Numbered from the whole stretch's first letter, positions 1 through 63,618 are shown. The stretch: DNA of 63,618 nt, filler included, from Perkinsus chesapeaki ATCC PRA-425 (GCA_013115145.1; 8 parts of 8 records of this genome joined end to end with filler, not necessarily neighbours in it); one strand, 5' to 3'. Made by a program: numbers and translations. Notes: generated by a model from the sequence alone, not told the origin.

Positions 1-53
1 TACGTAGGATCTACATTGCACATCCCTTTTCCCTTGCACATTTTCCTGAAGTC

Positions 54-818
54 TTGCAAGGGGTTCTCTGGGATCTACGGCTCACTCCAAGCAGTATCAC
101 GAAACTACCTCCATATTGTATCTTCTTTGGTCGACCACCTCCAGGTCTTGGTGTTTACCCAACATGGAATTTGGGAGATGCGGAAATCATCTGTGATATC
201 CTGCAAGAACGACGAGATTCGGCACTAGCTCGCAGTACGGAAAATGCTTCTCCGATGACTTTCCGCCCCAGCCAGATCGTGTACTGTCGTGATCGCCGAT
301 ACGATCGGCAATGTAAAGTAGCCAATCGATGGTTCCCGGCTGTTCTCCTAAGTGCGGAAGGAGTGAAAGCTACTTTACTCGATCCTGCGAAAAAGGTTAT
401 TGTCCGTCATGTTCGTGAACTACATCCCGATCCTGGTCTAGCTACTACACGATCTTCACAACGTCTACTTAGTCCGTCAAGTCCTTTACAGTCTCAGCCT
501 CGGGCTCTTGATTCTGATGTGATTCATGTCTTACCAGCTACTCCACCAGTACTAATATCCCCGTTATCTTCAACGCCACCAGATGATCATTCTGTTCTCA
601 ATTTTACCTCTAGCTCCTCTTCGTCTACTCCTCTATCGACTTCCTCTGTTCCAACTGACCACTCTATGGTGTCTGGGAATTCTTTCCAGACAACCTCTTG
701 GGAATCGGCTAACAGTGGTGGTCCGGTACGACGTTCTCGACGAGCTCCAATGAGATTCGATCCTACTGGTTCTGCTAATGTCTCTAGTTTTGATGATCAG
801 CTCTATCCCATCCGTTGA
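54..818 (+). mobile_element. Ty3/Gypsy LTR retrotransposon, C-terminal part of pol (integrase tail), 5'-truncated at the window edge
   Basis: ORF has WDLRLTPSSITKLPPYCIFFGR (cf. YRTTPHSTTG.SP.ELLFGR at the end of the rve core), an SH3-like block (RWFPAVLLSAEG...RHVRELHP), a Ser/Pro-rich linker and PVRRSRR. It is followed directly by a polypurine tract. Confidence 0.8.
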
Positions 819-821
819 CTC

Positions 822-1064
822 GGAGGGAGAGAGGAAACCTGCGATATAGTGACTTCAACATCTCGCGCGCGGTGCATGCGTACAACCAGCAATAGTAGCA
901 GCTGACACCCAGATATCGATCGGGTAATCGACGGCTGGCGCCTCGCACCGAACGCACTCACAATTGAGCCTCGTCTCATTTTACCACACTGCCTAGCGTT
1001 ATAGTGCACGTTTACCACTTGAGAGAAAATAAAACTCAAGCTTCACGTCTTCAACTATGACTCA
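822..1064 (+). mobile_element. Polypurine tract (822-837) and probable 3' LTR (about 840-1064)
   Basis: GGAGGGAGAGAGGAAA just after the pol stop, then TG at 840, AATAAA at 1028-1033 and a candidate ...ACTATGACTCA end at 1064. The LTR end is inferred because no second LTR is in the window. Confidence 0.55.
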
Positions 1065-1326
1065 ATGTGTATCCGACAATTCTGGAATTTTCTGGCTCAG
1101 TCCCAGTCGGCTGTGGTATAGCCTCTGACATCTCTCGGTGATCTGAAATCGCCATTCACTTCTCAATGTCAATCATATGGGTGAGCATATCATTTACTTT
1201 CACATATCTTAGCGCGACCCTTAGCTTAAGGGCCTCAAGGAGTATCACTCGATTTCGATACTCACTTACTATGGCGCATGACCGGTCCGATTCATACTTG
1301 TAGCCTCGGACTGATCATCAGTCACT

Positions 1327-1348
1327 AGTAGGAATCCTACTGTAGGAT
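1327..1348. other. 22-nt double-palindrome footprint, perfect; inferred target AGTAGGAT
   Basis: AGTAGGA-A-TCCTAC-T-GTAGGAT. Confidence 0.85.
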
Positions 1349-1440
1349 TCGCTATCCGAAATTCTACGACTTGAAAAGGTATTGCGTTGTTTTCGTAAAT
1401 ACACTCAAGCTGGTAGTTCAAAACTGCGGAGGAGAGCATC

Positions 1441-1797
1441 ATGCCTCTTCGTCACAGCTGGAGACTGTTCGAGAATATTGTGGGGCCCCATGTGGGCAAC
1501 CAGCAGTTAGCTACAAGCTATGTAGCCATAGCGACAATCAGAGGAATAATCGGACGTTTAGGAACCCTCGATTTGATGCGGAACAGCCATCAATTCAGCT
1601 TCACGATCCCTACGGTGGGGGATGGTAGCCGCAGTGTTACTCAGTTCCAAGAAGAAGTTAGAAAAACCTGCCACGGCCGTTATAGCCTTTTCCTAGAAAA
1701 CTATAGTTATCTGATTTTCGCAACTCCTTCAACCTTGTTAACAGAGGCCGGAGGTAAACGTATAATCCTTGAGGGGAACGAAGCCCAATGCTACTGA
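1441..1797 (+). pseudogene. C-terminal-domain fragment paralogous to the 4051-4818 secreted protein
   Basis: QFSFTIPTVGDGSRSVTQFQEEVRKTC...YLIFATPSTLLTEAGG aligns with QFSFTIYTVKDGSRSISKFQEEVGKVC...YLIFATHSTVLTVAGG. No signal peptide or N-terminal domain. Confidence 0.65.
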
Positions 1798-2118
1798 GCG
1801 ACGCTAAGTTAGCGACGTCAACCATGGTTGAACGTGTATCTGATGTACTACGTGACCTTCATTGAAGTATAAGAATATCATATTTAACTATGGTTGGATA
1901 TAATCTATGCTTTATGATATCGCACAATGATCTAAAATCGTTTTTCGCCATATAATCTGAGCAGCCTAACATATGGCTAAGCACAAACTGCGCTCCATAT
2001 CTTCGACTGAGACCTTCCACATATCTTAGCGACGCTAGTTAGCCTCACTCTGATGGGGTCTTATTCGCGTCCGGTCATACTTGTAGCCTCGGACTTTTCG
2101 CACCTGATGAGATTCGCT

Positions 2119-2140
2119 AGCCGGATTCCGGCTGCCGGAA
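2119..2140. other. 22-nt footprint, perfect; target AGCCGGAA
   Basis: AGCCGGA-T-TCCGGC-T-GCCGGAA. Confidence 0.85.
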
Positions 2141-2640
2141 TTTTCGCGACTGGAGATGATATTGCGTTGATAGTTGCATAAATCACCTACATTACATTAT
2201 GTACTGGTAGTACATTGCGAGGCTATCTGAGTATATGCTACTCTGAGAGACTATGGTTCCTCTCCAATTATAGACGTATGAATCTAAGTGTGATCCATGC
2301 AAATTGTCTCAAACGGTTTGAGTGAAACCCAACTCCCCAAAGCATTGGAAACCAGAAGCGAGGGCGACCGTTGCAATAGTCCTGCGGCAGGACTCCTGTC
2401 ACTGGAGCCGACCATGTAGCTACTGGGTTAGCAGTCTCCCCTGTAAAGGCCTTTAGTAGAGGTATTGTCGACAACGGCTTGATTAACTCCCGGTTCTGAT
2501 AAAAGGGTGGAGCAAATATGAATCACTGATTGGAAATCAGCATTGTTGATGTGGTGTTGGCTCTACACTGTAGAGCACGTGCGACTCGCAAGTTGCAATA
2601 ATCTGATGGACCCCTTGGTGAGTTACATATGACTGGCGCC

Positions 2641-2662
2641 CCATAGTCACTATGGCGTAGTG
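2641..2662. other. 22-nt footprint, 1 mismatch; target CCATAGTG
   Basis: CCATAGT-C-ACTATG-G-CgTAGTG. Confidence 0.7.
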
Positions 2663-2829
2663 CTCTCGGCTCAGATAGCTTTTGTAAGGCACGCGGTCGC
2701 TCTGCATTCCACCACACAAATTTCTCGCACACAAGCTCGTCGCTTCACCTGTGGAACGAGTGCATGGGCTAGTGCCACTGTCCACAACTCTGAATTAAAT
2801 GATATCCTGGTTACCTGCGTGACGCGAGC

Positions 2830-2851
2830 TTCACCGCTGGTGAATCACCAG
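2830..2851. other. 22-nt footprint, 1 mismatch; target TTCACCAG
   Basis: TTCACCg-C-TGGTGA-A-TCACCAG. Confidence 0.7.
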
Positions 2852-2981
2852 CACCGCTGCAGTGTGCCGCATGCCGCGCCGGTAATGCGCGTCCTCCGAC
2901 TTATTGGAAGTGCCCCCCACTAGAGCCATTGATTTTCCCTTGCTCGCCGCCGTTGGGCGCGCGCCGCAAGTGAAGCTTAGC

Positions 2982-3003
2982 TTCAGTCCGACTGAATCAG
3001 TCG
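2982..3003. other. 22-nt footprint, perfect; target TTCAGTCG
   Basis: TTCAGTC-C-GACTGA-A-TCAGTCG, abutting another 7-bp-arm odd palindrome centred at 2978. Confidence 0.85.
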
Positions 3004-4050
3004 CTATGTGTTTGCGTGCCCCTTCCAAGCTGCGGGGGAACTCGCAAAGTAGCCCATTGTTCTTATCGTAGTCCGGCCGTAACGGCCCTAGTGGATCGAA
3101 TTGTTAGTCATTATCAACCTCATTTCCTAATGAATGACTCAAATTCTTATGAAGTTGCCGAGTTGTCACTGGGAAGAACTGTTCTTGAGCCACAAGACGC
3201 TACACCGCGCATGAAGAACGCATGTACACCAACTATGCAAGGAGTCCTTGCCAAGGACCAACTTCAGGGCCTGAAGTTCAGGCTCGGCATCAAAAATCCT
3301 ACAATGCCTATCGCCAGGAAGTAGATGGTTCAGCTTTCTACCCTAAATCTATGCCCCACTATGCGAAGGTCACACGTTTGAACTCCGATCTGAACTTCGG
3401 ACTCTTAATTGCACGCGGGAGCGCCAGGCCATCAGCGTCGTTTCGGTAAGGGCTACCTACGCTCTGGGTCGAGATTGATCACTCTCTCGATATAGTACTA
3501 CTCCTTTCCCCACAACTTATCATGTCCCGAAGAATATCACTATATCCTGGAGGGTTGTCTGATGGATTAAACATCCGCCATCCCCTTGATAGCTATCGAG
3601 CCCGATATCTATCAGCTAAGCAGAGTAATTGTGTTTGCGTACACATAGATTGGTGTAGATCTTAGGTGCAGTTAGTGCGCTGATACCTGTTGTCCCACGG
3701 TCGTAGTATCTCGCTCAAGCTCCTTGGTTGTGTTATCATTAGGAGTTCATCAACTGATACCGCGACACCTACCGAGGAAGCTAAGCCACCGAGAGTAAGC
3801 CTAGTTCACTAAGGCTTAGCTTAGTGACTAAGCTATGGGAGCAATTATGGATAACTCCTCCGGAATCCTACGAATATCTTTTCTTCAGTATTCATTTTTA
3901 CACACACTGTTTTTATACACATTCACAGAGCCTATTCCTAATAGCATAATATGCTAAACATATGCCTCCTGAACTTTCATGACATGCCTTCGACATATTT
4001 TATGTCTCATTTCTCAGTTTCAAATATTTCAGGTTATACCTTTAGCAAAC

Positions 4051-4818
4051 ATGTCCATCTTTCTGACCTGTCTGACCTCTACTCTCCTCCTGAGGTCTGG
4101 CAGTGCCCAACAAGTTGGTAGATATGTCCTGGATACAAAATCTTATCACATGGCCTTCAACATCTATCAGAGGGAGGGGGTGTATTTTCAATTCCAGTGC
4201 AAGGATACCGCAGGGCGGCCTATTGGTGATATGCTCAGCGACGGCCCCTATTATCTTCTTCAAGGCCCCAGACATCGCGACTTCACGATAGATTTTGAAG
4301 ACGCCCACGAAGGTGTAGATCACTGGTACATTGAAATCAGGTTTGGTTGCCACCACGCTATTGTTCCCCAACCAGGCGACCTTTTGAACATCACCTACTT
4401 GACTCCTGATATAATATCTACCGTTTTCTTAGCCAACACTGTAGTACTCAAGAGGGTTGCTCTCGAACTGAGCCCTGGGCCGTTCAGGTTTCCCTACAAG
4501 AACGCATCCAGCTTTGATGGTATTATTGTCGATTACACGGTTGGTCACGATTCTACGGTAGTTATGCAAGTCGTGTGCTCGGGGATCACTACTGATTTCT
4601 GGACTTTTCCTCTGGTTCGTAACGATGATCAATTCAGCTTCACTATCTATACGGTGAAAGATGGTAGCCGCAGTATTAGTAAGTTCCAAGAGGAGGTTGG
4701 AAAAGTCTGCCCCTATGAAACTTTCCCAGAAGACTTCAAGTATCTGATCTTTGCGACCCATTCAACCGTCTTGACTGTGGCCGGAGGTGGCCGTATACCG
4801 CTTGAGAGGAAGAATTAA
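4051..4818 (+). CDS. Intronless secreted orphan protein (lineage-specific family), about 255 aa
   Basis: The track ORF is 3979-4818. The likely start is the ATG at 4051, giving the signal peptide MSIFLTCLTSTLLLRSGSA-QQ. A paralogous fragment lies at 1441. Confidence 0.7.
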   Translation: MSIFLTCLTSTLLLRSGSAQQVGRYVLDTKSYHMAFNIYQREGVYFQFQCKDTAGRPIGDMLSDGPYYLLQGPRHRDFTIDFEDAHEGVDHWYIEIRFGCHHAIVPQPGDLLNITYLTPDIISTVFLANTVVLKRVALELSPGPFRFPYKNASSFDGIIVDYTVGHDSTVVMQVVCSGITTDFWTFPLVRNDDQFSFTIYTVKDGSRSISKFQEEVGKVCPYETFPEDFKYLIFATHSTVLTVAGGGRIPLERKN

Positions 4819-5931
4819 GCCTCGATGCTATTTCGCTACATCATCGACAATGACTGGACATGTATCTGATTCATTGCGTTGTTGCTGGTTTTGCATGCTT
4901 GTCATGGTTGAATCGAGCTATAATCCTATGATCTAGTCCCGGTTAACTGTGATAGAGCCGCATACAGAGATCTCAAATCGCTATCAAATGCAGCTGTCGG
5001 TGCTACTTCACTGAGCTTAGTGCTTCAAGCATCCATAGGTGTTCTTTCACCTATGCAGAGTGATATTCTCTGGTATTCTTCACTAACCATGAGAACGGCA
5101 TCAGTAGTATCAGCTGATCGATTATCTTTCACTGGGCATGGATATTGCGTTGTTACGATGAGCTATCCAGGTTGGAGCTTGCAGAGCCAGGTCGAAAGAA
5201 AGCTGCACAGTCGTATGAAACTATCTGCACGATACTTCTATCACCTATATAGCACCTACAACATAGCTCATCATAACGCACGAAGCTGGTGACCGCTAGC
5301 ATAACGGAATCTCATACTGCATCTGGTTCCGTAAGATTTGTTGCAGGCTCCTTTCAATCTCAAACATCGGAGATGATGGCAATTCGATGCCTAGCGGTAG
5401 CTTTATGTAGTTCAGCTGACATGTCGCTCTCTACAAGAGGCTTCGCATATGGAAATCCAAACATTCTTGATATTCTTGAATTGGAAACGCAACATTTCAC
5501 TCACCACGGAGATATTCATCAATCACACGGACTGCGCTTCAGTAGCACACCTGCCTCTAGGAACTTAATACTGAAGCCTTGTTCGGCGTCAGTGCCCATC
5601 GTGGCCTCGCGCCAGAGGTCGCTTCGCCCGTTGCATACTCGACGCAGGTCCAGCACCTAGTCGAGACATATATCGAAGATGAAGGGGCTCAGGAGGCATT
5701 CCTGGCTCACCTTGAGAGACTCGGATGCGATCGCGCCAAAAATGATAGCTGAGACGCACTGCAGTGCTAGTTCCAGCCGCGTGGACGATGTGAAGTGGAG
5801 GAGCGAGTTTCTATGCAGGAGACGGGAGCAATTAGCGCCATTTTATGTATGCGAGATACTCCTGCTGGGTAATAGTGCGTTACGCACTGTTTTCATTCAC
5901 TTTTTCAACGTGTGTTCAAGACAAGGGGCAT

Positions 5932-5953
5932 CTCACGTTACGTGAGTCACGTA
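5932..5953. other. 22-nt footprint, perfect; target CTCACGTA
   Basis: CTCACGT-T-ACGTGA-G-TCACGTA. Confidence 0.85.
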
Positions 5954-6377
5954 GTGTATTGAAGAGGCTTCTTACCTTGCTAAAGAGAGATCGGTGATCT
6001 TTGAGTTCTTGCTTGCTATGAGCTCCGCCAATTCCAAGAAGCCCCGTGGACCAATACTATTGCTTCCAAGGTCTACCAACTTGATACCCTTCGGGCTTGA
6101 TTGGATTCCCTCGACAAGTCGCAAGACTCCATCGCTTGTTATACAATTCCGCCTACCGAAAGATAGCGCTCGAGTGAATATACGACCATTGGGTGATATG
6201 GCCCAGAATGGTTACGATAACTGCGGAGCAGATGTGATGGAGGTAAACTTTGAAAACTTCACCCACCAAAGGATTAGCGAGATTATCTCACTCTCTCTTA
6301 TCTCTAACCAGTGGGGTATTCCCCACCGGCTACGGAGAATTCAGCAAGGTCCTCGCTTTTATTGAAATAACCGCCCC

Positions 6378-6399
6378 CTTATGGCCCATAAGTTATGGG
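6378..6399. other. 22-nt footprint, perfect; target CTTATGGG
   Basis: CTTATGG-C-CCATAA-G-TTATGGG. Confidence 0.85.
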
Positions 6400-6499
6400 G
6401 GCGCTTATTTTCGTTTATTTTTCCACTGTAGGCATTCTAAACCTCTCAGCTAGCGCTACCTAAGATCCAACGCTTCGAGCGAGGGTAAGTCCTTCAAGG

Positions 6500-8330
6500 C
6501 TTTGGCCAAACACTCCACACCATCATCGCCCAGACCTGAAGAAAACTCCGGTTATTCAGTACGGTCAGCTCCGATGATGCTCGGCCCGAGCAGCTCGGGT
6601 CCACCACGTCCCGAAGCCTCACAGGTTGCCGATAGGTCTAGCCGTTTTATAGACTTAGCGGAGGATCCCAGCCATCGACTAAGGCCTGTCACCCACGCGC
6701 AGCCAAACGTTGCATTGCTGCGGAAAGCAAAGCTTATTAGGGAGCTAGCCTTGGAGTTTGTAGATTGGTTGAGCTCCCACACAGAGACGGGACTGAGAGA
6801 GAATTGCGAAAGGCATCACACCACTATCAGTAGACGGTAAAGCATACTTCAAGGATAATCCTTCGAAAGTGAAAGAGTTGCTCATCTCGAGTAGTGTTAG
6901 CAGCACGTCCGCTTCTACACTTATGGGTATAGGGGGTTGTCTGACCCTGAACAACAGGAAGGTAAATATTCTCCACAATGGCGACACCCTCCAAAACACA
7001 CATGAACAAAGATGACTCACTTTGATACTTCTTGGAGGCCTGCTCTTTGTCTTCGCTGGCTCCAAAGCGTACTCGCTTGCCTAACGAGATACTATACAGC
7101 TCGTACTGCCAAGTTCTGGCCGTGCCTGCATTGGCCTACATTGGCTTACATCTCAATAGACGTCGAGGTCGTTGCGACCGTGCCCATCCTCAAATCAGGA
7201 CGCCTCGCTTTGGCACCTGTAGGAACTATGAATCATCTACTGCGGTCTAGTTATTGGCGCAAAATTAGCCACCGTAAAAGTGTCTTGGCGGAAATTTGAG
7301 CGTTACATGATTCTAGCACATACCAGGTTCTGTTCGACCCGGGATCAACCATGCATGCGGTTTTACCAGACGGCGTTCGACGAATAAAGGTCATCAGACG
7401 AAACTATGCGGCTGACGTTTCATCGCCGCAATGGCAAATTGCGAATTACTCTGCTACTGTTTCACCTTCTGGCACATGACCACCAATAACAATCGATGCT
7501 GCGACGTCTGTTGGCAGCGTCTTGAGCAGTTCAGTGACGCTCGTGAACACAGAATGGACCTGAACGGTTGGGCGGCACGGTTACCGAGTAACGCTTCATT
7601 GAGTCCAGGCATGTGAATAGACCACTCTAAATCAACGAGTTACGGGCTGGGAGCTGAAAGGAACTGCCCTGGATCATGACCTGCTCATCGGAGTCTCCGG
7701 CATTCAAGTTGATGCTCACGCTTGCACTATATACGTGCAGAGCGTCAGCCAACAACGACAACAGCAAACTATCATGCTTGGAAATCCGAGCTCGAGGTGA
7801 AGTATGTACAACCTGCGCTGAATCGATGAGGGCATTGCAGAGGAATCATCATTACGAGCTTTCCCGTCTCCCTGCTGCTGGCCAAGTCGATGCCGTTCAA
7901 CTGCTTTAGCGCAGGAAGCGATCTGACGGCTCGCACGAGATCGAAGGCAGATCTCGGGTTTATCCTGGGGCAGTCTTTGAAGGAAATGCACCTGAATAAC
8001 ATCCCTTTAAACCGAAGTCTTCAGGAAAGACTTCTAGTTTAATTGAAGTTAATGATGGGTTAAACTTTCGGAATGTCATCTCACAGTGAGAGTATGAACT
8101 TGAAAATATTAGGAGATTACTTCGAGCTGTTGGTATGAGCTTTCGACTCTAACAGCATATTACTAATGCTGCTCAATCCTGCGTCAGTTACATAGGGGGC
8201 TCCTTCAAGGCAGATCTTCTCCGAGATGGTTGCGTTCCTGGTCACAAGATGGATAGGGATCTACTACTAGAGAGTAATGTACGTCAAGGTAGTGTGGGAG
8301 CAAAGGCGTCCCTAAAGTTATTGACTACAC
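6500..8330 (+). mobile_element. Heavily decayed LTR retrotransposon gag-protease(-RT) remnant
   Basis: Frame-broken translation gives YQVLFDPGSTMHAV (about 7321-7360, D-[TSP]-G retropepsin motif) and DHDLLIG (about 7670-7691). Weak RT-like text follows. Many stops and frameshifts. Confidence 0.4.
6578..6599. other. 22-nt footprint, perfect; target TGCTCGGG
   Basis: TGCTCGG-C-CCGAGC-A-GCTCGGG. Confidence 0.85.
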
Positions 8331-8429
8331 TAAAGAATGGTGAAAGCTTATTTAATACCGACCAGTAGCCATCATGGCTACCAGATACAAAACGAGTATA
8401 ACAGGTGTGGTTAGTAGAGACCGTGAAAG

Positions 8430-8451
8430 CTCAGCTTAGCTGAGTCAGCAA
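8430..8451. other. 22-nt footprint, 1 mismatch; target CTCAGCTA
   Basis: CTCAGCT-T-AGCTGA-G-TCAGCaA. Confidence 0.7.
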
Positions 8452-9064
8452 CATTACAGGTCATTTACAGTTATTTACATTATTTGTATTTATTTGTATG
8501 AGGTCGGTAAGCGTTATAATTACAACTAGTGCACATCGTAACATACCAGACGAGTCAGGTGAGTGTATCCTATAGACTAGCAAATTGCTAGTTGCAGGAA
8601 TTGGTGATTGTAAACAGTGCCAGGAGTAATATAGGTATCAGTTACAGGTACTATGGGTAGACAGCTGGCAACCTAATGCATACTCACCCGGACCTCAAGA
8701 GGTCTATAAACTTCGCCAACCCGTAGTCCGTGATATTATCTCCAACCAATGACAGAGGAAAAGTAGACTCATCTCCAACGTTCAGTTTTGACCTCAATGC
8801 TGCAGCAAGTGCGAGGCTGAAATAAACTCGTTATTTATGTGTCATAAACCGAGCGTGAGGTCAAGGTCTGTTTATGCGTTGAACTCACCTCAAGTCATTC
8901 CATTCACAGCACTTGTCGAGATTATATACTTCACCATTTTCGATGGATATTTCATTAAACGTCTCCATCTGTGTCTCGTGGTCAGCTAGATGATCAAAGA
9001 GGACTATACTCAGAGATCTTGCTAACCTGACGACATTCATTCAATGCATTGATGCCAGAGGGGC

Positions 9065-12000
9065 TTACGATGGATTTATTAAGCAGTCAATTATATTAAG
9101 GTGTTTTAGACTACACAGAATCATGTCAAAAAATGGCAAAGAACGGCAATCATCATCGAATTGGAGTCGCTGCATTGACAGATTAAAGGTAGGATGCAGG
9201 TGCTGGATGTGTGTTATCAGCTTCTCGTAGAGCCAGATGTCACCTGTCCAGAAATTATCATTTATGGAGCGCCATACAGAGTTTCCGCTGTGAAACTTTG
9301 TCACCTGCAGATAAGTGAACCCTTCCGCTCAACCCCGGTGGAGGTCCAAGGCACACCACACCGCATACCTGATTTAGCAATGTAATAGCACTCTTTCCCG
9401 GTTCATGGAGATGCCATTTCAATATGTGAACTAGTTGCACACATTAAGTTCACAAGGTCATTCCAATACCTTACTTGATCTATTTCGATGCCGTTAACAT
9501 GTCTCAGGCTCATCTGCTGTCTCTGACCGGACAATCTCGATAACGTATGTCCCCATACCTTCTCAGCGTGCTCAACCGAGAGGCTGTTGCCGCGCAGGTC
9601 CACGCTCTCAAGCTTAGGTAGGCGAAGCAAATTCACAAGTACCTGCCCGATGTCCTCTAATATTCGTGAACTCAGAAGAAACACGTCCAGAGTGATGTTC
9701 GGTCGTCCGGCTGTAGGTGGTTTGTGGGCTTCGAAATAAATTGTAAAAAGCCTCACACTTATCATCCACTCGTCCAAGGCTTCGGCTCCAACGTTGTGCT
9801 CTAGCCACCGGCTTCGGTGCCTGCACACCAATTAATCGGACGAGGAGGAGCTTACTCGTATACGTGAAGCCACAAGAATCTAATCTATTGAGGAGAATTG
9901 CGAAAGTGAATATACGGTGACCACGTGGAGCAGTCTTACATCGTCGACTCCCATGCTCCTGTTCTTGACAGCAGCGGATCTTCTCGTACACACCTGCCGT
10001 AGCATCCTATATTCGGCAAAGAAAGGGCTATAGCAGTTGAAATCCATACGAAACTGTGGCACATATTCCATGGCATAAGACGAGACAGTGCGAACTTCAA
10101 TAGTCCTGCGATGTAGGATACCGACAGAGGTGCGGAGACAGGAGAAAAGCCTACTTCGCAAGGTCGCAGTTGCAAAGGTTAACGGCCTTGAGGTCTTGGT
10201 AGGAGCATAGGTCAAGAGACAAGTTAAGGCCTCCAACAACCACCCGCGGCGGAATCTTCACGCTCATCTGAAAAATCGTCGGGCTGCTTCGTCTCATCTC
10301 GACATCAGATTTCACTTTTTCAACTTTGCCACTTGAGATTATAACTTCCAATTTATCTTTGCTGAGCATTTCAATAACTTCAGACTTGCTATACATGTTT
10401 CTGCGGCCATCTGCGTCGATTACTATGAGACATCTGAATGGTCGTCTCGGAGTGCATAACAACGCCAAAATCTGATGAGGCAAAGACATAGACCCACACT
10501 CGTGAATAGGTTCTGTTAGTAAGATAGACTATACCACGACCGACAAAGCCAAGGGCAGCTGCAGCTACCTTCCGCAGGCTGATCAAGTGCTTGTCGTGCC
10601 ATCCTCGTATTCGCGGTAGATACAGACGTTCCAGGCAGAAACCCGACTTGCTAGACATTACTCGCTCTTCGAGCAGTCCAATCGTATCGTCGGGGACTAA
10701 AATGCTACTTTCTGCAGGTCTCTTGGAGACTTCGGTGTTCCGATTTCAACACAGGAAAGATTATCTTACAAAGGGATAGTCCTGCAATCCTGTTGGAGGT
10801 CTCTCCGCAGAGGTATAGTTGTTCAATGATTGATTGTGCTATCGGATGGGCAATGACGAATGCCATTTTGCATCCCTGAACTCGATGTACCTCTTCGCTC
10901 TGCTTCAGGATGGTCGTCAGCCTATTTTCCGACCCTGAAAATCCATATTCTGGAGCAACACGTAAACAAGGAGCGTTCATACTCACCGCATCCTGTAAAC
11001 CATAAAACGACAAGGACGCCTTCACTCCGAGCGAGCTGGAGCCACATCAGCAACAGATCTACTCGCACGAAGTCTGGGCCGATGGTGACGTCGAAACAGA
11101 ATGAGCCGCTATCATGCTGACAGAATATCGTTATCATTTCACAGAAGAGTGAGCGTGATGGGTCATCGTGATAAAGCCATGATCATCTTTCTTGAGAATG
11201 CTATAGCTCCTACGCTACACTCATCAGTGCCGCACCCACTTGAAGTGAAATGTTGGGGATGGCAAGGATAAAATACTCGAGATTAATGACGTCTCGGGTG
11301 ACTTCGCTAACTTCGTCGTGTGCTTTAGGCGGAGGTATCTGCAAGAATACACTAAAGTGAGATTTCACTAGTAGCGATATTCGGCGAGTGACTGTTCGCG
11401 GATGTGCTGCAAACGCCTTGGAGCTCGAAATACCAAGGAGCTTGCCACGCACTTCGTTGAGTAGCCTCAGGTATGGCATGCTATCCATGAGAGCTGCAAT
11501 GAAGGTCCATGATGAATCAAGCGGATCACGGAGGTGGGAGTTCTGGCTCGTTAACGGAAAATTGATGTAGCTTATATCTGACGATTGAGGCGATCATGAT
11601 CATCAGGACCCCGGATATCTAGGGTATCATAAATCAGCAAAATGATCCACTCACGATACGAGACTTCACACACCGTGTTGCAGAACAGTATTGTTCCTAG
11701 TTTTTTCATCTCCATAGACTTACGGCAAATATCAAGCACACGAGCTGGGCATCTGGCAGCTACGAGGGAGTCCCATAGGGCGGGTCCAAGATCGGGGACA
11801 CCTGGTAGAAAGCTCTCAGCGAAGCTTGCTGTCCTGCACGCAAGAACAGAATCTTCAGGCCAAAGGCTTCAGCTACTAAGCCGCCTGCTTAAAGCAGGGC
11901 AACACACATAGCTGTACAAACACGTGGAAGGGTCAGCTTCATCAGACGATGAACGAACACTATCAATCGCACTTGTGTTCAATCATCGGACTTCAGTGAC

Positions 12001-13531
12001 TGTAGCGTCGCCACTGGCGAGTCTCTCCTGCCGAGTGGTTACCTGGATGAATGGAGAGCTTTATCTCGTGAAGGCTCTCGCACTGACTCAAGCTTCTTAG
12101 CGCTTTCAGAGCTGACCAGTACACCAATGGGTGATGGCGTGGAGCGTGATCACGTATAATCTGATATTGTCGTTCCCCAAAGCGACGTCCATCAGACGTC
12201 CAGAGCGGCCTGCTGAGAATCGTACTGAGGAATCGTCGTCAAGCGCAATATCGAGTCGGGTGATATCCGACAGTTTCATACTCCCAACGATAAGCGCGAA
12301 AACGGCGAACTCCGCAGGCGATTGTCCTGCTGACATAGCCAGAGAGACCTGAGAGAACTCAGGTCAACTCAGGTGACTAACCCTGCTTAATATTAGAGTT
12401 GATAATTCGCTCGATTGAGTAAGCGAATCAAAAGTGATGTTGGTAGACACATGACAAGCTCGTTAGCTAGTGGTCACTTTGTTCGTGACGTATCTCATGA
12501 GTTTCACACTGTGAACGTTGACGTAACTTACCGAAGGAGATAGTCTCATGTTACTCAATGAATATGCGGCTTCACCGAGGACGATAGTAGGAAAGTGATG
12601 CACGATGATCAATGCGACGCTTTCTAATGTCTCCCTGAAGTAGTCCTATTGAGCATGCGAGCGGGGATCTGGAATAGATCACTGCAATGAGGGTTGAACA
12701 AAAAGGAAGCGGGTTTGGCCAACAGACTGCATATACAAGAAATGCTGCCAGACAGCTGGGAACGTTTCAGGGAAAGGTGAGTGTCGACCTCTGTAGCCCA
12801 CAGTGTAAGGGAAGAGCTAGCTCCTGCAGTTCTACTGAATCAGCGTCAGCTAGCGCTTGCACAAATGAGACCACGAAGTCGTCAGTCCACGGCAGCTCGG
12901 CCAGCGAGAGCCTCCGGAGGGTTCGCAAATGTCCACAGCTGATGTGCCTGTTAAGTTTTTGTTGGTACAGTAGGATCCAAGTTACTTTATGGTGAGCGCA
13001 CAAATCGATGTTGTGACTGCTCCATTATAGGATACGTCTAATTCTATCAAAGATGTCCCTCGGAAGTAGCCAAGAAGAAATGCAAGCTCCTCACTAGAAA
13101 GTAGGCTTCCTGAGATAAACTCAGTAAGACTTTCGTGCGTGCGTGTGCGAATTTGTACTCGTCAGATTTAGTTTGGCAGCCGGTGAACCTCTTAATTGCT
13201 TCAAATCTAACAGGGTGCCAAATCCAGGCCTTTTTCGACGACCAATGCAGTTGACGTATCGAACTTGGCTTGCCGTACACGCCTCTCCCAACTCAAAAGC
13301 CGCCTCGACGCCGATCTACAGGAGAGAACTTACTCGAGGAATACGGCCCAAGGGTTGACTGGTGGTCGAGACTGGTACTTCGAGTCTCACGAAACTCAGA
13401 GTGGCGCATGAATGATTCTGGATTGAGCACTTACGTTGTTCAGTCGAAAATCTAGCTCGATCAGAGAGGAGTTCCGGGGGAGTAAACTTGAGAGGATGTG
13501 AGCGCCGAACGCCTAACAGCAGATTGTCCAA
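9065..13531 (-). CDS. Multi-exon leucine-rich-repeat protein (RNI-like); exon structure and ends approximate
   Basis: LxxLxLxxN motifs in separate minus-strand exons: LIELDVSYN (about 13030-13060), LRRLSLAEL...LQELAL (12767-13003), LKAVNLCNCDL (10151-10489), LESVDLRGNSL (9403-9831), LKHLNIIDC (9065-9304). Confidence 0.55.
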
Positions 13532-14746
13532 CGCTTTCTCTGAGAAACCCGCCGAACGCGCTTTGTGAATAGCGACGCTTTCTTCTCGTTCTGGAGTCGC
13601 TTAACGCTCACGGCACGACGTAACGCCCGCCAAGTATAAAACAAGCGAGAGCAGTTATTGATTCGACCCCACAGACTAAATTGTGGCATGTCACCTGGGG
13701 TACGGCTGGCGCTTACTTCAATTCCAAACAGAGGGTTACGACCGGCGAAGCCGCATAGCCTGAGCGACGTGACTTTATTGTGAGTAATGTCCTACACAAG
13801 ACGGCTGGAAGAATATTTCACTTAGGAAGTTTACATGAACTGGAAGGCCATTGCACTCCATTATATGCTCTAAGCAGGCATTCAATTTCCTCAGTAAGGA
13901 TCTGCTGGACTGATAGTCTATGGGGTTTCCTCGAATATCTGAAACCTCGTGTCAACCATAGCCAATGAGAAAGGTATGTACTAACGGTGGAGTCGACGAC
14001 TCAAAATGAGTTTCAGATAGTAGAACATCATAGCTGGCGAAGTTTGCTAAACTGCAGTCTGCGGAGTAGCTTAGTTGTACAGCATCTTATTCTTTAAGAA
14101 AGGCCCATCACCCAGAGTATCGTCTTTGTGATTGCACTCACCTAGCTTTAATAGTCGGTCAGTATTCGCGCTCGCGATGATTCTCTTTATTATAGCAAGC
14201 GGTAGATCAGCGCCGAGGAGACAAATGGTATCCATGAGTTCAAATCCCCCATTCCCGAAAGACAGGTCCAGGGAGGTAGGAAAGGTCATGAGCTGAAGAG
14301 GTATCTTTTTATATAGAGTAAGATATCCAGGGAGTAGGCAAGTTCGGCCAATGCTGGTTGAACGTATCGTTGCAACGCTGATAAAAGACTTGCCATGTTT
14401 CAGAAGTTACCCTCAAATTTCATAGCATATACTTGTTGATACAATTCACCTGAGTCTTATCAACCTCAAGCAAGAGTAATGGATGAGGATAGACTGTGAG
14501 ACGTTGGAACATGTGAATTCGAATTCCGAACTTGAACTCAGCAGTAAGAATCTGTCAACGAGTCAAAGTGATTATACACCGTGAGAGTATGGTATGGTAC
14601 ACATTGTGATGGTCAGATTCGAATGGTTGGCTTCGCCGAGACGGGAGCAGGCAAGACAACAAGGGTACGGAATGAGTGATACGAAATACGCAATATGAGA
14701 AAATACGACCGGTTGACGAGGTTAACTTGATAATCAGCCACTAACC

Positions 14747-15799
14747 TCAAGCAGTTGCTCTGAGGATAGCCGAGCTGAGTTTTTTGTAGCATCGGCGACA
14801 AAAGAAAATCGAAGCATATACGAAGAATGGCAGGAATAATGAAAAAGACACTATTACAAGCCAACGGGCAGAACCATTTAACTCACTTCTGTGATACCAA
14901 CCGACAATTTCACCAACAACAATGGTGTGACTATCGCCAAAAGCCGCGTTCTTCGGTACCGTGTGCAAGTTAGTGATCCCCTTACCGCCGGGGAAGTGGC
15001 TGTAGTAAGCATCCAATACAGCGGTAGCATTATGTGGTACATTAATAGCTACGTCGTTGTTGAGTAGAGAGTTGACCACTGGTAGGATATCCTCTTTTTG
15101 AGCGCAGACCGACGGAACAGCACCTACGCATGCATAGGAGACGTTAGAAGCGTCTGAGCATTTGCACTCAGAGACTTCGACGTCAGATACCATGTAAATG
15201 TCGGTGAAGCAACCCTGTTGATCGAATACCGATGCTATACGCATTTGTTTCACGTCACAACCGGTGAATTCGTCCTCTGGATGATCTGAGAGGCCATTCT
15301 GGCCGAGATACTGTAGTTCAAAGCCAGCGGGGACGTGTGGGATCATTAGGGATGCAATGTTGACAGCGTCAGAGCGCTGAGCCAAGGCCGCCTTGCACTG
15401 TGATTCGGTGAACCCTGTGTCACCGTCTGTGTCCCAAGGGATCTGACCGCCGTCATGGCGGTACCAACCGAGCAGGCTTCCCGCCAGCAAGAAGGCATCA
15501 ATCCCAGTGGCTTTCAGAGCTATCGTTGCTACCTCGGTTGTTCTCTGAATGCACATAAGACGTTTTCTGTGCTCAGCAGGCGACCCCCAAAGATGGTAGG
15601 AGAGTAGGTCATCGTGATCCATGCAAATGGTTCTATCAAGATACAGGGACTCTTGCGGCCAATCTGTATCCTGGAGGGCCAGTGCGACGGTTTCCTTTGG
15701 GCATAGAAAGATCTGCTCCAAGGGTGCAAAAGGTACAACTTCTTCAGAAGAGACCTTGATCAATTCGTAGCGGGACAGAGTGTCGAGGAAGTAGGACAT
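14747..15799 (-). CDS. LicD-family (fukutin-related nucleotidyltransferase fold) phosphotransferase, copy 1
   Basis: FLLAGSLLGWYRHDGGQIPWDTDGDTG matches the LicD GTLLGxxRHxGxIPWDxDxD motif. C-terminal hydrophobic segment (WLVIVSFSLFLPFFVYASIFFC) followed by basic residues. Confidence 0.85.
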   Translation of the reverse strand: MSYFLDTLSRYELIKVSSEEVVPFAPLEQIFLCPKETVALALQDTDWPQESLYLDRTICMDHDDLLSYHLWGSPAEHRKRLMCIQRTTEVATIALKATGIDAFLLAGSLLGWYRHDGGQIPWDTDGDTGFTESQCKAALAQRSDAVNIASLMIPHVPAGFELQYLGQNGLSDHPEDEFTGCDVKQMRIASVFDQQGCFTDIYMVSDVEVSECKCSDASNVSYACVGAVPSVCAQKEDILPVVNSLLNNDVAINVPHNATAVLDAYYSHFPGGKGITNLHTVPKNAAFGDSHTIVVGEIVGWYHRSELNGSARWLVIVSFSLFLPFFVYASIFFCRRCYKKLSSAILRATA

Positions 15800-16858
15800 C
15801 TGTAGAGTAAATCTGTGACTAGAGAGTCCTATGGCGGTTAGATTCCAACGCTTCGGGTCGGTCCTCTAATCTCCGTACAATGACAAAGACCGCCCCTCAC
15901 ATTTCATACAAGACTAGTAGTGGTCTATAACGAAAGCTACGAACATAACACAGAAATGAATAATTGGAAGCGATGATATGGGTAGTACAGTACCACTGAA
16001 GTGAATAGGTTTTAGGGAAAGAAGAGGCTTGATGCCGCTCGGTATTACGGCTTACCAGCATACACGCTGCTGCATGTCAGTCGTTTCTATTCGCCTTCGC
16101 AACCCAAAGGCTCAAAGTTTGTGGCGAAAGGAAAGCCCCTTCGATGAGCATGCGTGCAACTCTATCGGTTACCGTCGGTGACTCACGGGTGAGACACACA
16201 GGAAATGAATACCAAGAAGGTGTCTCACAGCTTTAGGCCAAGCTGTTATATGCTTGTTCGACCCTTCCTTTTGCAGTGAAATATATACAACACATGTAGA
16301 GTTCGTATTTAGGCGGTTTGGTGCGAGTCCTATTCCCGAAGAACGACTCACTATTAGAAGGACTCACTATGAACTTGGGAGTTCTATAATAGCATGATGG
16401 GTAAGCGCCCAATATAGAGATTTTCGAGTTGTACCTTCATGTATATTCATGACTGCGTCCAAAAATGGACGTTATACCAGGTTATGCTACATGAAATGGG
16501 CTTGCGCCGCGGGCGCGCGTGCTCCTTAGCTTTGCCACGAAATAACATCCCCTCAATACTTGTTATGCATCTCCCACGACTTACTAGACAGCAATCTCGC
16601 CCTTTGAAAGCCAACATTGTGTGAAAGAGGGGTTCAAGGGTAGTTTCCTAAGGTGGGTCGCGGCACTCCTTCCTCTACAGGCCGCAGGCCCCATGCACGC
16701 ACGCTGCCGGGCGCGCTCTTCTGGGGACTGAGCAACCGGAGGCGGTAACGCATGTGAGGGTAATGCATTATCAAATCGATTCTTGTTCAGCGGTACCGCA
16801 ACTGACTTTATTAACCTTTTTAGTTTTTCGAACTATCTTGTTAAGCTCTAATATCGCA

Positions 16859-18056
16859 ATGATAATGAAGTATTTCATCTGCTTGGTTTCTGCGACTATT
16901 GTGCAGACCGAAGAATGCTATGATTCATTCTGTGGAAACACGGTAATCATCGATGATTACGAACCACATGAGGAAATAAGGAAGAAGTTGTACTAAGGAT
17001 GAGTTCTTCCTTTCCTCGTGGACTATGTTGCAGGTCCGGACAACCTGTTGTCGGTATAGATTTCGAATGGGACGCCACCAGAGGTGGAGCTTATGCTCCT
17101 ATTTCCTTGGTAAGTTCACGGGCCAATACTACCGGCTGATTTTGCTGCTTACTTGCTTTTCAGGTCCAAATCGCCATCCCTGATGCTGTCTTCATCTTTC
17201 GTATCTTCCCGGGAGATCCACTCCAAGACATTGCCCGAGAAATTATAAATAATGATGTATGTGCGGCACGCTTTTGTGCGCTAAGGAGGTCCATCCGGGG
17301 GTCCTCCTTGTAGTCCACATGGCACTGACCAACGCTAAGACACGGACTAGACGCTGAACATCTGCTGATAGGACTTCTCAGGAATACGATCGTTGTCAGA
17401 TAGTTCTGAACGCCACGCGGTGGAGACATAGTAGATCTCCGTTATCGCTGCTCAGAATATACTGAAGCTTGGAGCCTCCATCGGTAACAATGATCGCATC
17501 AAACTTAGGAGAGATTTCGATGTTGACCTGAACTTGGACGCCACCATAGACATGGTCCAAGTCGCAAGAGACCGAGGTTTGAAGAAGCCCGGAATGGAGG
17601 GTATGTGCCTCTCCATAGGATATGATATCGGCAAGCCGAAGTAGCTGGAGCAGTTGGAGCAGGCTGCTATCGAAGTCTAAGCAATGCATCTCCGTGAGCA
17701 GGTTCTCTTCAGAGTTCTACACGTGGACCAATTACCGCTTAACCTGCGGTCAACAACGCTATGCAGCTAACGACGCATGGTTCCTCCTCCTTGTTGCTGC
17801 AACTTGGGAAGTGATCGATGTCGATGTAGGCAGCCAATTTATTATTAGTACCTCGTTAATGTCGACGACATCATGTCGTACTTTCGCGAATGGTTCTACT
17901 TTTCAGGCTGACACTCTTGCTACAATGCGCAGCTCAATCGCAAAGGCTACAGCTGTCACAAGTTCCGATGTCGGTGAGCCGGTAAGTCGAAGGGATTTCC
18001 GACTTCTCTCAAAGAGGTTCTCTTCGTCAGGATTGCAAATTGTTCTGCCCGGGTAG
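16859..18056 (+). CDS. DEDDy 3'-5' exonuclease (WRN-exo/EXD-like), spliced, with hydrophobic N-terminus
   Basis: Hand splicing (GT-AG introns about 16990-17033, 17110-17163, 17257-17455, 17641-17701) gives ...LSGQPVVGIDFEW...VQIAIPDAVFIF...NILKLGASIGNNDRIKLRRDF...TIDMVQVA...QQRYAANDAW, i.e. ExoI DxE, ExoII D and ExoIII YxxxD. Confidence 0.85.
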
Positions 18057-18587
18057 CGGCTGCCCCAAACTGTAATGTCTGGACTTAATACAAGGCTTTT
18101 TGAAGCTATGACTTTTCTATGCTAACGGTGTCAACTTTCTCTAAACGCATCTCTTATGTCAGCAGTCTCTTGCAAGTATATTGTTAAGTTTCCACGTTAA
18201 CAGGATTGCATGAATACCTTCACTGGTGGCAGTGGCTTATCCAAATAGCCCATATTCAGGGACTCCCCTCCCACCGACTCATCTCTGCTGAATAGAGAGA
18301 ACTACGATATACTCTTTACAAAGAGTCTTTAGTATGTCCATCAATTGAAGGGAAACTCAAGCACGATGAGGATAGTGCGACACAGGTGTCCAGTCGTGAT
18401 AGTATAGAAGAGAGCTCGGCACCAAGAGGCATTATTGTACAGCATCGTGTACGATGCCTCGTCGTGAGCGAGCAAGAAAGAGCCACGAAGATCGGTCAAA
18501 TATGACAACAGCGTCGAGAGAAGTATAATAGATGAAGAGCTATGGTATGGTGGGACTACCCGAGTAGCATGAGACGAAGTATTATTA

Positions 18588-19703
18588 CTATACAATATCT
18601 TGCTCAACTTGAACAAAACCTATTTTTCGACGACGAACTGTACACAAGATATATAGAAGTCCGGGACATAACAGAAGAGGGACAAGCATGAGAATAATGA
18701 CGCCATAAAGCCGAGGCCGGTCAACGGTGACTCTACCGCTGAACCTTGAATCAAGCTCATCACCAACAACAACGGCCCAATCATTTTGGAATAAATAATT
18801 TTTCGGAACGCCACGCATGTTCATAATACCCGGATGCTTACGGTACAATACAGCAAGCACATCTTCCGGTCGCGCAGGAACCTCTACAGCAAACTTCTCA
18901 ACCAGGGAGCTGTTCTTCAGCGGTAATAGAACATCCTTCTTAAAACATACTCCTTTCCTCAGGCATATATCGTCCTCATCATCGATGGAGATGTAGATGT
19001 CAGTGTGGCACCACTGGTCGTTCACCGTACTACCGACCCTCAATTCAGGAACATCGCACTGCTTAAACTCGCTACCACTAGGGTTGCTATGGACGACATG
19101 ATCTTCGTCAATCGCATATAAGAAGTACCCAGGAGGAAGCTTATCTTTTATAATATCACTGATACCCTCTACACCGCCATCGCTAACTGCCTGTGTGCAC
19201 TGTGAGCGAAGTACCCCAATATCTCCGTCCAAGTCCCACGGAATTTGGCCACCATTATGTCTGAACCAACCCAAGAGAGTTCCATCCGTTATAAATGCAT
19301 CAAGGCCGAGGTTCGACAGGAGCTCGCTAGTGAAGCCCGTGACTTTCGCCACACACTCCAGTCGATCCGAGTTAGCAGCCTGAATCTCACTAGTTCGCAG
19401 GCACTTTCGGCCGTCGATGTAGAGATCCGATTTTGGCCATCCCGATGATTTCCGTAAATAGGAGACTGTCTGTTTGGGGCAAAGAAATATGTCATCCAAA
19501 TCAGCGTGTTGCAGTTCAGTTTCATTCCAGACACGAATAACTTGTGGCCGCGTTCCTAGCTCGAACTTTGGAGCAAGTAAAGGCGATAGGAGGAGCCATG
19601 ATAGATTAAGCATCATGAAGGAGAACTTATCAAGTGAGAGAGTTGAATAGGAAACTTGAACCCAACAAACATCACACCAAAACAACATCGACTTTGGCTT
19701 CAT
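18588..19703 (-). CDS. LicD-family phosphotransferase, copy 2
   Basis: FITDGTLLGWFRHNGGQIPWDLDGDIG LicD motif. Shares IFLCPK.TV...WP...LY.D with copy 1. N-terminal hydrophobic stretch (MMLNLSWLLLSPLLA) and C-terminal TM plus RRRK. Confidence 0.85.
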   Translation of the reverse strand: MKPKSMLFWCDVCWVQVSYSTLSLDKFSFMMLNLSWLLLSPLLAPKFELGTRPQVIRVWNETELQHADLDDIFLCPKQTVSYLRKSSGWPKSDLYIDGRKCLRTSEIQAANSDRLECVAKVTGFTSELLSNLGLDAFITDGTLLGWFRHNGGQIPWDLDGDIGVLRSQCTQAVSDGGVEGISDIIKDKLPPGYFLYAIDEDHVVHSNPSGSEFKQCDVPELRVGSTVNDQWCHTDIYISIDDEDDICLRKGVCFKKDVLLPLKNSSLVEKFAVEVPARPEDVLAVLYRKHPGIMNMRGVPKNYLFQNDWAVVVGDELDSRFSGRVTVDRPRLYGVIILMLVPLLLCPGLLYILCTVRRRKIGFVQVEQDIV

Positions 19704-20184
19704 GCTGAAGATTCCTCAATGACATCTATCATCATGCTAGTAGCGTGTGCCCATCATTCTACCGAGACTTCACCACAATCACCACCTAGGAGACAATCGT
19801 TATCGCTTCAAGTGATATTTTTCGGATGATATCTATGCTGTATTGATTAAGCCCCCAGCCCTCCGCTTCTTAAACAATTCGCTCAAGCCATCAAAGAGAC
19901 GCACTACCGTTCCAAGAATCAATGCCTCCTACTATATACCCCCGAAATTGCACCCTCCACTATCAAAGCGTCTGAACTATCGAGTGGCGTGATGCTCCAG
20001 GAGGAATTTCCGGACTACCTTCCTCTCAAATACGTGAATCCCCAAAAGACATGTCACGGTCCATTATATTACCTGGGTCTACTGGAGGACTTGTATTTTG
20101 CATTTGAGGCTGGCATGCCGAGGAAGCCGGCACCGGTTTTCCTGCTTTCTTCGCTCCCTTGGGGAGATAGCACCTGGCTGGTAC

Positions 20185-21238
20185 CTATCGAGCAAATGTC
20201 ATCGCCAAGATGGCCTTGTTAACACTAACCGTCTTGAACTTAGACAGTTTGAATAGCTCCGCCTTGTCGCTCTCACCAATAACATGCTTGTGATGAGCAG
20301 ATTTCCCAACAGCAGCATGGCCCTTTGCCGCCTGGACAAACGTCTGCCATAAGGAATTCCTACACGCTCCCACCTTGGTGGATTTAATTTTCAGCTGGCA
20401 ATGAGTTTTTGCTTTCTCCTCCGCCTCTGCCATCTCCTCGTACCGTGCCTCAACTACCATCTCCGATTCCTACGCAGAAAAGTCAGTTGGCGCTCCAACG
20501 GCATCCTCACTCACCAGACCGAACTGGTTTGAGATAACGCACGAAATCGGTGTACTAGGCCTAGTTTTCTTGCCGTATCTGCCAAGACTTCCTTCACATA
20601 ACCCTCACTACCCTTTCGTGACCACTCACACAAAGTTTGCTGGCATCGGCTCATGATGACGTGCCCCCACGGCATCACCACTGTGCTGTTTTTTCGAGCC
20701 GCTCTTATGAACCAGGAATCTGTCAAATTAAAATACCGTATCGGTAACCCCCGACTCGCCAATAGTACTTTGGGTGCTGCTCTCGGTAGACTTTCTGAGA
20801 ATGCGCATTAACGCATTTCCCATCATCGATCGCTGATTTGTTCAGAGAGCGAAAGTCCTACAGGAAATTACCGAACCCTTCCATACTCCATTATCGCGTC
20901 GCTACCAGAACGTTCGTCTCCGGCAAAGCGTTTGGAGTGTGACTTTTCCACGTCATAGTGATCTCTTTGGCTCCTTCAGGATCGGCACCCTAATGTTAGA
21001 TGTAAGATGTCAAGTTAGAATTTCTTTAAAAGGTATTGAAAAAACCACCCCGTGGAGTAAATTCGGGGAGCAAGATATCGACCGATGTGTCCACTGTCTC
21101 CCACTCTATTACCTCACTTTTGCCGTATACAAAGCCCTCATTGGGAAGATCGTAATAAGTAGGCTTGGCATGTCCTACATCATCCTTCATCAGTAAAGGG
21201 TTCCGGTTTCTCGTTAAGAAGTGACTAGCGGCTGCCAT
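20185..21238 (-). CDS. CFAP77: Cilia- and flagella-associated protein 77-like (DUF4483), multi-exon; 3' end approximate
   Basis: NPLLMKDDVGHAKPTYYDLPNEGFVYG at the N-terminus, GKKTRPSTPISCVISNQF (about 20520-20575) and ELFKLSKFKTV near the end, all typical of the family. Confidence 0.7.
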
Positions 21239-21403
21239 TTCAGAATTATCGACTTATAAGATTCTAGATAATATCCCCAAAGGTAAGATACGCAACATAC
21301 ATACAAAAGCAGAGACACCTTCACATGTCAGCACGATAATTTCAACTATACTTGAGATGACCCCGGACGTGATCAGTCACTGCTGTAATCAGTAGTGCTA
21401 TCA

Positions 21404-22010
21404 TCATCGCTGTCGTGTCCATGCTTTCGCCGTATAAAACGGAAGTACACGGCTGTCACTGAGCAACAGGACGCGCTTCGGCCCACCTCTTTTGGAAGGT
21501 TCCCTACGTGCAATTGCAGCGGCACCAGCGACTGTCCCCCACATCATATACCACTTAGCATTATACGCAGCAATCCAGCTGTCGGGGTCCAATGGCTCCA
21601 CTTCTCTTGGGTGAGCATTGTAGCTGACCAACAGACGTGGACCAGACAAAGTGAGAGGGCGTGTTGAGCTTTACCTGGGATGCGTTCCTGGTGGCTGCTT
21701 GTAAGGGTACTTAAATCCCCCATCGTTTCCATTCTGTTGACTGTTGTCATTCCTATCCGACTTTTGGTCAGACAGCCCAGAAAAGTCAGGAAAGTTGAAG
21801 AAGGCGGTCGGCTGGCGCTCTGTGCAGAACGCTTCCGATGGCCTCAAACCTGTCACGAGAAACAAACCCTTACACTGAGCTCCTTGGCGTGGAAATTTCA
21901 AACAAGTCGGTTACGAAGATTCACCCACCCCAGCCAACTGAACAGGTCGTCACGGCATACGGCAAGAGCGATCGGTGTTGCCATCCTCTCTGAGGCGGTG
22001 AGCATCGGTC
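21404..22010 (-). CDS. Small multi-exon hypothetical protein with one probable TM helix
   Basis: GT-AG-bounded exons join to ...GFKYPYKQPPGTHPSYNAHPREVEPLDPDSWIAAYNAKWYMMWGTVAGAAAIARDSRV... No family recognised and the start is uncertain. Confidence 0.35.
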
Positions 22011-22567
22011 ACTATAATGTGACCGCCGGAGTGAGCTGCTGTTATGGAAGAGGAATGACTCGGCTTCGCTGAATGACAGCGGTAAGGTCGAACAGACAGT
22101 CATCGAACAGTGCGCAGCGCAACTGCGCATTATTAAAGCGCTCGCCCGACTGATCGATATGGTGTCAGGCCGGCGGAATCCGCGTCATGCCCTGAGACTA
22201 TCTACTGTATAGAGTCGAATCGTTACATTCTTTGTCGGCGAAGTCTAGTATATCTAGCTGTATAGTGTACCTATTCCTTATTGATCGAACTCTACGAAAG
22301 TTAATCATAACTGCCGTTACAAGGGCTATTATATACTGTAAAGTGTAATACCCACACGATATGGCACATACACATTATATCATATATGGCTGAAGTATTA
22401 TTAGGACAGCTCCAATTACAATGTCGGCTGTCTCAAAAATGAATGAGCGATAGAATTCGTAGGAATGCGTTAGGCTTTCCAGGTTGTATCTGGTAAACTG
22501 GTTACCGGCTTGACTTTACTAATGCCACAGTGTATCCTTGCTTCTTTGGAGTATCCTTTCTTTCTCA

Positions 22568-24064
22568 ATGACCGCCACGGTACCAGTTGTACCATCTTTG
22601 ACCTTGCCACTACTGAGCCCACGGAAGGAACCTGTTGTCGGTAAGCCCATATATGCTATGTGGGCTTCATGGGTCGACACTGCTTGGCAGCTACCCATCG
22701 ACCCTGCGAGATAATTCCGGTGGAGGAAAGTGTTGGCCGCGTTGGAGCTGCAACATCTCGCGTGAAGAGTGCGAGACAGAGGTGAGTAGTTTTTCGTACA
22801 ATTTTCGAAGAAGCCTTATCCCACTACTGCCCTCAGTTGTTCAAACCAACCAGCGACTGCTAGACTCAGAGTAAGCTCGCCCAAGGTGAGTGCTATGAGC
22901 TGCTGTGGACCATATCATTCATCGCGCTCTTGTAAGATGTCCTCTCGAGAACAGCGGACGCCAGTGCTAATGGCCTATTCGAAGGCCATACATACTAAGA
23001 CAGAGGGTGAACGAATTTACCCAAGTTTTGCATGCGTCCACAACCTTTGCAGGGTCGTCCTCGCAGTGGGGACGAGGGCCGAGTCCCACGGGCTGTTTCA
23101 GATTCCATAGGACACCTCGTAGAGTAAGAGACCTTGGCATTGTCGCTCAGTGACGTAGGCTTGATGGCAGGCTGACGAGGCTGCGGTAACAGCTTTCCAG
23201 GCTTATTACAGCCGCGCAGGACTGCCTTTCAGGATAAAACACGGCACACGCAAAAGCATACGGTAGGCATTATCGAACGCGTGGCATGTTCGGAGCACTG
23301 AGTCGATTTCAGATGGGAAATGCCTCCGGATACGATCGACTACTCCGTGGTTCTTCCCGTTTTCGTAGATGGTTTGAGGGAAGTGTCCCAACCGTAAGGC
23401 CGGCTGCGCTAGTTGGTCTCGTCGAGAGACCCGCGACTCGTGGGCCTCGAGCTCCTAGTGGCGGAATTACCTTGCGGATGACTCATCGACTTTGCCCGGG
23501 TGATGGTAGATACGATTTTATGGCGTACGAAGGGGCTTTAGAGCTCGTCCGTCGGGGAGGAGACGATCGTGTTCTGCCTGTTATTCCTAAGCTGGTGAGG
23601 CGTTCATCCTCATGAGGCGGTCGCGATAGGTTGTTCATCCTAGATCTTACCACTGAAACGTGCCCTTAACTCCAAAGACCCCAGAGTGATGCGCAAGGTG
23701 ACGTGCATGATAAGTGCGTCATTTTGAGGCGTTCCTTTCAGGCGCTCCATTTGCTACAAGTGCTAGTCAGGAGTGGTGAGCTGATTGGGGAGGCGCTCGT
23801 GCCATACTACCGCCAGTTGTTGCCAATATTTAATGTGTTCAAGAAACAGAAGAATATGGGTAGGAACGCACTCGAGAGTGGCTCAGTGGCGCCTGGATAG
23901 ACTCGTCCCATCGCGAGTCTCTTAGAAATACTGAAAGGCTTTTCAGTTCCAAACCGCTTACGTACCTTTTTTCAGGAGATTACATAGACTTTAGATTCAA
24001 AAGAAACATAGGTGCACTTATCGAGGAGACGTTGGTGGTTCTCGAGACGCATGGAGGGGAAGAC
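22568..24064 (+). CDS. PACRG: Parkin co-regulated gene protein (axonemal inner junction); N-terminal exons uncertain, last exon not identified before the contig end
   Basis: Spliced product: [18 protein letters not shown]...[23 protein letters not shown]...[21 protein letters not shown]...[19 protein letters not shown]...[20 protein letters not shown]. Confidence 0.9.
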
Positions 24065-24114
24065 GTGAGTTTTGTTCAAGCCCCAGGCTCGTGGGGTTTT
24101 TGTGTTTAAGCCCG

Positions 24115-24178
24115 TCTAGCTCAGGAGGTAGCCACGACCGCCCGCGAAGCGGGCGGTCGTGGGTAACTCCGTGCTAGA
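24115..24178. repeat. 64-nt GC-rich fold-back palindrome in the last visible PACRG intron
   Basis: Perfect 14-bp core CCACGACCGCCCGC-GAA-GCGGGCGGTCGTGG (24132-24162), extended by GGAG/CTCC and TCTAGC/GCTAGA arms. Confidence 0.85.
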
Positions 24179-24348
24179 GGTCGTGGGTAATGCAAATCTC
24201 GCTCGCCCAAAAATAGAGGTCGTGGGTAGGGGCGCTGGTAGTGACGCCCGGAGCTTATTCCCAACGTGACATCTCCTCTCTTGGGGCCCCAATGCTTAAT
24301 CCCACGGTCTCCATTTTCAGTGCTGTCCTTTGACGCCTCTGTGGCATT

Positions 24349-24448
24349 NNNNNNNNNNNNNNNNNNNNNNNNNNNNNNNNNNNNNNNNNNNNTTAATTAA
24401 TTAANNNNNNNNNNNNNNNNNNNNNNNNNNNNNNNNNNNNNNNNNNNN
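24349..24448. other. Artificial contig spacer
   Basis: 44 N + TTAATTAATTAA (stops in all six frames) + 44 N. Confidence 0.98.
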
Positions 24449-24546
24449 CAGCATTACTACACACATTTTGCAGGTGAGGTTTTGCCGGACCTGAGGGTTT
24501 TGACCCAACTGAGGTGCAGCCGAAACCGGGAATCAACACGCAAGAG

Positions 24547-24568
24547 CCGTCGTGACGACGCCGTCGTC
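24547..24568. other. 22-nt footprint, 1 mismatch at the second centre; target CCGTCGTC
   Basis: CCGTCGT-G-ACGACG-c-CGTCGTC. Confidence 0.7.
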
Positions 24569-24627
24569 GACAGCCCATCGGGGAACAGCATCACAGGTCG
24601 ACTCGACCTGTGAGAGCTCATGCTGGG

Positions 24628-24649
24628 GGAAGCTGAGCTTCCGAAGCTC
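24628..24649. other. 22-nt footprint, perfect; target GGAAGCTC
   Basis: GGAAGCT-G-AGCTTC-C-GAAGCTC. Confidence 0.85.
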
Positions 24650-25515
24650 AGATCCTTTTGCCAGACTCGTTGCCTTCGGAAATAGGAGGAACATTGGAAT
24701 ACATGGCAACGCGAGCAGCCAATGGTGAACCACAAACACACGAGTGCAAATCTCTCGTGTCCCCTCAAGGGAGAGGGTAGGTAAACAGGTTGCCACGAGT
24801 CGTGAATAACGACCTAGTCGTTCAACAGCGCCAACTCATCTCGGACACACGAAGATGATAGTGGAAGGAATCGCGACCGCGGAAGATAGAAATCTGGTCG
24901 CGACACATCGGCTGTGCAGCACTGGCGCAAGTGAGAGCGTCAAATGGCTCGACTCACGGCACAAGTCAGTGCAAACACGGCATGGAAGAAAACCTAACCC
25001 GATCCGAGCAACTCGTGAATACTCGCCTATCAATGTTTCACAATGATGAGTATTCTCAGTTGCAGCTCGAGTTTCGAGTTCAAACCAGCGCCGCTGTCGA
25101 CAAGAAGGCGAACCGGACGTCCAGCAACTTTATCACCTCTGCATTCAAATGCGTGATGCTCTAGCATAGCACATCGGCAACAGGCATCTTTATCGATGTC
25201 CCCAGAGCAAGCGAGAGACTCGCTTCGTCATCATCAGAGGCCTTGGTGTCGGCTACAGAAACCTGCGCACGTTTGCCACCACGTGGTGGCAATGCCCTCC
25301 TTCTTGCAGAACCTACCGGCGTCTCATTATATTGTGCCCATCTACGAACCTCATTGCGCATTGCCGAGTAATTGGCCACGACTGAATAGCCTAAAGCGTC
25401 AGTCCAGCGTTGGGCATTAGACGGCAAAGACGCGTGGAGCTTGGAGCGCAACTCACGGTGAAGAACGGCACTGCCTCGGGATAGTGCAACACGGTCAGCC
25501 AAAGTGAGTAGCTTA

Positions 25516-26446
25516 AAGGGTGTCCGATAACTTTTCATCCAATTTTGAATGAAGGTTTCTCGCCAACCAGGGAGTGTTCGATAGTGAAATTTAGAAGGTA
25601 TCTCCAAAGGTGGAGGTATCTCCAAAGGTGGTTCAAAATTATACTCACCGAGTTTCAGACCAATACTCGGCCTCTGGTCTCCACACGAGCTCTGCGCGTG
25701 AAAATTTTTCGGGAGGTCAAAAACTCGGAAATTTTGACCCAGTTTTTTTTCATCGCAATAGTAACACAACCAGGATGCTAATCGCGGAAAGAAAACATCT
25801 CGAAACACGTTCTCACTCAGTCAGAATCCTCCTCGGAGCGTGACAAAAAGAAGGTCTGTGGATGATCTCCATCCAACAAGTCGCTGTCGAAGCTGCTGCC
25901 GCTCTCCCCAGAGTCTGAAAATGCATCCACAGCATCGTAAGTGATGCAAGTCGGGCAATCACATTCCCTCTCCTTCCCTCTAGAAGACCACTGTGCACCG
26001 ATCCATTCACCTCCAACGCGAGCGATCTCTGCGAGCTTAGTCGGGACTGCATGCACCAACCTCACGAATGTTGAGGCCGGGATGGGTTTCCAAGCATCCT
26101 CGATCAGATTTTTCTGGATGCAAATCCCACATTTTCTCGTCAGTGATGCTCCCACCACTTTGGACTCTTGTTCATCCAGCGACTTGCAAAAGCGAATTGG
26201 CGTTCCTCATGCTTGCTCGTTAGGCGAGAGCCTCTGTGACGAATGAATGAGCCGAGTCCTAGTCCTTTGAAGATGCGTGAGACAGATGATTTGCCAACCC
26301 GCTTTCCTCGAAGCTTCGCGATCACCTTCCAGAGTTCCCTGATGTGAAACACCTTTATATATACCTTCAAAATTTCACTATCAAACACTCCCTGGTTGGC
26401 GAGAAACCTTCATTCAAAATTGGATGAAAAGTTATGGGACACCCTT
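25516..26446 (-). mobile_element. Internally deleted Tc1/mariner-superfamily DNA transposon (931 bp)
   Basis: TIRs of about 85 bp starting AAGGGTGTCC[G/C]ATAACTTTTCATCCAATTTTGAATG, flanked by TA at 25514-15 and 26447-48. Minus strand encodes VGKSSVSRIFKGLGL...RLTSKHEERQFAFASRWMNKSPKWW (Tc3-type second HTH) and a frameshifted ITDEKMW (first catalytic Asp). Confidence 0.88.
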
Positions 26447-26635
26447 TAGCGAGATGGGACTCCATTCTCAAAGATCCAGCAACATAGGTAAGTTTATCCC
26501 ATTCCTATTGAGTGGCTAGCTGTGAGGCAAGCACGCTATATTCCAAGAACAGATCAGACCGCAATATTGTCAGTTTACGCTCCCAATCCTGACTAGACAC
26601 ACCTTCCTTCTTGACCTGAGCCTTCACTCCTTTAT

Positions 26636-27031
26636 TTATATAGCCGGATACGTCTTCATCAAGAATAGTTCGTACTCAAATGAATGGGAGCCGCAAGCAT
26701 ACTCGTCCACGGAGTCAATCTCATCTAAGAGCACAGCAAAAGATCTTGGATCTTTCGATCCTACACAGAGGCCATCAGCAACCTTTCCGGCCTCCTTAGC
26801 ACGAGAAATCAATTCAGAGATATTAACGCTACCTCCCTTATCATCCACTTTAACCGCAGTGGTTTGGTCCTGGTCCTTAACCTTCAGAAGGTGCTTTAGT
26901 CCTCTTCTTTGTGTCAGCTTATCCGGCCAGCTGATATTGGTGTCCTTGGCATGAGCTTGATCAAGATCGGCCATATGCAACTGGTCAATAAGCTCAATAC
27001 TGATACCTGAATTGGACGCTAAGCATTGCAA
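26636..27031 (-). CDS. Probable exon or fragment of a hypothetical protein
   Basis: 131-aa ORF with protein-like composition. No family recognised. Confidence 0.3.
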   Translation of the reverse strand: MQCLASNSGISIELIDQLHMADLDQAHAKDTNISWPDKLTQRRGLKHLLKVKDQDQTTAVKVDDKGGSVNISELISRAKEAGKVADGLCVGSKDPRSFAVLLDEIDSVDEYACGSHSFEYELFLMKTYPAI

Positions 27032-28672
27032 ATCACTAGAAGTACAGTGTGACCACTAACCGAAGCAGACAGCGAGCCGTTCACAGAGCCAGCTATACCA
27101 GTGCCACCGCCCAAACCAGAGTTAGTGCTTCTTGGCTCAGCCCCCAATATGTCAGTGCTATGTTTCCCAATGTTTAACTCAGGACTTGACGATGGTAAGG
27201 TAGCAGTAACAAATAACTATAGTAGTTATGAGCTACTATAACTATACTAGCTCACACTCATTATTTACGTTGTGTAGCAAACTAACCTAGCGTAACAGCT
27301 TTGTGTTACAGACATATAAGAGGATATACAAGATAGCAAGATATTACAATATTTACTCATCGATCAATAAAATACTATCATAATGTGCACGCACCCACTT
27401 CAGCCGTCCCTTTGAGAATCGTCATTGTTGACACAGACACTTGGTGTAGTGTTGCATCAGCCAACTCGAGAGCCGAGATCTTGTTCAGCATACTGCCCGG
27501 TTCCTCTTTAGAGTCCAGTATTCCTCTGGTTCGCAGCTCTCACAAGCTGTGGGACATTTTCTATGTTATTCGCCACCACCCAGTCAGCTTATTTTGCATA
27601 ACTTACAGCCTTCTCCTGCCTCACCATTTCCCTCACTTGAAGTGATTATCTTTTTGCAGTAGCTCTGCTGAAGAGGCCGGTTGACCGGAGCTTGAAAATG
27701 ACCCCCAATCTGACTTACAGCAGTATTCATAGGCAGTCAAATATGACGGAGTATTGCCCCGAAAGACTCTTATGACAAGTTGTCCCAGGTTTTAACAAAT
27801 AGGTATTACCGCCGACCGGGTGGAGCTAGGTAATCAAGTAAAAACAGGTAGACATTAGAACCTCAGAATGGCATGCTTGCGCAGAACCTCACTGTACGCC
27901 AGTGTATTATTTGACACTTGAGCGATCTCAGGCGGCTCCCTGTATCCTACCTTTTCCTCCGCAAGGGAATCAGCTTTTTGTGATCTTCCCGTAGAGCGTC
28001 GGGTGTGATCATGCACGCCCCGACACGCCCATTCCCTCGCAGCCGCACGGCCAACCTGGCAAGAATCAGTAGTCGGCAACGATATGGTAGCGTCCATCGG
28101 CAATTGGGACTTCCATGGAATATGCCATCAGCTGGAGACCTACGCCTTTCATGGCACAATGTGCCGTTGCACTTGTCACTGGCCGGGCGAGTAAACTGTG
28201 GTAGTGTGGCTGTGACTGGCGACTTTCTCCTTCTCGCTGCAGTGCCAATCAGTGAAGATGAGTTACTCGGCGGCTCGAGGATCGGACGATCAGTGGCATG
28301 AAGTTCTTTAAACGTGATCGCTTCTTGAGGACTTCCCGGTGAGCTTAACCTAACTGCTGGCCGAGAGCTCGTCGATAGCACTTCATAAGTGGGTTTTTGG
28401 GAGCTTGTCGATGGAAAGTCGTTATCCGGCATTCGGGAGCCTCTCGACGGAATACTATTCATGGAAACGGCGGAGTTCGCCGACTACTTGCTTGAAAGAG
28501 CCCAAAAATATGTCGAGACTGCATCTCGGCACTTGCCCGGCTGTTCTCCCTTTCAACGCCGGGTCAGTGACCACAACAAGCGGATAGACGTTGTTGTACC
28601 GACTGATCAACGGATCCGCTTGAATGGGGTATTCACATAGGTGATGGCATGTTTCCCCCTCCAAACGCTTCG

Positions 28673-28772
28673 NNNNNNNNNNNNNNNNNNNNNNNNNNNN
28701 NNNNNNNNNNNNNNNNTTAATTAATTAANNNNNNNNNNNNNNNNNNNNNNNNNNNNNNNNNNNNNNNNNNNN
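28673..28772. other. Artificial contig spacer
   Basis: 44 N + TTAATTAATTAA + 44 N. Confidence 0.98.
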
Positions 28773-28774
28773 GG

Positions 28775-29311
28775 GTGGGGCAGGTGAAAAGCCTTGTCAA
28801 CACGTTCGAAGGGCGACATTCTAGTGGGAGTGATCCTCTCCTACATAATATTGGATATGAAGGTAACATATTAACTAGGATACTAGGTTGTATCGCATCA
28901 CTTGCAATATTAATTGTATCTATTCTTGGACATTTCGCTTTTGCTGAAGAAGTAAGTTTAATTTATTATTATTATTTAGATCTAATATACTATTATTAGG
29001 TCCGTAATCCATTAACAACAATGTTATGTGTATTATATTTGGTGATTGGTATTATATTAATAATTATTGAATTTATGCCAAACATATCATTATCCAATTC
29101 TATATTTGAAGAAGCCCAATTCTTACGTCATCTAATTGGTAAATCATCTTTTTATCTATTCATTGGTTTACTATTTATATGCCAAGGCTCAATAGTTAAT
29201 AATAATAGTAAAGTATCATCATGGATGTTTATTTCCGTTGGTATTTATTTGGATGTAATTGCTATCTTATTCTTCTTAATTGGTTTAAAGATGCGTAGAT
29301 CGGGTTACTAG
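28775..29311 (+). CDS. COPI-associated (TVP15-like) multi-pass Golgi membrane protein, 5'-partial, one intron
   Basis: Several TM segments and AQFLRHLIGKSSFYLFIGLL, matching the family FLxxxxGRGxFYxFxG motif. Confidence 0.7.
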
Positions 29312-29414
29312 TAATATTAAACATTTTCTATTATTGTAGTGTATTGTTAATACTGGTAAATCAATATTATAATAATATTAGAAACAAAAGGAATTGAATA
29401 AGTATTTAATATAC

Positions 29415-31744
29415 TTACTTACGCCCAAGTGGTTTAAGTGATTCAAGCATACTAGCATCTCTTTTTGCAATACCTTGCCGAGATATTTTATTAGTAGCTG
29501 TTAAACACTTATTATCAGTAGTCCATGGATCACATATTAAACCAATACCTGATAATTTCTCAATAGGTAATAAATGACCCTTTTTGTAACAATCCATAAG
29601 GGACTTCATAACCTCCTTATTAACATCAGGATTCTTAAGAAGATCTTGTAAATTATTATATTTAATATTATTATCATCTGCCCATTTAGTAATACTCTTA
29701 TCTCTAACTTGTACTATAGCAACTGGTCTATCCATAGTACCATCACCATATACCATTAAACCACCAGCAAGTGCATCAACATAAGGTGACCCACCATATA
29801 CCATTTCCATATTCTCCATAGCTATATATTCACCACCTTTTAATTTAGCCAAATTCTTAATACGATCAATAATACGTAAAGTACCATCGTTACACCACAT
29901 ACCAATATCACCAGTCTTAAACCAACCATTAGGTAAAAATGATTCCTTAGTTTTATCAGGTAATCTAAAGTATCCATAACTTACACTAGGCCCACGTATC
30001 ATAACTTCACCTCTACCTAGACATGGTTTACCATCAGCATCCATTGTATCTTTACTAAGATAAGGTGAACCATTTGGATCTAATATTTCAGGTTCACCAT
30101 CAGGTCCTATACATGATCTTAACATAATCTCACAACCAGGTATTGGTGGTCCAACATTAAATGGACGTGTATCACCAAGTAATGAGAATGATGCCCCAGC
30201 ACATGTTTCAGTTAATGCATAACCTTGTACAACATAACAACCAAATGCAGTACGTATCCAGTCTTGAACATCACCAGCTAAAGGACCACCACCAGATAAT
30301 ATACCAGTAACTCTGCCACCTAACATATCTTCAATCTTTTTAAATACAATCTTATCAAATAAAGGTGTATATCGACCATTATTCAGTGCTGATAATTTCC
30401 AAGCAAATGCTTCCTTAACAATATGTTGTTTAGTAGGAGGTAGCTTTGATATAACAGCGAGTGCTCCTTTCATTATTACTTCATAAACTTTAGGTACACC
30501 CATAATAAGATGTGGTTTAAACTCCTTTAAAGCACCATATGGCTTAGCACCAACATCAGATATTGTATGTGGATCAGCATAACCAATATTACCACCCAAT
30601 GACAATACACCAATATGAATAGCTAATTCGAATATATGGGCTAATGGTAGATAGGCTAAATGGGAGAAGTGTGGTGGTACAGCAGATACACAAATAGGTA
30701 TAACAGATCCAATGGTAAATACAATACTAGAATGTGGCATAACAACACCTTTAGGTTTACCAGTAGTACCACTAGTATACATAATAACAGCTACTGAATC
30801 TTCACTTGCTTTATTAATAGGATATTCCTTTTCACATTTCATACCAATTTCCATAGCTTTAGCATATGGTATAACTTCAATACCATCATGACTCTTAATG
30901 TCGTCGTCTTTATTAGCAGCTGCTATCTTTGGATCAACATTAAGATCTGTATAAATAATATATTTAAGTGTTGGCATCTCCTTTCGTTTAGATATAATAG
31001 TATTAACATTTTTCCTATTGCATAGTAAAGTAGTCCTTTCACCTTCTTCAACTGCTTGTACTACTGCATCTGGTCCTAATGTACCATATACTGTAGTTAC
31101 TAACATATCTTGACTCCATGCACCCAATGCTGCTGTTATCCACATATCGCATGTATCTTCAAATATAACTAATGAATATTCACCAAGTAGATCATGATCA
31201 TAATCTTTAGTATGTTTAACTTGTGGTTTATTGCCAATAGAGCGCAAGAAAGCACCAAATGCACGATAATTATCACCAAGTTGTTTATAAGTAGTCCAAT
31301 GTGTTGGTCCAAATACACTAACTGGGAATCTAACTTAATAAATTGTGATTAATTAATACTTGTTATTATACGTGTTATTACCTTTGTCCAACATCTTCTT
31401 TACCTTTATATTCTCTCATACCCAATGCTTTCATATCAGGATATTGTGATACACTACATTCAACAAGATCAAGTAATGTTTTAGCATCTGGTGATGCCCA
31501 ATCACATACTAGTTTAAAATCTTTACATCCAGTTCTCATACGAATGGCATCACCGTTCTAAATATATCACTATTATACATTATATACTTATTACTATTAC
31601 CTCTTCACCAGTTACTTCCGAATTCATTACTGAATCAACTGGCTTATGTTTAAACTGTTTAATAGGTCCACCAGTAATTAACCATGCACATGAATCTAAT
31701 AACTTAAGTAGACCAGATACAATCGATGCACCTATAGTAGTCAT
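29415..31744 (-). CDS. Long-chain acyl-CoA synthetase A (3 exons)
   Basis: AMP-binding IMYTSGTTGKPKG, YLPLAHIFE, QGYALTET, GWFKTGDIG and RIIDRIKNLAKLKGGEYIA. Introns at about 31558-31600 and 31330-31381. Confidence 0.95.
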
Positions 31745-32159
31745 GTAGATGATATAAATAATAATACTGATATATTTAATATATAAATTATTAACTCAAA
31801 GCCAGCATATGAATGATAAGGAATAATCATTGTACCAATAATCTAGTGTATTATCAAACTGCACCTGCTGCTGCTGCTGCCATTCACCCATTTATAGGGT
31901 GATGTTGCAGCAGCAGCATGGGGAGCAGGATGAGGAGGAGGAGGGAGTGGTAGTAGAAATGTTGTAAGGAGGTTTGTAGATATTGGTAAGCTGCTTTGTT
32001 GGTAGTGGTAAGTGGACAATACGAGAATAGACTATATATTATTATTGTGACTAAACATATCCTTTGTCAAATATCTCACAATAATATTATTAAGTCTTGG
32101 CAAAAAACAATCTTATTATTGGTTATTAATGATCATGCTATCTTTGTTGATGTTGGCAT

Positions 32160-34458
32160 TTAACGTCTACCAGCCTTTTTAAGCTGTTCCAACATATCAG
32201 CATGTCTAGCACATATACCACTTCGGGATATCTTCTGTGTAGCAGTCATACATTTATTATCTGATGTCCAAGGATCATGTATTAGACCAACTGCAACAAT
32301 CTTCTCTAATGCTGATAGATTACTCTTCTTATGAATATCCATCATATCTCTTAGAACCTCTTTATTTGCTGCAGGATTTGATAACAAATCATCCTCATCC
32401 TTATATTCAACCTTATTAGCATCAGCCCATTTTTCCAAGTTCTTAACATTAACTTGTACTATAGCAACTGGTCTATCCATAGTACCATCACCATATACCA
32501 TAACACCACCAGCAAGTGCATTAACATATTCAGAAGTACCATAAATATTCTCCATATTCTCCAAAGCTATATATTCACCACCCTTCAGTTTAACAAGATT
32601 CTTAACACGATCAATGATACGTAGTGTTCCATCAGGTAACCATTCACCAACATCACCAGTCTTAAACCAGCCATCAGGTAAATAAGTCTTAGCAGTTAGT
32701 TCTGGTAGCTTATAATAGCATTTACTAATACTAGGCCCACGTATCATAACTTCACCTCTACCTAGACATGGTTCACCATCAGCATCCATTGTATCTTTAC
32801 TAAGATAAGGTAAGCTAGACTTATCTAACACTTCAGGTTCACCATCAGGTCCTATACATGATCTTAACATAATCTCCATACCAGGTTCCGGTGGACCAAC
32901 ATTAGAGCCTCTCGTATCTTCCATAAGCGATATACAACCACCAGCACAAGTCTCAGTTAAACCATAACCTTGAATAACAGGGCATGAGAATACACTTAAA
33001 CAGAACTTTTGAACTTCAGCAGATAATGCACCACCACCAGATAAAACAACAGCTACATTACCACCAAATGCTGCTTTAACCTTGTTAAATAATACAAGGT
33101 CAAATACTGGTGTAGTACGGCCATTACTCATAGCTTCATATTTATACCTAAATCATTTAATAATAACAACAACTTATTGCCGCTTACTCTAATGCAGCAT
33201 CAGCAAGATCTCTCTTCCATTGGGGTAAATGTGAGAATTTAGCCTTAGCACCTTTCATAATAACCTCAAATATCTTAGGTACACCCATGATAAGATGTGG
33301 TTTAAACTCCTCTAATGCACCAGTAGGTCTAGCTCCAGCTCTGGTAATAGTATGTGGATCAGCATAACCAATATGCCCACCCATGGACAATACACCAACA
33401 TGGACTGCTAACTCATAAACATGAGCTAATGGTAGATAGGCTAAATGAGTAAAGTGTTTAGGGAAGTAATCAATAACAAGTGGTATAACAGTAGCAATAG
33501 TAAATCTTATGGATTTATGTGGCATAACAACACCTTTAGGTTTACCAGTAGTACCACTAGTATACATAACAACAGCTACTGAATCTTCAACACATTTATG
33601 CATTGGATATTTATCAGTAAGTTCATTACCAAGCTTTAAGGCATCGTAATACTCAATAACTGATATACCAGAATCTTCAAAACCAGTAAGACCTTCCTTG
33701 CAATCTTTGGGATCAATATTCCAGTTGGTATAAATAATATGCTTTAATGTCGGCATATCAGATTTTCTAGCAATAAGCTTACCAACATTCTTCCTATTAC
33801 AGAATATAGTAGTAGCATTACTCTCTTGAATAGATTGTACAACAGCATCTGGTCCTAATGTACCATAAACGGTTGATATAAACATATCTTGGCTCCATGC
33901 ACCCAAGGCAGTAGTGATCCAAGCATCACATGTGTCCTCAAACATGATAACAGAGCAAGCTCCGTGACAGTCATCAGCATTACCAGTATGAGGTTGAGCA
34001 TGATTACCAATGCTTAAAAGATATGCCCCCATGGCACGAAGATTGCAGCCTAACTGACCAAAGGTAGTCCAATTGGTTTTACCAAATACTTTAACTGGGA
34101 ATCTTTCACCAATATCCTTATAACCAAGGAATTCTCTAACACCAAGAGCAGGGAAATCAGGTTGATTCTCAACATTAGAATAGACTAAGTCTAAACATGT
34201 TTCAGCACCAGGTGCCCAGAAACATACTGGCTTGAAATCCTTCTTACCAGTCATAACACGAATAGGGTCACCATTCTGAATATGAATAATAAATTATAAT
34301 ATTATATATTATGTTACCTCTTCACCAACAACTTCTGAGTTATCTTGATCTTCGGGTTTCTTAAAGTTAAGTCGTCGAATGGGGCCACCAGTGATGACCC
34401 AGACTAGTAAATCCAGGAATTTTAATATCCCAGTGGCAATTGATACGCCTATAGACAT
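32160..34458 (-). CDS. Long-chain acyl-CoA synthetase B (tandem paralog, 3 exons)
   Basis: VMYTSGTTGKPKG, QGYGLTET, GWFKTGDVG and KLKGGEYIA. Introns at about 34277-34317 and 33148-33187. Confidence 0.95.
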
Positions 34459-34644
34459 AACAACAACAACAAACTACAAATCTAACAACTATAATCATAT
34501 CATCATTGCTTTAGGGTTAATAATCATAGGTCATTATAAAATAGGCTAAGGAGGCTAGACTTGTAAAAAGCGCACGCCAAAACGAGCTGCGCATTTTAAT
34601 AAATCTTAATAATCTTAGAATTGAATTTATTTAGTGTTGATGAA

Positions 34645-37600
34645 ATGGAAAGTAGTAATCAAGAAGGATCTAGACGGTCATCAAATATTACAGTAAGCTC
34701 ATTTGGAGCATCAGATAATCATGCTAATAATGATGTTAATAATGATGGTAATAAAAGTATATAGCTTCCATAGTTAAATGGTGGTATAGACGTTGCCATA
34801 ATAAGACCATCCCAACCAGTAACAAGGACTATGTCTACTGGTAATATACCATCACCAACTAAAAGATTTCAAAGTCTTATACATGCTGCACAATCATTAA
34901 GAAGGCAATCAGCTGGAGATGCTTTTGCTAGTGTTGTATTACGGTAATGATAATATATATTATTAGTATACAATATATTAATAATAGGAAAAGCTTATAT
35001 GAAAGGAAAATAACAAGACGTGGTACAAGAGACTTCTCAGCTGTAATAATATATAGGGTTTATAATATATATGTTGGTAGATACAAAGAAGAACTAGTTA
35101 TGGTAATATAAGTGTAGTTGATGATGATAATGTTAAAGAAGAAGCATTACCTGATGATATGTATTATCGAATAGAAGGCAATAAAGATTTACAAATACCT
35201 ATTAATAAAGATAATAATATACCTAATCATTTAATTAATAATGAACGTAATATTGATAATAAATATAATGTTATATTATATATTAGGTACATTTGGGTTC
35301 GATTTTAATAATAGATATAATATATTATTCTTACCTGATGGAGATAGATTCGCATATGTAACCGGACAATATGTTAATATGTAATATAATATTAAATATA
35401 TTATAGATAGGTATATTTAGATATACCTTATCAACTGGTAATCAAATAAGTATACCAAGTATTGATAATGGTGGTATTGGTGCATTAGCCATTCATCATA
35501 ATGGTTATTATATAAGTATAGGGGAAAAGTGTTGGCATAGGAAACCTAATGTGTAATAGTTATATACTGTATTATTATTACTAATATATACAGATATATA
35601 TACGATATTAAGAATGATTTCCACACTGGTGATGCATATCCAGCTGCTTTATCCAGAGTCCTTCGTGGAGGTAGTAGTATAATATATATTAATATTATGC
35701 CCTATTATTATAGGAGCTGATAGAGGATATGCATCGATAGATTTCAGCCCACATGATACAAGACAATTATGTAAATAATACCTTGTATTTGATAATATTT
35801 AATATTATATAAGGTACACTAGGATGCTCTCCTGATTATATGTTATCTATTTGGGATTGGCATTCTGAGAAGGTATTGTTACGATGTAAGGCTTTTGGAC
35901 AGGAGGTTATTAAATGTGTATGGGGAAGGTTTCCAGGAACACTAATAACATATGGTAATACCAGGGATCGAACCAGGGACCTATCGATTATTATTAAGGT
36001 ATTGGACATATACGCTTCTGGAAGATGGCTAAGACTTTTACTGGTTTAAAATTACAAGGTGATATAGGAAAGTTTGGCCAAGCTGAACTTAGTGATATTG
36101 AAGCTTATATACAATTATCAGATGGTAAAGTTGTTACAGGTAATTAGTAGTTGAACTACTAAGGGTAGATTGAGCAATGGTGGAGGCAACAGTTGTCTTT
36201 AGGAAGTGAATATGGTAAATTACTATTATGGGAAGGAGTTTTTGTTAAATGTGAGATGGTACGTAAATTAGATGATAGTAGTACTATACCATGTCATAAT
36301 GGCCCTATTGGTGTGGTAATAAGTAACATATTTATTATACTAGAGTATTATTATAACTAGGTATTTATATCTGATATAATAACACTTGATGGAGGAGCAA
36401 CAACAACAACAGCAGTAGTAACTGGTGGTTATGATGGTTATATTAGATGGTGGTCATTGAATGATATTGATAAAGCTGAGACGCCTGATATAGAAGAAGG
36501 AGCAGCCGGAGGAGGAGGAGGAGGGGTGTTAGATGTATTATATTTGTACGATATAATATACACTTTAATTTAATTATAGGTTGGTATTACTTTATTAAAG
36601 GGATATAAGTTATCTACTAAGGATGGTAATACAGCAATAATACAACATATTGAAAGGTAATAATATATTAATATTCATTATATATATGTATTAATAGATC
36701 TAAAGATGATAGAAAATGGTTAATACAAGATCCATCTAATGGTATTATATGGCTATTATATAAAGATAATGATACTACTATAGAGGTTAAGGAGGTATAG
36801 TGTATAATAATAAACTATATAATTGAGTAGTAATATAGGTATTAAGGGCACCTAGTAGGGCACTGAAGGGGGTATTATTATTACCTAAAACATCAATAGC
36901 AATTACTGGTGGTATGGATGGTATATTAAGTAAGTATAGGATAGGTTATTATTATTAATATATTACTATTAGGGGCATATAATATAACTAAAGATACTCC
37001 TAATATGGGAGAGTTATATAATTATAAAAGTATATATAACGATGGTAGTGGAGTCCAGAGGATAACAGTATTAAATATGGTAATATATTATCAACAATAT
37101 TAGGGTATTGTATTGATGTAGATTTGTGGGAATTATGGTAGTATTATTATAGTTGGATATGAAGATGGAACAGTGAGGGGTTTATTGTGTATTTCATGAA
37201 TATAGCTATTTTTAGATAAGAGCTTTTACCCTTACCAAAGATGGAGGAGGTTTTACATTAATAAAATGCTATAAACCACATTGTAAAGGATCTGTTGATT
37301 ATATCCTTATTAACAGTAAGAAGAGTGGCAATGCTTGGTGAAGATATTAGGTCATGATATTATTTAGATAATATATTAATAACCATTTCAAAAGCAGATT
37401 CAACAGCCTTCTGCTTTAGTATCGATAAGTAGGTATTAACATTAACTAGTTAATATATATATATCTATATAGGAATAATATAAGAGAAATAATAGAGCCA
37501 ATAGGATTCATAGAAGTAAAGGATCATGCTGCATGCTGCCCTACATCATCAATAACAACTGCTACATTAAGATATAATAATAATAGGATATTAATAGGTA

Positions 37601-40600
37601 TGGATGATGGTAGTATTATTGAATATATATTAGATAATGTAATATATGTATAATACAGGATAATAATATAGAGTATATTATAATAGTAGGTAGTCGATAA
37701 TAGAAAAGAAAAGGAAGGTGGTGGTGGTGGTGGTCATTTACATAGTTATAAATTAATAGAAATGCCTTACAAAAGGAGCATTAAACCTTACATACCAACA
37801 TTAAGGCAAATAAAAATGATGAAAAAGAAGGAACAAGAAGATGATATTAAAATACAAGAGAAGGAGGATGATGATGATCATGAGGAGGAGGAGAGGAGTG
37901 ATGCAGCAGCAGCAGCAGCAGAAGAAGGTGGTATTAAAGGGTCTTATATTAGGAGTTAAGTGGTATATATAGTATAATGGTATAAGGTTATTATTATGTC
38001 TTAGAAGACTATTAGTAATTAACTTACGTTATAATAATAATCGCTATATTGTTATGGATAAGGCTAAACTCGTTTCGTGACTGTTTCAGAGGGTGGTGAT
38101 AGTGTTATAGAAAAGAGTAATGATGGTGATGAATCTATTGTAGATGATGATGAAGGTTATATTACGGCATGTTGCGAGTAGGTTATATATAATAATAAAG
38201 ATTAGGTTATTATTATTATAAGGTATACATCATCAATAGATAGTTATATAATAACAGGTATAGGGAGATATAAAGGATATATATGGCAAGTTAAAATGAA
38301 TGAAGAAGAAAGCACAACATCAACAACAACAACAACAACAACAACAACAGTAGTAGCAGTAGCAAAGCCATTATTGGAGGTTATGGCATATGGAAAGACA
38401 TCATCCTCCTCATCCTCCTATCCAGGTTAGATAGATAAGGGGATGGTCGGTCATATTATTATATATTTAGTTCAAATGGATTGGTCATCATCATCATCAT
38501 CAAGAGGTCAGCTATTATTAATAGGTTTTAGTGATGGTAGAGTTTGGATGGTAAAGGTCCATGGTTCGATTCAATGTTAGGGTATTTAATGACCTCCTTA
38601 GGTTACTAAGGAATTGAAGAATTATATGGAGATTGGTTGCGGTGATGCTATTAATGGATCAATCACTGGGATAAGGCTATCTATTCATGAGAGCTGTCTT
38701 GTTGTATCTAGTAATGATGGTTCATTAAGTGTTAATACATTAGATATAGATAAAGTAATAGTGCTGGGGTTCGAACCCTCGACCTTATTAACAGGTTTAT
38801 GAAGCCAGTAGGCTACTAGATGCCCAGAAAAGGGAAGGGAAGAGTGGTATGATGATAGATGATATGTTCCCAGCACCAGATGGTAGTCGACGATATGGTA
38901 AGGTGGTTACGATTATGGTTATTGTATTATATATATGGTTATTAGGGTTAACTGCTGTAGAGGATGATAATGCTATAGGAGATAGTTGTGTAATAGATTG
39001 GGGGATAGCAGGTGATGTAGAGGTGATATCGATAATAAGCTAATGATAATGAGCTGGATAAAGGGGATATAATTAGGATATAATAAGGTTAGATCATTAT
39101 TCTATTGAAGAATCTAAATTAAAGGATGAAAGAGATAAAGCATATTCAATAGCAGAAGGCCATAAAGATAAGGTATTTGTTATTATTATTCTTGTTGTTG
39201 TTGAATTATTATTATACAAGGTACGAGAGGAGGTGTCATACCTTAGAAAGGAGTTAGAAAGTATTAAAGATTGGTTAATAGCTGAGGTAGGTGGTGTTGT
39301 GCTGCCTATAAGGGGGATAATATTGTAATATATTGCATAGATAAATAAAGATAACCTTCAACCATTAACTAAACAAGAGAGTATAGCTATATTTACAGTA
39401 GACCAGGATTATGTTAAGTCACTGCGCCAGGAAATTGATAACACAGTTGAGAAGGTGGCACATGATATGGTTGGTGGTGTTAGGTCTTTAATGAGCTTTT
39501 ATGTTAGGTTAATATTGAGATGGCTTATGAAGTGGAAAAGAGTATATTGGCTTTAAATAAAGTAAATGATCGTTATCTTGATGGGATAGATTGTGAAATA
39601 ATAATAGTAGAAACATTTAAGAGAGGAGAGAATGGTAAAGAAGAAGAAGTTGGTGAGCTGGGGAAATAGCTGGGGTTATAGAGTATATAGAAATATTAAT
39701 AATAGGTACCTTTAGAACACGTATATTATCAGATGAATTCAGATATGAGTTAGAAAGACTTAAAGAACTGATAGATCGATCAAGTAGTAGTAGTAGTAGT
39801 GATGGTAGATGCGGTATAATAAAGGTAGGTAACAGTGGGACTAGAAGGAAGACGCCTGATAAGAAGAGACATGTCATAGATGATAATAAGGGTAGGTTAT
39901 ATGATAATAATAAGGCAATATACATATATTATAGAAGGTGATAATATAATTAATGATGAAGGGGATGAAGGACAATTGGCAGGGTTTAGTGTTGTGCAAA
40001 AAAGGGATATAAGAAGGGCTAAAAGAGAGGATAGAAGGAGAAGATTGAATGAACTTGAAAGTAGTAGACCAGATGGTAATATAGATGATGAAAGGGATGT
40101 AATATATATGGATGATAGGCAAAGGGGTTGTTAAGGTGGTTAATTGGGATGTTTAGATTGAAGCTATTAAACGGGCTGAAGAGGGTATAGGGAGTTATAT
40201 ATTAAAGTCGAATGAAGAATATAAATTGAATGAAAATAATGAAAGGTAAGTATATTATTAATGAGTATTGAATAATATATTATAGCTTATTATTATATTT
40301 AGGATGAATACTGATAGTAAAAGGAAACAGATGTTATTATTGCAAGAAGCATTATATACAATTATGAGTCAATTTAATAAACAAGTTAGTTATTGCTGTG
40401 GTGGTGATGGTGGAGAAGAAGATCATTTGATGTTAAGGTACTTGATTTGAGAAATGAGAAAAGGAATATACGAATGGAATTGATTAAAGATATAGGAAAA
40501 CTAAGGGATATTGACAAAGTATTATCAAAGGAGAAGGAAGAGGGTGATGAGAGTTGTTGTATAACATCATCGATTGATGAATTAGAGTGAGATGAAGCGT

Positions 40601-43281
40601 TAATAATAATAAAGGGGCGGCATGAATTGTTATAGGGAGATATTTCATATGAGAGAAGGGTGTGGTGATAATAAGGGTTTAGCGAGGTATAATGCAATAA
40701 TAGATATGTTAAGGAAAGATTTATCGAAAGAATATCCACAAGAAAATAGGGTAATGTTATTACGTAGTTATAAAGTTAAGTATTATTAAAAGGTTAATGG
40801 AGCCGGAGCGGAGCAGCAGTTGTTGTTGTTAGCCGAACCTCCAACAGAGCAGGTATTACTCTTATTATGAATCGTGTTGTTACATATCACTAATATAGAT
40901 ATCTCATATAGTATTAGGAAATAAAGACATAACAATGTCATCATCAGTTAATAGAAGACATGCATTAGGTAAATTATATAAACATAGGAATGTAATTAGT
41001 ATGGTATATTGTTGAGGTATGATAGATGATGAAAAGGAAAGGGAAAGAGTTAAAAACAACATTTTAAAGTAATAACACAACTACTCAACTTGTTGAATAC
41101 ATCTGCATCTGTGTAGAGCTGCAAGAGATAACATAATATATAGGATAAAAGATATTGTCGAAAGGTTTGATAGGAAGGTTATAGATATGGGGAATGAAAG
41201 AGTTAAATTATATAGTGATATTAAAATGGGAGAGATTAGGCTTATAACACTGTAAGGATGTTGTTGTAGTAGTAAATGATAGTGTAGTTAATAATGCGGT
41301 GGTATTATTAGATATGAGGAATTATCATTATTGGTTAATCTAGAGGATGCTGATGGAGCATTATACCGTAAATTGGATAAGAGTATTGAGGAGATGACAA
41401 CGGTTATGGATTGTATTAAAGAATGTCAAATATCACTTTTGAATAAAAGAAGAGAGATTGAGAAATGGGGGGTAAAATAATAATATAGTAGTAGTAGGGA
41501 TATTGATGAATTAGGTTGAAGAGGATAACTTACAAAACGAGTTTAATATTATTATTACTGAGAATCCTGGTTCTGAAACATTTACATCAGCTTTGACTAA
41601 GATATATCGAAGAAAGGTTAAAAGTATAATATATATTATGAAATGAATTAAAAGAACAGTTTGTGTGATGACTCAGGGCCAAAAAAGAGGACAGAAGAAG
41701 AGGGAAAAGATGGAGATGATGACAGTTTCGATTCTGATCTGGATTCTGATAGGTGTGATGCTGAAGTGTGGTATGAGTAGATAATATTCTTAATATTTAG
41801 TGATATTGATAGTAACGCAGAGGAGGTAGAAGAAGAAGCTGAGGAGGATGTATGCCCTACAGGTTGCAGTGAAACTGTTTTTAAATCAGTAAAGTCATAT
41901 ATATAGTCCACAATAGTTGATTTAATAATAAAGGTAATTGAACTTCGTAATAAAAGATTAGATATGGAGGAAGCATTAAATGATATACAAAAGGCTGTAG
42001 AGGAGATAAAAAAGGAACATTTAAGATTATTACAAAAGGAGAAATCACTTGATAAAGAACAACTACAAGCTGAAGAGTGAGATATTATAGGGGAAGATGA
42101 GTTAACATAGAATGATGATGGTTTAGGAAAATACGACAATTTCAAACCGAGAAACAGAGACAGTTAAACCTTCTTCATACCATATTTATTATGAGATTAT
42201 CTCAAATTCAGTAATTATGGCTCCCCTTTATCATTAATATACAATATTGCAGATGCTTATCAATTGCTGGTAGCTCTACTAGACTACGGTCTAGGGATAC
42301 TCCTAATGCATCACCATCCCTAAAGCCTGGACAATCTCTTCGATTACCGCCAAGTCTTGATAATGGTTATGTAAGATGATCATAGTATTGTCAAGGGTTA
42401 TAATGAACTAAGGAGTAGGTTGTATTTACTAAGGCATCTTTGGAAAGATTAATGAAGAGGATATTGGAGTTGCATGAAGAGAAGGCAGTTGTTATCCGAG
42501 AATATAAGGAGTTGAGGAAAGTATATAGTAATAAATCTAAAGAGAATAAAAAAGTAATAAAGTGAAGTAGTAAGAGGTTGATGATAAGCAGAATTATATA
42601 GATTTGTGAGGATTTACAAGAGCTTGAAATTAAATTAGAAGAAATACAACAATTGAAGTTTGGTCAGCTTGTGGATATTGATCATTTAGAGAAGAGTGGT
42701 GAGTAATCTTCCAGCTCCAGCTCACGGTTAGAACTCACGGCAGTTGGTAGTGTTCAGGTAAATCAAGAGAACAGGAAGAATTGGAGAAGAAATTACGTGA
42801 ATCTGAATTGAAAATAAGAAGTAGATTGGGTCATTGGGAGGATAAAATAAAAAACGAAAAGTGATTACAAACGATACATTTCATAGAGTAACTGTTTTTA
42901 ATCACTTTAGACGATTATATGTAAAATTAACAAAAGGTAATACGGAGATGATGGAAGAGGTTGGAAGACTCGGGCAAAGTCGAGCAACATTAGAGAATGA
43001 CTTAAATGGGAGGATTACTACTGTTACTGTCGATGGAGGAGGGCCGCAGCAGCAGATAACATCTGATGTTGTTTTTGATTTAGAATACGAGAGAATGCAA
43101 GACTTACTTAATATGCAGGTTGGTAGTTGTATTGTTATAATAATAGTTGGTAATATTATTTATATTTCAGCGTAAAGAGATTGCTACACTTCAAGCTGAG
43201 ATTGAATTATTCCGTAGAAAAGGTGGACATATTTATACAACAGTTACCGCAGTTGATACTTCGGCAATATATAATAATTAA
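34645..43281 (+). CDS. CFAP44: Cilia- and flagella-associated protein 44 (WD-repeat plus long coiled coil), many short introns
   Basis: Exons give [61 protein letters not shown]...[18 protein letters not shown], and C-terminal [10 protein letters not shown] and [14 protein letters not shown], all characteristic of CFAP44/WDR52. Confidence 0.92.
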
Positions 43282-43425
43282 TATTATTATAATAATGAAC
43301 ATGTGATAATCATCATTAGCTGTCATTTATCATTGTTATTGAGTTTATAAGTAACAAAACATAATATAATAAATGTCATGTTGTCATGAACGATCGATGA
43401 GCATCACATGTTGTTAATTTCTCTG

Positions 43426-44530
43426 TTAAGTATAATCTTTTCCTTTTCAACATAGGCAGCTATTTGCCTTTCTAACCCTCCCATAGCACCGGCCCTTTCA
43501 GACAGCTTTACTGTTGATGATGAAGTTGGGAACATCTTCGATAAACATACCTAATATTATATAAAGTATTGATGGTGTTGTTGTTAATAACCTCCCATCC
43601 TTCATACGGTTCATCAATATCCTGTAAACTGTCTGTACCAAATGATATCGCCTATTACCATTATAATATTTTATAGGTTAAATAATGATTACCAGTTCTT
43701 TGCTGTAATCTGTTGTATTTGCCATCTGTGGCGGTATTAATGGTATATTAGGGGTAGTAGGGAATAGATTAGCTCTTAAGTATGAGGTAAATATTTTAAT
43801 ACCATTTCCTCCGTTACGAAGGGATAATGTAAGTAATGAGCATTCATTATGATGACACAAGCATCTGTATAATGTTCACTATGATACCAGTTATCATCAA
43901 ATACAACCTTAATGCATTCAATAATGTCCTTTTATTATCTGGATCAGCTAAACTTGATAACTTGTCCATCTTAGTCGCAACAACTATAACACGGTTAGGA
44001 TTATCCATCTTGTGTATTAGCATTTTTCGAGCCTGTGTGTTATGATGATAGTTGTTGTTATCGACTACCGTACCATCCTTACCGACTCAACGCCTACAAG
44101 AGCCTCTTTATACATCATATCTGGTCTTGATAGATCAACAACAATTACAACAACAATATTAGTAAATCGTTGAGCAATCTAATTAAATAAAATAACATTT
44201 ACAAAATACCGATTTACCAATTCAAAGAGTTGAGGAGCTGAAGCAGTGTTGCTACCAATGTCAAATATATGGCCCTAATGAGAATGTAACAATATCATAT
44301 ACCGCCAACTTACCAAAGTCAAACCACCTTCTTTTGATTGGACAGGGCGACGGACATAATAGTAACTATGAATAGGATGATGATGATGGAAGAGGGTTGA
44401 ATAATTAATATCTACTCGATAACATTGGGTGTTGGTTCAACCTCTGGCAACAGCAGGGAGAGGTTTTGTTGAGTGGTTGAAGTGAACTTAGTAAACCTGA
44501 ATAATGATAGTTACTCAACTTATTCATGAA
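43426..44530 (-). CDS. DYNC2LI1: Cytoplasmic dynein-2 light intermediate chain, multi-exon; start uncertain
   Basis: Exons give PTPNVI...YYYVRR, GHIFDIG, VVVIVVDLSRPD and VIVVATKMDKL...KRTLLNALRLY, matching PKPTxALEY, AHxWELGG, LVLDLSKP and GSKYD...RKxIxxxLRF of the family. Confidence 0.72.
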
Positions 44531-45876
44531 ACATTACTTTTTAATTAATGATGTTTTACCACTACCTTTGCTACCAATAAATAATGCAGCTGTTTTATGA
44601 TCATCACAAGTTGATGATGTATTACGACGATCAACCAAATAATCCTATAAAGATACTCACATATCATCATACTCTACATTATACCTCTACAAGTCTTTCC
44701 CAAATCGCCAGATTCGTCATTAGATTCACTACAATATTATTAACTTATCATAAACACAAAGGACATCACAGAGACCTTTCTGTCGAAACCCATTATTAAT
44801 GATAATATCAACAGTCATTGTTATCATACACAATATAACCAACTTCATCATCAAGTATCGCCTGCACTGCTGATGTTACTATTGGAAATTGATAATACTT
44901 TACTAGAAGTTCATTGATAATAGTTGTATTATTACGAGGTATACATTAACCAATCATCCTTATCATCACCGATACCGAACAACGACAACATTAGCACCAT
45001 CTTTTTTATCGAAGCCTTCTATCGACTTCATACAACAGATATCAATAAAGGATATACGAGCTTGGTGAGGATGCTGTAGCTGGTATCGGTGGGCGGCGGT
45101 GATACGAGTAGAGTTGTTAATAGCTATTAGAGAGATACTCTTATCATCTGTATAACTATTACGTATCATCAAGGCGATGGAAATTATAGAGCAGCAGTTT
45201 AGCAATGGATAGATAAATAGGTAAGCCAGCGGTTGTTGAGAGAAGAAAGACGGAGAGAAAATGAGGATAGCAGATAAAGTATTGATTATTTGAAGGAGAT
45301 ACATCAACTTATCAACAAACAGAGGGGGGGGGCAGGATTCCATTACCAATAACCAAGTATAACCATTATCAACGTGACCTTGCTGATATATGATTCTAAT
45401 TAAAGGTAATAGATAATTTCCAAAGTAATTAATGAGCGTTTATGTCACCTTCTTGCAGTAGTAGTAGGTAACTAGCCCATCATTGTTGTTATTGGTGTTG
45501 GAGCTTGGATAATGGTACTACTTGTAGTAGGAGAGATGATGGCAATACTGGTAGTAGTAGACAACAGTGATGACAATGATGTTAACAAGAATAATAACCA
45601 CTGAACATACAACAACGACTATGAAGACGACGATGATATTAACGATTATAATGAACGTGGTGTTAACCTAATAATAATATGTCGGTGGTGATGTTATAGA
45701 ATACTAAACCTTACAAGTCCTTGAAATCCACCTTCATGAAACACCTTAAGAGGAGGAGGAGGACTCCATAAATAATATCATCATCATCATCTCAGAGTTG
45801 GCTGCTGCTTAGGGTGGTTATTATCAACAACATAATCATGCATTACAACTAGTAGATACAATAACACTGAAAAGTG

Positions 45877-46313
45877 CTAATGGGATGATGATGCAGCAGC
45901 AGCCTGTTGAGCGGCAGCCTCCTTCTTTATGTTCTGAAAAAGGAATATAATAACTAATCGAATTATAGCTAACTTACCTCAAGAACAAATCCAGCAGGTT
46001 GAGCAATAGTCTGGGCTGATGGAAGAAGTCTAGGATCAACAGTTGTTGCATTTCCTGCTGTTTCTGGCTCAGCCTTTTCCAGAAGTTCAGCAGGCATTGC
46101 CACACATTGGGCTGATGGTAATAACTTAGGATCAGTATGATCAATATCAATTCCTTGAGGGGTCCCCGAGGCAGCAGCAGTAGTAGCTGGAGTCTCAGTA
46201 GTAGCACCAGTGGTAGTATGGTCAGCAGCAGCACCTTGCTCATGTTGTTGTTGATCCTTACTGGGCTGGGTAGGCTCGTTAGTCTCCTCTGGCTTTGATG
46301 AGAAGCAACCCAT
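45877..46313 (-). CDS. Small predicted dually acylated protein (MGC N-terminus) with an internal duplication
   Basis: MGCFSSKP (Gly2 myristoylation, Cys3 palmitoylation pattern) and repeated DP[KR]LLPSAQ. A GT-AG intron joins to NIKKEAAAQQAAAASSSH-stop. Confidence 0.65.
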
Positions 46314-46761
46314 TACTAGTGAAAAATTAGCGTATTACTCTAATAACATAACCATAACATATCACCACCTTACGTACATCTAAAGACCGTTTCAATATGT
46401 ACGCATGCACATGACCTAACCATATACTTGACCTAAAGATACCTTTAGCAATCCTAAACCAGGATACATATCTTATAACATACAGTAACCACCTCGCCAC
46501 TTTCACTTTACCCGACAACAACCTTCTACGCTAAAATTCTCCTCGAGCAGTAGATGTAAATCTCGCTCGCCCTAAATTAATCAGTGGTTGATGGATGAAA
46601 TGAATGCGCGTTAAGGGAATAATGAAGGTTATTGGTGGGCAATTTATTGAGCTAGCTTGTACTAGCTTAATAATAGCATATAGCGTCGCTTCGCTCATCG
46701 CTCCTCCTATTTTGGAGACTTCTTGAATCACAACGAATAAGGCAAATTGAGCCTAAAAGGG

Positions 46762-48506
46762 ATGTATGGACATGTTAGTGCTGCTGTAGTGGCCATTCTT
46801 CAAGCCCCTTATGTATGTTAATATCTTCTAATATTATAAACGTTATTAGGACGTTATTAGCAGTAGTACCAGTTGCTTACGGCAGTATAGCAAATGGTGA
46901 AGGTCCAAGAAGCCTTGTAAGGTACAGTTGTAGCTAAGATACGTAAATCATTCGATTAGGTTGTGTTACCGGGACAGCTGCAACAACAGGTATCGGGACC
47001 CTTATTAGTTAGTTAAAATAAGTTAATACTATTCGTCATTGTGTCACTTTTAGGTAGGCAACAATATCCCTGCCACTACACAACAGCAGGCTCCTCGAGC
47101 TTTACCTATGGTTGGTTATTGTCATTGTACACATAGGATAGAATTGTTTAGGTTCAACAGCAGTATCAATTAGCACCTGCGGCCGCTGCTGCTAATGAAA
47201 ACCTAATCAATGTTCCCAAACAGCCTGCAACATCCATTATACAACCGCAAATAAACCGTCAGGCTGCAGAGATACAACAACAGCAACCTCTACAAGCCAT
47301 ACCAATACAACAATCATTGGGCCAGGTGCTAGTCCCACTAAGCCAACTTCAACAACCAGCCCCTCTAGCACAGCAGGCCCCTCTAGCACAGCAGGCCCCT
47401 CTACCACAGCAGGCCCCTCTACCACAGCAGGCCCCTCTAGGACAACAGGCCCCTCTACCACAACAGGCCCCTCTAGCACAGCAGGCCCCTCTAGGACAGC
47501 AGGCCTCCTCTCCCCTCGTACAACAGATATCAGGGCCTGAGGTAGACTTTCTTTATAGCAATATCTTCGGGGTTTGTACTTATTAAGCAGGTAACGACAG
47601 TAAACATGCCACGACAAATAGCACCTTCTGTGGCTTTCATGGCTTCTGGTGGATCAGTTGGTCCTGATAGTGAAGTTACTAATGTAACACATATCCTAAC
47701 ATCGTTAAGTGTCTATACTAATACCCAGGCCCTCCAAACAAATGTAGACCCTTCGAAGACAAATGAGAATACTTCCCTAGAAAAAGGTGATCTACGTTAT
47801 CCGCTATATTGAGAACAAAGAGTCTGAATAGGTTCAGAGAAAGCAGCAGCACGTTTCCCTGTCTGGGCAATAATAGTTATAATAGCAATAGTAGTATTGC
47901 TTGTAATCATAGGATTGGTAATTAGATGGCAATTGAGTAAGATGTTATATGCTAGTCCTACTAGTCATCATCATCATCATCTTGTAGATAAAGGTCGTGA
48001 AAAGAGAGCTCGAGCTAATGTGCAAGCTTGGTATAAAGGACGACGATTGGATAGATCCGTCAGCCCTACATCGACTACTCAACGACCTCAAGCACCTGCC
48101 CAACCTCATCATCCATCTCATTATGCTAGATTCCTTAAACCTAATGATATTGCTAGCAGTGTAAATTGTTATTAATGAAGAAGTAATTATAATATCAATA
48201 TTATTCAGATTGCTAATACCTCAGAAGATGCGAGTAATGATGTACGAGGGGGAGGGCGAGGAGGAAGTCACTCCTCTCAACATCATCATCATCATAACCA
48301 TCACGGAAGGTATCTCTCTACATGACCATTCTCAATTCTATGATTAGGAAGGAGCCTTCTGACCGAAGTGGTGCTCATCATCATCATAATCGGCACCACA
48401 ATGAGATTCGCAGTGAAGCTTCGAGTCGAAGCCCAGAGCCGGCCGCTGCTCGAGCATCTCGTTATCAGCCCCGAGGGACTGCAGCAGGCCCTCTTCGGCT
48501 GCATTA
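46762..48506 (+). CDS. Multi-exon low-complexity probable type I membrane protein with a QQAPLx repeat; ends approximate
   Basis: Hydrophobic N-terminus, Gln/Pro repeat, TM segment VWAIIVIIAIVVLLVIIGLVIRW (about 47860-47930) and His-rich tail. Confidence 0.5.
47353..47511 (+). repeat. 18-bp tandem repeat, about 9 units, encoding QQAPL[A/P/G]
   Basis: Consecutive CAGCAGGCCCCTCTA[GCA/CCA/GGA] units. Confidence 0.95.
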
Positions 48507-48796
48507 GACATGACTAGACACTTGTATACGCGTGTTATTCTGATATTATCAAATTGTATTGTGTAAGTATGTTACGCATCACAATTGATTTTACCGTCAA
48601 GGGACGTCTCAACTTAACACAATACAATAGCAGATAATAATATTATTAAAACCTTTTTGCTGAATGCTAGTCTAATACGCGTACCAAATAAAAAGGTACA
48701 TCTAATAGTTATATGATGGAATAGATTAGTAATTGCACCACCACCAGCTAATGAAGATACTCTATACCCCCGTATAACTGATGGGGAATTAACAAA

Positions 48797-49180
48797 CTAG
48801 TTTTTGTGTTCATAATAGCCAGGATTGCCAAAGTAGTTTACCACAACCGTATCCTGTATAGGATAGAACTTCATGTTGTTGAAAGTGGCGCCGCCAATCT
48901 TATCAGGGAACTCGCTCTTCAGGATATCCAAGTTTTCCTCACTGAGAGTTATGTTGATGAAGTTCTTATCGTCAATAATATACTTACCCCAATAAAGTAC
49001 AGACGTCTTAGAATCTTCAATATAAACAGCCTTTGTAGCGGGGTCAAATATGAGATACGAGATTGGCTGGGATTCTACAGTAGCTTTATATAAACCATCC
49101 GGCTGATCTTCAGCATATACAACCGGACAACATACCAAACTATACAGGAAGGCGAAAAGAATGATGGGAGAAGAGTTCAT
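48797..49180 (-). CDS. Intronless secreted orphan protein, 127 aa
   Basis: Signal peptide MNSSPIILFAFLYSLVCCPVVYA-EDQ and a complete ORF. Confidence 0.7.
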   Translation of the reverse strand: MNSSPIILFAFLYSLVCCPVVYAEDQPDGLYKATVESQPISYLIFDPATKAVYIEDSKTSVLYWGKYIIDDKNFINITLSEENLDILKSEFPDKIGGATFNNMKFYPIQDTVVVNYFGNPGYYEHKN

Positions 49181-49657
49181 ATTCGGAGGGAGTTACTATA
49201 AATGCTATGATTGATATGACCCAATGCCTGTAAGGAAGTAGCTTGGGAGACGCTAGATATTACAGAGATACTACTAGAGGGGTACACGAAGGGAGAGCGA
49301 GAAAGTGCCCGTCACAGTTATCATTAATACAGACAATAATGTCTTGTCACGGTTGGTGTCACAGTGACCGACTGGGCGGCCCGGTCGGCTCGGCCTACAA
49401 TTAGCAAGTGTTATGTTAACCAGGCTCTTTTTGCCCAAGAAAGTGTTTATAGATGTAGCAACCCGTTAACGTAGATCACTTAACCTGAGCCATTAAGAAT
49501 ACCGGTCATTATAACTATGTTATAGTTCGATTCAAGTGTACAGTTCTGCACTGCATAGTGGGCGACATTCACAATTTCCGCATATAATCCATAGTCTCTT
49601 CTCGAGATTTATAAGGTATGACTAAGGATTGTCAAGTTGAGAAGTATGTAGCTAGTC

Positions 49658-49679
49658 CACTCAAGTTGAGTGACTCAAC
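49658..49679. other. 22-nt footprint, perfect; target CACTCAAC
   Basis: CACTCAA-G-TTGAGT-G-ACTCAAC. Confidence 0.85.
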
Positions 49680-49699
49680 ATCAATTAGACTTCCCGTCA

Positions 49700-50820
49700 T
49701 CGAATTCGCCGCTTGCTAGGGATCATTCAGCGTGTTATGGACCATAACCCATAAACCAGAAAATGCTTGAATGTCTTATATTGCTCTTACAACAGCGAAG
49801 AAATCTGGAGAAGTATCAAAGCTGAGCTATAGCAATGTGAACTGCTCGAGGTTGACAGGTCAATGAACTCGGGTTCGATCCAGGTGACGTGGACCGAAAT
49901 GATTTAGCATCCTACAAGACCTTCGAGGCTGCTAAGTGGCGGAGAATCATTTTTGACCATTATCATAACGGCATTATGGTGCCACATAAGGCCAAAAATT
50001 CTGAGTAGAATAATAAAGGACGAAATATTCCAATATAGAAATGTCATGGGCTAATGGAAAGCCCTGGTCACCGAGGTAAACCGGCAACGTGCATATCGAG
50101 CACAAGATTTGCGCTCGAATTTATACTTATTTTGACTAGAGAACATATCCTTGACGTACTCGTTAATGATCACATCTGAGTTATTTTTAAACTCTTGAAA
50201 AACACGAGTTGATGATAATTTGACGCGCAGTGTATATATCGATGTCTATCTTGTGCCGCTGATATATTGATATGTTCACCGGCGTCAGTCTGTCACGACT
50301 CGATCCGCTGGAACCAGATGATTCACCCATGCACTTCTATCGTTGCTGTGTTTATTGAGGATCGGCTCGCGAAGGCAGCAAAGACAATGTAGAATTAAAC
50401 AAGTTTGCAACTGTAGCAAGGAAGTGCGGTTGCTTAATTAGGTTATCGCTTGCCTTTGGTGTGTTATTCACTACTATCTCTAGCGTGAGGTAAATATCCG
50501 CCAAGGTCCCTTGTGTTAACCCATCTGAGCTCCTAGTCCAGAACTCGTTAACGACTGTTATGACACCTCCTCCAATCATTCTTCTGATTGAGAGCCCGTA
50601 AGTTAATAAGTTACCTCGCTGGGTTTCCAACACCACTGTTATCAATATTATCTCTGGCGTTCTAAAGATGTCACTGTGAGTATCGGGAAAGGTTGATAAC
50701 CCAGAGAGTCGTCTCCGGACAACTCACACTTAGTGCATTCACACCAGCGGCACCTTCAATGACCAGACCTCGATTTTGAGCTAATATCCTTGATATGGGG
50801 GTATGTGCGGTTTCGTGAAA
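49700..50820 (+). mobile_element. Decayed Ty3/Gypsy pol (integrase region) remnant
   Basis: WRRIIFDHYHNG at about 49937-49975 resembles the integrase Zn-binding H-H region. The rest is frame-broken. A G-run/TG junction near 50797 may mark PPT/LTR. Confidence 0.35.
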
Positions 50821-51222
50821 GGTTCCAAAGCCACTGAGCTACGGCAAAGTCATAGAGTTAATTAGTGAAGGAACAGCTCAGTGTCACGACGTGCGAAAAG
50901 GCTAATAACTCATCTAGGCACCCTCGGCACTTCATGGTTTTATGATGAGGGCACGACTGCGAACAGTCTCTCAATAGTCCTTGCGGAACTGTTGTCGTTA
51001 TTTTCCAGGATTCCAGTCCATACCAAAAACATGTGGTGTCCACACTTGGTCTTGGACTACTACGTATGACATAGGTAAAACTATACTATTAATCTTACAT
51101 ATCAATAACGCTAGTTCGCGTAGACTGCTAGAATGGGATAGGTTCTTTTATAACTGTCACATGTGACGAACTCTACATTTCTTGTTTATAGAAACGTGAT
51201 ATTTAATTCATCTTCACACTTC

Positions 51223-51322
51223 NNNNNNNNNNNNNNNNNNNNNNNNNNNNNNNNNNNNNNNNNNNNTTAATTAATTAANNNNNNNNNNNNNNNNNNNNNN
51301 NNNNNNNNNNNNNNNNNNNNNN
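51223..51322. other. Artificial contig spacer
   Basis: 44 N + TTAATTAATTAA + 44 N. Confidence 0.98.
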
Positions 51323-53139
51323 GTTGTGTTATATAATACTTCCTTGCCGTCTTGCGATTTCACCTACACTCGCAGATTCCTGCTACGCTGACCAAGAAAA
51401 GTGAGGGCAAGCAAACTTCTCCCACAGGTCGCAGTGCCTCATCGTGGCGTGGGGGCTACTGGATGGTGACTTGCAACAACCCGCGGCCTATTTAAGAAGT
51501 CTCTTGAAAGAAGCTTCATTGAGCCTTTTAACGGTGCAACGGCCGCATCTTGTTTGGAGGGGTTTTTAAATACCTGTTTACGAACCCCAAGGTTGCTTCT
51601 TCAGGCCTGTAGCTTTTAGGGTTCAATGACGGACTCTTCTTTTTATAAAGCTGCATCAAAGAAGCGAGAACAACAGCTAGTCCCTAGCCGATTTGAGACT
51701 TCTAAAAGTTCGTACTTCTTGAAACTGCGTGTAGGCAGCTTGACTTCGTCATGAGAAGGTTAGGAGGGACTTGCTAAGTGTGAGGCCATGCTAAAGCGCC
51801 GAGCATGCCCCGGCTCGAGCTTACCGGTCTTCCATCTGGAGAAGTTCACCGAAAACTAGAAAGTTAATAAATGTCGAGTCCCGTCCGCGCCCATGATGAT
51901 GCGCGGATTCCAATCCTAGAAAATACTTTCGAACCGAAACTTGAGATGTTTATGCTCCTGGCAGGCTCGAAAGAACTACTTAGGCGCGGAAGTTCCAAAG
52001 AGAAGCAACAAATTGAAATCGACTTTGCCTTTTCGAGGAACATACCAGCCACGATTCGTGGCCCACGAATGTTCTCTTAAATAATATGATCAGTAACACT
52101 TGATCTTTCGCAGAGGCATCTGAAATAGATCTGTTGCTTGAATAGCACAGATCACTAAGCAGATTACAGACCACTGGAACCCAATAATCAGAACTGAGTC
52201 TCATATTACATTGAGCAAATGTAAGAGACGAGTTTTGATTGCGAGTCGCAATTTGCGGCTCATAATTGATTTGGCTCGCGGCGTCCGCCTGTCGTCGGTG
52301 GACTCTCACCGTGGGAGTGCCGTCTGTGTTGATTTCCAACGTGGCTCGACTCTTGGGCGAGAAGCCCACAAGATAAATATATCGATGTCGCCTGCTAAAA
52401 ACAACTCGGTGATGTTCAGACTGAGACTAAGCCTAACGAAAATTGCTCATCAATGTTTCAGCGTATAGTGAATGTTAGAAGTTGAGTACAACTTGTTGTA
52501 CTGGCAGTAGGCTGCCAGGCTCCTTCGACGCCTACGCGATGCACGGGAAGTCTGTTGGACTCCTGTAACTGGCGTTGGCCTGAGTAATAAAACAAAATAT
52601 CCATCGGCGTACACACAATCGAAAGATAAGGCGGACGCTTTAGACACCAATTATGCGGATAACTTATTTGATTAAGCATGGAGCGATGGCAGTTCAAAGT
52701 CTCCAATGGAGAACTGATATAACGACTCTCCATATCAGTTTCCAGTCTATTATAGGCTGTAATTTACAGCTTCATAGATTGCAGTTTCAGTTAACCTCTA
52801 GGAGACATACACTACTCTACTATTACGTTCCCCAAGCGATATAGACTAGTCTGTGAAGCGCTTGAAGTTTTCCGTCTTGCTGTACTGAAATAAACGCAAG
52901 TCGATAAGCTTGGTGAGATAGATCAAATAGCTAATGCTGTCTTAAAAAGATAATCTCGATAAAGGCATATATTAGGCCGTTCAATGAGATAGTCCTGGCT
53001 ACAGCCGATATCACAGCTTCGTCTAAGATATGAGCTGATATATGCTCTTCGGTGACTTGTGAGTGTCAAAGCCCCGACAAATCTGAGAAGAATCTATAGC
53101 TGAATAACCCTCACATTCGGGCAAACCCTACTTACTCCT

Positions 53140-53502
53140 TTATCCTAGCCTGTAGGTAACTGTCGCCTTTGCCTGATAGAAAGTCAAGTGTTTACGGTCC
53201 TCGCCCAGTTTAGGCCTCAAGGCTTTACTGTTGAGCTCACCATTGGAGTAATAAATCATATCGTTGCACCGTGTACCGAAGAGCTCAATTTGCTTCCCGG
53301 TAACTTTATAGGTACAATTGTAGTTCTTTAGGAATAGTTTCTTTCTCAGTAGCACCGTTCCATCTTTCTGGAAGCGTATGTCCAAGTCAATATAATAACT
53401 GCTTTGAGGCGTGCCTCCTGGGACAAACTTCGCATTAAAGTAGGCATCAACAACCGATGCGAGCAGCACGACGATGACGCAGCGCATGAAGTAGTTCATC
53501 AT
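53140..53502 (-). CDS. Intronless secreted orphan protein, 120 aa
   Basis: Signal peptide MNYFMRCVIVVLLASVVDA-YF, a complete ORF and one possible Cys pair. Confidence 0.7.
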   Translation of the reverse strand: MMNYFMRCVIVVLLASVVDAYFNAKFVPGGTPQSSYYIDLDIRFQKDGTVLLRKKLFLKNYNCTYKVTGKQIELFGTRCNDMIYYSNGELNSKALRPKLGEDRKHLTFYQAKATVTYRLG

Positions 53503-54380
53503 ACAAATAATAACAAAGCTTCAACTAACAGTATTGCGAACACGACGGGGCGAGCCCTCGATGAAGGGTGTCACCCATGACTTGCCACCCGCGGAGCAAG
53601 TCATACGCATGTGCCTGTCTATCCACACATCATATCGGACGCACAGGATAATGAAGTCTATTGAGTATCTTTATAAACGGATGAGTTTATCGAATCACAT
53701 GTCAAAATTGTTGCTATGGCAACATAGATGTGACATCAAAGCGAGATTTATGTATTCCCGGCAAGTACCTTCTTAGCAACTGCCCGGCGTGACATCTATT
53801 TATCATTTGTTCGGAAATCCCCAATGGGAATCCGGCTTGTCTACAAGTTCGCTATAATAGTATAGTACTCCCCGGCGTACTATTCAGAGGGTTATTACTA
53901 ATTCCCGAGAGCTTGGCTGATTGATCAAACCTTCGCCATTTTCTTCATAGCGAATGATCCCAACATACTGTGCTTCCGAGCCCACGAATCGGAGAGTGAA
54001 TTTGCGTCTGCGTGTACATTAGCATGGATGTGCAGATGTAGCGTGTACATTGTGTACTGCACAAATACTGTAGATTGGGGATTATCTCAACTCTGTTATC
54101 TTAGGATGTGTTAGTGCGCTCACTGTCATTTTCCCAGGCTCAGCTCAAGCCCCCTTGTGTTACTTCTGATGGTTCATCGACCGGTAATGCTGTGACACCT
54201 GTCCCCAGTGGAGCTTCCACTGGTCAGTGGAGCGGTTTCATGATAAGCGGATTCAGCTTGCGAATGTGCGAATTCAGCACGGCTCGTTGTCGAGCTGAGC
54301 CTGGTTTAACCATAACGTCACCAAATAGTGACAGGTAGCTCTTGCAAAATTTAACCCTCCCTCTTCCATCCCTGAATACG

Positions 54381-54480
54381 NNNNNNNNNNNNNNNNNNNN
54401 NNNNNNNNNNNNNNNNNNNNNNNNTTAATTAATTAANNNNNNNNNNNNNNNNNNNNNNNNNNNNNNNNNNNNNNNNNNNN
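54381..54480. other. Artificial contig spacer
   Basis: 44 N + TTAATTAATTAA + 44 N. Confidence 0.98.
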
Positions 54481-55889
54481 GGAAGAAAGGGTCTTCAGGA
54501 GGATTAAGGACAAGGACTCTTATTCTAAGGCTCTTCAATCTGGTTTGAAGGACTGGGAGTCACAACTTAGTCCCTATATGTCCAAGGCGAACATTGAGGA
54601 TGCCGTGACGAAACTGGCACTGCTCATGAAATCGGTCAAGGAAGCTCACTGCTCGTCAAGTAAGCTGTTGGTAAGGGCTGGCTCCCCCCCTTGGTGGGGT
54701 GAGAACCTGGACAGGCTAAGGAAGCAAGTTCGAAAAGCACAAAGAAGGTCTACTATGACAAAAAGTACAGCTGACTGGGATAATTATAAGAAGCTGAGGA
54801 ATGCCTATAATAAGACCATTAAGCGTTATAAATCTGAGTGGTTTTACAAATCAATCTCGGAGGAGAAAGAGTATGGTAAGATATTACGGTATCGTAAGCC
54901 CAGAAATGTGGATGATTCTCAACCTGGTCTAGACGTTTTTGTGCATCATACTCCCTATCAGGATGATGACGGTGTCTGTAGGATGGTTATGACTTTGGAT
55001 GATGTCCAGATGGCCATATCCGAGGTTGAGGATGCTATGCAACGTGCCTGGTCGTATATTCTGAAGAAGAAAGATACGGCCTCTGGTTTGGATGACTTGC
55101 GATACTCTGATATAAGATCTGGTGGGATTAAACTCTGGAATGGTCTGACGATGATTCTCAAGGCTATGATTGCTGGTTCGTACTTTCCGGAGTATGGTAA
55201 GGATAGTAGGATGATTTTTCTCCCGAAAGGAAAGAATCATGGGACCCCTGATGGCTTCAGACCTATATGTATGAGCTCCTGTATTACTAAATGCTTGGAG
55301 CTCGGTCTGGTTGAAGTAGTAAGGGCCTTCGAAAAGAGGGTTTCCCCGCTGTCATTGGTGGGTACCCACCTTCTGAGCTCACATGGTTATGCGCTGGGGC
55401 GCAGTACGGCTACTGCAGTTAATGAGGTTGTTAGTGGTATCTCAGATATGAAGCATGACCACTCGTGTGTTGCGGTACTAAGTGTTGATATGAAGGGCGC
55501 CTTTAATGGAGCCTCTCATGTTTCTATCTGTGACGCGGTCCGCTCTATTACTGGTTCTTCTGCACTGGCAAATGTGGTGGGTGGTTATCTACATGGACGC
55601 CGATGTCATTATAAAGGAAAAATACGGAGATGTATGACTAAGGGGGGTACTCCACAAGGTGGGGTTCTTTCCCCGGTCATCTATAGGTTATTTCATACAA
55701 AGGTTATGAACATCCCCCAGACGGCCGTTAGGGATGGCATATTAGTACGAGTTGTGTCCTATGCGGATGATATGATAATTCTGGTTGCTGCCGAGGACGA
55801 GAATGACCTTGCCCAAGCTATAAGAGACATTGTGTCGGCGCTAGAGTGTGAGCTCCCTCTCTTAGGCCTTTCTATGGCTAGGGAAAAGA
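54481..55889 (+). mobile_element. Non-LTR (LINE) retrotransposon reverse transcriptase, partial; frame open to the contig end
   Basis: IFLPKG...FRPICMSSCITKCLE, HGYALGRST, LSVDMKGAFN, GTPQGGVLSP and SYADD. Confidence 0.95.
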
Positions 55890-55989
55890 NNNNNNNNNNN
55901 NNNNNNNNNNNNNNNNNNNNNNNNNNNNNNNNNTTAATTAATTAANNNNNNNNNNNNNNNNNNNNNNNNNNNNNNNNNNNNNNNNNNNN
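55890..55989. other. Artificial contig spacer
   Basis: 44 N + TTAATTAATTAA + 44 N. Confidence 0.98.
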
Positions 55990-56656
55990 GTGAAATTTTG
56001 CACAGTAGCATCCTTTTACAATAGCTATCGATATGCAGAATATCACGAGAAATTAACGGTGATTTCCAAATTCTTACACCTAACTCCCCCTTTTCTGCGG
56101 CCGGTTGCTTCCTGCACGATTTGGGCGCTCTTTTCGGGGGCCCCTACCCCCGAGCGCGCTGAGGCCTTCTGGCCTCGTCTAGAGGTTTTGGCAAAGCAGG
56201 AAGCCGCGCACCAAGTTAGTGATCAGGAGTTAAATTTGGGGAGCGGAGGTGCGTCTGCGTATAGTAACTCCCACCAGCGGGTCGCGCGTCGCACGGATCT
56301 GGCGCGTGGGCGCGCGATTGTATGCAGCAGCCGGCCGTTGCGCCCCGCACAGTGTGCGGCTCTGCGCCTGCTGCCTACCCCTTCCCCTCCTGTTTCTTGA
56401 AGACCTCGAGATAGCGAGTTTGGCAACGGGAATTCTAACGACCGCGTTGAGTCGTTAGTGGTCCTTCTTTTGTTGTTATCTGTTTGTTGATGGCTCGTGC
56501 ATTCGAGACCCCGTTTCCCGCGAGCAAGGGCCTTCGCCCACCGGCGCGATGCGCCGCTCCATGGGCGCCCTGCGCTGAGCTTAGGCGATGCGGCGCAAGC
56601 TCAGCGCAAGCGCATCGGATGCGCTTGCGTGTACTGTAATGTAGCATCTCACTTTA

Positions 56657-56678
56657 GTGGCGACTCGCTACTGGCGAG
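56657..56678. other. 22-nt footprint, 1 mismatch in the middle copy; target GTGGCGAG
   Basis: GTGGCGA-C-TCGCtA-C-TGGCGAG. Confidence 0.75.
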
Positions 56679-56801
56679 AGCTAGGCTACAGCTAGGCTTC
56701 TAGCATAAGCTGCGTCTAACTCACTCGCAAGTTGTCTTTGTGATCTAGCTCGTTCCGTCTGCTCATTCTTTCTCTCCCCGAGCTAGAAATTTGAAAGAAG
56801 C

Positions 56802-56823
56802 AGCCTTCCGAAGGCTGCCTTCG
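56802..56823. other. 22-nt footprint, perfect; target AGCCTTCG
   Basis: AGCCTTC-C-GAAGGC-T-GCCTTCG. Confidence 0.85.
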
Positions 56824-57551
56824 TATTCAGTAACTCGTCAACCTTTTGCATCAAGCTCTGCGTTCTCAGTCTTTAAAACTTAGAACAATTCGATTTACAC
56901 CTAGACTACCCGATCATCGGGCCCTCCTATTTTAACCCTTTTGACCGATAAGCATATCGCTGTAATTCCACTGAGACTATATTATATATTTCTTCCCCGA
57001 GCCGCAAGTCAGAAGATGCATCACTTTGACGGTTCACACTGTGCGCCTCACAGTCAGCGTCGATGAAGCGTAATAATGTCAATCATCCAAGGAAGACTAG
57101 TGGTTATCATGTTGGACCCACGAGTATTGTCCGAGATCAGAGTGTGAGGGTACATTAAATCACCCTCCCCCAGTCAGGTTTGCTCGATACAATGGCAATC
57201 ATCCACAAGATGTTAATGACTAGCCTACGCCTCATGTATATCATCCAAGCCTCCAGTCTTGGTATCTTTCAGAGCAAGAATGGGTAGTGCTAAAGCTATT
57301 CGCGCGAGTTATGCAGAGAATCTCAGGCACACCCCGTCCAATGAATATCCTGGTAAATAGAAGTACGTGATCTAGAGAGAATCCGTGCTGTGTTAGGTTC
57401 CTACGAAAAGCCTGAAGGACATTGCACCCTCGACCCAGCCACGCAGAGGGTCGTAGGGTGTAAATGTGCCGAGGGTGTAGATTTCGCCCACAAAATGGTA
57501 GGCCGCACTAGTGTGGAACTCTACAGCAGTCCAGCGAGTAGTTTCCTAGTG

Positions 57552-57623
57552 TTTACTATTTTCTTTACTATTGTCTTTACTATTTTCTTTACTATTTCCT
57601 TTACTATTTTCTTTACTATTTGC
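57552..57623 (+). repeat. 12-bp minisatellite TTTACTATT[T/G][T/C/G]C, 6 units
   Basis: Six consecutive units plus a partial one near 57629. It would read FTIF/FTIV/FTIS if coding. Confidence 0.92.
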
Positions 57624-58195
57624 AAGTGTTTACTATTCTAACCTCAGGACCTTGTTGGCCAGCTCTGGGTGGTATGTGCAAATTTCTGCGAATCAGCTTC
57701 ATCGTGCCCCCCTACACCAGTGGGCCGCAAGATGTGTTTGGCCAAAAGATGTGTGATTAACTGTGAGCAATCGGTAAGGCAGGCGGGATACCATTCGTCA
57801 CGTCGCTAACTCGCAACTGATTGATTTCGTATTTAGATGTGTCCCGATGGAGCTTCCTGCGAGGACGTCATAAAAGGTAAATCAGTGTGCTTATTCAAAG
57901 CTTAGCATGGCTGAGGATGGCAAACCATAACTGCTTAATACATCTCGTTAGTGAAGGATACCCTCCCTAGTGGAGCTCTGCCAAAGTACTCTGTCGGTGT
58001 TAGTAACACTAGCTTCAAATATTCATCTCAATACTGTATGTGGCATCCATAAGAGCCAGCGTGTGTCTGGTTGATCAAGTCACTGATTCTCAACCAGACA
58101 GAGTATAGTTAGTAGTACTCGGTTAATTAATCTTACTGTGCTTGTCCCGCTGCGACACTTTGTTTCATATGGCGGTTTGTGGTCCACCGTCTGAG

Positions 58196-58217
58196 CTGGT
58201 CATTGACCAGTGGTCAA
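58196..58217. other. 22-nt footprint, perfect; target CTGGTCAA
   Basis: CTGGTCA-T-TGACCA-G-TGGTCAA. Confidence 0.85.
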
Positions 58218-59071
58218 CAAGCGAGCTTTTCGCATGATGATGGTTAGCGGAATGAGTGTGCGAATGTAGTGTTTGTGAAATCCTGAGAAACAATCGGGGG
58301 ACTATGAATGTCCGACAGTAGACAACACACAAGGTTAAACGTCACACAAGGAGACAGGACAGAATTGCGTCAGCTATGGACAATAGATTAGCTCGCGTTC
58401 AAACCTAGATATAAATAGATAAGAGCTATAGCTCACATATCTTGCTATACGCACGGCTCGTTACCGGGCTGAACGTTCAAAGCTTGAAGAAAACGGAATG
58501 TTTTCGGCTTAGACGGTATTAAACGGCTATGAGCTGATAAACCGATCTAACCACCGTCATGTTAATTCAGTGATTCTGAATGGCGAATAGCTGATACGGA
58601 TCCAGCGTCTGAGTCAGTGCCGTCATTTTGGTGGATGAGGGTAGGAAGCCCCATAGGACAGTCGGTATGTGACACTTACTATGTGTGAACCCCTACGCCA
58701 GTAGGGTCTGTAGTGGAAAGCTACAGTAGTACCGTGACAGTACTAATACTTTAAGACGAGTGTGGCGGGAAACCACGGAGCCTCAGTGAATAGTCCTTGT
58801 TTTCAGTAAACTTGCTGGCCAGGACTCAATAGCTTGAGGAAGTTGTGTAGTAACTGCGCTGTAGTTGCTTATTCATCTCCTTCCATTATTTCCTTTTTTT
58901 TCTCTCTCCTTGACAGTCGTGGGAAGTCTCTCGGAGGCGTTATATTGGCTATGGAATGCTGACAAAATTCGGACAGAGGTTATGATGTCAGTTGTGTATT
59001 TTTTTTCCTATGGTGATTGACCGTTTGATTGAAGCCGTTCTTCCCCCAACGATTCCCATCGCTACAGCAGT

Positions 59072-59171
59072 NNNNNNNNNNNNNNNNNNNNNNNNNNNNN
59101 NNNNNNNNNNNNNNNTTAATTAATTAANNNNNNNNNNNNNNNNNNNNNNNNNNNNNNNNNNNNNNNNNNNN
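59072..59171. other. Artificial contig spacer
   Basis: 44 N + TTAATTAATTAA + 44 N. Confidence 0.98.
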
Positions 59172-59240
59172 AGGTTTAAAACCCAAATGCATTGTAACTT
59201 GCAATGCATTTGGTAGTAGTTACAAATTGTAAGGTTACCT

Positions 59241-59308
59241 TAATCAGGGATCGAACCGGCAGCCTTTAATAGAACATCATGACATCCTAACGTTCACACC
59301 ATGTCAGC
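59241..59308 (-). pseudogene. Decayed tRNA-like sequence (tRNA pseudogene or SINE head)
   Basis: Minus strand reads GCTGACATGGTGTGAACGTTAGG...AAGGCTGCCGGTTCGATCCCTG, i.e. an A-box-like then B-box motif at tRNA spacing. Stems are imperfect. Confidence 0.3.
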
Positions 59309-59357
59309 TTCCAACTTACGAAATAGTAATGAAAGATTTAAGTTTCGCAGCAGCAAA

Positions 59358-59566
59358 GTGTACGAAACCTGAATGTGTACGACTTGATAGTGTACGGATA
59401 TTCGGTGTACGGGTTTTTTGTGTACGGGTTTTATGTGTACGAATTTTTTGTGTACGGGTATTTGCGTAACGATGTACGGATCCGAGGGGTGTACGAGTAT
59501 TCAGTATACGGGTGGTGAACGAAGTGAAAGTGTACGAGTTTTCGGTGTACGAGACATGATACACCC
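59358..59566 (+). repeat. 15-bp-period TGTACG array ending in ACACCC (MULE/Phantom-like subterminal repeats)
   Basis: TGTACG at 59359, 59376, 59391, 59406, 59421, 59436, 59451, 59473, 59490, 59531 and 59546. Confidence 0.8.
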
Positions 59567-60090
59567 GATAATAGATAGGATAAGTAACCTTGAAATAAGC
59601 CGAATGTTGATTATCCGATTGATGCGCGCGGCGGTGAGTATCCCTATGATACTCGCGCTGGCCAGGAAAGACAGCAACCTTGGATCCATGGGTTGTGTCC
59701 CTGGTCGTAGCCCGTAGCGGGAGGCTTGAGTCTGAGATATTCTATTCCTAGTCTTCCTAGCACGAACTTTCCTAATAGCATCCGTGTCACGGTTACGTGG
59801 CACTTCAGTAGACTTTCCCGATCTGGTAACGACTATTCCTTACTAGAAGAACACAAAGTTTGAGCCAGTTGATATATATCGACAAACCGTAGCGACAACC
59901 CTTTCCTCAATGACTCAAAAACCCTGAACTATAAGGGCTGGCAAACTGCAGCAAATGATCCTGCTCAGTGAAGTGCCAACTATGCACACAAACCATGGCA
60001 TGACACAGCGGACTCTACTATCTATACCACCCAAAGCAGTATAGATCCCTACGAACCTATCTAGATTGCTTATTGCTGTACGGTTCTAGA

Positions 60091-60112
60091 ATCTAGATTC
60101 TAGATTCTAGAA
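60091..60112. other. 22-nt footprint, perfect; target ATCTAGAA, inside a 63-nt perfect palindrome
   Basis: ATCTAGA-T-TCTAGA-T-TCTAGAA. Confidence 0.75.
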
Positions 60113-60334
60113 CCGTACAGCAATAAGCAGTAAAGCTCCAGAACAGTTCGGCACAACAGGCTTGTGACAAGGAACCAACCGCGCAACCATGTGCATACGT
60201 ACGCACGCATGCGCCACCATATGTCACTGTCGGATTAACCATACTAATAGTAACAGAGAATCCTTCAACGCGCAGTACGAATGCGCGCATTGAGTGGAAT
60301 ATGCGGAGCGAAGAGCATGATGTTTGGTAGACTT

Positions 60335-60636
60335 TGGTACGACGTTTTCAAGCATAATCCGACAACGAAAGATAATCTTGAAGGCATGTACGAATCGAAA
60401 TGTGCATGTACGAAGCCCATATGGATGAAACGAGCAGATTTAGAGCGAAAATGGAAGAAACGGCGTGGACGAAAGAAGCATGGGGGAAAAGCGCGTGGGT
60501 GAACTGCAAGTGGACGAAGTGAGCTGGAGGAAACGCGCATGGATGAAAAGAGCTGGACGAATCCGTGCGTGGACGAAACAATCTTGGAGGGAACGTACCG
60601 TGGACTAAACAACACTGGAGGAATGGCAACACCCCC
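60335..60636 (+). repeat. About 15-bp-period TGGAYGAA array ending in ACACCCCC
   Basis: TGG[A/G]NGAA-like units at 60422, 60452, 60466, 60481, 60496, 60511, 60525, 60540, 60554, 60570, 60585, 60601 and 60616. Confidence 0.8.
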
Positions 60637-60653
60637 GAATAGGAGCGAACGAG

Positions 60654-60675
60654 CTGACTGACAGCCAGTGACTGT
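60654..60675. other. 22-nt footprint, 1 mismatch; target CTGACTGT confirmed by the empty site at 62266-62273
   Basis: CTGACTG-A-CAGcCA-G-TGACTGT. Confidence 0.9.
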
Positions 60676-60779
60676 GTACGTGTTTCGAGCAATCGAGTTG
60701 AGTGTGAACGTGATTAATGGAGATTAAACATTAAGTGTACGTGTTTTATGTGTACCAATTGTTTACATCCTCTTCGAGA

Positions 60780-62180
60780 AGATGGATGGCAAGTATCTCA
60801 ACTACTGGTCAGAAGGCCGTGCACTAAGCGAGTTCGTGCGGTAGCGCGGGTTCGAGACTGAATCGTGACACCGTTGCGCGCGGTTTGTGCGTGCGTGCTG
60901 TCGGCTTCGTGTGGTGCAAGTATTCATTCTCGCCAGTTCTGCTGAACTGGGAATTCGTATGTTGGGTATGAAGTGTTTACCGTATCTTTAGCAGTCATAC
61001 GGTTTACTATCGGTACTGGAGTATGCTAGCGGTTAGTATCGGTTCCATTAGACTGTTAATACGCTACGGTAACCATATATCGGTCGATTGGCTTTGGATT
61101 TGGGTTCACTAGTAGTTATGATCGTATCTGGATCTCATATATTGAGCATAACGAATGAACAGACCTTAGCTGTTGCTGTACAGTCGCAAGGGGTTGTCAT
61201 ATGGCCAATGGCAATCAGGTTGTCCTTCTGTTCAAGGTTAAGAATAAAGTGGAGATTTTTCCGCGTCGCCGCGACGCGACGCCGTCGCGTTCCTCGTGAT
61301 GAATCCTTGGGTTTATCATTGAGCAAGTTACGTGTAACGATCATTCACGCGCACTCGTTGAAAGAGAATGCTAATGAAGACCCTATCACCTATCTGAATA
61401 GCTTGAGTGAAATCGCTAAAACTCTACCTGGTAGAGTTCACCATCGCTAACTGGTAGAGTCTACCAGTTAGCGATGGTGAACGCCGAAAGCAGTTCCTTT
61501 AAGGGTTGACTCCAGGCCTGATGGGAAAACTCCGAGCATCTTATGGGCCACGGCTATATTGGAAGTCGCTGGAGAAGATTGCTGACAGCGCTTCCTATTA
61601 CAAAGCCGATGAGGGGATAGACCTCAAATACCACTAGGAAGACCAGGAAAGGGATTCCCTCAACCAGGACCACAAGTATCTAGCTCTCCGTCAAAACCTC
61701 CGGCATCTTCGGCGTCAGCTGGTGAGAGCAAAAGCTTAACATGGTCGAGCGGGGCGCCCAGATGCTATTTATGTCAACAACTTGGTCATCTACAAAGTGA
61801 TTGTCCTCTAAGAAAGACAACAAGAAATCCGAAGGATGGTGAGTCTAAAGACCGAACCAAAGGATCTACTGCTGAAGCTAAGCATGGAATTGTGACCGTT
61901 GAGATCGGTGCCAATGCTGCTGAAGCTGAAGAGAAGCATCCACACTATACTCGGTTAGGAAGTGTGATACTGTTCCCGAGATAATATGTGACATCGGGCA
62001 ATCAGGAACATATGATCAGAAGGTGTTAGTAACACCGTGTTACTAGACACTGGTGCTGGTTGCTCGCTGATTGGAGCAGAATATGCTTACCAGTTGATGA
62101 AGGAAGGTCGAGCCTTGGTGCTGACTCAGCACCAAGGCACTGCTGAGAACCCCCCCAGGTTGTGCGCCTGGGATGGTAAC
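60780..62180 (+). mobile_element. Decayed LTR retrotransposon gag-protease fragment
   Basis: CCHC zinc knuckle CYLCQQLGHLQSDC (61763-61804) and retropepsin VLLDTGAGCSLIG (Asp codon 62046). Frameshifts present. Confidence 0.85.
62022..62043. other. 22-nt footprint, perfect; target GGTGTTAC, frameshifts the retroelement protease
   Basis: GGTGTTA-G-TAACAC-C-GTGTTAC. Confidence 0.9.
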
Positions 62181-62305
62181 GATCGGTACACATAAAACAC
62201 GTACACTTAATGTTTAATCTCCATAAATCACATTCATACTCAACTCGATTGCTTGAAACACGTACACAGTCAGCTCGTTCGCTCCTATTCAGATCATCGG
62301 CAGTT

Positions 62306-62405
62306 NNNNNNNNNNNNNNNNNNNNNNNNNNNNNNNNNNNNNNNNNNNNTTAATTAATTAANNNNNNNNNNNNNNNNNNNNNNNNNNNNNNNNNNNNNNN
62401 NNNNN
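62306..62405. other. Artificial contig spacer
   Basis: 44 N + TTAATTAATTAA + 44 N. Confidence 0.98.
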
Positions 62406-62792
62406 AATGCCATATGCGTGGCTGCCCTTAGTAATAATGTAAGCTACGACCTTGCTGCATTCTCTAATTTCGGCAATCGTGTGGATATTGCTGCCTTCGG
62501 AGAGAAAGTTTTTGTTGGGATCGACACCTTTGGTAATTTGAAATGGTCCTCGGGTACGTCTTTTTCCGCTCCAATAGTGAGCGCTGCTGTCGCAATACTT
62601 CTATCCTTGGGAGTTGAACCGTCCATGGTTAAACGTATACTCCTCGCTGACGCTGACCGCTTTCAGTCTATTGGTAGGCCTTTAAGACCAGGCGGCGGGG
62701 CCTTGAATCTACTGGCATCGGTCAGACGGGCTATAAGCATGTACAATCTACGTCCAATTGACGATCCCAGGAGACTTCGCCTTCAAGCATAG
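62406..62792 (+). CDS. Subtilisin (peptidase S8) C-terminal part, 5'-partial
   Basis: AAFSNFGNRVDIAAFG and catalytic Ser motif SGTSFSAPIVSAAVA. Confidence 0.92.
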   Translation, partial: NAICVAALSNNVSYDLAAFSNFGNRVDIAAFGEKVFVGIDTFGNLKWSSGTSFSAPIVSAAVAILLSLGVEPSMVKRILLADADRFQSIGRPLRPGGGALNLLASVRRAISMYNLRPIDDPRRLRLQA

Positions 62793-63618
62793 TTCAACCA
62801 TTACACCGTCTTCCCAGCGCCTCTGAGCACTAATCAATATTCTTCTATTTATTTGAGTCGCCCCACGAATGAGTTGTATCTCCATTGTATCGTTATCATT
62901 GGCGTCCACATTTTTATTCTTATCGACGGCAACACACAAGTTTGTAGCTCGTTATCTTTTCTATTCTGTTTTACAGACAACTAGTTCTTTTATTCCAAGT
63001 CTTTCTAATAAACTCCTCAGAAACTGCATCACGGGGAACCGTGCTGGATAATATCTTCTGGCGACCTGTGACAGCGTGTCGTGTTCTTTATAATAGTCGA
63101 ACCTCTGGCGGCTTTGCTTATCTTGCCGTACAGTAATCATATAATCACTGATAAGCGATAAAAATAATAAACTAGCTTTAAAGATGAGCCGAGACACACG
63201 AAGCGTAGGAGTATTGTACCGCAGAGTGGCCACCAGGCTCTGGCCATCCATGAAGGTGTCAGTGATACGGTAACTTGAAATCTCTGGTCCGTTGGTCCAG
63301 TAGTGTCTGTCTGCATGCAATCTACTATCCACCACATGTCTCGCATGTTATATGGGAGTCTTAAGTACCATACCAAAAGATATAGGGCCAAAGTAAGGCG
63401 AAACCGAGCTGTGAATGGAATTCGTCTGGAAACTTCATGAGATTTGCCCGAGTCTTTCTCCGCCTTGTTGTTGGTATCGCCTGCACTCCGGTTCGTGACA
63501 CACCGTTATGTTTATACATACTTTTGCAACTCATCTTCCGATGGCCGATCATACGAAGTGCGCTGTCTACATTTACAGGTTTCGCGGTTACCATCAACTC
63601 AAGAGCCATCGAGGAGGC

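What the first reader, a model, noticed from the sequence alone, without database searches (positions are those of the whole stretch)
1327..62043. Stereotyped 22-nt double-palindrome scars (+14 nt) throughout the window: a uniform excision footprint of a hairpin-forming 8-bp-TSD transposon
SEEN: 12 perfect copies (starts 1327, 2119, 2982, 5932, 6378, 6578, 24628, 49658, 56802, 58196, 60091, 62022) and 6 one-mismatch copies (2641, 2830, 8430, 24547, 56657, 60654) on five contigs, plus 2-mismatch candidates at 19726 and 53810. They share no sequence but have one geometry: 1234567-8'-7'6'5'4'3'2'-1'-2345678 (prime = complement), i.e. two 1-nt-centred palindromes with 7-bp arms and centres 7 nt apart. 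Fourteen positions are constrained, so the chance expectation is about 6e4 x 4^-14, or roughly 2e-4 perfect copies per window. ESTABLISHED: hAT transposases (Hermes, Ac, Tam3) make 8-bp TSDs, nick one nucleotide into the flank and leave hairpins on the flanking DNA, and their footprints contain palindromes centred on the complement of the element-adjacent base. The MULE Muta1 also forms flank hairpins. INFERENCE: if both flank hairpins open to give 3' tails 8'..1' and 1..8 and these anneal, the product is exactly this 22-mer, with both centres complemented and a net +14 nt. Footprints in plants and yeast are usually heterogeneous. One dominant, fully templated outcome at about one per 2-3 kb of non-genic DNA suggests heavy past cut-and-paste activity repaired mainly by annealing (MMEJ/alt-EJ) rather than classical NHEJ. 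I know of no description of this as a genome-wide signature in this lineage, but cannot check the literature.
Basis: partly seen in the sequence, partly recalled or inferred. Interest (0 to 1): 0.88.

Follow-up and report, generated by a model that had tools for sequence, protein, structure and literature searches.

The report
Uniform transposon exit scars in Perkinsus
The DNA of this shellfish parasite carries dozens of 22-letter double palindromes that each add exactly 14 letters to an 8-letter site, and they are most likely the healed wounds left when a cut-and-paste (probably hAT-type) jumping gene left the site, so the genome likely keeps a readable record of past jumps.

Summary
Observation confirmed and extended. 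The window (Perkinsus chesapeaki by protein match) holds 15 perfect 22-mers (0 in 40 simulations) and a tail of decayed copies. Spacing 7 and an 8-bp site are the only enriched geometry. Related repeat copies differ by exactly 14 nt at four sites, and contigs from two studies carry the scars, so they are real insertions. Four longer variants keep the same 8-bp duplication with complemented centres and join at 2-5 nt microhomologies; one was checked and its relatives lack the predicted 37 nt. That fits two flank hairpins, not template switching. Sites prefer nTCnnGAn, which fits hAT (nTnnnnAn). Not found: the element, an occupied site or a transposase; no genome was held. A Mutator-like repeat is an alternative maker. 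P. marinus keeps Ku70, Ku80 and Lig4, so loss of classical end joining is not the explanation. Hairpin footprints are known; one dominant, fully templated outcome at this density was not found in ten paper searches. The scan reported the same scar in four other Perkinsus windows. New variant of a known kind, interest 0.5.

The parts
1327..1348 (.). perfect 22-nt scar, single-copy DNA
   Evidence: spanned without gaps by contigs of both studies
2119..2140 (.). perfect 22-nt scar
2982..3003 (.). perfect 22-nt scar inside a multi-copy repeat (2858-3768); other copies lack exactly 14 nt
   Evidence: table 4 (14 left out at 2983 in runs X2, X4, X5; not listed in X1)
3807..3833 (.). long-arm variant, same 8-bp duplication, predicted +19, 3-nt microhomology
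   Evidence: spanned by contigs of both studies; empty allele not seen
5932..5953 (.). perfect 22-nt scar
6378..6399 (.). perfect 22-nt scar
6578..6599 (.). perfect 22-nt scar
2308..17879 (.). one-substitution scars on contig 1 starting at 2308, 2379, 2641, 2830, 3942, 8430, 11877, 17858 (range is only their span)
311..318 (.). empty 8-bp site in an LTR retroelement end; another copy carries the exact +14 scar here
   Evidence: table 4 (14 letters put in behind 311, all four runs); sequence
24547..24649 (.). one-substitution scar (24547) and perfect scar (24628)
49658..49978 (.). perfect scar (49658) and one-substitution scar (49957)
52048..52770 (.). perfect scar (52048) and one-substitution scars (52238, 52749)
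56657..58686 (.). perfect scars (56802, 58196) and one-substitution scars (56657, 58665)
60059..60112 (.). compound scar: long hairpin arm (31 nt) plus the 22-mer at 60091; a related copy lacks 46 nt
   Evidence: table 5 (60059 to 60106, run X4 only); parse ambiguous
60654..60675 (.). one-substitution scar in a high-copy repeat end
   Evidence: the paralogue in the window lacks exactly these 14 nt
62266..62273 (-). empty 8-bp site paralogous to the 60654 scar
61263..61289 (.). long-arm variant, predicted +19, 5-nt microhomology
   Evidence: empty allele not among the rows shown
61422..61466 (.). long-arm variant with arms of 9 and 23 nt, predicted +37, 3-nt microhomology; related copies lack 37 nt
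   Evidence: table 5 (61422 to 61460, skips 37, runs X2, X3, X4)
62022..62043 (.). perfect scar just before the aspartic-protease DTG motif of an LTR retroelement; related copies lack 14 nt
   Evidence: table 4 (14 left out at 62023, four runs)
62118..62147 (.). long-arm variant, predicted +22, 2-nt microhomology
   Evidence: one search shows gaps at 62125-62140 in related copies (12 letters in the rows shown), total not readable
59358..59565 (.). array of 15-bp-period subterminal-type repeats and a probable element end: candidate maker, link untested
   Evidence: very high depth
60637..60770 (.). second end of the same high-copy repeat family; target duplication unknown
   Evidence: (loose end at 60771)
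62170..62305 (.). third end of that family, inserted in the retroelement and cut by the contig end; target duplication unknown
   Evidence: (loose end at 62169)

Best explanation
The 22-mers are +14-nt insertions at 8-bp sites and are most likely excision footprints of a cut-and-paste transposon, probably hAT-type, that seals both flanks as hairpins. Inferred steps: (1) insertion duplicates 8 bp (X1-X8) at sites that favour nTCnnGAn; (2) excision drops the base next to each element end and joins the two flank strands, so each hairpin tip is the complement of that base; (3) host enzymes would open both hairpins 8 or more nt from the tip on the 3' side, giving long 3' tails; (4) the tails carry X8'..X1' and X1..X8, a built-in 8-nt match, anneal there, lose any flaps, and two 7-nt gaps are filled, giving the 22-mer whatever the exact nick position; (5) less often the tails meet at a chance 2-5 nt microhomology further out, giving the +19, +22 and +37 variants. 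Shown: geometry, net gain, variants, target bias, decay series. Inferred: the element, its family, the enzymes.
For: Geometry: 15 perfect vs 0 simulated; spacing 7 only; in a general scan over duplication lengths 5-12, the excess at spacings of 7 or more is at length 8 (19 sites; 0 with spacing 6 or more in 12 simulations). Exact 14-nt difference at four paralogous pairs: 60654, 2982 and 311, 62022. Direction: at 62022 the short form is the common one and the scar shifts frame between gag and the protease motif. Four long-arm variants keep both complemented centres and the 8-bp repeat; the +37 one has two inverted copies of the site taken from opposite flanks, and its relatives skip 37 nt as predicted. 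Target bias in 62 half-sites from 31 sites: T at position 2 in 28 (p=0.001, predicted beforehand), C at position 3 in 29 (p=6e-5, found afterwards). Literature: Ac/Ds footprints are centred on the complement of the base next to the element, with arms up to 20 nt and microhomology in 85-100% of yeast and Arabidopsis cases (PMC5873905); Hermes makes flank hairpins and prefers nTnnnnAn (PMC6900584, PMC10368747); hobo makes 8-bp duplications in 1196 of 1198 sites (PMC3276498). Not an artefact: all 15 sites with at most one broken pair in 1-12500 are spanned without gaps by contigs of both studies.
Against: No occupied site: a scan for 8-bp repeats around inverted ends gave only short chance-like hits, mostly in AT-rich DNA. 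No hAT, MULE or other transposase family among 335 ORFs scanned (ORFs of 55-119 aa in 28773-43500 and three ORFs running into separators were not scanned whole). No paper seen places a hAT element in Perkinsus. About 30 well-kept scars against no element in 63 kb is an odd ratio. The motif also matches the P-element motif GTCCGGAC. The compound site 60059-60112 and a 36-letter palindromic insert in a paralogue of 61065-61069 do not parse cleanly by the 8-bp rule. P. marinus has Ku70, Ku80 and Lig4, so the bias to annealing has no known cause. Footprints with large deletions cannot be seen by these scans, so the share of the +14 outcome among all repairs is unknown.
Confidence: 0.72

Rival explanations
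1. Same hairpin-and-anneal mechanism, but the maker is a Mutator-like (or another hAT-related, such as P-like) element, for example the high-copy repeat with 15-bp-period subterminal repeats whose ends lie in this window.
For: Three ends of such a repeat are present and far above single-copy depth. Muta1 has 12-bp subterminal repeats with 3-4 bp linkers and forms flank hairpins (PMC5225508 section 7, PMC5499845 section 12). The site motif matches the P-element motif. Merlin (8-bp duplications in some families) and Dada are described in P. marinus.
Against: Muta1 makes 8- or 9-bp duplications (21 vs 39), shows no sequence preference and excises precisely in about 90% of cases; here no 9-bp class is enriched and there is a preference. 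One scar lies inside that repeat itself. Its duplication length is unknown. Dada duplications are 6-7 bp at tRNA genes. Drosophila P does not make flank hairpins (recalled).
Confidence: 0.14
2. No lasting element: a hit-and-run or domesticated hAT-like enzyme (compare Kat1 of Kluyveromyces, seen only as a reference title) or a host-driven eviction makes an 8-nt staggered lesion and flank hairpins, so scars pile up while occupied sites stay rare or absent.
For: About 30 well-kept and many more decayed scars but no occupied site in the window; scars hit retroelements and break their frames.
Against: A small mobile family hopping for a long time gives the same ratio, since scars accumulate and elements do not; short Illumina-type contigs break at repeats and hide occupied sites. 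The duplication needs a staggered cut plus fill-in, which is what insertion does.
Confidence: 0.08
3. Short-range template switching or polymerase theta fold-back synthesis copies 8 nt of the opposite strand and returns.
For: The simple 22-mer can formally be written as one inverted copy of the site; P. marinus is scored positive for the POLA/POLQ group.
Against: Fixed length with no neighbours at spacings 5, 6, 8, 9; strict centre rule; palindromic target bias; the +37 variant needs inverted copies from both flanks, three switches at least.
Confidence: 0.05
4. Assembly or library artefact.
For: Fold-back chimeras are a known artefact (recalled); run X1 and sample S2 are flagged as possible sources of the window.
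Against: Present at single-copy depth in contigs of two studies, with no short allele listed at single-copy sites; scars show a decay series; related copies differ in both directions (311 vs 2982). Only contigs, not raw reads, were available.
Confidence: 0.01

Closest known systems
Ac/Ds (hAT) excision footprints in maize, Arabidopsis, S. cerevisiae and Candida albicans (PMC5873905, passages)
   Same: Palindromic P-nucleotides centred on the complement of the base next to the element; microhomology at the joint; arms up to about 20 nt in yeast.
   Different: There the footprints are varied (28 types in 128 Candida clones) and mostly short. Here one fully templated +14 outcome dominates what can be detected, short forms are near background, and the scars are fixed natural features at up to about 1.5 per kb.
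Hermes and hobo (hAT) target choice and chemistry (PMC10368747, PMC6900584, PMC3276498, passages)
   Same: 8-bp duplication of near-fixed length, nTnnnnAn preference, hairpin on the flank.
   Different: Here C3/G6 is as strong as T2/A7 (hobo: GTNCGNAC); no element or transposase was found.
Muta1 (MULE) of Aedes aegypti (PMC5499845, PMC5225508, passages and sections)
   Same: Flank hairpins; ends with subterminal repeats of about 15-bp period, like a repeat in this window.
   Different: 8- or 9-bp duplications, no target preference, mostly precise excision.
V(D)J coding-joint P nucleotides (RAG; PMC6900584, passages)
   Same: Hairpin on the flank, opened off-centre by the host.
   Different: Programmed, opened near the tip, diversity is the point; no target duplication to anneal.

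Membership tests
hAT excision footprint | 8-bp target duplication of fixed length | tested here: met
   Read from the scars, not from an element: length 8 is the only enriched class; paralogues reduce to one 8-mer
hAT excision footprint | Palindromes centred on the complement of the element-adjacent base on both flanks | tested here: met
   33 of 36 centres at sites chosen on inner pairs only; also in 4 long variants
hAT excision footprint | Target preference nTnnnnAn (Hermes type) | tested here: met
   28 of 62 half-sites, p=0.001
hAT excision footprint | An element with short terminal inverted repeats flanked by the 8-bp duplication | tested here: inconclusive
   None in the window; contigs are short and the genome is not held
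hAT excision footprint | A hAT transposase (BED finger, DDE core, dimerisation domain) in the genome | not testable with these tools
   None among 335 window ORFs or in a motif scan; rest of the genome not searchable
Muta1-type MULE footprint | Mix of 8- and 9-bp duplications, no target preference | tested here: not met
   No 9-bp class; clear preference; Muta1 data
Muta1-type MULE footprint | Element with long ends made of subterminal tandem repeats | tested here: inconclusive
   Three such ends present; duplication and link to scars unknown
P superfamily | 8-bp duplication with GTCCGGAC motif | tested here: met
   nTCnnGAn agrees at the four informative positions
P superfamily | Footprints keep pieces of the element ends, no flank hairpin (recalled) | tested here: not met
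   Scars share no sequence and are fully copied from the flanks
Dada | 6-7 bp duplication inside small RNA genes | tested here: not met
   8-bp, unrelated sites; no Rfam match in the window
Repair in lineages that lost classical NHEJ | Ku70, Ku80 and Lig4 absent | tested here: not met
   All three scored present in P. marinus (PMC6635534 Table S1); P. chesapeaki itself not tested

The most novel reading that the evidence does not exclude
Perkinsus cannot open DNA hairpins at the tip, so every exit of a hAT-like element is healed through the duplication itself into one fixed scar, although Ku and Lig4 are present; and the element is a hit-and-run or host-evicted one that leaves far more scars than copies. 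The genome would then hold a datable map of many thousands of past jumps, and the process would be a steady frameshift mutagen of retroelements.
Probability: 0.2. Interest if true: 0.8.

Novelty: new variant of a known kind. Interest (0 to 1): 0.5.

Why it matters
Excision footprints are normally too varied to recognise once the element is gone. Here they have one sequence-independent signature that can be found by a 14-constraint scan, gives back the 8-bp target, and can be aged by comparing its three copies. That would allow counting and dating transposition in a natural genome without the element, give presence/absence markers for parasite isolates, and report on how an alveolate opens hairpins and joins breaks, which bears on the reported odd integration of foreign DNA in P. 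marinus (PMC8062965, passages).

Tried and rejected
No whole genome held, so no genome-wide spacing test or transposase search. Rfam: 0 matches. Pfam on 335 ORFs: no DNA transposase; recalled hAT/MULE/P protein motifs gave only scattered chance hits. Occupied-site scan: nothing convincing. The 935-bp element with 99-nt inverted ends at 25514-26448 sits in TA, not an 8-bp repeat: rejected as maker. Short classical footprints: at length 8, spacing 1 has 5 hits vs 1.9 simulated and spacing 3 has 2 vs 0.08, nearly all in the AT-rich contig zone; direct repeats at period 8 are 10 vs 9.0 while period 14 has 33 vs 8.9: no clear class of short or two-copy footprints. Searches for more Perkinsus DNA in metagenome and viral contigs found nothing. 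No RNA holder listed. Paper searches for this scar or for hAT/NHEJ in Perkinsus found no description; the library lacks most subscription papers, and a draft-genome paper and the Hermes 2018 paper were not held; one paper look-up timed out. Ascot-1, Yu 2004 and Lazarow 2012 were seen only as cited, so a published +14 footprint as a minor class cannot be excluded. Earlier scan notes gave no Perkinsus element.


Full report
Source. The window is eight contigs joined by artificial separators. A LicD-family ORF matches a Perkinsus chesapeaki protein at 100% over 70% of the query, on a contig of 24,348 bases, the length of contig 1; the acyl-CoA ligase has Perkinsus best hits. No whole genome was held.

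Observation. All 18 listed copies are there, and 15 perfect 22-mers exist, three more than reported. Classes by broken pairs are 15, 12, 12, 28 and 53 for 0 to 4, against simulated means of 0, 0.03, 0.5, 4.8 and 29 (40 runs), so there is a long decay series and the process is old as well as recent. Among pairs of 1-nt-centred palindromes with arms of 7 or more, spacing 7 holds 15; spacings 1-6 and 8-10 hold none; even-centred palindromes show no peak. The centre rule holds when not selected for: 33 of 36 centres are the complement of the far base. Of 31 hits with at most one substitution, none lies in the 19.2-kb AT-rich zone (p=1e-5), 14 lie in 1-9000 and 2 in the gene-bearing 9001-24348.

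Real and derived. Contigs of coded runs from two studies span all 15 sites with at most one broken pair in 1-12500 without gaps (X1 and sample S2 are flagged as possible sources, the two samples are nearly identical, and only contigs were available). Four paralogous pairs differ by exactly 14 nt. The 60654 scar has an empty twin inside the window. Other copies of the repeat round 2982 lack 14 nt (three runs of one study). Other copies of the retroelement at 62022 lack 14 nt (four runs). At 311 the window has the empty site and another copy carries 14 extra letters that build the exact 22-mer (four runs). At 62022 the short form has most of the depth and the scar sits between the gag zinc knuckle and the protease DTG motif, in different frames, so the long form is the derived one.

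The variants decide the mechanism. I scanned for the general hairpin footprint: seven bases of a site, the complement of the eighth, any stretch fully explained by the two palindrome arms, the complement of the first base, then bases 2-8, for site lengths 5 to 12. At length 8 there are 15 hits at spacing 7 and four at spacings 12, 12, 15 and 30 (3814/3826, 61270/61282, 62125/62140, 61429/61459), with arm overlaps of 3, 5, 2 and 3 nt; 12 simulations gave none at spacing 6 or more. Other lengths are near their nulls, apart from single hits at spacing 9 (lengths 5 and 6) and one at length 10, spacing 30, which by arm length I infer to be the compound site near 60098. The spacing-30 variant predicts +37, and related copies skip 37 nt there (runs X2, X3, X4). 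It holds inverted copies of both the left and the right flank, which one template switch cannot give but two opened hairpins do. For the +22 variant the relatives show gaps at the right place but the total cannot be read; for the two +19 variants no empty allele is among the rows shown. The site 60059-60112 differs from a relative by 46 nt (X4 only) and looks like two events; a 36-letter palindromic insert in a relative of 61065-61069 does not parse by the 8-bp rule. These two stay unexplained in detail.

Target choice. The 8-mers of 31 sites (25 with at most one broken pair, four long variants, the compound site and 311; 60084 and 60091 left out as parts of the compound site), read on both strands, give T at position 2 in 28 of 62 (background 0.26, p=0.001) and C at position 3 in 29 of 62 (p=6e-5, noticed after the fact): nTCnnGAn. 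A palindromic bias points to a dimeric enzyme. Hermes prefers nTnnnnAn (PMC10368747, passages); hobo GTNCGNAC and P GTCCGGAC, both with 8-bp duplications (PMC3276498, passages).

Mechanism. Best reading: a hairpin-forming cut-and-paste element, probably hAT, inserted and left. Flank hairpins for Hermes and RAG are described in PMC6900584 (passages); footprints centred on the complement of the adjacent base, with microhomology, in PMC5873905 (passages); the 1-nt offset of the first nick is recalled. If both hairpins are opened 8 or more nt past the tip, the duplication supplies an 8-nt match and the product is the 22-mer whatever the nick positions, which explains the uniformity; rarer joints at chance microhomologies give the long variants. 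Short tip-opened footprints are not clearly above background, but footprints with large deletions are invisible to these scans; some of the lone long palindromes (24602, 56617, 8373) may be such cases.

What is missing. No occupied site and no transposase family among 335 ORFs. A high-copy repeat with 15-bp-period subterminal repeats has three ends in the window and resembles the Muta1 end design (PMC5225508 section 7), but Muta1 makes 8- or 9-bp duplications, has no preference and mostly excises precisely (PMC5499845 passages and section 12), and the duplication of this repeat is unknown. Merlin and Dada are reported from P. marinus (PMC8101967, PMC3706591, passages); Dada does not fit. Artemis/Pso2 is not in that table and could not be tested.

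Novelty. Hairpin footprints are known. Ten paper searches showed no account of a single dominant, fully templated footprint as a natural genomic signature, or of this feature in Perkinsus, but key older papers were not readable. The scan's own notes report the same scar in four other Perkinsus windows; these are unchecked and are not counted as support. Verdict: real; works like a hAT footprint; family membership of the maker not shown; new variant of a known kind; interest 0.5.

Noticed in passing
window 25514-26448: 935-bp element with 99-nt inverted ends (94% complementary) beginning and ending in TA; looks like a Tc1/mariner-type non-autonomous element inserted in a zinc-knuckle-bearing remnant.
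   Followed up: partly
window 59358-59565, 60637-60770, 62170-62305: Ends of a high-copy repeat family with 15-bp-period repeats, like foldback-type Mutator ends; a 671-bp piece with a 5-letter overlap is inserted in it.
   Followed up: partly
window 28773-48000: AT-rich zone (GC 0.30-0.37 over most of it) with GC skew up to +0.55 at 36-42 kb, holding tandem long-chain acyl-CoA ligase genes and no scars.
   Followed up: partly
window 1-1008 and 2858-3768: 3' end of an LTR retroelement (purine tract, 169-bp TG...CA repeat at 840-1008) and a roughly 900-bp multi-copy repeat with many different flanks at 3767/3768.
   Followed up: partly
window 61065-61069: A related copy carries a 36-letter insert with three overlapping palindromes that does not fit the 8-bp rule.
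   Followed up: no
window 24602, 56617, 8373, 8584, 36153 (centres): Lone 1-nt-centred palindromes with arms of 8-12 and no partner: possibly one-sided footprints.
   Followed up: partly
GC-balanced parts of the window: Direct repeats of 6 or more bases are about twice the null at periods 10, 17, 18, 27, 31 and 36; cause not examined.
   Followed up: no
window 14747-19715 and 21029-24106: Two tandem LicD/fukutin-family genes, then CFAP77 and PACRG pieces.
   Followed up: no
window 54481-55889: Whole contig is an open reverse-transcriptase frame without scars.
   Followed up: no
window 24124-24170: Hairpin with 22-nt arms (91% complementary) and a 3-nt centre near the contig end.
   Followed up: no
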